Source: Vitrella brassicaformis CCMP3155
Taxonomy: Eukaryota > Protista > Chromerida
DNA length: 64,000 bases
Assembly (NCBI GenBank): GCA_001179505.1
Contig: CDMY01000404.1
Span: 1-64,000 of the forward strand
Direction: 5' to 3'
Shown piece by piece: positions 1-64,000 of this stretch. The notes beneath the pieces were generated by a model. That model saw only the letters and a program-made list of their open reading frames with translations. It was not told the origin of the DNA and did not search any database. The translations under genes were made by a program, and so were the position numbers. Numbering within the stretch: the stretch's first letter is position 1; each line of letters opens with the position of its first letter.

Positions 1-1876
1 AGGGGCTTCTCAGCTACATGATGGCCTTCCTGCCCATCAACCTGATGGTGCAGCTGGCCAAGTCCATCTGGCAGAACTCCGCACCCCACCTCTCAGACGT
101 CACCATCACCTCAGCGACCAAGGAGGAGCGGTCGTTTTGGCAGCACGTCCATCTCGCCTTCGTCACCCAGCTGGCCGCCCGGCTCACCCGCCTCACGTCA
201 ATCACTCTCCGGTACCCTGACGGCGTCCCCCGCTACCCTAACGGCGTCACCTGCTGGTGTTTCGACGTCTTTGTGGCAATCATCGAGGGCCACATTGCCG
301 GCCGACGGGCAGCCGACATGCAAGGAGGGACCCTGCAGACATCACCATCGACAGAGGCCTTCGGCTGACCGGCGCGGCTGGGCAGAGCGTCACAAGGACC
401 GAACCGCCCCTCCCCGCCCCTCTCGACCCGCCCCCGACCCTCCACGCACTCACCACCATCGCCGGCCTGGAGGGCGAGCATCGGCAGCTGGCCGACCGTG
501 GCTGGCTGATGCCCTCACTCGCCACCGTGCACACGTGGTGGGGGTGGGCTAACAGACATATGCTTGGCCGACTCGTCAGCTCGTCCCGCTCCCTGCGGCG
601 TGTGGACGGCAGCCTTGAGGGTGAGGACTGGGCGGGTGTGTTTGAGGGCATCCCTGCGGCACCTGCTGGGCAGCAGGGAGGGCCACTCGCACAGCTGGAC
701 AAAATCGGCACCATCAATCTCTCGAATGACTGTCCGGCGGGCGTCGAGCGGCTTCAGGTGACCACAAAGGGAAGGACGGCAGCGCCCGTGGATTGGCTCA
801 TGATGTCCCTCCTGTATGTGTGTGTCTTCTTGTTTGCAGGAAGCGCTCGTTGCGCGTGGCTGCCGACGGTCACTCAAGGAGCTCTCCGTGTGCTATGAGG
901 GCTTCGGCATCGACCGCCACAGCATGCCCACACTGCTGGCGCTGGACCGCCTGGTCGGCACGTGCTGCCGACCAGACGCCCACCTTGAACTGGTTCACGT
1001 AATCAGTTACGGCCGTTTCGGGTTCGACATTTCCATCTTCTACCACGACACCTTCCCCACCCATCCCCCACCCTCATTCAAGACCATGATGCAGCAGCTG
1101 GCGCAGGAGGCCATGACGGTGAAGTACATCTTCACTCAGGACAACCTCGACAACCTCGACAACCCCAGCCCAGCGGCCATCGACATCGCATCCAGCCTGG
1201 TTTTCCGCACGTTCGCGGCGGTGGAGGTCGGCGACTTCGCTTTCCCGGGCACGCCATCGTCCAGCCCCTCCATCATCACCCATCTACAGCCGTTCCCGCA
1301 GCCCACTCAACCAGATGTCGACACAGAGCTGTCTGTCCGGAGCGACCTTGGTTGTGCTGCCGCCCGGCTATTCGCCACCAAGATGCCAAAGATGGTGGAC
1401 TGGCTGTGGATCGACAGTCTGTCAGATGGGGAGAAGTTGGGATTGCTGACGGCTCTGGGGAGGGACAGAGAGGTGGGGGCTACGGTGCACATGAGGCAGG
1501 TAGACGTCGACCAGCTGGTGGGGGCGGCCAACGAATTGCCGACGATCAAGGAACTAGACTTCGAGCTGACACGTACGCCGAGAGAAGTAGGGTAGTGTGC
1601 CCGTCCGTCCTCATTGCTGCCTTGTGTGTTCCCTCTCCTTCAGTGCCCGATGGTGTGGAGGACGCCGGCAGCTTCGTCCGCACCCGCCTCTCGTCGGTGA
1701 TCCGGCACATCAGGGGCCTGCGGCTTGTGGAGCTGTACGTCGGCACGACGACAGCTGAGCAGCATGCTTCCATCGAGAACTCCCTCCCTGTCGGCACCAA
1801 CATCGAGGGCTTCAGCGTCGAAAGCATCAGAAATGGGGGCACCCGAGTGACAATAACTGCCCGGCGCAATGCCTGA
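1..1876 (+). pseudogene. Family A (F-box-like / 'EGH-GR' superfamily) copy 1, 5'-truncated by the window edge and frameshifted
   Basis: Colinear with the intact copy at 55724-57903 (LLSYMMAFLP.NLMVQLAKSIWQ...AIIEGH.AGRRAA...EALVARGCRRSLK). Introns 758-839 and 1573-1643 (GT-AG), stop TGA 1874-1876. A 1-nt deletion near 340 (ctg cag ac- atc acc atc gac aga) splits the frame between ORFs 18..368 and 257..898. Could instead be an assembly error. Confidence 0.75.
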
Positions 1877-3186
1877 GGTGAGGGAATGGCACTCATTCAC
1901 AAGAAGGGCTGATGTTGGGACCGTCTTCGTGTCTGACCTCTGTGTGTGTGTGGTGGTGTCTGTCAGGCCGGCTGCTGTGTGTGGTGGGTCATTCATAGCG
2001 GAGAGGCAGTGGGGCCCTTCTCAGCTGACGACACTTGTGTGCTGCATAGCATAGCTGAGGGCCGTGTGTGTGTGTGTGGACGAGTGACTAGGTAGCTGTG
2101 CAGAATTGACGGATGAGGGCTGATTGATGCTGACGTGTGAATGATCGTTGGCAGAGAGAGAAAATGAGCGCGTCAGGCCAAGGGATGGGGACTTTTTTGG
2201 CTCCTCGTTTGCCAACGACCGACCATCAGTGTGATGCGTGTGGTGCAGACATTTTTTGTGCCGCGCTCGCCTCTCTCTCGATGACTCATCGTGCTGTCTT
2301 ACTCTACCGTCACACCCCGTCCCCTTCCCTCTCTCGACCGACCGACCCACCAGCGGTAGCAATACGCCCATCCGTCGAGACCCTCACGTGTCCGTGGGCG
2401 GTGGTCGAGTGACGGTGGGGGAGAGGGCAAAGACCATCGAGGAGGCCCGCAATTGTGAGTGCGTCGAAGAGCGTGACGGTGTAGACTGACGTGTTGAACG
2501 TTGGTGCTGCTAATGTGGCAGGACACACACACACACACAGAGAAAGTGGTCGCCACCAACCCGGCCCAACAGTGATCATGGCGTTCCCTGTCAGGCCCAA
2601 ATGCCTATGAATCAGCACACACCCATACAGGCAGACAGCCCACAGACAAGAAACAAGAAACTGTACGTGCGCTGCCACGACCTCACACATGAAGAATTCC
2701 TACATGCATCCACCCACAAGTACTGAGGCAGGGCTGATGTGCATGTCTGGTCTGTCTGGCGCTGTCCCGGACCTGCTCGATGTGCTGTGAACTGGCGGGC
2801 GACGGCGAACCACACAGCGACAGATGGCTCCCCAAACCACTCATAGAGAGACGACACAGCCCCTCAAGCACAGCTCAGATGAGTCCGCGGGCAGTCTGCA
2901 TCATGAGAGCCACTCACACTGGTGAGGCCTTGGGGGTGTTTTGCAGTGGGGCGTTCGCGTCATACCAAGCCTGAAGACGCCGGCGCAGCTCCTGCAGACT
3001 CTCCACGACGTCCCTGTGTGGTTCGGTGAAATTCACTCTTGGCAGTGTGCTCTCTTCCGCGCAACTGACTGTATCTCACTATTTCGTACTTTTTTAGTGT
3101 CTGGCTCTGTCGTTGTGTTCGCCTTCCCCGCCCTCTTCACTCTCTCTCACCCATCTGCTTTGCCCCTTTCGGCAGATCTGACGGCG

Positions 3187-4552
3187 ATGCAGCACAACCA
3201 CCAGCAGGCCGACCAGCAGCAGGCCGACCAGCAGCAGGAGCAGCCCGACCAGAATCAGGAACAGCATCCCTTCGTGTACATCTTTGTCGGCCGCCGCACC
3301 TTCTACCTTCTCAGCCTCAATGACATCTTGAGGCTGAGGAAGATCTGCAGATGGCTCCGAGAGCTCTTCAGAGCGCTTCAGCTGCGGCAGCGACTCAGCC
3401 ATTCGCTCTGCACACAGGCGGGGCTGCGGCGGACGGCCAGCGGACAGCAGCTCCTGACATTCGACGAGCAGCAGATGGGCGTGAGTGACCTGCTGGCGGC
3501 GCTGTGTGTGACGGAGGAGGGCGGCTGGAGAGAGATGAGCGAGGCGGTCGAGCTGGCGGGGCAGTGCGGCCGCTGCCAGCTGCCTGTGAGGCTCACGGCG
3601 ACCGATCTGCACCGATACCCAAACAAGACGGTACGCCAACCGAGGGAGGGAGGGAGGGAGGCAGAGACAATGGCTCTCAATGGGTGTGTCTGGGGTGTGT
3701 GTGCAGGCGTATTTGGCCGATCCCCGTGTGTTGGCTCATCTCAAGATGGTCGGCCCCCACATCGACTTCGGCAACGGCGTGACCTTCCAGCTGTTCCACC
3801 ACGGCAACACACTGCGGGCCATCAAGGACCAAGAGGGCTTCGAACTGACCATCGACCCGCCCCTTCCTCCCAACCACCCCTACCAGCAGCACCGACAGCA
3901 GCACGACCCGCCCGTCCGCAACAGGATCACATTTGTCCTGGCCTTGGGCTGGCACATGAGTTTGTCCAGGCCTCGGGACTACTCATCTGTGTCGTCGTAT
4001 GTCAAGAGCATCGTCATCGACCACTTCAGGGGGACTCACCAGATCAACTTCACTAGGCGTACTATCGACAGGTGAGGCGGGGCATCACTCTGTGTGTACT
4101 TTGCCACGACAGACGAGTGTGTATGTTATGTGTGTGTCTGTCAGGAATGTCGACAACAACCGGTTGGACACCATCGTGATACAGTCCCCCCACACACCAG
4201 TGGAGGGATGCACCACCACTGCATCATACCGCTGCACTGACGGCTTTCGTCGTCGTCGTCTCATCCTGACCGACGCCGGCCACCCGTTTGTCGCATGGAT
4301 CTACATCATGGAAGCCTCCTTCCACAACTTCGGTCAGCCCAGCACGGCACAGCCCATGCGCACAGACACAAAGCGCTCATTCTCAACTGCTGTGCTCTCT
4401 TGTCATTCTTTGCAGTGCATGCATGGGTCTGCACGACCGAGCCGGCTGTGTCTGGTGTGGGTGATGCCTTCAAGGACCGCTTCCCTCAGACCACTCGGCT
4501 GGCGCGTGTGGTGTTGGGGGCCATCATCTCAGCCATCCTGTTTGACCGATAG
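3187..4552 (+). CDS. Family B lineage-specific protein with F-box-like N-terminus, copy 1 (4 exons, apparently intact)
   Basis: Exons 3187-3630, 3707-4071, 4145-4332 and 4416-4552 join in frame with GT-AG introns. N-terminal motif FYLLSLNDILRLRKICRWLRELF resembles the F-box consensus. Paralogs at 17003-18240 and 63774-64000. Confidence 0.85.
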
Positions 4553-5447
4553 ACAGCTGAGGTGTGTTTGCATCAAACACGACAGACACGAGCAGATGAT
4601 GAGCACACGACGTACGCAATGCTGTCTGTGCGCTTCCATGTGTGTGTCAGGTTGGTCGATGTGTGTCTGGTTGGTATGGCCAGATGGTGTGCTGACTCAA
4701 CCACTGTCTCCTTCGGGGCTGCTAGGGGGTGGGCGGTCGATCGACGGCCATGGCGGTTTGAATCATAGCTTCGTTTTTCGCTAATGACCCTTAGTTGCTG
4801 ATTACTTAATTGTTGATAAGTGACCCGTGTTGTTTCTGTCTGTGTTGCGGCCGCGATGTTTTTAGTCTGTTACCGAGACCGGTCTTAGTCGTGGCAGGCG
4901 GGATTCCTCAGTCGGTCGGTGGCGTTTTTGGTGTGTCTCTCTCTCTCATTGACGCCCATCCATCCGCTCACACACGCGCCCCCATTCATGTTTGGCTCTC
5001 ACTGCCAGACATGAGAGGCTGTCTTCTCTTCTCTTCATTCTCCTTGAAAACACACAGACAGACATCTCATAGATATCTCATGCTTCCATATTCGATTGTA
5101 TGTCTCCATGGTATGTGGGTGAGTGCCAACTAATTAAGTGTTTGTGCAGATGGCTGCGGGTTGAGTGAAATGCCTACGGATGTGTGAGAGAGTGTGACAT
5201 TCTCATCGATTGCATCGATTTATTGCAGTCGATCACGCCGATATAGGCACACAGAACATATGTACTTACAGGGCCATCTCGCTTCCTCCCTTGACCGGCA
5301 AGACAAGACAAGACACGCCACAAAACAAACTGTCAAAACTGACAATCGATCACGATAGGCACCCCACATGACATGAGCCGCTTGCATGGATGGATGGATA
5401 GATGGGTGGACGTGTATATCCAGACAGCCCCCATCCCGCACTATTAG

Positions 5448-6452
5448 CTATGACTGCATCTCCGGGTCAGCGGCCCCCTCATGCTGCTGCTGGCCCTCCA
5501 TCTCATCGCTTGGCCGCTTCGTCCCGCGACGCTCCTGAACCAACGAAGCGGGACGGACGAATGAATGATGAGTGATGGCTGAACAAACATCCAACTGACC
5601 TGCTCTGCTGCTTGAGCATGGCGATTTCATTGCGGAGTCGCCTATTCTCGGCCTCCAGACGATGCCGCTCGGCCGCCTCCTGCGCACACTGCATTGGGTG
5701 AGCCCGTTGCATTCGTGATGAATTGGGCGAGCTCTTGACGCGACACGTCGATTGCATCACACGAGATGGCGTCCCCGAGGCTGGCCACCAGGCTCACGGC
5801 CGCCTTGATGCCGTCATCCTGAATGAAGCTCGCCTCTCGCGCGTCGCCGCCACTGTCCACGGATGACGTCAGGCCGCTTGCACAGACACGGCAGGAACGC
5901 TACGCGAATGTCGGAGTGGCAGTGGATGAATCGCGCGATGAATGGGTAGCGGGCGAAAGTCGAGGAGGGTGTTGGCCAAATGGTGGTCACTGAGCCAGCC
6001 CTCCACCACAACCTGACACAAGCCGACCAGACGCAGCAACAGTAAACGAGACCTCTCCCCTCCCCATTGCTCACCTTGCGATGGATGCGCCACAGCAGGC
6101 TTTTGAGTGCTGCCGCTCGTGAAGATTTGGTCGACGTCGAACTGCAGGTAGTCAGGAGCGATCAGCGCATCCAGGAGCTTGTCCTTGGTCAGCGACTTGA
6201 CGATGTCCACCTCCTGCTGCAGCACCACCTTACCGATGGACCGGCTGATCTTCTCGATGCACACTTGACGCTCCTGGCCCTCTTGAAACTCGCCATCCAT
6301 GACCTGCGCAGACGACGCACCTCCCGCACATGTCGCGTTTCTGTCATCTCTGTCGTGTGTGGTGTGCCGTATGAGATCTGACCCTCCTTGACGACCAGCT
6401 GCGCATCGCCCTCCCCATCGCCAGCGAACCGCACACTCACTGACGGCTCCAT
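5448..6452 (-). pseudogene. BTB/POZ-domain gene, decayed and internally deleted paralog of 33316-35565
   Basis: MEPSVSVRFAGDGE...MDGEFQEGQERQVCIEKIS...LLDALIAPDYLQF aligns to the other copy. It lacks the SVARQFKYFQR codons at the end of exon 1 (phase broken), has a +1 A in caaaagc (~6101-6104), and jumps from ...ATGS directly to the acceptor of the coiled-coil exon (~5690), a deletion of about 1.2 kb. Confidence 0.8.
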
Positions 6453-6708
6453 AACACTGCTGGGCCCGGCAGAGGGGACGATGGCAGACACCGAAATGCA
6501 ATGAAGGCACCACTCGACACCCACCAGACCGCTGCAGACTCGTCGCAGATCCGCAGAACAGAACACTTTGTTATCTCGTTGTGCAAGGCAAGAGGAGTCT
6601 AGAGAGGAGGCTCAGATCAGCACACTGGGGTTCATTGTTCTGCGCCCTTTCTGTTTGTCGCCCCTTTCCCAGAAAGCTCGCATTGAAGCTCGCATTCCGC
6701 GAGCGGCC

Positions 6709-9700
6709 ATGGAGCGAGGCGCGAGGCCTTGCATCATGCCCAAAGGGGAGAGTGACGTCCCCTTTCCCCTTGGATCGACTCATCAGTCGCCACGTCGTTT
6801 GTTCGCCCATCGTCGCTGCTAGCTTCCAGCCTGATCCCCCTCAGCAACCCCTGGGAGGACGTAGAGGGCGGCCGGAGCAGCCGGGCAGCAGTGGGAGCCA
6901 TGAACGACCGAAACCGCTCGGCTGGCGTGGCGGAGGCACTTCAGTCCTTCCCAAGGCACCAGCCGAGGCTCACCGCCAGCATGACGGCCAGCCAGGCCCG
7001 ATACCGAGCTTCCTCCCAGGCTCCAGCTCCACTGCCCCGCTATGCGGTGAGAATACGACGCACCGCACCCACACAGGCAGCAATGAGCTCTCTCATGATG
7101 TATGTGTGTGTTTCGTGTGTGTTATCTATCTGCAGCATCACCAGGCAGAGTTCGCTGCAGCTGCGCCGAGATTCGTGACTCGGCAGAGTCGCGAGGCGTC
7201 GTCGCGTCAGAGCAGCTCTGGTGATTCCCAGCGGCCATCGCATTCCCGCGAGTCCCGGCAGCAGACGCGTGACGGTGTGGGGTCTGCGGTGCGGGAGCGT
7301 AGCGAACACACGGGAGTGCATCGGAAGGACAAGGTCATGGAGTCGGGCTTCTTCAGGAGTAAGCCGCGGAACACATAACAGGGGAGGGAGGGAGGGAGGG
7401 AGGGAGGGGAGGGTGGGAGGGATGCATGGATGGATGGATGGACGTCTGTGTCTGTGTGTGTGTATGTGATGTTTGTCTGTTGATGCAGTTGGGGGATATC
7501 CGCCGGCTGCGTATGGGCTGTACAATCTGGGGAACACTTGCTATCAGTAAGCAAGCCACAACCCATGCATCAACAAGTCGAAGACCAAAACACACATGTC
7601 TGTCTGTCTGTCCCTGCTTGTTTTGTTGTTGTGTGCAGGAATGCGGTTGTGCAGCCATTGGTTCGGACTCCATGGTTCTGGGACTGGTCAGCTGCCAGCC
7701 GGCACCGCACCCACCCAATGAACCAACCAAGCAGACATCTCTCTCTCTCTCGCTCTCTCTCTCGGTGTGTGTGTGTGTGTCTGTTCGGTGTGCAGGTTCA
7801 CAGTAGCGTTTGATGATTCGGACGATGCCCATTGGCAGACGTTCATCTGTCCTCGCAGCCCCTACAGAGGACACGTAGCCTCGGTGAGTGAATGAGCGAG
7901 CTACCTACACCACACACAGACACACCAAACCACACATATACACTTGTGATCTGCGTTGTGTGTGTGTGTGTGTCCCTATCAATGAGTGCAGGTGTTTGCG
8001 ACCTTGATGCGAGAGTTCTCGTCTGACGGCGCGTCGGAGCAGCAGGGGGGCGTCGTCGACCCGAGCGACTTTCGCCGCGTCTTTGGAGAGAACAAGAAGG
8101 AGTTCAAAGGTAACCACCACACACACACACACACAATCCACCAAATGGTCGGCATCATCAATCAGGACGTGTGTGTGGTGTGCTGTGTGGGCGTGTGTCT
8201 GTGGGCCAGGTCGCCGTCAGCAGGACTCGGCAGAGTTTCTGGGCAAGCTGCTCGAGTGTCTTCACGAAGTACGGAGCCACCAGATCGCCCCCAACACACG
8301 CATGCCATCACTGGCCTGTGTATGTGTGTCGGGTGCATGGCATGTGTGCAGGACACCAACAGGATCCAGGAGAAGCCGCCATTCCAGGAGATGGACGACC
8401 GACCGGGCGAGACGCCCACAGAGGCCAGGTAGGCCGGCGGGCGGGCGAGGGGCTGGGCCACACCCACACACGCATCCATTGCCCCCTCTTTCTGTCTGTG
8501 TGTGTGACCAGCGACCGTTGGTGGACGTACGACCACCAGCGGAGCGACTCCATCGTCTCCGACGTGTTTGGCGGACAGCTCATGACGGAGATCATCTGCC
8601 CGAAATGCGGCCACAGTGAGCACACAACACACACCCCACACCCCACACCCACAGCACCACTCCACAGACGTCCTTTGATGTAGTGCTGTGATTGGGTGTC
8701 ATGTGATGTGTGATGTGTGCAGTTGCGCGCAACTTCGAGACGAATTGGTCTCTGCCCCTGACGATTCCTGACGACGAGACGGCCGAGGTCGAGCTCGACG
8801 AGTGCCTCAAGACGTTCTGCAAGATCGAGGTGAGTCCGGTCGGCGCCATACAGCACACTGCACTGCACACACGCCCCCTCCCTCACTCTGTCTCCGTATG
8901 TGGTATGACGTCGATCAGGTGCTGAGGGGCGATGACGTCTGGTACTGTCCCAAGTGCAAGGAACACGTTGAGGCCAGGTAGGATGGGAGGGAGAGGATGT
9001 CTCCGTGCTCGTGTTATGTTGACCTGTCTGTCTGGCTGGCTGCGTGTGTGGGTATGTCGTGTCAGCCGCCAGGTGACGATCTTCAGGTGCCCGCCGGTGC
9101 TGGTCGTGACGCTCAACCGCTTCCGCAAGGACAAGTTCGGCGGCACGGAGGGCATCTTCAACGCCAAGCGTCTCAACACTCCGGTGCGCTTCAAGATGCG
9201 CAAGCTCTGTCTCGCCGAGGTTCATGGCCTCTGCGAACACTCTGGTAAGGAGAGATATGGGAGAGGGGGGGAGGATGGCTGTGCTCATGCCTGTGTGTGT
9301 GTGTGTGTGTGTGTCGCGTGTTCAGAGGATCCCACGATCAGCCGCGAGTACGATCTGTTCGCCGTCACCCATCACGACGGCATCCTCCATGGCGGCCACT
9401 ACTACGCGTGAGCACCCGACAGACAGACAGACAGACATACACACAGACAGGGCGTGACTGCAGGAGGGAAATGCGTGTCTGCGTGTGTGTGTCTGTGTCT
9501 TGCGTGTGCAGCTACGCCAAGTTGGTGGTGAATGGTGTGGTCTCGTGGGTGCGGTTTGACGACATCGCCACCGAGTACTTCATGCCCGAGGAGCAACTTC
9601 AGGGTGCGTATCTAGAGCAGGGAGGAGGGGAGGGGAGGGGACGTCCCACAACAAGAGAGACTCGCCCATGTGTGTGTGTGTGTGTGTGTGTGTCAGGTTC

Positions 9701-11666
9701 TGCGGCCTACATCCTGTGGTACCAGGCCCGCGACATGCCAAAGGTGTTCCAGGAGAAGCGGAAGGTCCGTGTTGAAGGTACGCGCCGATGATGTCGACCA
9801 CCCACCCACCCACCCACACACACACAGAGACACGCTCACACGCACTCATTCATGTGTGTCTGCTTGGTGTGTGCTGTGTGCAGTGCCGCTGCCCCGTTCC
9901 ATCGACAACCCGGTGGTGCCGTCGAGTCGGTCGTCCTCGCGCGACAACCCCTCGAGTGTGCTCGACAAGGACACCGAGGACATCACCTCCCCGCTCGACG
10001 ACAGCACCGACATCGCCGCACCGGCGGCGGCTGCCGACACCTCCCACCTCCCTGCGCCCACCGTCCGGCCCTCCAAGCCGTCCACGGTGCCCCCGCCCGC
10101 CCCGGCTGCTCACACCCCTCCGGCCGCTCCCCTCTCGCCACCGCCAGTGCACGCCAAGGCCCCCAGTGCCATCACCACCACAACCACCGAGCGGGAGGAG
10201 ACGGCCGAGAGGCCCGCCCCGGCCGCCGCGTCTGATCGTCGCCCCTCAGCCCCTCTGTCGTCGTCACTGCCGTCCATCCCGCTAGCTGCAGGGCAGCGCG
10301 CGCGGTACGGCTATGGCTCGCGGGCGAGCCAGGGGTCACTGGACTCTGGCTATGAGAGGGACTACGAGGACGGTCCCCTGGGGAGAAACATAATGCGCGA
10401 CCTCGGGCATCGGGGGATGACGGTGGGTGTGCATGGGGCGGCGGCGGCGGCGGCGTCACCCACTGGTGGCAGCGCGAGCCGCAGTATCTTATCCGACCCC
10501 CTCGAGCCCCAGCCCCTCGCACCCTCTCTCTCTCGGGATCGACACTTCCAGCAGTCGCTTCGTCTTGACGAGGCTGTCAGGGCCTCTTACGCCTCGGCCA
10601 CCACCACCCAGCCATCTGTCGGCGCGTCATCAAGCCGCAGCAACCGCATCGGCACCCCCACACGGACAACGGCGGCTGACACAGCTGGGGCGGGATCGAC
10701 GTTCGCGATGGGTGAGGTGCGTGGCGGCAGCCTCAGCAACTCGCGCAGAGGGAGTGGGAGTGGGGGTGGTGAGGCGCGGGCAGCTGGGATGACCACCAGC
10801 GAGTGTGAGCGGCTGATAGAGCGGCGCAGCAGCCGCGACCGCGACCGCGAGCAGCGCGATGATGACGCCATCGCGTCGCTCATGCCGCGTCGGTGGTCGG
10901 GCATTGGCGTGAAGGACCCCTATCGCCATTCGTCGAGGCCGCTCGACTCCCAGCCCAGCTACGAGCGTGACGAGGGCCTCAGCATCGGCACCAGCCACAC
11001 GGCAGCGTACCGGCTCTCCCACAACCAGCCCTCCCTGTCCAGCTCTGCTGCTGCTGCTGCTGCTGCTTCGTACTTCGACGCATATCCCCACCAGCGCAGC
11101 AGCGGCGGGCGGGACATCTACGGCACCGACTCGCACGGCAGCAGCATCCCCACTGTCGGCCACCCTCCCGCCCTCATGCCGGCATCCCCGTCCCTCGCCT
11201 CGCGAGCACAGCAGCAGCGGGAGGAGTCCACCCTCCAGGCCGCCCAGCGCTCCAGAGGCGGTGTGGTTTCCCCTGCGGCCCGTCAGGCCACCACCAGCAC
11301 AGACGGCATCCGCAGACACAGCACCGGGCCGGGCAGCATTGCGGGTGCGGGCGCCTTCGGCTCCTCAACACGGTCGTCGGCCATCAACAACTTTGCGAGC
11401 AGCTTGTCGACGTTCACCGGGGGTCGGGCGTCGAGAGGCAACAGCGTCAACCCCACACGATTGACCAACAATCCCTATGCATCGCTGTCGTCCATGGGCT
11501 CCACATCTTCCAGCCGGGTAAGCAGGCAACAACAGAGATCAATGGACTGGACGGGCGGCCAGACAGCTGGTCATTTGCCCTTTGTGTGTGTGTGTCGTGT
11601 CAGAACCGCAATCAGAGCCCGGTTGAGCGCAGCTATCAGTCGAGACTCTTTGGTTATCGTCGATAA
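6709..11666 (+). CDS. Ubiquitin-specific protease (peptidase C19/USP) with a long disordered C-terminal tail, about 17 exons
   Basis: Spliced motifs: Cys box GLYNLGNTCYQNAVVQ (Cys 7539-7541), RQQDSAEFL (8210-8240), SIVSDVFGGQL..CPKC, WYCPKC, PPVLVVTLNRF, His box YDLFAVTHHDGILHGGHYYA (His 9397-9399), WVRFDD, AYILWY. Long Ser/Pro/Ala exon 9884-11517; last exon ends TAA 11664-11666. The start exon is the least certain part. Confidence 0.93.
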
Positions 11667-13150
11667 GCCCCACACGGTCAGATACATCCATGCCATGCGA
11701 GCAGGGAGGCACGGTGGGAGGGGAGGGGGTGCGTCAGTCAGTTGTAGATGGAGGCGTCTTGTTTTGGTCACACACATACACGACCGACACACACACATGG
11801 ATGTCTGCATACCTTTCGCACACAGCGGGGGTCATTCGGTGAGTGAGTCGATTCGAGAGGGGCGAGGTGGGTAGCTAGGTGTCTGTCGTGGCATCCGTGT
11901 GTGTGGTACGGTCGGTGTCAATGGGAGAGGGCGGGCGGGGCTGACGGGATATATCTGTGTATCTGTCTTGCTGGCTGTCGCATTGCAATCATTGCTCCAT
12001 CCATTCGACGCCTTGTGAGTGACGGTTGCCGATTTTTTTCCGTTGTGACTTGTGTGTGGACACTGTGTGTGGGGGGGAGGGAGGAAGGAGGGAGGGGCAT
12101 TGGAGAGGAAGATACGGGAAGGTACATTGCGTGTCGTCTTTGTGTGTGTGTGTGTACACATTGACTGGACAGGTAGATTTGGCTGACTGACTGGCTGGCT
12201 GATTGACTGGCTGACCGGCTGGCTGACTGACTGACTCATGCAAATGCTGTGCGATGGCTCAGCACGGCATGCAATCGTGCGTACGTGCGTGCGCTTTCCC
12301 CTTTATGACATTCAATCCATCTAACACATCCATCCATCCATCTGCACCGACACACACATGGCCTCCCATGTATAGATTGCCCGGCGACCTGATACCTGAC
12401 ACACACACCAACTGGCTGCAGAGAGATACAGAGAGAGATCATTCGTTTCATGTGCAGACAGACCGACACACCAACTGCAGAGAGAGAGAGAGATGTATAG
12501 CTATAAAGCTATAAAGGACTAACCTGACAGACAGCCGACAGACATCCGAGTGAGGCGATGGCTTGCTGGCTTCACGGTCGCATCGTACGTAAAAACGGTC
12601 TGTCTGCTGTAATCCTTCCCCCTCCTTGTGCCTCTTTGTCAGTCATCAGCGTTGCGTTGCACTCTGCACGCACTAATTCATCCATCAAGTCAGTCAGTCA
12701 GGGAGGGAGGAGGGGCAATGCAATACGACGATATCGATGACTGGTGGCTGATCGATCGTGTGAGCTCTCCGCTGTGTGGTCGACTTCATCGGCGTCCTCT
12801 TTCCTTTCGCCGTGGATCATGTTCGAGTGGTCCACGGAGCGGGGCGAGACGAGGCTGATTGCGAGTCGATTGCCTAGCAATGAGCCGGTTGCGGTGAATC
12901 TGGTGGTGGACGATGGATGCCATGCGTCATTCCATTCATGCTGTCCGTGTGCATGATGAAAATATGATCAGTGTGAAGCATCCACACAGACTCAATTGAC
13001 ACAATCTCGATCACACACGCACACACATACACAGATATACGTACGTACACGTTCACACACGCTCAATCAGACAGACAAACAAACGCTTTTCGCTGTCTGA
13101 TTGCTTGTCTGCCGAAGAGACAGGCAGGCAGCTGCTGCCGGTCTGAGGTG

Positions 13151-16100
13151 ATGTCTGTCTCGCTCCTGACGAAGCTGGCTTTGCTCGCCACTGTGGTACA
13201 CGGAGCCACCCTTCTGCGACGGGCGGGGCCGCATGGGCGCGGAGACATCGAGAATTGGACGCTGGTCAGACTGAGAGACACACAGACACACAGGCAGACA
13301 GACAGACAGACAGGCAGACGGACAGGAGCAGTCAGTCATTCACTCTGTGTGTGTGTGTGCGTGTGTTTGCCAGGTGACTCTGTTCTCGTTGGTGATTGTG
13401 CTGTCGCTGCTGTTCGAGTACGCGCACCACCAGGCGACTCACTGGCTGGCATCGCACAAGAGCCGCCACCTGCTAGAGGTATTCAACTCGCTCTTCAAGG
13501 AACTGACCATCCTCGGCTTCATCGCACTCACACTCTTCATCGCCGGTAGGCCACCGGCACACACACAGAGGGTGCCCAGCGACACGGTCATTCATCGCGT
13601 GTGTCGGTGTCTGTCAGTTCGGACCGGCGTGGTTCGTGCGTTCAACGACCGGTACCTGGGAATGAGCGAGACGGAGAAGGTCGCCCTCCAAGTGCACCCA
13701 GGTCAGTGTGGTGGGTCAGTCCACCCACCGCATAGCTATACACACCTGCTGTGTGTTGTCTGTCCTCGTCAGGCGCCCCGCCGCCCACGCCCTTGACGGA
13801 GCTGTTTGAGGATGTGCACATTCTGATTTTCATCGTGATGGCGCTCTTCATTCTCAACACGGCCATCCTGTTGGTCGTCGGCCACCTGACGTGCCGCCAC
13901 TGGGACTTCCTCTCTGGCCTCACCCGCAACGACCTCTCCCAGCAGATCCAGGCACTGCCGAGCGGCTCCGAGAATCTCCTCTCACTCATCCGCAAAACAC
14001 TCACCTTCGGCACACCGGAGGCCGAGATCGACAACGCCCTCAGCTTCTTCGGCCTCCGCGAACGCTTCCACGGCAGACACACCAACATCTTCGTCAAGAC
14101 GCCGGACGAGAAGGAAATCACATTCTCACAATACCTCCGAGGCAAAGGACACACACATTGACGGGGGGGGGCTGGCTGGATGGATGGATGTGTGTGTGTG
14201 CAGCTCGTGTGGGCCACACCGTGGTCGAGTTCATCGAGCTGCCGACATCGATGCTCATCACAGTCATCGCTATCGCCATCACCGCCCGACCCCTCCTCGT
14301 CAGCAACACAAGTCGACACACACAGCATGACTTGACGTCACATGGACGGATGGACGGATGTGTGTGTGCAGGAGTTGTCTGGTGTTCCGTCGGTGACACT
14401 GATGGTGGTGTTGGCCTTTGCGCTGCTGGCGGCCGCCTCGGCCCTCCACCTCTCATTCTACCGCACCTTCGACGTAACAATGAGCACACACGACACTCAA
14501 CACAGGACAACACATGACCCCTCTCTCCGCTGTCTCCTCCATCTGTCTGTCTGTCTGTCTGGGTTAGTATTACCACCGCCCCGACAAGACGCGTCTCAAG
14601 AACTGGATCACTTCGGACGTCGCCGAGCCCGACCAGACCGGTAAGGACACACACACACATAGAGAGAGAGAGAGGGATGATGCTCACACAGCCATATTAT
14701 CTCTCTCTCTGTGTGGTGTGTTGGATGCAGTGTTTGTGTCTCGGCTCGACGAGGAGCGTCCGGTCATTTCCCACTGGCTGTGCGGCAAGGTCAACCGGAC
14801 GGCGGCCGTCTTGCCTGTGGCCTCCGTCAAGGCCACGACCTTCTTGGTGCAGCTGACGCTCTTCCTGCTGGCAGCCTACACGGCTCTGCTGCTCAAGGCC
14901 GTCATCAGCACGTCCCACGGCAGCCGTGGCCTGTGGTGGTCCAACGGGCTGTGGGCCTACCCGCTGACATTCCTGCCGGTGGGCCTGACTGCGGCGGTGC
15001 TGGCGAGTGCAGTGGGGCTCTTTACGATGATCACCTCGCTGGACTTCCTCACCGACACAGACACCATCGACACGCTCATGGCCGACATCGACGCGCAGCG
15101 GCTCGCCCGGCAGACACAGATACTCGCCTTCATCCGAAACAAAGCCAACACGGCCGCCAAAGAGGACCGAAACAAACGAGCCCGGTCAGTCAGTCAGTGT
15201 GCAGTGCACCAGAGCGAGGGAGAGGGAGAGGGGATATGTGTGCTTGTGTGTGTTGATAATGTGATGTGTGTGCAGTGCTGTGAGCTACTACGAGCGTCTG
15301 CCGCGTGACGTGCAGGACGCCGTGGTGAGTGCCTTCGCCGCACTCAGCGACACTCGAGACGGTCAGCCAGCCGACACACATAGATGAGTGGATGGCCCCT
15401 TTGTGTGTGTGTGTGTGTGCAGAGAGTGGTGGCGTCGACCTGGAGGGCTTCTACGAGACGGTGCGGTCGTTCGGCCTCGCAAAGACATCGCCAGACGCCA
15501 AGTCAGTGATCAACCAACACACAAGCAGGTCTAACTCTGTGTGTGTGTGTGCAGGTACTATGCTCGTGTGCTGTTCGAGACGGTCGACGACGACCGATCG
15601 GGCAAACTGGAACTGAGAGTGAGCCAAACCACACACACACATCGACCTCATCCGTTGTCCGGTCACTAACCAGGAGTTTCAGACGGTCTTCGTCATGGCC
15701 TTCTTCGACTATGAAGGCACAACACTGACAAAGACACACACACTGACGCCACACACACACGTGTGGATGTCTCTCTCTCTCTCTGTCTGTCTGTGTGTGT
15801 CAAATGTAAAGATCCGTCGACCAGAGCCGAGCGCGAGAAAGGTGCGCTGCGCGTCTTCTTCGACTCCATCGACGCCGACCGTTCGGGCGAAATCTCAATC
15901 GACGAACTCGCCAAGGTATGTGGCACACACACACACACATGGATGGATGGATGTGTGTGTTGGCTTGGTGAAGGGGCTGAGTGAGTTGCGTCCGCCGGTG
16001 ACGGCGAGTGAGCTGACAGACCTCATGGCCGCGGTCACATCAGTGGAACAAGGCATGCAGTGCATCGCAACCAACCATCCACACAACACACAGGCAATGT

Positions 16101-16324
16101 GTGTGTGTGTGGGTTCAGTCAAGGTTGACGTGCTGACGGAGTTCGTGCAGCGTGTGGCCAAGAAGGACGAAATGCTACACGGAGGTCAGCCAAACAAACA
16201 AAGAGCAAAATGGACGACATTCCTACTCATTGTCGTTGATCCATCGTGTGGGCTGTGTGCTCTGTGTGTGTGGTGGCAGCAGGCCACTGAATTGATCGAG
16301 CGGCTGTTGGATGAGGTGGAGTGA
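13151..16324 (+). CDS. MLO: MLO-family-like multi-pass membrane protein with N-terminal signal peptide and C-terminal EF-hands
   Basis: IENWTLVTLFSLVIVLSLLFEYAHH..HWL..HKSRHLLEVFNSLFKELTILGFIALTLF matches MLO TM1-TM2 (ELMLLGFISLLL). FEDVHILIFIVMALF matches LHQLHIFIFVLAVF; SFFGLRERF..H and FSQYLRARVGHTVVEFIEL match later MLO blocks. EF loops DDDRSGKLELRE and DADRSGEISIDE. The 3' end is uncertain. Confidence 0.8.
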
Positions 16325-17002
16325 GTGGACTCGATGACACAGACAGACAGACAGACTCGAGACGGTTGACCAACAGACGAGACGCACTGACTGACTGACT
16401 GACAAACATACTGATAACCGACAGCATATTGAATGAGATGGTTCGCTGCATATTAAATGTCCGCATGTATACACACACACACATGTTGAAGGCCCACATG
16501 AATACGGAGAGGGAGCCGCACCCATGTACACACGCGTGCACACATCGATCCGGGCCCATTACATGTATCCGCGCAGCCCGGTGTGGTGAATGCATGACGA
16601 CACATACACACAGTGTGTATGTGTACCATCGAACCCGTGGACAACGAGCGGTCTCTCTGTCTGTGGGCAGCACATGTGTCTACAATGCACGTCAACCCAC
16701 GGCAATCGTCAGCCATCACACACGCAGAGGAAAGACTGGTCACTCGCGAAAAACGAAGCTGTCATTCAAGCCGTCACCAGTTTGCAGCCCGATATGCTCT
16801 CAACCGGAGACACCGACCGGTAGGGCACACACACATACCCATCACAGCACGTGTGCTCTGCAGCTGCATGTTGTGCGCCGCCATGACCACCACCACTCAA
16901 CCTGACACACAGCTGGAACCGCACAGAGAGACACCATTGCGTATGTGGTGTGGGATCTGCTTCTCGTGTCAGCCGTGTTTGATACAAACATACCTCAGCT
17001 GT

Positions 17003-18240
17003 TTATCGGTCGAAGGTCCTCTGTGAGATGATGGGCCCCAGCACCGCCCGCGCCAGCCGGGTGGTCACTGGGAAGCGGTCCCTGAAGGCACCACCCCTAC
17101 CAGACACAGCGGACTCGGTCGTCTCGACCCACAGTAGCACTGCGAAGGAATGACAGGATAGAGCACAGCAGATGAGAGTGAGCGCTTTGTGTCTGTGCGC
17201 ATGGGCTGTGCCGTGCTGGGCTGACCGGTGTTGTCGGGGTACTGGGCATCCCTGATGGCGATCCATGCGACGAACGGGTGGCCGGCATTGGTCAGGACGA
17301 GATGACGAAAGGGTTCGCCGCCAATGCTGAATGATGTCGTTGTGGTGCATCCCTCCACTGGTGTGTGGGGGGACTGTGTAAGCAGGGTGTCCAGCCGGTC
17401 GTTGTCAACATGCCTGACACACACACACAACGTGCACTCGAGTGTCATGACAATGCCCACACGGAGTGATGCCCCGCCTCACCTGTTGATTGTACGGCTG
17501 GTGAAGTTGTACTGGTGAGTGGCTGCGAAGTGCCGAAGGATGGTGCTCTTGACCAACGACGACACGGACGAGTNNNNNNNNNNNNNNNNNNNNNNNNNNN
17601 NNNNNNNNNNNNNNNNNNNNNNNNNNNNNNNNNNNNNNNNNNNNNNNNNNNNNNNNNNNNNNNNNNNNNNNNNNNNNNNNNNNNNNNNNNNNNNNNNNNN
17701 NNNNNNNNNNNNNNNNNNNNNNNNNNNNNNNNNNNNNNNNNNNNNNNNNNNNNNNNNNNNNNNNNNNNNNNNNNNNNNNNNNNNNNNNNNNNNNNNNNNN
17801 NNNNNNNNNNNNNNNNNNNNNNNNNNNNNNNNNNNNNNNNNNNNNNNNNNNNNNNNNNNNNNNNNNNNNNNNNTGCACCGGCCGCACTGCGCCGCCAGCC
17901 GCAGTATGTCGACGACCTCGTCCCACGTCTGCTCCTCCACCAGCCACATGGCCGCCAGCAGCACACGTGGCTCAGACACCGTCTGGGCGTCGAAGGCCAG
18001 CACCGTGTCGAGCCGTGTGCCGTCGGCGAGCAGTTTGTGGTGCAGCGAGTGGTTGAGTCGTGTGCGGAGTGCGGCGGGAGGGAAGTCGACGAGGCTGTGG
18101 TGGCGGGCCGCCACTCTGAGGCTGCCGACGTCCTTGACCTTGAGCAGCCGAACTCGCGAGTCGCGGAAGATGCGGCGGACCGCCTCGCCGTTGACGGCGG
18201 CCGAGTCCAGGTCGCTGCTTCTGCTGCTGATGACTGACAT
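17003..18240 (-). CDS. Family B protein, copy 2 (middle hidden by N gap)
   Basis: Same exon structure and C-terminus as 3187-4552 (NDRLDTLLTQSPHTPVEGCTTT...LTNAGHPFVAWI...FRDRFPVTTRLARAVLGPIISQRTFDR*). ATG 18238-18240, stop 17003-17005. Confidence 0.8.
17574..17873. other. Assembly gap (300 N)
   Basis: Run of N. The identical length of all three gaps suggests a placeholder size. Confidence 0.99.
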
Positions 18241-18742
18241 GATAGTGACTCAGACCTGCAGACAGACAGACAAGGAAGGACGCCAAACACACACAGCCGC
18301 TGTGAATGATGTGTGTGAATGAATCGCTTGTCTTGTCGAAGGCAGCCGACCTACCGATCTGACGCAAGGAAGCAAATCAGCCTTTCGTCGGCGAGGAAGG
18401 AGCGGAGCCTGCGATCTGCTGGGTTCATACCCTGAAACCCCAGGAAACCCTATTCCTGGGGTTTCCATTTCTGCTGCTTTGCTGTTTGGGGTCACCTGTG
18501 GCTGGCTTTCCATCGCCAGCCTCCGGAGTGATTCGCCGTGGTACCACCCAGGTGAGCGTGGCAAGGGCGGGCTAACTCGAGGGCTTACAGGGAGGGCGAA
18601 GGGCGACTCACGTCGAGCACAGAAATGAGAATTCAGACCGAGAAACGGCCCTTTCACAATGCTTTCCGCCGCCTGATCTGGTTGGTTTTGTGTCTGCGGT
18701 GCAGGCTTGTTCGCCGTTCATGCGGACCAATGATAGCGGCAT
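18241..18742. promoter_or_regulatory. Putative bidirectional promoter with 5'-UTR introns between family B copy 2 (-) and family C copy 1 (+)
   Basis: Divergent ATGs about 500 nt apart. Candidate 5'-UTR intron ~18552-18705 on + and an acceptor tgtctgcag|gtctgagtcactatcATG on -. Homologous to 54938-55490. Confidence 0.55.
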
Positions 18743-21633
18743 ATGATCGGCGCCATGGATACAGCTCAGGTGGGTGGCGGACTGACGGGCAAGAGAAGCC
18801 AGCAGCTTCCATCCAACGGCTGTGGTGTCATGTTGTGTGTTGTGTGTTGTGTGTTGTGTTCAGTTGAAGAATCAGGCGGCGCGTGTGGAGCAGGCCCTGC
18901 AGGAATTAGTGCAGCTCCACTCGCAGGTATGCTGTGATGAACGCACCTGACAGGCCCAGCGCCACACCCTCTCGCTGTGTTTGTTGTTCCTCTCTGCATC
19001 AGGTTGGTGCTCATCTGTCGAAGATCAAGCAGCTGGACCCTGCCGAGGTACACACAGAGTCCGCACTGGGCAGCAGGTCACGGCACATTGTTTGGTGCCC
19101 TCCGGTGGTCTTGCAGGCATCGTCCCATGAGTCGCTGCTGGTGCCCACTCAGCTGTCCCTTCTGGAGTCTTATGTCAAAGCCGCCGTCACTCAGCTGTCG
19201 TCTGTCGAGTCGGGCCTTTCGGGAGCCGTCGATGCTCTGACGGCTGCCCCCACGCCGCCATCAGCCAATAGCTCGGCAGCTGCAGAGACCGACCAACAGC
19301 CACAGGTACACATCATCCATCCAAAAGAGTCAGAATAGAGCACTGTGTCCATTCCGTCGGATCTATTGGTCACAGGCGCGGCGGCCATCGTATCGTCTGG
19401 TCAAGGAGAGCGGCTGTCCACCCGAATTAGAAGAACCGGTGAGAATGACACCACGATAGACCTGATACATCAAACCCACCTTAACGTATTAATGCCTTCT
19501 CTCTTTGCCCTCAGGCCCGTCGCCCTCTGTCGTGTGATGAGCTCCTCAACGTGTCCGGCCACCTGCAGCCCTGGGAGCTGACGCGCTACCGCCGGCCCCT
19601 CGGCACGCGCCTCTTCACCCAGTCGGCCGCCAACTACGCCAACCTGGTCATCGACTGTGAGGACGACAAGGCCAGGCGTATGTGGGCGGCCATGCCGCTG
19701 GCCGTGGCGCAGAGGTGGGGGCAGAGGGCGACCAACATCAGAGAGATCAAGCACCGGCGCCCCGTGGGTCGAGAGAATTGGTGTCGCGGGACCTGGGTGG
19801 CGCTGGTAGAAGGCCACGCCAGCGGCCGAGCGGCCATCGCAGCCAAACAGAAGCGCAAGAGTGAGGGAGGGGAGGGGACAGCTGTTGCTGCTGCGGCACG
19901 GCAGGCTGACGGCAGCGGGCAGTCGGCTGATGACGGCACATTGGAGGTACTGTCATTCGAGGCCGTCAAACTCGATGACAGCATTCACATCCCCCACCCT
20001 CCTCCCTCATCTGACCTGCCCCCTGCCCCCACCTCCCGCATCCACCTGCCGGCACTCAAGACCGTCAACAACATCCCCAGCGATTGCATGTCTGCTCGCG
20101 TGGGCCGCCAGTGGCGCACCCCTGGCGTCACGACGCTCATCGTCGGGACCGGTTTGGATCTGTCATGGTATGACGAGGAGGAGATGGAGGGCCTGAAGGC
20201 GTGGGTTAGCGGCTGTGAGGCCATTGAGATGCTGGACCTCAAGCACATCTACTTCGGGACCGCGGCCGGTCTGCTGAGTGCGCTGCCCGCCAACGGCAAG
20301 TCGCTGGCGGCGCTGCACACACTGCGAGGTGTGTCTATGGATGAGGACGTGTGGGTGAATACTGACAGTAGCGGGATCGACAGGCTGCGTGAGGTGATGG
20401 TGGCGAGGGGCGCCAAGCGGTCCGTTCGCGAGGTCAAGATCACCGTGAGGGCCATGCATGATGACGACGATACTGTGGTGTGGTCGGGGAGCGCTGCCCG
20501 GCTCATGTAAGGATGCAGAAAGAGAGAGGGGTAATGACGGGCGGTGCAACACATTATTGTGCTTTGTCTTCTATCAGTGAGGCCGTTGCGGCTCCCGAGG
20601 TAGCCTGGGAGGAGGTCTTCGCACTGAACGACGACGGCACATCTGGACGCATTGACGCGGAGCTCCTCTCGCTCAGCCGCAGGACCGGTACTCCCGCTGC
20701 CCAGAAGCTCATCGGCGGCTTCGCGAAGACTGCCGGCACCGTGACTTACAGCGGGCGTCACGAAACCATCCCCGCCGCCATCAGGGACGACGCATTCGCT
20801 GCCGCCCACATCCTACGGCTGGCCGGTGGTGCACTCGCCAACAAGAAGCGCGCAGTCCAGGTCGCCTCCGGCATGCCCAGCCTGTCGCACATCGACGCAT
20901 CAGCGATCGCACCTGTTCGTGAGGTGTGGCAGTTCCTGGAGGGGTTGCAGACGGCGCGGGAGAGCAGGGGGTGGGCGGAGAGGAGCCTGTCGTCAGTGGG
21001 TCTCAGCCTATCGGCCCACACGCTCACCTTCACAGACCCCCACGACCGCGACCACCCCTGTCTGTGGCACCGTGACACCACGAAGCTGCCGCCGATCGAG
21101 GAAGTGCATGTTGACGTGAGGAGTAAGCAGGAACGATTAATAGGGGGTCGGCCATTCGGCGTGGCGTCTGTGTGTGTATGGTGCTTTGTTTCTTTGTTTG
21201 TTTGTTCGTTTGTTTCAGGCACGGTAGCGGATGACCAGTTCGAGGCATTCTACAGCAGCATGGTAGCCGCGGTGATCTCGTTCACCAGCAAGCTCAAGGT
21301 GCCCGACACAGACAGACAGATGGCTGCTGGGCAATCTGCTTTACGTCTCTCTGGTCGCGTCGCCAGGGCCACAAGAGGACTCAGATCAAGATGACTTTTG
21401 GGTCGCGTCGTCGCGTCGAGCAGCCTTTCCTGGCGCAGCTGGCCGGCGCCGGTCTCAAGGTCAGCATGCTCGTCGACACCCTGTCTGTCGAGCGCCGCAC
21501 ACCAGGTGAGAGACAGGCCTGCAGACCATCCCCAGCTGCATCCACTCAGACAGACAGCCAGCCTCTCCCACCGATCCCTACGCGCGCATCTCTCCCTGTC
21601 TCTCTGTTGCCTGTCTGTGCGTCAGATACGTGA
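18743..21633 (+). CDS. Family C (coiled-coil + F-box-like + 'EGH-GR' domain + LRR-like region) copy 1, about 9 exons, apparently intact
   Basis: MIGAMDTAQ|LKNQAARVEQALQELVQLHSQ|VGAHLSKIK...|ARRPLSCDELLNVSGHLQPWELTRYRRPLG...WCRGTWVALVEGHASGRAA...IDRLREVMVARGAKRSV...; exons join in frame with GT-AG introns; ends ...RRTP|DT*. Near-identical structure in the inverted copy 52035-54937. Confidence 0.8.
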
Positions 21634-21919
21634 GTCTGGTTGGCGTGCGGCCGATGTAGCTCGGTTGTCGGTAGACGATGGGTGGATGGAATACATGGGT
21701 AGAGCTCACTCAGACATGTGCGTGTGTGAGCGTGGGTGACGATTTTGGTTCCTTCCTGTCTGCTGCCCCCTCAGCCCCCCCTCCCTCCCTCCCTCCCTCT
21801 CTCTGTCCCTGACAGTCACACAGCCGGGTCACCGACGAAGGGCTGGGCAGACAGGCGAGAGAGGCAGCGGCAGGGATGAGCGAGCAGACGGCAAGACTCA
21901 GTCATGTGTGCAGCTGTTA

Positions 21920-22480
21920 GTGGAATGGATGACAGGCGGATGGACAGGATCGGTGGTGTGCGTGTTGGCGATGGACGGACACACGTGTGTCATTCCTGGA
22001 TGTGCGCGTGGATGTTTGCATGTTCGTTGAATGAATGCCTGTGGATTGACACCAACCACACACCCACACCCGCATTCACACGCGTGTGTCATTCGCTTCG
22101 TGCATCGTTGTGGGCTTCCCGCGACACCGTGCCGTGATGTCACACCGACATTGCTGACATGCAGCGGCGATGTTGCATCACGACGCAGTACGTGAGAAGC
22201 CCGCCCTTGAACACGCAGCAAGCACACACCTGTCTGTCTCTGGCTCTTCCATTCTCTCTCTCTTGGATGTTGGCCGGTCCTGGCTCGTTTGACACACGGC
22301 ACGCTGCCCAATGCAAAAACACCTGGGTCCAGGCATTCCTGCGAAGGGCACCGAACTCAAGATCAAACGAGCCAGAATCGACCTCCCACACCAACCGAAC
22401 GACGATACCAACAGAGGGGTAGATAGCACGACTGTTCAGACCCCACCACAGCAGCCATCCATCCATCCATCCGACATACA
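21920..22480. repeat. Orphan ~550-nt dispersed repeat, copy 1 (inverted partner ~47740-48310)
   Basis: Shared unique sequence, e.g. gccggtcctggctc.tttgacacacggcacgctgccca.tgcaaaaacacctgggtccaggcattcctgc and gataccaacagaggggtagatagcacgactgttcagacc. Confidence 0.85.
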
Positions 22481-22572
22481 CACACGGCCACTTAACGGCC
22501 CTCTCGCTCGCAAGACAACAACAGACGCACCTCACCCCGACCTGCCTTACAACAAAACAGCCCCCCTCCCAG

Positions 22573-24805
22573 CTACGCCCGGACCTTCCTCGACGGCCGC
22601 CTGGGCTGCTCGCTTGGCTTTGGCTGTGGCTGCCCGTCTGTCGTCGACACACTGGCGGGTGGTGGTGGTGCGGGGCCTGTTGGCGAGCCCGACAGCCACA
22701 GCACGATGCAGAACAGGCGACGCTTGCACATCTGCAACTGCCACCTGCAGGCAGGAAGACACGACATACGGCAAGCAATGGGTGTTGGGGCTGGTGTTGT
22801 GTGGCGGGTCTCACTCGTTCGCTTACTCACCATGTGGTGTCTGACCGCAACAGCACGAGGGTGTCTGTGTGGGGGTCGAGTACACGCTCGCTCTGCATCG
22901 CATCAGTCCACCCATCCCATACACACCAGAGAATGTGTTGAGGACGGACGTGTTGGTTTGTTGTGGTGTGTTGCAGAGCTCGGCTCACGTCAGGGTTTTC
23001 CTCCAGATGGTCGAGCAGCGTTGATATGTCACGGGCCGGCAGAGCGCCATCCTGCAGCCACTCACACAGGGAGAGAGAGAGAGAGAGCGAGAGTGCACCC
23101 AACACCCTCTCCCTCTTTCCCAGGCCTTACCGTGGTCTTGACGGCTTTGATGGCGCCCCCGTCTCTCTCAGTGTCCCACAGCAGGTCGCTCGAGAAGAAG
23201 TAGAGCAGCGTCAGCCGCCGCTCGTCATCGTGCTGCCGCATGGGACTCTTGGACGCGTTGTCCAGATGCCATGTGTACCGGTCGTCGTTGCCTGCATCCA
23301 CCACACAGACAGCAGCCAGGAATGGTGCGTGTGCTGTGCTCTCTGTGTCGTGCTCTTTTACCGTCGAAGCACCAGAGCTGTGGATCGGTGTGGCCGGTCA
23401 GCTGCAGACCTAGTGTGCTCTGACACAAGTGGATGGAGCAGGGAGCCACGCACAGGTGGGTGCGGTTGTGTGTCGATTTGTGTCTTTGCGTACGTTGGCC
23501 CGTTTGCACATCGACTTTGCGAAGGTGAGCACCAGCTCCAGCAGGTTGGCCAGCGCTCCAGTGGTGCTCACATCGCCGCTGTCGTGCTCCAGATGCTCGA
23601 ACAACCTCTGCAGCACATCAAGACACACACATCAACCACATCAACTCTCTCTTTCTGTGTGTACTATTGGGTCGATTGCCTCACCCCCTACTCACCTTTT
23701 GCGTGATCGAGTGGAGCTGCTTGACGACGGGATTGAGCATGGCGACAGGGTTACTAGAAGGCTTCTCAGGCCGGTCAAACACGCCACTCGCGAACACCGC
23801 CGACGCCTCGTGAAACCCTCGGTCACTCATCGACGACTCGGCACCGGCACGACACACAGCAATGCCATTCGACCTCAGAAGAGCCAACATCTGAACAAGC
23901 CACACACCGACACACGACCTCCTCCCTCCCTCCCTCCCTCCCTCCCTCTCTCCCTCTCGCGCGCGCGCTCTTGCTCTCTCTCTCTCGTTGTGTGTGGGTG
24001 GGGTCAGCTCCCACCAGACCTCATCTGTGAGAGAGTCAGGTGAGCCCTTGAGCATGTCCACATCCACAGGTGCGGGGAAGGGGGGCAGCGGGGTGCCGTT
24101 GGTGGCTGAGGCTGCAGCTGCAGCAGGGGGGTCGGGGTAGAGGGGACTCCATTGCGTGAATGCCTTCCGGGCCGCCCCGCGACGCTCCTCATGCTCTATC
24201 TCCTACACCACACGACATGACACACAAATAACGCGCATAGCCATTCACAGCAATTTTGCTCACGTTGAGCATTTGTTTGGCCGCGGCATTGGTTGCATCG
24301 ACCTCCAGCAGCGCCTGCAGGGTGACCTTGGCCTCCTCTGTGGCCCACGCGCCGCCGCCCTGGTCGCTCGGGAGCTTCCGGAGCGCCTCTGCCTTGCGGT
24401 AGAGGGCCTTGACGTTGGCCTGGTCCGACGCCAGCACCTTGTCGCAGTAAGCTGACAATCACACACAACCACACACACACAGAGAGGGGGAGATGGCAAC
24501 ACGTATATCACCCTGTTTGGTGTGTCTGCATGGCTGTGCTCACCGATAGCGTCCTTGTAAGCCTCCCTTTTGAGGTTGACAAGCGACATGTTGCCGTATA
24601 TCGACGAGCGGCACTCGGCAAGCTCCGCATCTTCCTCGTTGACACGCCCGCCCGGCCTGTCTGGCAAGAGATCTCTCAGCCTGTCCAGTGCTGCAGCCCA
24701 GACGGCGGCGGCCTCGTCGTAGCGGCCCTGCTTGAAGAGCCTGTTGCCCTCGTCCTTCATCTCACGTGGGTCGGGACCCGCGTCAAGATCCTCAAACTGA
24801 ACCAT
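22573..24805 (-). CDS. TPR-domain + PHD/EGLN-like 2OG-Fe(II) oxygenase fusion protein
   Basis: N-terminal TPRs (EMKDEGNRLFKQGRYDEAAAVW; IYGNMSLVNLKREAYKDAI|AYCDKVLASDQANVKALYRKAEAL). C-terminal prolyl-hydroxylase-like core: TDPQLWCFDGNDDRYTWHLDN (HxD at 23260-23268), RRLTLLYFFSSDLLWDTERDGGAI, LDPHTDTLVLLRSD, FCIVLW. Confidence 0.82.
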
Positions 24806-25138
24806 CTGTTTTGCAGGAAGGAGCCTTCAGATCAAACACAGCGGTTGGACTTTTCGCGTCGAGAGATCTGCTTCTCACAGCTCGCCTCTTTGTTTCACGG
24901 ACAAGCTGAGCTCGCAACTGGAGTTGGCGGTGACTCGCCGCGCTTTGCGCAGGATGGTCTGGTTGTGCCGTCTGCTGCTTCCTTCTGCGTGTTGAAAGGG
25001 CGGCGGATGAGTTAAATCTTCGTCGAAGTTTCTGCAGAAAATTGTTAGGGTACGTAAACACCCGTCGGTCCTGCCTTATTGACACGCAGAGGGCATAGAC
25101 GCGACTAGAGGATGACCGGATGAGAATGGCTCACCGAG
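24806..25138. promoter_or_regulatory. Putative bidirectional promoter (TPR-oxygenase / CCCH genes)
   Basis: 333-nt microsatellite-free spacer between divergent ATGs. Confidence 0.5.
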
Positions 25139-27816
25139 ATGGACCAATTCTACAAGGTGAATGACCCAGAAAGGACAAAAAACGAAATTGCGGGGTCGTG
25201 TGTGTGCTGCGAATGCATTGGATGACGTGTCGGTTTGGTCTGTGTGTCCTTTCAGACGAAGATGTGTCCGCACATTCTGCGGGTGAGAAGAAAACACGGC
25301 CACAACTCAGACAGCCAGACAGTCAGACAGATGGAGAGATCAGAGGAAGCGCGGCTATCAGCAATCAGACAGAGATGAGATGATGAATCGCACACACACA
25401 CACACACACGCATGGCTGGAGGAGAGAGAGGGACAGACGTCATATCAGTCACATAATCCTTTCCACTGAGTGTTTGTTCTGTTGGATGGCGTGTCGCATG
25501 TGTGTGTGTCTTTAGGGGAGTTGTGTGCGGGGTCAGTGGTGCACCTACGCCCACTCGCCGGCAGAGCTGAACCCCCTGCAGGACCTCAGGAAGACCAAAC
25601 TCTGCGAAGCTTGGCTGCACGTGAGCTGCCAGTGACTCACAATGAATGAATGAATGAATCGCTGGCCACCTCAACTGCACACGCATTATTCTGCTGATGG
25701 CTGTGGCTGGTATGGATGCCGTCTGTCTGTTTTGCTTCAGAGCGTGTGTCATGATCTCAACTGCAAATTTGCCCACGGGTGAGGAGATGGGATGGACGGG
25801 TAGACAGGCGGGGCGGGCAGGGAGGGCTATGTGTGTGATTGAGTGGTTGACGTGACGAATATATTGGATTGACCTGTCTGTCTGTCTGTCTGTCGTGCGT
25901 CACGTTCCACTCACTCCACCAGGGAGCAGGAATTGCGGTGCACCGATGACTACTACAAGACAGGTAGGTAAACAAAGGAGTGAAAACCCGTGTGTGTTTG
26001 CCTCGCTCCATCGCCATGTCATGTGCGTTCGTTGGTTCCTTTAATGCAGCGCTGTGCAAGTTTTGGAAGCAGGGCAGCTGCCCTTTCGGCCTGGCATGCC
26101 GACACGCACACGGCATTCAGGAAGTCAGGACACGCAAGTACGCACACACGCACACACACACACGCACACACACACACACACACACCGTGGCGTGCTTCAG
26201 GTATCGGCTGACGGAGGGTCAGAAGAAGGAGCTGGCCGTCAAGAAGAAGCAGAAGGAGTACGACCGGCGGAACCACATGCGGGCCAACAAAAAGATGATG
26301 ATGATGACCATGATGAATAATGGAGCCGCCAACAACGCAGCCGACACAGCCGACGCCGCAACCACCGCACCACCAGCAGCACCGCCAGACACCATCAATG
26401 TCACCAACGGCACATTCACACCGTCGCCGCCTCCCCCGCCCCCACCACCTCCCCCAATCAGCCCCCACACACAGACGCAGTCGCCATCGTCCCGAGAAGA
26501 CAGCACGACGGCTCCGCTGCCCCTCCCGGCCTCGTGTGTGATGGAGGACGTGGGTCAGTGGCCGGGGTCGGCCCACGACACGCCGATGAGCGCGCACTCG
26601 CTGCCGATATGGCAAGGCAGGTGCCGCATCATGTCGGACGAGAGTCAGCGGGCGCTGCAGATGGCGAGGGAGGCGAGATCTATGAGTGACGGCGCCGTGG
26701 CTGGCCCAGTGCAAGGGCAAGAGCAAGAGCAATTGCAGCAGGGAATGGGAGGGGGAGAGGCTGAGGGTCATGGCCAGCATCCCGTTTCTTCGTCTTCGTT
26801 ATTATTGTCTCGATGGCGGTCGCTGTCTTTTGAAGGAGGCGCTTCAGGCCCCATCAGCAAGGGGCCGCCGTCTGCGTCAGGCGCCATCTCGCCCCACATG
26901 CACTCCCCCGTCCCCTCCCTCCCATTTGCCAGCCGGAAGCTCTCCAGCATGAGCCACGCCAGCACCAACTACACCAGCTACACCGACTCGACCAACACCA
27001 CCCTGCTCACCTACGGCGGGGGCCGCTCGCGCGTCAACTCGGCCGCCACACACACTGCTGCTGCCCTGCCGCCATTACCCAGCCCACCACACCTGAGAGC
27101 GGGCTCGGGCGGTCCGCAGCTCTTTATGGATGCCTTGGGGGCTGCTTCGAGCGGCCGGGGACCACCCAGAGCAGACACAGCGCCTGCAATGGTCCCAGTG
27201 GCTGGGCTGAGGGCACACAAGCGGGGCCACCGCGCCCGGGCGTTCATGCAGCATCACCGGAATCGGGCGGAGACCGATGGCGTGATGGTCGAGGACTCGC
27301 CGGCGCGGTCCGCCGGCAGGCACCACCCCATGATGCCGATGGACTCCTCGCCCGTGTCATCGGGCGACGGCGGCCAGCTCAGCTCGCGGCCGTCATCCCC
27401 CTCTCCCCCACCCTTCCCCCTCGCCCCATTCCACTCGCCCGACCACCAGAGTGTGTCGCTGCGTGTAAGCCTGGCGCACCCCTTCACGAGCCCGTTCTCT
27501 GCTCCCAGCACGCCGGGTCGTTCGTCGGTGCAGGGTGGGGGTATTGGTGGTGGCGGCGGTGGTGTTGGTGGGATGGATGTGGGTCGTCAGTTCTCTGGAT
27601 CGTCGATGCTGACCTCGTTTGGAACGCCGTCGCCGTCGAGCGCCGCGCAGGCGAGCTTGCTGCAGGTCGTGGGAGTCGGAAAGCCATACACCATCACTGC
27701 TGAAGGTGAGACGAACACATAAGGGAGAGAGGGAGAGATTGATGCGATGCATTCTCGTGTTCTCTTTATGTCGATCAGTCTTGGCTGAGGCGCAGCCTGA
27801 CCGCTATGAGGAGTGA
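25139..27816 (+). CDS. Triple CCCH zinc-finger RNA-binding protein with long low-complexity C-terminus
   Basis: Spliced: MDQFYK|TKMCPHILR|GSCVRGQWCTYAH..LRKTKLCEAWLH|SVCHDLNCKFAHG|EQELRCTDDYYKT|ALCKFWKQGSCPFGLACRHAH. These are three C-x7-C-x4/5-C-x3-H fingers, each with a (Y/R)KT.LC lead-in. 3' end approximate. Confidence 0.9.
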
Positions 27817-27946
27817 GTGACTGGCGCATTCTGGCGGGCGGCAAGAGGGCCCAAGCAGCTGACATGGGGTGGGTGGTGTGACAAGTAAAGCCAGGATAGA
27901 GATCGGGATGGATGACGGGGTCAGGGGAGGGGGGGGGGGGGGGGGT

Positions 27947-28246
27947 NNNNNNNNNNNNNNNNNNNNNNNNNNNNNNNNNNNNNNNNNNNNNNNNNNNNNN
28001 NNNNNNNNNNNNNNNNNNNNNNNNNNNNNNNNNNNNNNNNNNNNNNNNNNNNNNNNNNNNNNNNNNNNNNNNNNNNNNNNNNNNNNNNNNNNNNNNNNNN
28101 NNNNNNNNNNNNNNNNNNNNNNNNNNNNNNNNNNNNNNNNNNNNNNNNNNNNNNNNNNNNNNNNNNNNNNNNNNNNNNNNNNNNNNNNNNNNNNNNNNNN
28201 NNNNNNNNNNNNNNNNNNNNNNNNNNNNNNNNNNNNNNNNNNNNNN
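27947..28246. other. Assembly gap (300 N) flanked by poly-G
   Basis: Run of N with G homopolymers on both sides. Confidence 0.99.
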
Positions 28247-28249
28247 GGG

Positions 28250-31200
28250 GGGGGGGATTGGGCCGTTTTGCTTTCTGTCTGTCTGTCTATCTTTCCTAGC
28301 GATTCATTCCTGTCTGCCTGCCTGTACGTGGCTGCTATTATTGCTGTCTGAGGGAGCGAGCGATCGATCTGCCGAGGGGCGGCTTAAGGGAGCTATGACG
28401 TTACCTGTGTTCATCGTTCGATGATTGTTTTGCCTCTCTCGTTTTATTGCGATGAAGAGAACAGCCCGGCGGACCGGGCCGGACCCACTTTGAGCGGTCC
28501 ACACGCCGACCGACAGGCCAGTCGGCTGCATACCTACACACGTGCATGAGAATGAGATGCATGGATGGACCCATACACACACGCCATTCACACACGACCC
28601 TTGTTACCTCCCTCCCTCCGTCCCTCCGTCCCTCCCTCCCCGTTCCATCGAGAGAGTAGTGGTGTACCGTAGTTGGTGCGAGAGATTGAGCGGTTGCGAG
28701 GGACAGGGAGAGAGAGAGCTGCCTGTGGGTGTGCATACATACGGATGTGCATGCTTGTGTGCATATCATTAGGGAGAGCTCCTTTCTTTCCCTTTGCTTT
28801 TGCACACCACAATGATACCACACCACACCGATCCGCCCCGCCTCTGTCGTCTGGCCACCTTTCATTTCGTCCGTTGGTTCGTTCGCTACCTGCATGTGCA
28901 TGTGCGTGTGCGTGTCGCGTATGTGAGTGTTCTAATGCTCCTCCAATACAAGATGTTGCTGTTGTGAGGTTCCCTCCAATTTCCTTTTGACGGACTGGTC
29001 CGGCGTGGTGTGGTGTGGTGTGGTGTGGTGTGCTTCGGTCGGTTGGCTTGGGTTGGGCAGATAGAGATTTAAGCGAGAAGCGGGCGACCCAGAGAGGGCG
29101 GGTGAGCGAGGGGACGGGTGAGCGAATGAGAATTGCGCCATACGTACATGCCTCCACCCCCGGCTGCATGCCATGCCGGTCTTCTTCCTCGCCGATCCGA
29201 TCATCCTGTTTTGTGATCGGAGGAGCGGTGCATGCCATGCGTTGATGCCTACGTGGAGTGGATGAATCGATGAAGCGCGCTGACACACAGAGAGGGATGG
29301 GGAGGGATGGGATGGAGAGGCTCTGCATGTGCATGTGGTCTGGTGTTGTGTTGTGCTATGTGGGAAGAACGAACCAACGACGATGATGAAGGCTGTTGAG
29401 CGCAGAACAGCCCTCCCGCGCGCGTAAGAGAGCGAGAGCGAGAGATATAGAGAGATTTCCTGTTTTCTTGCATGTCGCTCTTCTCTTCTCGTCTCTTTTG
29501 TTGCGATCGATGAGTGCCATACGTACGCGTGCGTCCGTAGGGACCCACATGCCAGGCATCTCTCCAGCCCAGCCCACCTACTGGCAGTCAATGTAATGCA
29601 GGCACTGGCCTGCCTCTTATCATCCATATGCATATGTGCGTGTGTGCATGCTGGGAGGGATCCCGGGCACTTTCTCAATCCATGCTCCTCCCTATGTGGT
29701 TTAGTGGCCGACTCGCACACACACTCACACACCGACTCGCACTCACACACGCGACACAGGACATGCATGACACACACAGAGGGCTGGCTGGCCTGTCTGC
29801 CCGGTGCGTGCGGTGCGGTGCGGTGCGTTCTATCTATCTGTGTGTGGAATGAACCGGGTGATATGACTGACGGGCTGGGCGTACGTCCTTTCCTGCCCGC
29901 GTACGTAAGTATTTGTTTGCGACACACAACACAAGGGGAGCCCTCCCCTGCCCCTGCTGCCTGCCGGCTTTCTTTCTTTCTCATATATACGGAGAAGACA
30001 AGTGCATACCCGCGTACGTACCAGAATGTGTCGGCCGGCCGGTCGGTCGGTCGGTCGGTTGCTCACAGTACAATGACCCATGTCATGTGGCCCAATGACC
30101 TTGCTCAGTGGGTGGGCGGGGGGAGAGTGGGGGGAGGGAAGCTCCTTTGTTGGTTTGTTCTTGTTTGTGTGCATGCCATGTGCTCAGTCAGCTGTTGTTG
30201 GTTGGGGTTGCGGTGCGTGTGTCAGTTATTTGTTGCTCGATCGCTGAACAACACATACATACACGAATGTGTGTACCTATCTAGCTATCTATCGACTGAC
30301 TGGTCGGGGCGGGGCAAGTGTGCATATATAGCTGACTGACTGAGATGCGGACTTGCCTGCCGGTCTGACTCTCTACCTGCATGTCTTCTCACTCTCTCTC
30401 CTTCACTCACCCTCACTTGCCTGCCTGGTGTGTTACGCCTGTCTGTCTGTCTGTCTTTCTGTCTGTGCGTCTGTGTATCTCCCTCCTCCCCCCCAGAGTG
30501 CCGACTTCCTTGAGCTGACAGAACGGTGACAGACAGCAACAGACAGACGGCCGTCTCACCTCTCCCCTTCACTATTTTCTCCTGCCTGCCTGCCTGCCTG
30601 AGTACATGCGACTTTTTTCTCCTGTCTGTCTGTCTGTCTGTCTTTCTGGGTGTCTGTCTTGGTGTGATCGGCTGGCTGGCTGGCCGACACAGCCGCAGAT
30701 CCATCGGCGGCTGTGTTGTCTGTATATCAGTGAACGTCACCGATGGATGGATGGATGGCGAGAGGGGTCTGTCTGTCTGTCTATTTGCTTGTCTGTCTGT
30801 CTGCCTGTCTTGTGAAGCATACACACAGATCTGCCAGCTCGCTCGTGCGCTGTCTGCTCATGTAGTGGTCGGCCAGGTTGCCTGTTTGCCTCTTACAGAG
30901 GGCATTCCAGCCGCCTGGCCGGCATCGGCATGAAGCGGACAGCACACGAGCAGCAAAGGCACCGGAGAGAGAGCGAGAGAGCTCGAGCACACCGATATCA
31001 GGCGGCCAGTGAGATGGAATCAAATTGCGTTGACTGACTGACTGACTGGACGTGGTGGGGAGGGCGGGGGAGGGGAGTCGGGTAGGTCATTTACTTTGCT
31101 TGCAGAGAGAGAGAGAGAAGAGGGCCTTACTTTGTGTTGTGATTGTTGTCTAGAGGTACCACGGTGGCGTGGCCATGTGTGCGAGGCAGTGCACAGCTGC

Positions 31201-31801
31201 AGTGGCGCTTTGCCGGCCGAGGCCCCATATATCACGAATTACGTTTGCACCACTTGCCTCTTCGATGATGCTATGCACCCATCTATCTCGGCTTGACTCG
31301 ACTCGACTCGGCTTGCTTTCATTGTATTGTGTTGCTGTGTTTGTTGCATCCCCTCCCCAATCCGATTCCATTCCATTCACTCAGTCAGCCAATCCATTTG
31401 CCTTGGCCATTTTTCAACACTATCCACCGTGTTTGTGTTGCAATCATCCACACACACACAGAGCCACACACGCATGGAGAGCCCAGATAGGGCAGGCCCG
31501 ACACACACTTTTTTTGGTGAATTCGTTCCTTATTGCCTCCCTCCCTCGCTGCGCTGAGCCATCTGCGTCTCTCTCACCCACACACGAAGACACCCAGCCA
31601 TTTCTATTTTTCCCCCTCCCTGTTTGCACAACGCACAGGTTGTTTCAAGCACGCCAGCCACCGATGCGATGCGATGCGATGCGTGTGTGTGTTCCATTCA
31701 CTCACTCGTTCACTCACCGATTGATTGCATCCGCATGCCCATTTTTCTCTCTCGCCCTTGTTGTTCGTTTGCGTGCCGTTTGTTTGACGCAGCCATCCAT
31801 C

Positions 31802-31834
<33 letters not shown>

Positions 31835-33200
31835 TGTATGTGTTGTGTGCGTGACGAAGTGCAGTGAGCCACCTGGTCTGAGACGTCCACATATTCATCT
31901 GGGCTGCCTGCCATCCATCCATCCACACACACACACACATACGCATCAACCATCACACACAAACGACGTTTGTGTACTTCCATCATGCATTCCGTCATCT
32001 TACCTACCTACCTCAATAATTATATTTCGTTTCCTTCCTATGAAGGCCTCTCTCTATGCGAGCCCCTTTCTGCGTTTGCACGTGAGTGACTCTTCCCNNN
32101 NNNNNNNNNNNNNNNNNNNNNNNNNNNNNNNNNNNNNNNNNNNNNNNNNNNNNNNNNNNNNNNNNNNNNNNNNNNNNNNNNNNNNNNNNNNNNNNNNNNN
32201 NNNNNNNNNNNNNNNNNNNNNNNNNNNNNNNNNNNNNNNNNNNNNNNNNNNNNNNNNNNNNNNNNNNNNNNNNNNNNNNNNNNNNNNNNNNNNNNNNNNN
32301 NNNNNNNNNNNNNNNNNNNNNNNNNNNNNNNNNNNNNNNNNNNNNNNNNNNNNNNNNNNNNNNNNNNNNNNNNNNNNNNNNNNNNNNNNNNNNNNNNCCC
32401 CCTCTCTCTCTCTGTTTGCCGTGGCCGTCCACTCCTGCCCGCCTCCCTGACCTGTCCGCCCCGTCCGGCTGTGCGCCTGTCAAGTGAAGTGTGCCCGCCT
32501 CTCTCCCTTGGACCGATGTCTCTCTCGTGCCGTGCTGGCAAATGGGGGTGTTTGTTTGTCGGTATGCATGTGTGTGTGTGTGTGTGTGTGCCGAGAAAGG
32601 AGGAGAGAGGGTCGCGTCGCGTGTCCGTCTGTCCGTCTGTCAGTCGTGGGGTGTCGTCATGGTATGGTTGATTCGTTGGTTGATTTCTATCGAGCGCCAG
32701 CCGGCTGGCCGGCCTGTGTGTGCGTGCTGTCTGGCTCGTGGAGGATGGACGCAGCCAGAGAGGCATGCAGCAAGATCCGGCGGAGTTGGTCTCGAGGACA
32801 GCGTACACACATCAACTCTCGTATCTTTGTGTGTAGCTGGAGACATTGACAGATGTCCAGATGGGATGCATTGTGGAATTTAGTCGATGGTCGACAGACA
32901 GACAGACAGACAGACAGACGAGCGGGGAATGGTTGCTGCTGCTGCTGCTGCTGTGTATATGTGCTGTGGTCTGCGTGTCCTGTGGATGGATGGATGGATG
33001 GACCTGTCTGCCTGCCCGCCTGTTTGTCTGTCTCGGTTTATCCCTCTCTCTCTCTGCCTCTCTGCGCACGAATGTGCCTGACTGCCCCCCTGACTGACCT
33101 GACTGTCGTGTGGTTGATTGGATCCATATGCACGCCAACCAGAGTTTCACTGCCCTTTGGTCTCAACGACTCACACATCATCACTAAAGGCCTTCAATGC
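28250..33200. repeat. Gene-poor spacer dense in simple repeats: (CA)n, (GACA)n, (GGAT)n, (GTG)n, (CTGA)n, (GA)n
   Basis: No spliceable ORF with protein-like content; ORF-track hits translate microsatellites (CVCV, THTH, RQTD). Confidence 0.7.
32098..32397. other. Assembly gap (300 N)
   Basis: Run of N. Confidence 0.99.
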
Positions 33201-33315
33201 GTAGTGTCAAGGTATCACTAGCAAGGCAAGCACCGAAATCCTTCTCTCTCCTCTCCTCCACGACGTCACAAAAAATGCGCCCCACACGTCCCTCCTCATA
33301 TAAATCCCCGGCTGC

Positions 33316-35565
33316 CTATTGCTGCCGCTGCTGCTGGCCCTCCATCGAGCGACGCACCTGAGTGACAGACGACAACAGACACCAACAATCCACTGAGCAA
33401 CTGCTTGTGAATTGCCTACCTCTTCATTGAGCGTGGCATTTTCTCGACGGAGGTCTTCGATTTCGGCCTCCAAACGCCGCCGGTCCCCTGCCTCCTGTGG
33501 AAAAAAGACACAGACGTTCGCCGTGGGACGACTAGAACAAGGGTCGGCCCACCTTGATCAGAGCATTGTGAAGCGTGGCGAAGGTCTCCTCGTCCTCCGG
33601 ATTGATTGCGTTCTTGAGGGTGTTCTTAAAGGCTGTCTGCACTGCGGGGGGCAGGGTGGAGATGAGGGGAAGGATGGCAGCCACGTCGTCAGGATTTCGT
33701 CGAATGAAGTCGGCCGTCAGCCTCGACAAGACACCATCGGTACAAACCCCCGCCAGATTGCCGAGCGCCGACGCCCAGAACAGCGCCAATGGAAGGCGAT
33801 AGTGGCGAACCTCAGACAGTGGCAGGAGCATGCCCTCAGCGACCGTAGAATGAATCGACCTGCACACATGGACAGACAACACCACCATGTGCATGTTTGT
33901 CCATTGTTTGCTCACTTGGCCATGTGTGTCACGCCGTCCCACCGCCCCTCCTTGGCGCACAGCCGCAAGTAGTGCAAGGCGAGGGCGCGCATGGGGAAGT
34001 GTCGCAGCGTCATCGTCATCTCAATGTCCTTGAGCCGCGCCTCTCCCTCTCCTTGCTGGGCGAGCTTCTCAGCCGAGATGTTGCGCACACACCCACTGAT
34101 CTCCCACCGTGACGGTCTCTGAAACAGCTGAAACTGGAAGGGGCCAGTTGAGGGGACGAATTCAAACCGCAAAATACTGATCACAGGGGTCTGCATGGGC
34201 CCGCCAGGGGTCTGCATGGGCCCGCCCCCCATCATTGTGGGCGCCTTATGCAGTTGAATGGCCTTCTAGGTGGCATCATCGCCGCTCTCTGCTGTTCGCG
34301 CCGCTGCTGCTGTGCCGTCGCCACTGTCAGCACCACAGGGGATTGCCAGAGAGGCGTCAGGAGCGAAGCACGTCACGGACGACACTGGATCGGTGCCATC
34401 ATTCGTTCCAAAAACGACGTACCAACCGGCAACGTCGGCAATTCTCGCATCTCCGTCGCGGATGGCGTTGGCAGGCACGCCTGCAAACGATGGGGGTGTG
34501 TTGGGTGCGCGAGGGGGGGGAGGGGTGTAGGGATGGGGAAGGCCCACGACTGTGAACGAGAGCCCAAGCCACATGACGGTTCCCTGCTGGTTGTTGGCGA
34601 AGGGATGCTGGGAAAAGCTCTTGTTCTTTCCAGGGAAGGTGAGACAGTGAACACATCCGTCTCGAAGGCAGCCGCTGCATCAATCAAGCCACAACAACAA
34701 AGGCATGATCTGGCCTCCCCACTGCAGTTCACTGTCGTCCTTCTTACCCAGTGCCGCAGCGAGTGATGAGCTCCCTGTTGCGTCCGTGATGAACCGGGCG
34801 ACTTGGTGGCTCATATCGATGACGCGGTCATGGGACAGCTCATCCACCAAACTGCCGGCCAGGCTGATGGCCGCCCTGATAGCGTCGTCCGTGTCGTCAT
34901 TCCCACCCTCACACCTACGCCATTGAGCTTGGGTGATGTCAGGCTTCTTGAGCAGTGCCGGCAGCAGACCCGTGCGAATGTCATTGTGCTGATGGATGAA
35001 ACGAGCGATGAAGGCGTAGCGACTGAAGCTGTCCAGCAGGCTGTTGGCCAGCTGATGGTCACGGAGCCACCCCTCCAACACCATCTGCAACACACAACAT
35101 ACCCAATAATGCATCAAGCGGCAGCCCAGACGACCCTCCCATTTCCGCTCTGACCTGTCTGTGTATGCGCCACAGCAGACTTTGGCTGCTGCGGGGCGTG
35201 AAGATCTTGTAGGTCTCGAACTGCAGGTAGTCGAGGGCGATCATTGCATCCAGGAGGTTGTCCTTGGTCAGCGACTTGACGATGTCCAGCTCTCGCTGCA
35301 GCACCACCAGCCCGGTGGCTCGAGTGATCCCTTCGATGCAAATCTGACGCTGTTGACCCTCTTGGAACTCGCCATGAAGAACCTGCGTCGACACACAGAT
35401 GAGGGACGGTCACGGGCATTTCTGATCTGCTGTGTCTGGTGCTGTGTGTCTAACCCGCTGGAAATACTTGAACTGCCGGGCGACACTCTCCTTTACGACC
35501 ACAGGCGGCTCTGCCTCGCCATCGCCTGCGAACCGTACACTCACTGACGGCTCGAGAGCACTCAT
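33316..35565 (-). CDS. BTB/POZ-domain protein with central unknown domain and C-terminal coiled coil; carries an in-frame TAG (possible young pseudogene)
   Basis: MSALEPSVSVRFAGD..VVVKESVARQFKYFQR|VLHGEFQEGQQRQICIEGIT..LTKDNLLDAMIALDYLQF (BTB-like: F..MF.G.F.E....I.L....LL.AADYLQ). Later exons through HYLRLCAKEGR|SIHST..NALIK|EAGDRRRLEAEIEDLRRENATLNEE|VRRSMEGQQQRQQ*. TAG at 34266-34268 interrupts an otherwise open frame; the phase of the exon starting ~34670 is ambiguous. Confidence 0.7.
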
Positions 35566-35727
35566 CGTGCAAACAGGAAGAGAACCGTCGCACAGATGCG
35601 CGCGTGACAAGGAGGTTGGCGTCGCGTGCCGAGAACTTCTAAGTCCTATTCCTCCAGACCAGCAGTCGGTGGCGCGCTAACCAGAACGAAATAGAAGTCC
35701 AGGCACCGGCCTTCGGGAGAGATAGAA

Positions 35728-36621
35728 ATGTTTGTGTGGGTGGCCCTGACCCTCCCCTGGACGGCCCTGTGTGCGCAACAATGCGGCATCTCGTTCAGCC
35801 CTCGGCCCCAGGGCACCGCCAAGATAAGCGACGCGATGATGAACACAGGGGCCCTGACGAACCTCGACAGCTTCACGCTCTCCCAGTCCAAGGCCCTGCC
35901 CTCCCTCCTCACCAAACAGCAGCAAACACAGCTCCACGCCCGACAGGCCCAGACGGCCACCTTCCAGACCATCCTTGAAGACAAGAGGGGGCAGAATGCG
36001 ATGTTCAAGCAGCTGTTCGAGGGCAAGCTCACCGCGATTGGCAACGGGGCCGGCATGGCACCCGGACAGCGCACTTCCATCACTGGGCTGGGCAAGGAAC
36101 TCGAGCAGGCCTTGGCGAAACTGGCTGCCGCGACCAGTGAGGCGGGCGTGACACACAAGTTCTCATTCGGCAACTTCAAGATGACCCCTGACGGCAAGGT
36201 GAGTGAGGCGTCAAAGACCGCCTAGGTAGGCATGTTTGTGCCATATGTGTGTGTGTGTGTGTGTGTGACCGTAGGTCTTCAATGACCGTGGCGAGAAGGT
36301 TTATGAGGTGTCGAAGGAGGCCCTCCAGGCCAGCAAGCGCCTCAACCCCAATTACACGGACAGCGCCATGACGCCGGCAAAGACCACAGGCGAGCTGCTG
36401 GGGCTCTCATCATCCCGGCCACCCAACAAGGGCACGATGGCCACAGCCGATCAAGCCAACAACAAGAACCAGTGCCAGAACCAGTGCCGCCCCACCACGT
36501 GCGCGCGGCAGCCGACGCAAGAGACACCACGGCGACAGCAGCCGCCCCTTCCCCAGCCCGCACAGAAGCACAAAGAGGACAAAAGAGACGAAAGCAGCAA
36601 GGACCAGAGGAAACAACAACA

Positions 36622-36652
<31 letters not shown>

Positions 36653-37219
36653 AAACAGCCGGAGACCTTACTTGCCAAGAAGGAGAAGGAGCCCCCGGTG
36701 AGATACGACACGCCCCAGCTGCTGCCGCAGCTGCCCGCCACGAGCAACCTCAACTCTCTCGGCGGCCACCCGACCCTCTTCCCGCATCTTGGCCATCATC
36801 ACGGACAAGAAGAAGATGACATCGCTCCTTCGTCCGTGCCAGCTCTCTGCATGGACTGCGACACATTGCTTGTGACCGACCCCGCCACCGGCGAGACGTA
36901 CCGTTCTCACGACCAGGAAGATCACATGACGGTCATCACGCCCCCTCCCGCCCCCCTCGCCTATCTGTCCCGCCCACCGACCCAAGCGCATCGGGGCCCT
37001 CTGAAGGTGCGTGTGCAGGGGGCGGTCAACAAGAAGCTCGGCGACGGGATGCAGCAGCTGCGGATGGTGCTGAGCATGCACCTGCTTTTCGGGATTGGGC
37101 GGGGGAAGTGGAATAATGAGAGGCAGGGAGTGATGCTGGGCAGCAGGGTGCAGCTCGACTGTGGGCAGGTGCTGAGCGCCAGGGAGGGGAGGCGGTGCGA
37201 GGAGCGGTCCAATTGGTGA
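35728..37219 (+). CDS. Hypothetical protein (poly-Q, possible B-box-like CxxC..H..H motif)
   Basis: ORFs 35728..36225 and 36308..37219 join via intron ~36199-36274 (KMTPDGK|VFNDRGEKVYEVSKEAL). Coding-like codon usage. Start and end uncertain. Confidence 0.6.
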
Positions 37220-38265
37220 AGGAGGTGGAATTGGTTGGACGTCTGAATCACGTGTGTGGATGTCCCATTGCTACCCTTCGCTAAGCTATGCCACACTGCT
37301 GTGTGTGGGCATTGCTGGCATTGCAGGCGGGCAGGGTTTTGACCGTTTGTTGGTGCTTGCTGTGCGTTTCTTGGTTAGTCGCGTGGTGGTTTGGTCGTCT
37401 GGGGGGTCAGTTCTAGTAGGGTGTGGCGTCAGACTCAATCAAGAGATGTTTTCTCTGTTTGTGAAAAGTGAGAGAGAGAGAGAGAGGAATTGGCGGTCGG
37501 GTGGGTGGGGTGGGTGGGAGAGACCGATTTAGGTCAGTCAGCTTGTCTGTTTGTCTGTCTGTCTGTAGATCAGTCAGCGTGTGTAGATCCTAGCCAATTA
37601 ATGTGAGAGTGAGAAATCTCTTAGCGACCGACGGACGACGGACGATACGCGTGGCATTGAGCGTTGATCGGATTGTCGTGTGTGGATGTGAAGGTCAGTC
37701 CTGAAGGCCACTCAGTCAGTTCCCTCTTCCTTCCTAGTGTCAGTCGCTCTCTTAAACCTCCCTCCCTCCCTAACCTTCCTTGGTACCAAACGACGGGCAA
37801 CACACAGACAGACATCGTGCAAGGCAGGCTCTTCACCCGCCACCCACAGACATGCTGCCCACTTAGCCAATTACCTGGCGCACACAGACACATTGACAGA
37901 CACATCAAGATGGATGGATGGATGGACGGGTGAATGGTGGGGGTGAGTGGGTCGGTGGACGGGAGAAAAACGATGGGGCTGGCTGGATGAAAGAACATCA
38001 TGACTCACACAGACACACAGGCGGCCACACTGATGCACGCACGGATGGAGGCAGACAGACCTGTTTCTTAGACGGACGGACGGCAACAAAGCAAAACGGT
38101 AGACAGACAGACAGACCATGGCTGGATGTGTGTGGCATGCAGAGCAGTCAAGTAGGGAGGGAGTCCGGGTGTCTTGTCGAACATCGGTGTTGGCTGCCTG
38201 GCTGCACCCTCCCTCTCCATCCATCCATCCCTCAATCATCACTTGTGGTCTGGCTGCTGGTTGAG

Positions 38266-40219
38266 TCAGTTCTTGCCCTTGCCGCCCTTGCCACCAACCT
38301 TGGCTGAAAGCCAAACACGCACACACAAAGAGACAGGGAAGCCGTAAGACGTTCGCACGCTTCGCTGTCCGTCTGTCCGTCTGGCTGTCTGTCTGTCTGT
38401 CTGTCTGTGTCCATACCTTTCTTAGAAGATCCTTCCTGTGCGGCGGATGATGCGCGTTTGCCGCCCTGTTTGGCCTTTGGCTTGGGCTTGGCGCCCTGCT
38501 TGGCCTTCGGCACTGCTTTGCCTACACTCACACACAACACACGAGACACGAGACGCCAACCGCAGAGACCAATGTATTGATGTGGACGCGCGTGGCCTCA
38601 CTGACTCGCCCACCCTTGCCGGCAGACTTGTCGCCCTCCTCGCCCTCGCCCTCCTCATCCTCCTCATCCTCATCCTCTTCTTCGTCGTCCTCCTCCCCAG
38701 CTGATGTCCAAATCACAAACACACATAGACACCACACACAGACGGACAGGGCAATGTGCTTTGGGCATTCAGTCAGTCGGTTGCCGCGTCAGCTCGTCTA
38801 TCTACCCTTTGCGAGTTCCTCGTCGATCTCGGCGTCTGTCATACCAAACTTGCGCAGCTGGGCGCGGAGCGCTGGCAGAAACAATCACGCACACACACAC
38901 ACACACACACACGTGTGTGATTCAATGCTGGTCCACGTGTGTGTGTGTGGTTGCTGCCTCACCCTCCTCGTCCTGAACGTCGTCATCATCGTCTTCCTCG
39001 TCATCATCCTCATCCCCGCCAGCCACCACCATGTCGGCCGCTGATACACACACACATACACACATGGATGGCATGTTGTCGTGTGATGTCACCCACTGAC
39101 TGACCTTTCGCCTTGGCCTTGGCCTTGGCCATGGCCTTCGTTGCGGCGACCTTGGCCTTTGGCTTGGGTGCAGCCTTGGACTTGGCCTTGGCCTTGGCCT
39201 TGGCCTTGGCAGCAGCATCCACCAACATCGGAGCTGATACCATTCCACCCGACAACACCCACAATAGAACAGGGAGAGAGTGAATCCACGCATTGCATTC
39301 CACATCGTTTGTTTGTTTCTGTCTGTCTGTCTGTCTGCGTGGAAGCTCTTACCTTCCTCCTCGTCCTCTTCTTCATCCTCGTCCTCGTCGTGAAGGGCAC
39401 GCTGCCGCTGACACACACACACACACACACACACACGCAGACAGAGAGAGAGAGAGAGCGAGCCGTCCACACCACCCACCCTCCCACCAAATGTGCCAGT
39501 GCCCTCACAGCGCTGATGTTGCCCATGAGTTCGTCCTCGTCTTCATCCTCATCCTCGTCGAATTCGTCGAAGTCCGGCTCGTAGTAGCCCGTCACGTGCA
39601 CCGGCACCTTGCCGCTCACCGTCAGGCTCAACTCGCGCATGCCCACGTCCAAAAACAGGTCGAACGACGTCGACTCACACTGAAAGAAGATATGACCAGG
39701 GAGAGAGGGAGGGAGAAATGTGATGTGAAAGGGGTTGCTGGTGGACGGACGTACCTTGCCCTTCTCGAGGCTGCAGACGTTGTACTTGACCTGGTCGTGG
39801 GGCGTGAGGACCTGAAGCGTCGCCTTGCCGCTGCCATCACCCAAACACGCCTACACACACACACACATATGGATGCAGGGATGCACCGAGAATGAATGCA
39901 CTCCCTACAGATGCCACCACCGTCACCGTGGGTGCGTTCCGTTCCCCTCCCCCGCCTCCCCCGCCTCCCCGGCTCTTCTGTCGTGTTCACTCACCGACGA
40001 GAGGTGGAGGATGTCCCCCAGCAGGTTCTCCAGAGGCACGGGCTCGTCAGGCTTCACTATCGCGCCTGCATCACACCGCATCACATCACATCATATCACA
40101 CCACACACACCCGCAACGCACCAGAATGCTCAGCGAGACCAGACCCCCTCATGCGTCGATGAATCCCCTTTGCCGCGATCTGGGGTATTTCGCGGTTGGG
40201 TTGTCTTACCGAAAAACAT
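38266..40219 (-). CDS. Nucleoplasmin-like (NPL-domain) acidic histone chaperone
   Basis: MFFG|AIVKPDEPVPLENLLGDILHLSS|ACLGD..KATLQV..YNVCSLEKGK..DLFLDVG..LSLTVSGKVPVHVTGYY. This is the NPL fold signature (MFWG..LHLS.ACL..VHL.GY), followed by alternating D/E tracts and KAKAK tracts; ends KKAKVGGKGGKGKN*. Confidence 0.88.
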
Positions 40220-40611
40220 GGTGGTGGAGTTCGCAGCGAACAGGGAAAATTGCCCTGGAGGAATGTGTAGGGTTTGAAACCCTGTGGACCGAACCCTGCT
40301 ACTGCCGCGCACGCAGTGTTTCCATGCCACACGCGCCATCTGGAATGATTGATTTTCTGCTGTAGACGTGGGCCTGCACGTCTTCAATTCCTTCCTCAGT
40401 CTACTATCTCCGCCAGCAGCCTCGGTGTGTTCCGCCGTCATCTGTGCCTTCGTGACATGGAGAAATCCTGCCTATGGTGGCAGCACCCCCTTGTCAGACG
40501 TACACAGACCACGCCAGAACACACACGCCGTACTGGCCGGCTAGCCTCCCGTCACACACACACACACGGAGAAGACAGCCCCTTCACCCACCCACCCAGA
40601 GAGCAGCGTGT

Positions 40612-41186
40612 TCACTGAGACACCAGTGCAAACACGCTGTCTCTGCCATGGTCGGCCGTCACCGGCAAAAGCTCCCGCCCGTCGGCCTCCCTTGCCCCGC
40701 CCCCCTCACTCTCGGCCATTGCGCGGCCGATCTGTCTGCGGAGGAAGTGCATCTTCTCGTGTTCGCTGCGCAGAGGCTCCCAGTCAAAGTAGGGGACGAG
40801 CGCCACGTGCCACCCCATGGCTCTCAGGAGGCGGTGGCGCGCTCGTGACCAGGCCGTCCTGAGGGAGAGAGAGAGAGAGGAGGTCTGATTTGGTTCTGTG
40901 TGGCGATGGGTGGGTGGGTGGGTGGGTGGGTGGGTGTTGGGTGACTGACTGACCATTCTATCTGAGTGCCGTCCATCTCTGTGTAGAAGTCGTTGGGCAG
41001 ACCGACCTACACACACACACACACACACACACAAACAGGGTACGGAGCCCATATTACATGTGTGTGGATGTACATCTGTTGTGCGTTGGTCAGTCAGTCT
41101 GACCTCGATGACCACTTTGTAGTGCGTGTCTGCGATGTGTACGACGAAGGGCGCCGCATCCACCAGCAAAGAAGGAACCAGATACT

Positions 41187-41219
<33 letters not shown>

Positions 41220-44200
41220 CAGAGAGGAAGAGATGGAGAGAGAGACAATGACCAGCACTCAATGCATCCATCCACGAACGCACCCCGGGCTGTGCTGGCT
41301 GACCATGGTCTTGGCGATGCGGTGGTTGGCGAGCATCTCCAAGTGTTTCCACACATCCCTCTCCAGCGCATTCAGGGCCCTCTCGCCACGACCGCCCTCA
41401 CACCCACCCTCACTGAGCTCATCGGCGGTGTCAACCTCCGTCAGATCAGCAGTGGGAGGGAGGGCTGGTGCCGGTGCTGGTGGTGGTGGTGGTTCTGCTT
41501 GCGGCTCGAGCAGTGAGGTGAGGAAATGGTAGAGGGGCAGAGTGGATGGAGAGACGTCACCTGCACGCGCACACACACAGACACAGGCACACACGATGTC
41601 GCCCGCGTGGCTCCATCTCTGTCTGGTTTGGTCTGACTGGCTTCGATGCGGTGGCAGTGGGTCATGCTGCACGCGGCGAGCTTCAACAGAGGCAGCGACG
41701 AGCCGTCAGCACGGACACGGCGGTGATGTGCTGCACACACAAACAACACAACACACCACTATACAGGACACCCGAAGACACTCCCCCCCACTTTTGGCAG
41801 CCCTGCCCTGCCGACCCGCTATCCCATCCAGGAGCTGGATGAACGCCGATCGTGTGTGTGGCGAGGTGTCGTTCCACAGAATGAGGGCCGACAGCAGCCG
41901 CAGCATATCGGACAGGTCGCTGGACGCACCGAGGGGGATCAAAGGGAGACGGTGAGAGAACACGCGAGTCAGCAGGCTGGCAGTCTGACACACGCAGACA
42001 CACAGACAGACAGACAGACAGGCAGACAGACGGAGAGACGGAGAGACGGAGAGAGAGGGATCACCACAGCCAAACAGACACACACACACACACACACACA
42101 CAAGGTTGCACGCTCACTTTGTCGTTGAGCTGCCCGAAGAGGTCGCTGTGTGGGAAGCCCAGTTTGGTGAGGCCGAACGCCACGCGAGAGAGGTCGGCGA
42201 GGTCGAAGGAGGCGGGCAGCGGCTGCAGGGCCTCCGTCAGGGCGAGCAGCAGCTGGTTGTCCCGCAGATCCATCGACCCCCACACATGGACCTGACCGCA
42301 CACACGCGCACAGATGGCCTCTCGTCTATGTGATTGATGCATGCCTTGTTCCCCCACCCCTCCCTCCCTCCCTCCCTCCCTCCCTCCGCCACTCACTGAC
42401 CAGCTGTGCGATGACTTTGGTGTCGTCGTCAATGCTCTTGGCCTGCAGGATGGCTATGAGTGCGTTGGAGATGCGACCGAATCGCCGCCTCTGCTGACCA
42501 AACACCGGCCGCAGTCGAGCCAGTGTTGAAGCCACCAGCAGCAGATCGCGGGGCGGGAAGACATCCAGGTTGATACGCGCCTGAACGAGACACACCAACA
42601 AAGCGTTGCGTGATGCATGCGACACATGACATGAGGGGTGGGGGGAACTCACCTGGTCCCATAGCGTCTGCCAGACGTCTTTGTCTTCCACCCGGCCCCG
42701 CTGCATGCCCTCCATCATCCGCAACACCTCCCGCGCCCCATACGGCCGCACCCACTTCATGAGGTGCCCCTTGGCGCCCTCACACACGATGCCCCACCCC
42801 CTGCCCTCGCCCCCACACAAGGCCGCCACGTGACACACGAAATCCGCCACCTCATTCGGCCCCCAGGCGCCCTCGTCCATCCCCAGCCTCTTCACGGCCA
42901 CCGGTGCGATAGCATCGATAAACGGGGAGACATCCATCGGCTCTGCACACGACTCAACCGCCATTCGCAAGCCGGCCACCATGCGCAAGAGAGTCTCAAT
43001 GTCGGCGAACTGGTGCGCTTGGCTTGTGGCGCGAGCCACCAGGGCGTTGATGAGGTCAGGGGAGGTGAATCTGAGGTGGGCCAGGGCGCTGAGGCATCCG
43101 GCGATCACGAAGGGGGGCGACGAGGGGAGGGAGGCCGCCAGCCGTTGTGAGAGCAGAAAGAGGGGCTTGTGGACGGATTGCGGCGCACAGCCGGCGCGCT
43201 GAAACGCCGTCAGCAAGCTGTGCACGCCCTGAATGAAACACAACAAAATGCACCAACCAACGTGACTGTCGGGTCAGATCCCACTCACCCCCCTCCCCCT
43301 CCCTGCCTCACCACCGGCGTCAGTTGGCCGATCTTCGCGGCATCGAGCGCCTCGCAGATCTTCCCAATCCACTCGTCTTTGGCCATGGCGCGGTTCAGCT
43401 TGGTGAGGTCGTTGGCCACCATGGCCAGGGAGTTGGGCGAGAGCTCGCCCAGACGCGCCATCAAGTGCACCACAACAGAGTGCGACAGCCGGCTGTCGCG
43501 GTCGCCCCGCATCACGTGGGCATGCAGCAGCTCTGCCAGGTCCGTTGGGCTGCATTTGGGTAGCATTTCGCGGAGCCTCTCGCTCAGATCGGTCAGCGAC
43601 GCCTTGACCCACTCTGGCCGCGCCAGGGCGACGTCGAAGGACATGTCGAGCTCGCTGTTTGGGAACATCCCCACGGGCCCCTCCTCTCCCTCAACCGTCC
43701 CAGTCACCTCACCCCCACCACCACGTGTGCGGGGCTCCATGGTCATGGCGTCGGGCACACCAGCAACACCGACCTTCTTGCCCAGCTCCACCCACAATGG
43801 CGGGCTCTTCATGGGCCGCGGTCTCCTGTATTTGCTGAATTCTGGTGGTGGGCGCTGCGTGACATTCCAATGGGGGTCTGATGCCAGCAAAAAGTTGGGC
43901 GGTGTGGGGCCTTTGACGTAGAGGGCGTAGAGAGAGACGAGGTCGCGGGGCGGGGCGGTGGGCGTGTGTATGAGGGATGCCGAGTGGACCAGGTGCATGA
44001 AGGCCGGGGTGAGGTAGTCGAGCTGCTGGAGACACTGCACCACACCCACCCCACACACGCAAACATGCCGAAGACATGCATCGCATCAATCGGCGTGTGC
44101 GTGCAACCAACACAGGCAGGTCCGTACCAGGGCGACATTGACAAGTTGTGATGAGCTGAATGTGGGCAGTCTCGGCGCACCAGCCTGCATGACCAACACG

Positions 44201-45801
44201 AGAAAGGGGGAAGACACCGCTCCTCCTTCTCTGCACATGCATTTGCTTTCGTGTTGTTCATTGAGCTGACCCGTGTGAGTTTCCTCACAATGGGCACAAT
44301 GAGGTGCCGTCTGCCCTCCTGGCTGCGCAGTATAGACTGCAGCAACGACGCATAACCCTGGAGACAGACCGCTCACATGCACACAGAACAATCAACCATT
44401 GTGCCACCAGACGCCCTCCCCAGATATGCATATGTATGTGCCTGTGCCACCCACTATCTCTCTCTCTCTCACCTCGGGCCTCAACTCCGCCACAACTCGA
44501 CTCAGCTCCCGCGCCACCTGCTTCCAAAACTCCCGCTTCTCAACCATCCTCACGCCACTCCCCTCCTCCTCCCCTCCCCCGTCTTCCACCACCACCACGT
44601 CCTTTCTGTGTGTCTTCCTGGGCGGGTCATCGATCAGCACGTCCTCCTGGAACCGGACGGCGATGCTGACGAGGTGCGGCAGATCGGTGCTGTTGGCTCG
44701 GGTGAGGAGGGAGGGGAGGGAAGGGGCCAGTTTGGCCAGGAAGGAGGCGTGTGGGTGGTCGAAACGGATCAGCGTGTTGCCGATCAGACAGACGCCTGAT
44801 TGATGTGATGCATCCCCCCATGACATCATGCATGAGAGCGAGCATCTGCTACTCCGTGTCTGTCGTGTTGGTTACTTCTCAGTGGTAGCTCCTCGAATTG
44901 CTCCGTCGCCCGTGTCACAAGATGGTGGAGCAGGGCGTGGTTGGGGCCGAATGGTGGGTGGTGCGAGAGGATGTGGATGACGCGGGAGAGCTCCAGCGGA
45001 GTGCGGGCACACGCCTGACAGACACACCACACACACGACAGACAGTCACGCCCATGTATGTCATGTCATCCATCGGCCTGCCTCTTCTGCTCTCGTGTGC
45101 TGACTGACGACTCACCGCTGCCTTGCGTATGGCCTCCTGGAAAAGCTGCCGGTTGCCGGTCTTACCGTGCCGCACCGCCGCGTCACACAGCGCCGACACC
45201 ACCGTATACACGCTTCGGCCCATCCCATCGTCGCCATACACAACGGCACGCCTTTCCTTCACTTTTGTTGTGGGTGGTGGTGGTGGGATGGCCCGCGGCC
45301 CTCCCGCTCCGAAGGTTTCGAGGTCGTAGTGGTCAGGGATGGATGTGGCCTCGGACGGCAGCGGGGAGTCGATATCCGCTGCTGACCGGAGCAGCGCATC
45401 TGAGCCGCCAACCACACCCAGCAGAAGAGGAGAAAGAAAGAAAGAAAGACATATCAGAACCATCCATGTGTGTGTTGTGTTGTGTTGTCTTCTCTTCTGT
45501 TCTGTTGCTTGCCTTGTGCGAGCCTGGTGCTCTTGAGGTGTTTGCCGTTGGTGCTGAGGACGATGGGCACCTTCTGCTTGAACCGCCGGTTTGGCCGCAC
45601 GAAGATCGGGTCGGACTTGATGACGCCAGAGGCCCTCTCCGGACCATCGTCTGCCCGTGGCCACCTCTTGACCGCCGTATCCTCCCCCTGCGCCGACATC
45701 TGCACGCTGGCTGCTCCCGCAGCACCTGTGCTCGCCGCTGCAGTGGACATCTGGCGAAAGAGAGGGGTGGTGGACGGCCGAGAGAGGCCGCGGGAAATCA
45801 T
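40612..45801 (-). CDS. RAP-domain helical-repeat (FASTK/HPR-like) RNA-binding protein, probably mitochondrial
   Basis: C-terminal RAP: YKVVIE|VGLPNDFYTEMDGTQIEWTAWSRARHRLLRAMGWHVALVPYFDWEPL..EKMHFL. Upstream helical repeats (SPNSLAMVANDLTKL, DLADLSRVAFGLTKLGF, STDLPHLVSIAVRF, PLELSRVIHILSHH). N-terminus MISRGLSRPSTTPLFRQMSTAAA resembles a mitochondrial presequence. Confidence 0.85.
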
Positions 45802-46267
45802 CTCGCTCTCTCAAGGCCGCCGGTTTCGTCGCACTCGTGGCTGCCGCGTGTTGTATGTAAGAGCCTCTGAGTCACCGGCCGCGTCGCATATAGAAGAGAT
45901 CTGTGTGCCGAGCCCGCCTCACTCATGCGGCTCCGCCCCCGGCCGCATTGCCGCCGTCAATCTCGTCGACGTTGAAGCAGTGTGAGATGAGGACTGTGTA
46001 TAATACGACGACGAAGTATATGGACGAGAGTTCGTCGAACTCTTGCGTGAGGTAGAGGAAGAGGAAATAGAAAGTTATCCACATGGCGCAAACGCGTCGA
46101 CCACGTCAAGATCCATCGAAGATCAGAGGAAGCGCCTCCTTATTGCTGACACTTCGCACTTCGCTAAGCTCGCAGCGTGGCGATTTGTCCGTCTGTCGGC
46201 GAAATGAAGCACAGGGGTGTCGGGCTGGTGTGCATAGACGCCAGACATCACTCATGAGCCGAGATCT

Positions 46268-47530
46268 ATGGAAACTCTCATCGCTTCACTCGCCTTCATC
46301 AGCCTCTTGATGACGGCTTCCGGCTGGCTGACGGCTGCTTATCAGCGCTTCTCGACGTTCCCACTGGACAAGAGGAAGTGTGCGCGACCGCAGTGCTGCC
46401 CTGCCAAAGGTCCTCCGCTGCATTTGCATCATGCGACTGCGCACTGCGTGCTGATGGGCCTTGAGGACGCCTCATGGAGGGCAGATGCGGCTTCGCGGCG
46501 AAGCGCCATTGCAGCTGCGGCGGTGCCTGCAACGGTCCTTGTGCCTCTCACGGCTCTATTGCCAGCCTCTGCTGATGAGTCGGAGGCGAGAGAGGATGCA
46601 CCAGCGTCTCCGGACGCCGTCTTTCTCAACGAGACCACACCAAAGTAGGCCAACAAGCGGAAGATACACCAAACAAGACATCCGTCGATTGTTCTATACT
46701 TCCATTGTTGTCGCATCAGGATCACAGCTCGTTGTTGGTTGGAGATTGCCGAGGCGCCGAAGACAGCTGATGGCGCTCCCCTTCTCCTGGGCCGCCTCAA
46801 CATCTCGGTTTATGGCGAGATTGTGCCCAAGACGGCAGACAACTTTATCCAGCTGTGCAGCTCGGGCAGTTACCAAAACAGCACTATCTACCGGATCGTA
46901 AAGGACTATGCCCTGCAGATGGGCGACATCGGTGCGGCCGGCACGGGCAAGAGCGGCCGCAGCGCACAGCCCGACGGCTCACCGCTGCCAAAGGAAAACA
47001 CGCGCATCCGCCACTCGGTGCCGGGCCATGGTGTGGTGAGCATGGTGCGCGACCTCAAGACCAAGAAGGTCGACAGCCGCTTCTTCATCACTCTCGTGGA
47101 CGACGCCGGATGGGCCGACTCGCGCTTCGTGGCGTTCGGAAGGGTGCAAGGAGGAGAAGGGTTGATGGAGCAGCTTGGGAAAGAGAAGGTGGAGCCAGTG
47201 ACCAACAGGCCGGTGCGCAAGCTCATCATCGCTGACTCGGGCGTGTACGGCCCCGATGAGCCCTTGCCCGTATCCCCGCCGCCATCAGCACAGTCCATTG
47301 TTAGCGCCAAGCCACGGCCGCTGCTGCCGACCGTCACCTCCCCAGCCGAGCCAAGGAAGGGTCTGTTTGATGGACTGCTGCCGTCGTTGGGTGGTGGAGA
47401 GGGCGGGGGGGAGATTCAGTCGACCGATTCTGCTGACAGGGAGGCAGATCGTGTGCGACGGGCCAGAGAGGCGCAGGAAGAGATCAGACTGCGGAAGAAG
47501 AGACAGACAGAAAGGGAAAGCGGCGAGTGA
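46268..47530 (+). CDS. Cyclophilin-type PPIase, plastid thylakoid-lumen targeted, degenerate active site
   Basis: One intron 46645-46719. Cyclophilin core GRLNISVYGEIVPKTADNFIQLC..STIYRIVKDYALQMGD..GVVSM..SRFFITL..WAD.RFVAFGRV. Leader = signal peptide + transit peptide + SRR..hydrophobic..ASA|DE. Confidence 0.9.
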
Positions 47531-47739
47531 ACGACTAGAGAAAGAGTGTATGGCGAGGCGAGTGTGCTGGTTGAAATTAATGGTGTCCAGAGGGATCATG
47601 CAATTGACGGAGACGAGCAAAGAAGGTGCATACTAAGCTGGTCGACTGTTGACTGATGCGTTTGGACCTCTCATACACCTTTGGAGAGAGGTGTGCTGTG
47701 TGGTGCTTCTGTTGTTGTCTTGCGAGCGAGGGGGTCGTG

Positions 47740-48310
47740 AGGGGGTCGTGTGTATGTCCGGATGGATGGATGGATGCATGGATGCTGCATGTGGTGCGGT
47801 CTGAACAGTCGTGCTATCTACCCCTCTGTTGGTATCGTCGTTCGGTTGGGTGTGGGAGGTCGATTCTGGCTCGTTTGAGATCGACATCCGTGCCCTCTGC
47901 AGGAATGCCTGGACCCAGGTGTTTTTGCACTGGGCAGCGTGCCGTGTGTCAAATGAGCCAGGACCGGCCAACATCCAAGAGAGCTCAAAGAATGGAAGAG
48001 CCAGAGACTGACAGGTGTGTGGTTGCTGCCTGTGTGCAAGGGTGGGCTTCTCACTCTCGGTGCCGTGATGGCTCATCGCCGCTGCATGTCAGCAGTGTCG
48101 GTGTGACATGACGGCACTGTGTCTCGGGAAGCCCACAGCGATGCACAAAGCGAATGACACACGTGTGTGAATGGGTGGGTATGGTTGGTGTCAATCCACA
48201 GGCATTCATTCAACGAACATGCAAACATCCACACGCACATCCAGGAATGAAATGAATGTGTCCGTCCATCGCCAACACGCAGACCACCCATCCATCCGCC
48301 TGTCATCCAT
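47740..48310. repeat. Orphan ~550-nt dispersed repeat, copy 2 (inverted partner ~21920-22480)
   Basis: Reverse-complement alignment by eye with 21920-22480. Confidence 0.85.
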
Positions 48311-49183
48311 TGCACAGAGAGCAGGAGAGGCCCACACTTGCAACTGCACTTCCGTCAGCTTATCCCTACTGCTGCCTCGCTCCACCCCCAGCCCTTTCTC
48401 GCTGGCCCGGCTGTGTGAGTGCAAGGGAGAGAGGGAGGGAGGGAGGGAGGGAGGCAGCAGACGTGAGGGCGCCGAAGTGCAAAAGACCCAGTGGCACACA
48501 GGCAGCCAAAAGTGGAACGCACGAATGGATGGATGTGTCTATGCCTGTCTATCTATCTGTCTGTCTAGAGGTCTACATGCCTTGTGCCGTGCCCTCCACG
48601 TGTTGTCTCTTCGTCTGTCTGGCCGTCTCTCTTGCCGATACGCTTGTGCTATGCTGTCTGTCTCCGTCTGTCTGTCCATCTGTATATCTGTGTGTGTTGA
48701 TTACTATCGCTCCGACCGTCGACTGACTGCCGTGGTGTCCTGCCCGTGCGTGATAGCGTGTGAGAGTGACTGATGGATGGATGGATGGATGCGTGTGCGT
48801 GGTGTCTCTCTGTCTGCGCGTGGTGGACTGATTTATGGATTGATTCAGCCGATCCACGTATGCTTTTGCAGCTCCCATGCACGCCCGAGAGCGGCACACC
48901 CGGCCGCCACACAGACACGAAGGCCGACCGACGCAAATATGTTCTCTCAGGCGCTTGCACCCTTGTCAAGGTCGGGTGGTGTCTCACCCACCTCGTCGTC
49001 TCATTATTCTCCCCCGGCTCAAACACGTGCACGCCCGCTTCGTGATCATGAACATTTGACACATCAGCGAGCAGTCATTTCTACACACCATGAGTCTGGC
49101 CGTCAGCTATGCTACGCGTCTCTCCCTCCCCTCTATCGTCCATCCATCCATAGCTGCTGCATACCACGAATTCAGCTAAGTGA

Positions 49184-51444
49184 CTATCCCTCCGCTCGGC
49201 CGTCTGCGCCTCCATTCCCCTCCACAGGTCCCTCCCCCTCTCCCTCGCTATCGTCGTCGTCCACGTCGGTGTCGAGATCGGCCATCCCATCGCTGTCGTC
49301 ATCCTCGCCCTGCTGGCCTTGCTGGCGGGCGGCCCGAGCGGCCTCGTAGCGAGCCGTGTCGACACGGCCGGGGAAGTAGTCCAATAGTATATTCATTGCC
49401 TGATTTACGTCAATCAACACATAACATAACAACAAGCAGGCACTTTGTTGTCGGTGTCTCTTCTTGCTTCTGCATCTGCATCCCTACCTCAAACGCGACG
49501 TCCTGGTCGTCGTGTGTCTGCAGCGCCACCAACATGCTAACGTCAGCCTGCGTGTGCAAACAGACATGACCACAGGGGGAGGGCCCACCATCACACTGTG
49601 CGCCTGTCTGTCGCTATGTCAGTCACCTCTCGAATGAGCTGGCTGAAGGGGTTGTTGGGAAGGCTCTCGGCTACCTGCCTGTCCCTGCCATGACTGAAGA
49701 CACATACACACACTCATATACACACACTCGTGGTGCTCCTGTGGAGTGGTCTGCTTACTCGAGTATGTTGCTGAGCACCACGAGGACGTTGGGGTCATCC
49801 GTGCTGTCCAGGAGGCCGCAGAGGCGCTGGACACACCCATACCCGACCAAACCTTCGACCTGAACACATGGACGGGTCAGGGCAGAAGAAGAATTGCGAT
49901 CCGTTCTCCCATTCCCCCGCTACCTACCTGTTGCTGCGATGCGTTGTTTGCCAGGAGGGCCATGGCCTCTGCTGCAGCCTGCTTGAGGTGCCGCAGCCCA
50001 CCCGAGACGATGAAGTTGATGTCGATGGTCAGGCCGCTGTCGGCGTACATGTTGTCCGCCGTCATGATGTCGAGGAGGTGCGGCACTGCTCCACTATTGA
50101 CGACCGCCTCGACATGGCCAGCCGTCCCTTCATTCACAGACACACGGGTGACGTTTGCAATCAGGGACGATTGCTGGTATGCATTCGTTCGTACCCTCAC
50201 TGATCATGATCGTGAGAACACGACAGGCCTTGTCGTGCGCTCGCGCGAGACGAATCGCTCGCTCGCATCCGGCATCCTCCTCAGACATGTCAGACATGGA
50301 TGCGGGCATCTGCGGTTGCATGATCTCGTTGGTCGCCGGTGGCTGCAGCAGCTGGCTGAGCCGCGGGATGACACCACACTCAGCCAGCACGTCACGATGG
50401 GCATCGGTACCTGCATCAACACACAACCAAGAGTTGACTGACAAACAGCGCCACCTCTCCGCGTCAGGGCAACTGACCTTGTGCAATGTTGTCTAGCACA
50501 GTTAATGCGTTCTCTAGCATTCCACACATAACCCACTCCCCCGCCGCCAGCTCCACCAGCCGCTCACACACCCCGGTCGCCACCACGGCATCGCGATGCT
50601 CATCATCGTCCCTGCCGTCACTGATGGCCGCCAGCGCCGACATGGCTCCATACAGGAGGCAGCCCTCTTGGTCGGGCGTGTGGGTGCAGATGATGTTGGC
50701 CAAGACGGGCACGAAGGGCCCGATCTTGTCGAATGCGGGTGGGTCGGGGTTCCAGAAGCACAGGTAATACAGCAGGTCTGCACCGCCCTTGAGCACCTCG
50801 AAGGCCGTCCTCTCGCGCATCGTCGTCTGCAGTCGTGCGAGGACGCCCAGCTGCAGCATGTCGCCGCGCTCCTGGCCCAGGAGTGTTGGTCTGGCGAGAT
50901 TGACCAGTGTCTTCATGGCCGCCACACACACGCCGTCATCGAGTGACGACACCAGCTCCACGAGGGGCGGGACGGCACCGGCGTCGATGACGGCCTGCAT
51001 CTCTGGCCCGACGCTAGGTGTAGGCGGGCCGTTTGTATTGCCGGATGCGATGTTGTCCAGTGCGGATGCCGCCTGTTGCTGATGGTCGGGGAGGTGGTCG
51101 TCGCCCAGCCGCTCCACCAGCATCGGCAGGATGCCTGCATCGATGGCCTTCTGGGTGATGCACGGCACATGCCTGAGGGAAACCAGCTGGACGAGTGGCC
51201 GCAGCAGCTGCGAAGTGCTGTCGGGAGTTGTGGCGATGCTGGTGGAGATCTGGGTCATGACGGCAGAGATCTCGGCCTCCACGGCTTGAAGACCTCGTTC
51301 GGCCACCATCTGGTTGTAGCCCTCCTCCGTGCCGATGGAATCCAGCAACGCCGACGCCGACGCGTTGACCAATGCGCCCTGGGGCGACTCGGACAGAGGG
51401 CGCTGCTCAGCCGGGTGCTGCGTCGTGGTCTCCACCGACTCCAT
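49184..51444 (-). CDS. Importin-alpha-like armadillo-repeat protein lacking the IBB domain
   Basis: AIDAGILPMLVERL..QQQAASALDNIASGN..QAVIDAGAVPPLVELVSS..RDAVVATGVCERLVEL..EAVVNSGAVPHLLDIM..VEGLVGYGCVQRLCGLL..NPFSQLIRE..LQTHDDQDVAFE|AMNILLDYF follows the importin-alpha ARM1-10 order. Acidic C-terminal tail; no basic IBB at the N-terminus. Confidence 0.85.
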
Positions 51445-51899
51445 TTCTACTCTTGCGATGGTACGCGGAAGCCGCTCAAGGAAAAGAAAAAACGCAAAAT
51501 CGCTGGGAAAATCGGCGCCGTTCTGCTGGCCAAGATCGGATTGGCTAGGAGTGTCCGGGTTGTTTGTATGTCTGCTGTAGCCGACATTCACACGTGCACA
51601 CGTCGTATCTGGATAAACAGCTGACATGTGCGTGCATGCTGACGGACCGACTGACTGACGGACGGACGGACTGTCCTAACCTCACCGGCCCACTACACAC
51701 TGCATCTCTCGTAAGAACCAACCTCTCTCTCCGTGCGTGCAGTAATGAATGCAGCCAGTATAAGTCTGACATCATGCCCCACACGGCAGCTGGCTGGCGT
51801 TCGCGTCTGGCGCTCATTGCACGCTCAACACAGGTATGTGCAATGGATGGATGGCTGGATGGATGGGTGCGTGACGATCTGGTCATCATCGTCACGAAT

Positions 51900-54800
51900 T
51901 GAACAAGTGGGTCCTGCAGGGATACACACCCATGTCTGTGTGAGCTCTACCCATGTATTCCATCCATGTATTGTCCATCCATCCATCCATTGTCTGCCGC
52001 CAGCCGAGCTACATCAGCCGCACGCCGACCAGACTCACGTGTCTGAAACACACGACAGGCAACAGAGAGACAGGGAGGCGACGCGCGTTTATTGAGTGGG
52101 TGCAGCTGGGGATGGTCTGCCCGTCTCTCACCCGGTGTGCCGCGCTCGACAGACAGGGTGCTGACGAGCATGCTGACCTTGCACAGACCGGTGCCGACCA
52201 GCTGCGCCAGGAAAGGCTGCTCAACGCGACGAGGCGACCCGAAAGTCATCTTGATCTGAGTCCTCTTGTGGCCCTGGCGACGCGACCAGAGAGACGTAAA
52301 GCAGATTGCCCAGTGGCCATCTGTCTGTCTGTCTGTCTGTCTGTCTGTGTAAGGGATGTTTGGCGTGTGTCGGGCACCTTGAGCTTGTCGCTGAATGAGG
52401 TCACAGCGGTCATCATGCTGCTGTAGAATGCCTCGAACTGGTCATCCGCTACCGTGTCTGAAACAAACGAACAGACAGACAGACAGACAGACAGAAGCAC
52501 CATACACACAGACGCCACGCCGAATAGCTCTCCCACTTATTTCCGTTTCCCCCTCCTTACTCTTCACGTCAACATGCACTTCCTCGATCGGCGGCAGCTT
52601 CGTGGTGTCACGGTGCCACAGACAGGGGTGGTCGCGGTGCTGGGGGTCCGTGAAGGTGAGTGCGTCGGCCGATAGGCTGACACACACTGACGACAGGCTC
52701 CTCTCTCCCCGCCCCCTGCTCTCCCACGCCGTCTGCAGCCGCTCCAGGTACTGCCACACCTCACGAACAGGTGCAATCGCTGATGCGTCGATGTGCGACA
52801 GGCTGGGCATGCCGGAGGCGACCTCCACTGCGCGCGTCTTCTTGGCGAGTGCACCACCGACCAGCCGTAGGGTGTGGGCGGCGGCGAATGCGTCGTCCGT
52901 GATGGCCGCGGGGATGCTCTCGTCACGCCCGCTGTAAGTCACAGTGCCGGCAGTCTTAACGAAGCCGCCGATGAGCTTCTGGGCAGCGGGAGTGCCGGTG
53001 CTGCGGCTGGGCGCAATCTGGCTGAGCGAGAGGAGCTCCGCGTCAATGCGTCCAGATGTGCCGTCGTCGTTGAGCGCGAAGACCTCCTCCCAGACTACCT
53101 CGGGAGCCGCAACGGCCTCACTGATAGTACACGAAGCACAATCATGTGCTGCCCCCTCTCTCTTTCTGCATCCTTACATGAGCCGGGCAGCGCTTCCTGA
53201 CCACGTCACAGCACCGTTAAGACTCGGCATACACCTCACGGTGATCTTGACCTCGCAAACGGACCGCTTGGCGCCTCTCGCCACCATCACGTCACGCAGC
53301 ATGTCGATCCCGCTCCCGTTGGTATCCACCCGCACGACCTCATGCATAGACACACCTCGCAGTGTGCGCAGCGCCGCCAGCGACTTGCCGTCGGCGGGCA
53401 GCGCGCTCAGCAGACCGGCCGCGCTTGCGAAGTAGATGTTCTTGAGGTCAAGCACCTCAATGGCCTCACAGCCGCCAACCCACACATTCAGGCCCTTCCA
53501 CTCCTTCAGGCCATACGATGACTGACCCAAATCGGTCCCGACGCTGAGCGTCGTGACGGCAGGGGTGCGCCACTGGCGGTCTGCGCGAGCCGAGATGCAC
53601 TCGAGGGGGATGTTGTTGACGGTCTTGAGTGCCGGCAGGTGGATGGGGGAGGTGGGGGCGGGGGGCAGGTCAGATGAGGGGAGAGGGTCGGGGAAGAGAT
53701 TGCTTTCGTAGGGCCAGACGGCCTCGAATGACAGCACCTCCAATGTGCCGTCGTCAGCCGACTGCCCGCAGCCGTCAGCTTGCCGTGCCGCAGCTGCCGC
53801 AGCTGTCCCCTCCCTCTCGCGCTTCTGTTTGGCTGCCATGGCCGCTCGGCCGCTGGCGTGGCCTTCTACCAGCGCCACCCACGTCCCGCGACACCAAGCC
53901 TCTCGACCCACGGGGCGCCGGCGCTTGATCTCTCTGATGTTAGTCGCCCTCTTCCCCCACCTCTGCGCCACGGCCAGTGGCATGGCCGCCCACATGGGCC
54001 TCGCCGTGTCGTCCTCACAGTCGATGACCAGCTTGGCGTAGCTGGCGGCCGACTGGGTGAAGAGGCGCCTGCCGAGGGGCCGGCGGTAGCGCGTCAGCTC
54101 CCAGGGCTGCAGGTGGCCGAACACGTTGAAGAGATCATCACACGACAGACGGCGACGGGCCTGAGGGCAAAGAGAGAAGGCATTCATACGTTAAGGTGGG
54201 TTTGATGTATCAGGTCTATCGTGGTGTCATTCTCACCGGTTCTTCTAATTCGGGTGGACAGCCGCTCTCCTTGACCAGACGATACGATGGCCGCCGCGCC
54301 TGTGACCAACACATGCGGCGGAATGGACACAGTGCTCTATTCTGACTCTTTTGGGTGGATGATGTGCACCTGTGGCTGTTGGTCGGTCTCTGCAGCTGCC
54401 GAGCTATTGGCTGGTGGCGGCGTGGCGGCGGCCGTCAGAGCATCCACGGCTCCCGAGAGGCCCGACTCGACAGACGACAGCTGAGTGACGGCGGCTTTGA
54501 CATAAGACTCCAGAAGGGACAGCTGAGTGGGCACCAGCAGCGACTCATGGGACGATGCCTGCAAGACCACCGAAGGGCACCAAACAATGTGCCGTGACCT
54601 GCTGCCTGGTGCGGACTCTGCGTGTACCTCGGCAGGGTGATTGGCAGGGTCCAGCCGCTTGATCTTCGACAGATGAGCACCAACCTGATGCAGAGAGGAA
54701 CAACAAACACAGCGAGAGGGTGTGGCGCTGGGCCTGTCAGGTGCGTTCATCACAGCATACCTCCGAGTGAAGCTGCCGCAGCTGGTCCAGGCCTTGCTCC

Positions 54801-55490
54801 ACACGCGCCGCCTGATCCTTCAACTGAACACAACACACAACACACAACATGACACCACAGCCGTTGGATGGAAGCTGCTGGCTTCTCTTGCCCGTCAGTC
54901 CGCCACCCACCTGAGCTGTATCCATGGCGCCGATCATATGCCGCTATCAACGGTCCGCATGAACGGCGAACAAGCCTGCACCATCCCATGCAGCCACAAA
55001 ACCAACCAGATCAGGCGGCGGAAAGCATTGTGAAAGGGCCGTTCCTCGGTCTGAATTCTCATTTCTGTGCTCGACGTATGTCGCCCTCTGCCTGGGAGCC
55101 CTCGAGTAGCCCTCCCGCGCCACTCACCTGGTTAGTGCCACGCCTGGAATCGCTCCGGAGTCTGGCGATGAAAAGCCAGCCACAGGTGACCCCAAACAGC
55201 AAAGGCGGCAGCAATCACGCCTCTGCAATGAGTCTATTCCGTCAAATTGATGAGCGCTGATTTATAGGGTTTTCTGGGGTTTCAGGGTATGAACTACCCC
55301 ACCACCAGATCGCAGGCCCCCACACGAAAGGCACTAAGCAAACAAAGGCTGATTTGCTTCCTTGAGTTAGATCGGTAGGTCGCCTGCCTCCCACAAGCAA
55401 AGCAATTCATTCACACACATCATTCACAGCGGCTGTGACACTGTGTTTTAGCGTCCTTCCTTGTCTGTGTGCAGGTCTGAGTCACTGTCG
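51900..55490. repeat. Segmental duplication, arm 2 (inverted partner 18240-21720)
   Basis: See arm 1. Confidence 0.92.
52035..54937 (-). CDS. Family C copy 2, apparently intact
   Basis: Same exon structure as 18743-21633; ARRRLSCDDLFNVFGHLQPWELTRYRRPLGRRLF..WCRGTWVALVEGHASGRAA; ends ...RGTP|DT*. Confidence 0.8.
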
Positions 55491-55723
55491 TGTCGATGAG
55501 CTGAAAAGAATCGTCGCGTTTGTCCTTCCTGAGGTGCGCCAGGCAGAGTGAAGGAAAAGGCCAATTCGCATGGCCCATCGGCGCCGCCCTCATGTGCTGT
55601 GTGTTTGTGCGCACACAGGGAGGACCCTGAGCATCGCTTATTAGCTGCGGCTTCAGAGAAGGCATCGAAGACTTCTCATCGCACCGGACGACAGAGACCA
55701 GCCGCTGAATCAGATCTACAGCT
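54938..55723. promoter_or_regulatory. Putative bidirectional promoter between family C copy 2 (-) and family A copy 2 (+)
   Basis: Divergent ATGs; 54938-55490 is homologous to 18241-18742. Confidence 0.55.
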
Positions 55724-57903
55724 ATGGAGGGGGGCGGTAGACAGGTGAGGCGCATCACAGCACTTTTTGCCATGAACAGCTCAGGTCACCGAACGGGTGT
55801 TTGCTGTGTGTGGTCGGGGCGTGGGTGCAGCGCAAGAGGACCCGTCACAGTGAGGACGCGCCGGCTGCGGCTTCGTCTTCGTCTGCTGGTGGTGGTGTTG
55901 AGAGTGACGAGGAGCGCCAGCGACGGGAGGAGAGGGAGCGAAACCTTCGGCAACAAATCACTGACACGGTGAGCCAGCCACCGACGCACTGAGGGCATAC
56001 ACACTGATGGATATCCTCTGCCGTCCCATCTGCTGTGTTGCTGTACTTCAGGAGGGCCTTCTCAGCTACATGATGGCCTTCCTTCCCGTCAACCTTATGG
56101 TGCAGCTGGCCAAGTCCATCTGGCAGCACGCCGCGCCCGACCTCTCAGACGTCACCATCAGCTCGGCAACCAGGGAGGAGCGGTCGTTTTGGCAGCACGT
56201 CCATCTCGCCTTCGTCACCCAGCTGGCCGCCCGACTCACCCGACTCACAACCATCACCCTCCGGTACCCTGACGGGTTCCGCCTCTGGTGTTTCGACGTC
56301 TTTGTGGCCATCATCGAGGGCCACACTGCCGGCCGACGGGCAGCCAACCTCACCGGAGGGACACTGCACATCATCGCTGTCAAAAGAGGCGTTCGGCTGA
56401 TCGGCACGGCGAGGCAGACGGTCGCGAGGACTCACCCATCCCTCCCAGCCCCTCTCGACCCGCCCCCGACCCTCCACGCACTCACCACCATTGCCGGCCT
56501 GCGAGACGACCATGAGGAGCTGGCCGAGCGGGGCTGGCTGGTGCCATCACTCGCCGTCGTGCGGCAGGAGGGGTGGGACGCCGACAGATTGAGCCAACTC
56601 ATCAGCTCGTCCCGCTCCCTGTGGTGTGTGGACGGGACGTTTGTCGGTGAGGAGTGGGCGGATGTGTTTGAGGACATCCCTGCGACACCGGCTGGGCAGC
56701 AAGGAGGGCCACTCGCACAGCTTGAGGAAATCGGCACTATCCTGGTCGAAGGCGACGATCTGGCCGGCCTCAACCGGCTTCAGGTGACCACAAAGGGCAG
56801 GACGGCAGGGCCCGTGGATTGGCTCATGATGTCCTTCCTGTATGTGTGTTCTTGCCTTCAGGAAGCGCTCGTTGCGCGTGGTTGTCGACGGTCACTCAAG
56901 CAGCTGCACGTGGAGTTTGGTGCCGCACGCATCGACCGCCACACACTCCCCTCGCTGCTGGCCCTGGATCGGCTCGTCGGCACGTGCTGGCGACTGGACG
57001 CCGAACTCATACTTGAAGTCACCACCACCAGCCGTTTCGACTTCGACCTCTCCATGTTCTACGACACCGACTTTCCCACCCGCCCCTCACCCTCACTCAA
57101 GACCATGCTCCAGCAGCTGGCACGGCAGGCCCAGTGGGTGAAGTACATCCTCTCTCAGCAGGACCTCATCGACAACCTCGGCAGCCCCAGCCAATCGGCC
57201 ATCGACATCGTATCCAGCCTCTCATTCCGTCAGGCCTATGCGGTGGCAGCTGGCTATGCCCCTGGCTTCGACCCCCCGGCCAACACCCCCTCGCCCCACC
57301 CCGCCATCATCACCCACATGCAGCCGTTGCCGAAATTCTCAGAGGTGCTCACGTTCCTGTGTGTCCAGAGCAAATTGCGTGGTGCTGCCGCCCGGCTATT
57401 CGCCACCAAGATGCCAAGGAAGATCGAGAGGGTGGTCATCGGATACCTGTCGAGTGGTGAGGAGAAGGTGGGCGTGTTAACGGCTTTGGGGAGTGAGAGA
57501 GAGGTGGGTACGGTGGAAATGAGGCAGGTAGACGTCGACCAGCTGGTTGGGGCGGCCGATGGATTGCCGACGATCAGAGAACTGGAATTCACCCTGACAC
57601 GTACGCCGAGAGGGAGATGAGGGCATTAGTGTCCGTCCTCATTGCTGCCTTGTGTGTGTTCCCTCCCCTTCAGTGCCCAATGGTGTGGAGGATGCCGGCA
57701 GCTTCGTCCGCACCCGCCTCTCGTCTGTGATCTCGCACATCAGGGGCCTCCGGCGTGTGAGGCTGGAGGTCGCCGCCACGACAGCTGATCAGCGTGCTTC
57801 CGTCGAGACCTCCGTCGCTGTGGGCACCAACATCGACGGCTTCATTATTACACGCATATTCAACAACACTTGGCTGACAATAACTGCAGTTCGCAATGCC
57901 TGA
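55724..57903 (+). CDS. Family A copy 2, apparently intact (5 exons)
   Basis: Exons 55724-55744, 55831-55968, 56052-56783, 56862-57600 and 57674-57903 join in frame (MEGGGRQ|RKRTRH..QITDT|EGLLSYMMAFLP..RLQ|EALVARG..TL|PNGVEDAG..VRNA*). Confidence 0.85.
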
Positions 57904-58490
57904 GGTGAGGGAACGGCACTCGTAGGGGCTGATTGTGTGACCGTGTTCACGTGTGACCTCTGTGTGTGTTGATGGTGGTCTGTCAGGCCGGCTATTGTGT
58001 GTGGTGGGTCATTCATAGCGGAGGGGCAGTGGGGCCTTCTTAGCTGACGACTCTTATGTGCTGCATAGCATAGCTGCGATGTGTGTGTTCGTATTGATGG
58101 CGGCTGCCTTGCTTGCAATTGCTCGGCGCGGCGGACCCAGACATATGTCTGATGCTGCAGCTGATGTGTTAGCAACGTATGTGGCTGGACGTTTGATGTG
58201 CGGATGAGACCGATCGATGGACCGCTTGGATCGATTTGTACACATCAACCGTATCTGACGATCCAAGTCGGTCGACTGATGTATGGGGTGCCGTTCCATC
58301 ACGTAGCATGGATGTCTCGCCGTGTGTCTCATCTCGGGCAGCCAGGCTGACTTGGCTGGCTCTAGTGTACACAGGCAGCCAGGCCGGCAGGGCCTCTCCC
58401 TCTCTCTCTCTCTCTCTCTCTCACGCATCGTGTACACAACCATCACTCTCACGAACCATCCACGACCCGTTTCAGCGTCCATCCACCACC

Positions 58491-61146
58491 TCACGACATG
58501 ACGATAGCCAGGCGCCCCCACTTCCCCACCCCATTCATCCACTCCGCCACCTCTTCCACCTCCATCGGCATCGCACCCCCTCCGCCTTCGATGTCCATCA
58601 TCGCCAGTGTCTCCCGGTGTGCCACCGATTCCGCCCGTGTCTCTCCCGCTAGCCCGCGGAGGAGACAGAGGTCTCTGCTGATCTCTGTGTCAGACAGGCG
58701 GGCCATGGCGGTCTCTATCCGCTCCTCGCGCATGGCGTGCAAGCCGGGCGTCGCCCATGTGATCGTCTCCTTCTTGTTCTTGTTGTTCTGGCCGTGGCGC
58801 TTTTTGACTGTCTTGGCTGCCTTCGCCGCCCTCTCGTTAATCTGCACACGCACCCCGCCCTCCTGCGTCATGGATGGCCACCACAGGACCTCCTCCGGCA
58901 GGCGCGGGAAGGCAGGCATCTTGTCCTTAGAGCTGCCCTTGCTGGCCTCGCTGCGGGTCGCCGCCTGAGTGGCCTCGTTGGTTGCAAAGTTGGTCGATTT
59001 GTGCGGTGCTGGGTTGGGTGTGGGAGAGCGGCCGGAGGTGCTGCGGCCACGCTTGCCGCTGCGTGTTGCCATGGCGTGTGTCGTGGTTGCTTCGACCGGC
59101 TGCTGCTGCTGCTGCTGCTGCGGCTGCTTCTTGGGGTGGGGCTCGGGAATGGGGGGCGGCGGCGATGACAGGCCGAGCTGCTTGCGATTGCTGCGATTGC
59201 GGAAACCAGTTGGAGCCGACAACCGGGGCTGCTCGTCCCTGTTAGATCGGCAAAGACGGAATGCCTGAGTGGCTGTGTGCATCATTCCATGTCTTCCTGT
59301 GCAGATACCGACCTGGTGGCGGTGTTGTGGGCCGTGTGAGTGTTTGGCAAGGGCATGTGAATGGCATGCACTGTGCCTTTCCTGAGTCCTTTAGCAAGAG
59401 ATCTCTTCTTGTTGCGTCTAAACCGAGATGACGAAGGCCAGAAAGACACTCATTCACCCTGACTGGTGCTTGCACATGCGTGTGTGTCTCGGCCTACCCT
59501 TTTTCGATGGCCTCGGGCGGAGGGGGCGGCGGCGATGACAGCAGATGCCGACAGCCAACAGGCGCACCGATGGCCGACGACGACACACCGGGCTGCTCAT
59601 CGCTGCGCGGTGGAAACGATGGGCAATGAATGACAGAATGCATCGCTGGCTGTGTGGATGTAAGCATCTTTGTGAAAATGCCCACCTGATCGTGGTCTTG
59701 TGTGGCGCTTCGGTCTTCGGCAGGGTCATGTTGATGGCCCGCACCGTGCCGTCCTTGAGTGCCCTGGCCAGAGACGCCTTTCTCTTGCGTCTAGAGAAGA
59801 AGGACACCATGTATTCCGTGCTGATTGATCTGTGTGGGTGTCCACGTTTATACCCCTGATCGAACTTCATGCCGCCATTGGCCTCCTCAGCCACTGGAAA
59901 GGGTGGCTGCTCGCGACAAGCCAGCTCCTTGACCACATAGTCCCCCGGTCGTTTCTCGCTACCATGGCCGACGGGTGGGAGCGGAATCCCATCCGGTGCG
60001 GCGAGGCGGCTCCACTTCTCGGTGTCGTCATTGTCGCACTTGTGTGCTGGCGATTTGCTGTCGGGGCTGCGGGGCTGTTTGCGGGGCGAGGCGGGTGGGG
60101 GCGTGACGGGCTGGGGAGCCTCATTGACACCCAGTGACGCACACCTGAAGGCAAACAGACAGACAGCACAGGGACAGACCCAGAGACACATGGGTGGAAG
60201 CATCTATCGATTATGTATGTCTTTCTGTGCCCGTGTCTCTTTCCTCCTTACTTGTTCAGATTCGGTTGCCCGTATCCCGCATCCCCACTCACAGCCATGT
60301 CTTTCAGGCCAACCACACCACGCAGACTTTCCCCCTCGCCGGCGAAGGAGGCCTCCAGAGCCATGATAGTCTCTGACAGCCCGGCGGCCCTACCGTTGTT
60401 CGTCTTCTTGGGCACAACAGGCTCTGCGATGTTCGACTCAGCAGTACCGCCGATGGGTCTCTTGGCCATGGTGCGACCCGGTCGAGTCCTGAACCGGCAG
60501 GCATCATATTGAAGTATGTTAGTGTATCCGTGTTTTGCCTTGGTCGTCTCTGTGTATGTGCCTACCTTTGGATGGTTTGCTCGTCCACCAGCGGCATGCC
60601 CTTCTCCAACTCAAACGGTGGCACCAGCCTGACGTACACCCACAGATGCAGCAGGGAACGAAATTCTTTGTCAAGCGTGCCATACGCTGATCGATGTATC
60701 TTGTTTGTAATGCACGTGTCTCTGTCCCGCTCTCTCCCTGACTCTCTATTTGTATAATCCTTTATTTCTCTCCTTTTCTCTCTGCATGTTGCTTACATGG
60801 TCACCCTCGGTCCACCAACTTCCTTGCCCGACACACTCTCGTTGTCCTTGGCCATCCCCTTCATCCCCACATCCGCCCCCTCACCCAGCCCCTTCGCCCC
60901 CGTCCTGCCCTTGTGGTTCTTCTTGTCCTTTGCAGTGGCGCCTTGGGCCTCCGTCTTCGCGACGGTGGAGGCGCGCAGGGTCATCGTGTGCCTCCGCTGC
61001 GGCTCATCGGCAGCCTGAACGAACAAGCGAACGCAACACGATGGCAGGGATGCACTTGGGCATTGCAGACGGCCTTGAGCTTCGCATGCATAGCCATTCC
61101 TGACGGCGCTCACCTTGTTGGAGGCCCTGGTGCCCTTCTTGCCCAT
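58491..61146 (-). CDS. Hypothetical basic, low-complexity protein (possibly nuclear) with an internal two-exon tandem repeat
   Basis: Chain of GT-AG-bounded coding-like exons from MGKKGTRASNK (61146) to ..GRLAIVMS* (58491); K/R-rich; poly-Q. One junction (~59450) needs a weak GAG acceptor. Confidence 0.6.
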
Positions 61147-61607
61147 CCTCTGCTTCCCGTGCCGACAACCGACAAGGAAAGTAAACCGACAAAACTCGAT
61201 TTATCTACCGTAGCGGCGCTCTGAGACTCAGATGCAGAAACAACAGACGACAGTCTGAGACGCCCCCACGCGAGCTAGAAAGCGATCGTCGAGCGACATT
61301 CGTTTCCAGATAGACCACGAGCTGAATTGGCAAATGACGCCTGGTCGAGGTGCATCTGTGCATCTGGCTGGACCGTTCTTCTTCTCTTCTGTCCAGCGGC
61401 AATTTCGACGCCTTCGGCTCGTCAGCAGCATATCAGTGCGCAACAGGACGGAAGGGACGTCTGTGGAAAGATCCGGCGGCTGATTTGATAGAAGGTGAGC
61501 AACCAAGCGATGCGAACCTGCATCAGGATTTGGACGTTCCATTGCTGTGTCGGTTTGCTCGGGTGTGTGTATGCAGCGTGCTGACACGTGTCCCCGCTGT
61601 GAGCTAG

Positions 61608-62183
61608 ATGAGAAGGATGTTCGTCCGTCGCTTGCTGCCTGTCGTCCGGCCAGGGCGTATCTTCGAGCCACCCTCCAGCACTTTCAACACCTTCCATCGC
61701 CGCCATGTGAGCACCAGCCATAAGGCTTCTTCCACCGAGGAGTTCCAGAAGGTCAAGGACAACGGTCGCCGCTCACAAGAGGACGCTCGGACGGACCATG
61801 AGAGACGTATCAGGGCACTGGAGGAGCAGCTGAGGGAAACGCGCGAGTCCCTGGATCAGCTGAAGCGCCAGAAGACTCGTCCGGCAGCCTCCATCATCAT
61901 CAGCAGCAGTGGCAGCAGCAGCACGAGCGACAGTCAGCCTCCCGAGATGCCCACTCGAACGCCTCCCTATACCCTCAGCGAGAGCATTCTCTATGCATCC
62001 GACAAGCTGTTCGAGGCGATGGGTCTCGAGGACTGGAGGGTGTTCACCGTGCTCGCCATCGTCGGTGGCGGCCTGACCTGGCTGGCCATTGCAAGAAGGA
62101 AAAGGTATCACACGAACAAGGTCAAGAGGGAGATTGAGGAGTACAGGGAGAGTTTGGGGCTGAGCCGCACCCGCAGCGATTGA
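61608..62183 (+). CDS. Intronless small protein: mitochondrial-type presequence, coiled coil, single C-terminal transmembrane helix
   Basis: MRRMFVRRLLPVVRPGRIF.. (Arg-rich, acid-poor); HERRIRALEEQLRETRESLDQLKRQK; WRVFTVLAIVGGGLTWLAIARRKR. Confidence 0.7.
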   Translation: MRRMFVRRLLPVVRPGRIFEPPSSTFNTFHRRHVSTSHKASSTEEFQKVKDNGRRSQEDARTDHERRIRALEEQLRETRESLDQLKRQKTRPAASIIISSSGSSSTSDSQPPEMPTRTPPYTLSESILYASDKLFEAMGLEDWRVFTVLAIVGGGLTWLAIARRKRYHTNKVKREIEEYRESLGLSRTRSD

Positions 62184-63773
62184 TAACGAGCAAGGGAGTC
62201 GAGTACGAATGGTAAGACGGCAGACAGAGAAAGAGAGTCAGGAGGGAGTTCCGTGTGTGTGTCGTATGTGCAGGGGTGGGTGGATGTCTTTGTGTGCAAA
62301 CGAATGAGCAAGACAACTCTTCGTCCCTCACGCCCGCAGTTGGGAACAGCGAGTGGCGTGATCACTCAATCACTCCCTGTCTGCATCGAGTGGAGGTATG
62401 TCGACTGAGTGACAGTCTGATGAGTGACGCGTTTTGTCTTGTTCGTGTTTGTGTGTTGTTCTTGTAGAGCGACAGAAGTGAAGACTTGTGTAGATTTTTT
62501 GGTGTCTCTTTCTCTCTCTGAACGCGTCGTGGGTGCTGTCTGTGATGACTTCCATGAATGAATGGGTGGACAGCAATGCGATGCATCGATTTGCGCGCCG
62601 GTCTCTTGCTTGCTATTGCTCCTTCATATGGAAGCATCCAACTTGAAGGGGGACAAAGCACACACACACACACACGTCGGTCAGACGCGTCAATCATCAG
62701 ACGCATGTCGATCGACCATCCAATCGATACACTGCCGACGCAGCCAATCATACATACCATCGTCAGCCACACGATCGACATGGCCCGGCCCAGCCCGGCC
62801 ATGAATGTGTGCATCACAAACTCATGCAGACGAGACGGGCAACCAACACTCATGGGTGAATGGCTTAGACGTGTCTGTATACATATGTATAAGTGTATGT
62901 GTGTACGTTACCTAGGTATATACCTATGTATGTACATAGGTGTGTACAGAAGACATACGAATACTTTTGTACGTCCGCAAGAGGGGAGAAGGCGAGGTGA
63001 GATTCAATCCCACCCCACCCACCACATGCAGGTCACACGACTACCACGCACCACATATACATACATTCACAGTATAGATGCATTCCGGGTAAGTACATGA
63101 CAGCATTCAGCAGAAACGCCTCAGTGGCAGGCAGCTAGGGGCTCAACAAGATGTGAATGCAGGACGACACGCACAGAACCACCAGCCACCGCCCACCCAC
63201 AGGCATCAATCAACCGCCGTGCACTCACAAGAAGGCAAAAATGACTGACCGCATGGGAACAGCCGGTCTGTCTGTCTGTCTGTCTGGTGTGATGACATGT
63301 GTGTGGGTGTGGATGGGCAACGAGTGTGAAACACACACGGCCGTGTCTGTATGTATGTGGGTATGTGTGTGTGGATCAACGAATTCGTCACGGATGGATG
63401 GATGGATGGATGAACGGACATACACCGAGTGTGGTCCATCGGTCGGCCTGTCTGCGGGCACACACACACATAGGGATGGCGAGAGAGAGAGAGGCAAAAC
63501 AGACAGCCAGACAGACAGACAGACAAACACGGCAGCCAGCCACTGATCAATGCACACACACATATGGACTACTCCGCGTATTGACAGGCAGATAGACAGA
63601 GACTGACTGTCTGCATCATTGAAGCCGTCTATGCGGCCGGCAGTGCCCCTCCCACTGTCACCACCACCGCCCAACCTGACACACATGGAAAGACAGACAG
63701 CATTCCCTTCGTCGTGTGTGTACGCATCTTCTGCTCGTGTCAGGCGTGTTTGATGCATACATACCTCAGCTGT

Positions 63774-64000
63774 CTATTGGTCGAAGAGGATGGCTGAGAT
63801 GACGGCCCCCAGCACCACACGCGCCAGCCGATAAGTCACTGGGAAGCGGTCCTTGAAGACACCGCCTTCGTCAGACACAGCCGACTCGGTCGTCTTGACC
63901 CACACATGCACTGCAAACAAATAAAAGGGGAGCACATTTCCTTTCCCTTGCTGTGCCGTACTGGGCTGGGCTGACCGTTGTTGTTAATGTAGGGGCTCTC
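63774..64000 (-). CDS. Family B copy 3, last exon and part of the preceding exon (5' part outside window)
   Basis: Last exon 63774-63910 (VHVWVKTTESAVSDEGGVFKDRFPVTYRLARVVLGAVISAILFDQ*), intron 63911-63975, same splice phase as the other copies. Confidence 0.85.

What the first reader, a model, noticed from the sequence alone, without database searches (positions are those of the whole stretch)
19515..57903. Families A and C share one unnamed domain: F-box-like start, a 'WC....A..EGH..GR.A' core and an 'RL.E..VARG..RS' block
Seen: family A LSDVTISSATREERSFWQHVHLAFVTQLAARLTRLTTITLRYPDGFRLWCFDVFVAIIEGHTAGRRAA aligns without gaps to family C YANLVIDCEDDKARRMWAAMPLAVAQRWGQRATNIREIKHRRPVGRENWCRGTWVALVEGHASGRAA. 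Colinear blocks continue: GGTLHII/DGTLEVL, LPAPLDPPPTLHALTTI/LPPAPTSRIHLPALKTV, RGWLVP/RQWRTP, RLQEALVARGCRRSLK/RLREVMVARGAKRSVR. The four loci have no DNA-level similarity between families and different intron positions, so the split is old. Just upstream each has a segment resembling a divergent F-box helix pair (LLSYMMAFLPVNLMVQL; LSCDELLNVSGHLQPWELTRYRR). Inference: a large lineage-specific superfamily, possibly SCF-type substrate adaptors with an LRR-like solenoid. The invariant W-C-E-G-H-G-R could be a ligand or metal site. I do not recognise a named domain for it.
Basis: partly seen in the sequence, partly recalled or inferred. Interest (0 to 1): 0.75.

Follow-up and report, generated by a model that had tools for sequence, protein, structure and literature searches.

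The report
Vitrella-only F-box-like leucine-rich-repeat gene family
The four genes belong to one very large, fast-diversifying family, so far seen only in the alga Vitrella brassicaformis, of proteins predicted to fold like the F-box/leucine-rich-repeat receptors that choose targets for ubiquitin tagging; standard domain databases do not recognise them.

Summary
All quoted peptides are in the window. Separately built profiles of families A and C match at hhalign E 9.7e-21 over 307 columns, with no DNA similarity and with different intron positions.

The shared stretch is not a new fold. AlphaFold models of A2 (pLDDT 89) and C2 (pLDDT 85) show three short N-terminal helices followed by an irregular leucine-rich-repeat (LRR) solenoid. 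Their best structural matches are TIR1, COI1, D3, Skp2 and FBXL2/3/5/17, and several of those alignments begin at about the partner's first modelled residues, where its F-box should lie.

Pfam finds no F-box or LRR above threshold in 103 members scanned. A profile search of 1.84 billion proteins finds only 201 clusters; all 26 named proteins among 30 sampled are Vitrella brassicaformis.

Three annotated members carry an N-terminal SKP1-like domain. Among A-type paralogs, alternate (presumably exposed) strand positions are hypervariable. WC..EGH..GR is 76-93% conserved, not invariant, and does not look like a metal site.

Best reading (0.65): very divergent SCF substrate receptors. SKP1 binding is untested. 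The assembly gaps lie outside all four genes. This scan has already noted F-box/LRR families and a Skp1 fusion elsewhere in this genome.

The parts
1..2017 (+). Locus A1: an A-type family gene, cut off at the contig/window start, with a reading-frame break near 338-341.
   Evidence: Profile matches at 3-341, 341-775, 825-1568 and 1625-1870. 79% nt identity to A2 over 2.1 kb. One base fewer than A2 in the GGTLQ/ITID stretch.
255..305 (+). A1 signature helix WCFDVFVAIIEGHIAGR.
   Evidence: Motif search.
19497..21355 (+). Locus C1: a C-type family gene. First large exon 19497-20507, later exons about 20555-21355.
   Evidence: Profile match 19497-20504 at 315 bits, plus 20555-21133. tblastn with P0032 and P0031. 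The ATG that C2 has at the equivalent position is absent here, and an in-frame stop lies 3 codons before the equivalent codon.
19527..19628 (+). C1 F-box-like segment LSCDELLNVSGHLQPWELTRYRRPLGTRLFTQSA.
   Evidence: It aligns with the C2 segment that was modelled as three short helices.
19779..19829 (+). C1 signature helix WCRGTWVALVEGHASGR.
20382..20429 (+). C1 block RLREVMVARGAKRSVR (a helix-to-strand turn of a middle repeat).
52285..54208 (-). Locus C2: a C-type family gene. First large exon is ORF 53177-54187; later exons 52285-53077.
   Evidence: Inverted duplicate of C1, 87% nt identity over 3.1 kb (18698-21725 against 54982-51924).
54047..54154 (-). C2 F-box-like segment RRLSCDDLFNVFGHLQPWELTRYRRPLGRRLFTQSA.
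   Evidence: AlphaFold helices at residues 16-23, 28-32 and 35-48. Structural alignments to Skp2 and FBXL2/3/5/17 start at model residues 7-11.
53846..53896 (-). C2 signature helix WCRGTWVALVEGHASGR; it opens a long 33-residue helix.
53255..53302 (-). C2 block MLRDVMVARGAKRSVC.
55816..58040 (+). Locus A2, the gene for public protein P0001 (615 aa). Exons 55816-55968, 56052-56783, 56862-57599, 57670-57867 and 57963-58040.
   Evidence: tblastn of P0001. GT..AG introns at 55969-56051 and 56784-56861. Profile match of 746 bits.
56052..56135 (+). A2 F-box-like segment EGLLSYMMAFLPVNLMVQLAKSIWQHAA.
   Evidence: AlphaFold helices at residues 56-61, 66-69 and 74-83. It is the only place in the full-length family profile where the canonical F-box profile aligns.
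56286..56336 (+). A2 signature helix WCFDVFVAIIEGHTAGR (P0001 residues 132-148; helix 134-150).
56862..56900 (+). A2 block EALVARGCRRSLK; its RLQ lies before the intron at 56775-56783.

Best explanation
Families A and C are two branches of one very large gene family of the chromerid alga Vitrella brassicaformis. The family has at least about 150 genomic loci and 201 protein clusters at 50% identity.

The proteins are highly divergent F-box-like/leucine-rich-repeat proteins of the FBXL type.
- Head: about 35 residues forming three short helices with an F-box-like pattern (hLxxhhxFLPxxLhxxL...W).
- Constant base: the head sits on the first repeats of the solenoid, which carry the family signature ERxFW, RYP and the WC-x8-EGH-xx-GR helix.
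- Body: this continues into roughly 17 irregular beta-strand/helix repeats.

Proposed mechanism. The constant head docks on SKP1/cullin, or on a SKP1-like domain fused in cis in a few members. The concave beta-sheet of the later repeats is hypervariable between paralogs and would bind different target proteins, which are then ubiquitinated.

Shown here: A-C homology, the predicted LRR fold, family size, restriction to Vitrella among the hits that carry names, SKP1-like fusions in annotated gene models, and the pattern of variability.

Inferred: that the head is a working F-box, that it binds SKP1, and that the proteins act in ubiquitin ligation.
For: Homology between A and C: hhalign E 9.7e-21 over 307 columns; BLASTP E 5e-10.

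Predicted fold:
- P0001 (A2): pLDDT 89.3, pTM 0.83, with N-terminal helices followed by about 17 strand/helix repeats.
- C2 first exon: pLDDT 85.4, pTM 0.84.
- Foldseek puts F-box/LRR proteins first for both models: TIR1 at E 3.9e-8, then D3, COI1 and MAX2; TIR1, FBXL2-SKP1, D3 and COI1.

Other indications of an F-box head:
- Protein-language-model features give F-box clusters at 0.95, and all ten best named hits share that family or clan.
- UniRef names member P0018 'F-box domain-containing protein'.
- Pfam F-box-like gives a weak hit (17.3 bits) immediately upstream of the family domain at contig C33.
- Profile-profile comparison with this genome's canonical F-boxes aligns in the expected register, P 9.7e-5.

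Link to the SCF ligase:
- Three annotated members start with a Skp1_POZ domain: P0096 at 45.7 bits, P0174 at 28.4 bits (both above the 21.9 cut-off), and P0110 at 19.6 bits. The F-box-like/LRR domain follows in each.
- At four loci the SKP1-like exons lie within 1 kb upstream on the same strand, and two paralogous loci keep the same exon order across short gaps.
- SKP1 and cullin genes are present in the genome.

Repertoire character:
- Among 21 A-type paralogs, strand positions alternate between 0-0.6 bits and 2.2-3.4 bits of entropy, and strands (1.31) vary more than helices (0.92).
- dN/dS is 0.37-0.64 in parts of the conserved front and 0.76-2.0 further on.

The genes look real. About 93% of genomic matches are open across the head domain. 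A spliced transcript contig matches the genome at 99%.
Against: No Pfam F-box or LRR model reaches threshold in any of 103 members scanned. The single LRR-type match is one member at E 0.054.

Against the full-length family profile, the canonical F-box profile scores only P 0.045, probability 1.2%.

The canonical F-box genes of this genome are not members of the family.

The structures are predictions. The SKP1 fusions rest on annotated multi-exon gene models, and their SKP1-like parts appear to lack the last F-box-binding helices (only positions 1-27 of 48 of the Skp1 C-terminal model match).

C1/C2 overall dN/dS is 1.02, which also fits relaxed constraint.
Confidence: 0.65

Rival explanations
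1. These are lineage-specific LRR recognition or scaffold proteins whose N-terminal helices are only a cap of the solenoid. They bind partners through the variable concave face but have nothing to do with SKP1 or ubiquitin ligation.
For: No Pfam F-box match in 103 members. Marginal profile-profile score. RanGAP and ribonuclease inhibitor, which have no F-box, score as well as Skp2.
Against: Both models rank F-box/LRR proteins first in Foldseek. Alignments to six different FBXL-type proteins begin near the start of the listed chains. SKP1-like domains are fused to three divergent members. Language-model features point to F-box clusters.
Confidence: 0.2
2. This is a largely decaying, neutrally drifting repeat family (a gene graveyard, or copies spread by a mobile element) with little present function.
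For: C1/C2 dN/dS is 1.02. A1 has a frame break. C1 lacks the ATG that C2 has. About 7% of head-domain matches carry stops. Copies are arranged in tandem and inverted pairs.
Against: Signature residues are kept at 83-94% across 112 domains. About 93% of head domains are open. Variability is concentrated on alternate strand positions while the positions between them stay invariant, which neutral decay does not produce. Spliced transcripts exist. Ordinary genes lie between the copies: a CCCH zinc finger, a cyclophilin and an armadillo-repeat gene.
Confidence: 0.1
3. This is the reader's idea: the WC..EGH..GR core is a new ligand- or metal-binding domain that defines the family's function.
For: It is the best-conserved stretch of the family (E 93%, W 91%, G 88%, H 87%, R 86%). 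In C it sits at the start of an unusually long helix.
Against: There is only one Cys and one His, missing in 17% and 13% of domains. Whole members lack the GH..GR part. The SKP1-fused P0174 has HVEGRKK instead and lacks the WC. The motif lies on a helix of an LRR repeat, not in a separate domain.
Confidence: 0.05

Closest known systems
FBXL-type F-box/LRR substrate receptors of SCF ubiquitin ligases (Skp2, FBXL2, FBXL3, FBXL5, FBXL17, KDM2A/B)
   Different: No Pfam F-box or LRR match above threshold. The repeats are irregular, about 23-40 residues. The family has its own signature (ERxFW, RYP, WC-x8-EGH-xx-GR) that, to my knowledge, FBXL proteins lack. It has hundreds of copies in one species. 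SKP1 binding is untested.
Plant hormone-receptor F-box/LRR proteins TIR1, COI1 and D3/MAX2
   Same: These are the best Foldseek matches for both models: TIR1 at E 3.9e-8 (A2 model) and 1.5e-4 (C2 model). Length and repeat number are similar (about 570-620 residues, 17-18 repeats).
   Different: Sequence identity is only 8-15% and TM-scores are 0.20-0.39. There is no evidence of a small-molecule pocket. The profile search against solved-structure sequences gives TIR1 only E 2.7.
Lineage-specific expansions of F-box genes in plants and nematodes (from my own knowledge, not tested here)
   Same: Hundreds of fast-evolving paralogs in clusters, with a constant ligase-docking head and a variable target-binding part.
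   Different: Those families are recognised by standard F-box models; this one is not. No such family is mentioned in the Vitrella genome paper, which has no occurrence of 'F-box', 'LRR' or 'ubiquitin' (PMC4501334).
Single-chain cullin adaptors such as BTB-domain substrate receptors (from my own knowledge)
   Same: The three SKP1-like::F-box-like/LRR fusions (P0096, P0110, P0174) put a POZ-fold cullin-docking domain and a target-binding domain into one polypeptide.
   Different: Here the POZ domain is of the SKP1 type and the F-box-like segment is retained. The fusions rest on annotated gene models.

Membership tests
F-box (Pfam PF00646 / PF12937) | Sequence match to the family profile above its threshold | tested here: not met
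   No F-box hit in 49 members at E<=10 or in 54 further members at E<=0.1. One genomic sub-threshold hit (17.3 bits) lies just upstream of a family domain at contig C33. hhalign against nine canonical Vitrella F-boxes gives P 9.7e-5 for the head alone and P 0.045 for full length.
F-box (Pfam PF00646 / PF12937) | A three-helix motif of about 40-50 residues at the N-terminal end of the target-binding domain | tested here: met
   AlphaFold helices at residues 56-61, 66-69 and 74-83 in A2 and at 16-23, 28-32 and 35-48 in C2. Alignments to Skp2, FBXL2/3/5/17 and KDM2A begin at model residues 7-14 and near the start of the listed chains. These are predictions only.
F-box (Pfam PF00646 / PF12937) | Binds SKP1 | not testable with these tools
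   No complex prediction or experiment is available. The indirect evidence is three members fused to SKP1-like domains and the presence of SKP1 and cullin genes.
Leucine-rich repeat, RNI-like | Tandem beta-strand/helix units forming a curved solenoid | tested here: met
Leucine-rich repeat, RNI-like | Match to an LRR sequence profile | tested here: not met
   There is one match to an LRR model among 103 members, at E 0.054, and nothing above threshold. The repeats are irregular.
Leucine-rich repeat, RNI-like | Strand positions alternate between conserved (buried) and variable (exposed) | tested here: met
   Entropy alternates between 0-0.6 and 2.2-3.4 bits along the strands among 21 A-type paralogs.
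   The motif has one Cys (83%) and one His (87%). Some members lack the whole GH..GR part.
PIP-box-tailed F-box/LRR family noted earlier in this genome | C-terminal Qxx[ILMV]xx[FYW][FYW] motif | tested here: not met
   None of the 180 retrieved members has the motif in its last 40 residues.

The most novel reading that the evidence does not exclude
Vitrella has built a private repertoire of some 200 ubiquitin-ligase receptors. Each has a constant docking head, which includes a new conserved helix (WC-x8-EGH-xx-GR) taking over part of the canonical F-box contact. Each also has a hypervariable LRR face. The repertoire would work as an intracellular surveillance system against foreign proteins from viruses, bacteria or other cells on the coral. 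In a few members SKP1 itself has been fused in, making single-chain cullin adaptors.
Probability: 0.15. Interest if true: 0.8.

Novelty: new variant of a known kind. Interest (0 to 1): 0.5.

Why it matters
If the reading is right, roughly 1% of the genes of a free-living relative of the malaria and Toxoplasma parasites encode ubiquitin-ligase receptors that domain databases do not see. Counts of F-box proteins in this lineage would then be badly underestimated.

The family offers a ready-made profile (alignment A1) for annotating about 200 'uncharacterized' proteins. It also offers a natural set of SKP1::receptor fusions for studying how SCF modules assemble, and a test case for repertoire-style diversification of LRR surfaces outside animals and plants.

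If the reading is wrong, it remains a very large orphan LRR family with a sharply conserved signature whose role is unknown.

Tried and rejected
- Pfam scans of exon ORFs and of 103 public members gave nothing above threshold for the shared region.
- A profile search against the sequences of solved structures gave nothing significant; TIR1 scored E 2.7.
- The word-indexed protein search run with the alignment saturated on A-type words and added little. The exhaustive profile search was then used, because the lineage-specificity claim rests on the absence of relatives.
- The canonical F-box genes of this genome were checked for membership and are not members.
- The metal-site idea was rejected on conservation counts.
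- A PIP-box tail, as in a family noted earlier in this genome, is absent.
- An exact-sequence look-up of P0174's contig returned nothing; the genome search was used instead.
- A search of earlier findings by sequence was blank.
Searches used single exon ORFs by reference and the public protein P0001 for A2.


Full report
**Source and layout**

The window is contig C404, bases 1-64000, of a 72,700,666-bp assembly in 1064 scaffolds. Those are exactly the figures published for Vitrella brassicaformis CCMP3155 (PMC4501334). Every named protein hit also carries that organism's name.

A profile built from the family finds four loci in the window and no others:
- A1 at 3-1870 (+)
- C1 at 19497-21133 (+)
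- C2 at 54178-52511 (-)
- A2 at 55831-57897 (+)

The two assembly gaps inside the finding's span (27947-28246 and 32098-32397) lie between unrelated genes, more than 6 kb from any family exon, so their continuity does not affect the finding. Ordinary genes lie between the family loci: a CCCH zinc finger, a cyclophilin and an armadillo-repeat gene.

**The observation**

All quoted peptides are present. RLQEALVARGCRRSLK needs the removal of a 78-nt in-frame GT..AG intron at 56784-56861.

The A-C similarity is well beyond chance:
- A2 against C2: 79 ungapped residues, 29% identity, E 5e-10.
- A2 against C1: extends over 324 residues.

There is no nucleotide similarity between A and C genes. A1/A2 are 79% identical over 2.1 kb, and C1/C2 are an 87% inverted duplicate over 3.1 kb.

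**What the shared stretch is**

Pfam finds nothing in it, and a profile search against the sequences of solved structures finds nothing significant.

Predicted structure gives a clear answer:
- With a 49-sequence alignment, P0001 (the public protein of A2, 615 aa) folds at pLDDT 89.3 and pTM 0.83. It has three short helices (residues 56-83) followed by about 17 strand/helix repeats.
- The first exon of C2 folds at pLDDT 85.4 and pTM 0.84 with the same plan.
- Foldseek ranks F-box/LRR proteins first for both models: TIR1, D3/MAX2, COI1 and FBXL2-SKP1.
- The FBXL alignments start at model residues 7-14 and at chain residues 105, 319, 9, 35, 205 and 889. From my own knowledge, this is about where each partner's F-box starts; I did not check it here.

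So the 'unnamed domain' is an F-box-like head plus the first eight or so repeats of an RNI-like LRR solenoid. The WC..EGH..GR motif is the helix of an early repeat (P0001 helix 134-150), and RL.E..VARG..RS is a helix-to-strand turn of a middle repeat.

**Is the head an F-box?**

By sequence the evidence is weak:
- 0 of 103 members hit the Pfam F-box models.
- A profile of nine canonical F-boxes from this genome aligns to the head in the expected register, at P 9.7e-5 when only the head is offered.
- Against the full-length profile the same comparison gives only P 0.045, although the head is the single place it aligns.
- The canonical F-box genes of the genome are not members of this family.

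Other evidence points towards an F-box:
- Language-model features put the C2 exon next to F-box clusters at 0.95, with all ten best named hits agreeing. The tool describes this as a lead, not proof.
- UniRef labels one member (P0018) an F-box protein.
- Three annotated members from different contigs begin with a SKP1-type POZ domain. P0096 scores 45.7 bits and P0174 28.4 bits, both above the cut-off of 21.9; P0110 scores 19.6 bits. Each continues into the F-box-like/LRR domain.
- At the four loci examined, the SKP1-like exons lie less than 1 kb upstream on the same strand. Two paralogous loci keep the same exon order, with gaps of about 45-85 bp between exons at one of them.

A fusion of two proteins that are normally partners is a classical hint of interaction. 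SKP1 and cullin genes exist in the genome.

**Size and range of the family**

- The head of A2 finds at least 151 places in the genome, from 271 candidates, and about 93% of them are open across the head.
- A C-type transcript finds 35 or more C-type copies, many in tandem clusters.
- The exhaustive profile search of 1.84 billion representative proteins finds only 201 at E<=1e-3 and 128 at E<=1e-30, with no tail of ordinary LRR proteins.
- Of 30 hits sampled, 26 are named Vitrella brassicaformis. The other four are unnamed transcript or metagenome pieces.
- One JGI contig matches the genome at 99% and is spliced, so C-type genes are expressed.
- One ENA metagenome contig is at best 81% identical in DNA. 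It therefore comes either from a relative outside this strain or from a copy missing from the assembly.
- The 51 weakest hits were not listed, so distant relatives in other organisms are not excluded.
- The genome paper does not mention F-box, LRR or ubiquitin, and I found no paper describing the family.

**How it probably works**

The signature residues are strongly but not strictly conserved over 112 domains: W132 91%, C133 83%, E142 93%, G143 88%, H144 87%, G147 76%, R148 86%, W100 92% and P126 94%. With one Cys and one His, and with members that lack the whole GH..GR part, a metal site is unlikely. A structural role or a docking role next to the head is more plausible, but I could not examine contacts because model coordinates are not exposed.

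Among 21 A-type paralogs, strand positions alternate between invariant (0-0.6 bits) and hypervariable (2.2-3.4 bits). The effect is strongest from residue 245 onward, and strands are on average more variable than helices (1.31 against 0.92). I read the invariant positions as buried and the variable ones as exposed on the concave face, which is the pattern of a diversified binding surface.

Pairwise dN/dS is 0.37-0.64 in parts of the conserved front and 0.76-2.0 further on. The counts are small, A1 carries a frame break, and these numbers also fit relaxed constraint.

Together this supports a constant ligase-docking head with a variable target-binding face. I put this reading at 0.65. The rivals are a non-SCF LRR family (0.2), a mostly decaying family (0.1) and the metal or ligand domain (0.05).

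**Relation to earlier notes of this scan**

The scan has already described divergent F-box/LRR families in other windows of this genome (s1-197158, s1-201670, s1-212182), as well as the Skp1 fusion (s1-235847). None of my 180 members ends in the PIP box reported for one of those families. I did not test whether those families fall within the same superfamily.

**Limits**

- The fold evidence does not by itself separate an F-box from a helical cap, because Rna1p, which has no F-box, scores highest.
Only exon ORFs by reference and the public protein P0001 were used.

Noticed in passing
window 300-360: A1 changes reading frame inside the GGTLQ/ITID stretch and is one base shorter than A2 there. 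This is either a broken copy or an assembly error. A1 is also cut off by the start of the contig.
   Followed up: partly
window 19470-19500 versus 54185-54187: C2's first large exon opens with ATG (MNAFSLCPQARR...). C1 reads INAFSLCPQARR at the same place, with an in-frame stop 3 codons before the equivalent codon, so C1 either uses an upstream exon or has lost its start.
   Followed up: partly
window 18698-21725 and 51924-54982: C1 and C2 are a 3.1-kb inverted duplicate at 87% identity that extends about 0.8 kb upstream of the coding exons. C2 and A2 sit head to head about 1.6 kb apart.
   Followed up: partly
G000 C552:39164-42429 (L041), C225:120372-123132 (L040), C648:5375-7582 (L035), C808 (L036): At four loci, SKP1-like POZ exons lie directly upstream of an F-box-like/LRR domain of this family. 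Three of them are annotated as single proteins (P0096, P0110, P0174). The SKP1-like parts seem to lack the last helices of SKP1.
   Followed up: partly
proteins P0100, P0107, P0117, P0123: A sub-branch of the family carries a C-terminal TLDc domain (Pfam PF07534, best E 1.4e-6; named TLDc by UniRef).
   Followed up: no
proteins P0076, P0077, P0046 and one member of alignment A4: Other heads or tails appear in annotated models: MORN repeats (P0076), a UniRef 'START' label without any Pfam hit (P0077), a ketoacyl-synthase extension (P0046) and a Rad51 match. Some of these may be merged gene models.
   Followed up: no
L039 (ENA ERZ893784, contig k147_3622084): A metagenome contig has an intact 587-aa A-type ORF that is at best 81% identical in DNA to any copy in this genome. 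This hints at a Vitrella relative in the environment, or at a copy missing from the assembly.
   Followed up: partly
L038 (JGI 3300017148): This transcript contig is 99% identical to contig C389 for its first exon, but its second exon matches contig C246 best (96%). It is either a chimeric assembly of paralogs or reflects a strain difference.
   Followed up: no
window 55816-55968 (A2 exon 1): A-type proteins share a charged helix (SDEERQRR.ERE, modelled as helix 33-52) ahead of the F-box-like segment. C-type proteins lack it.
   Followed up: no
window 25980-27719, 46739-47527, 50467-51627: Ordinary genes lie between the family loci: a CCCH zinc-finger ORF, a cyclophilin and an armadillo-repeat ORF.
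   Followed up: partly
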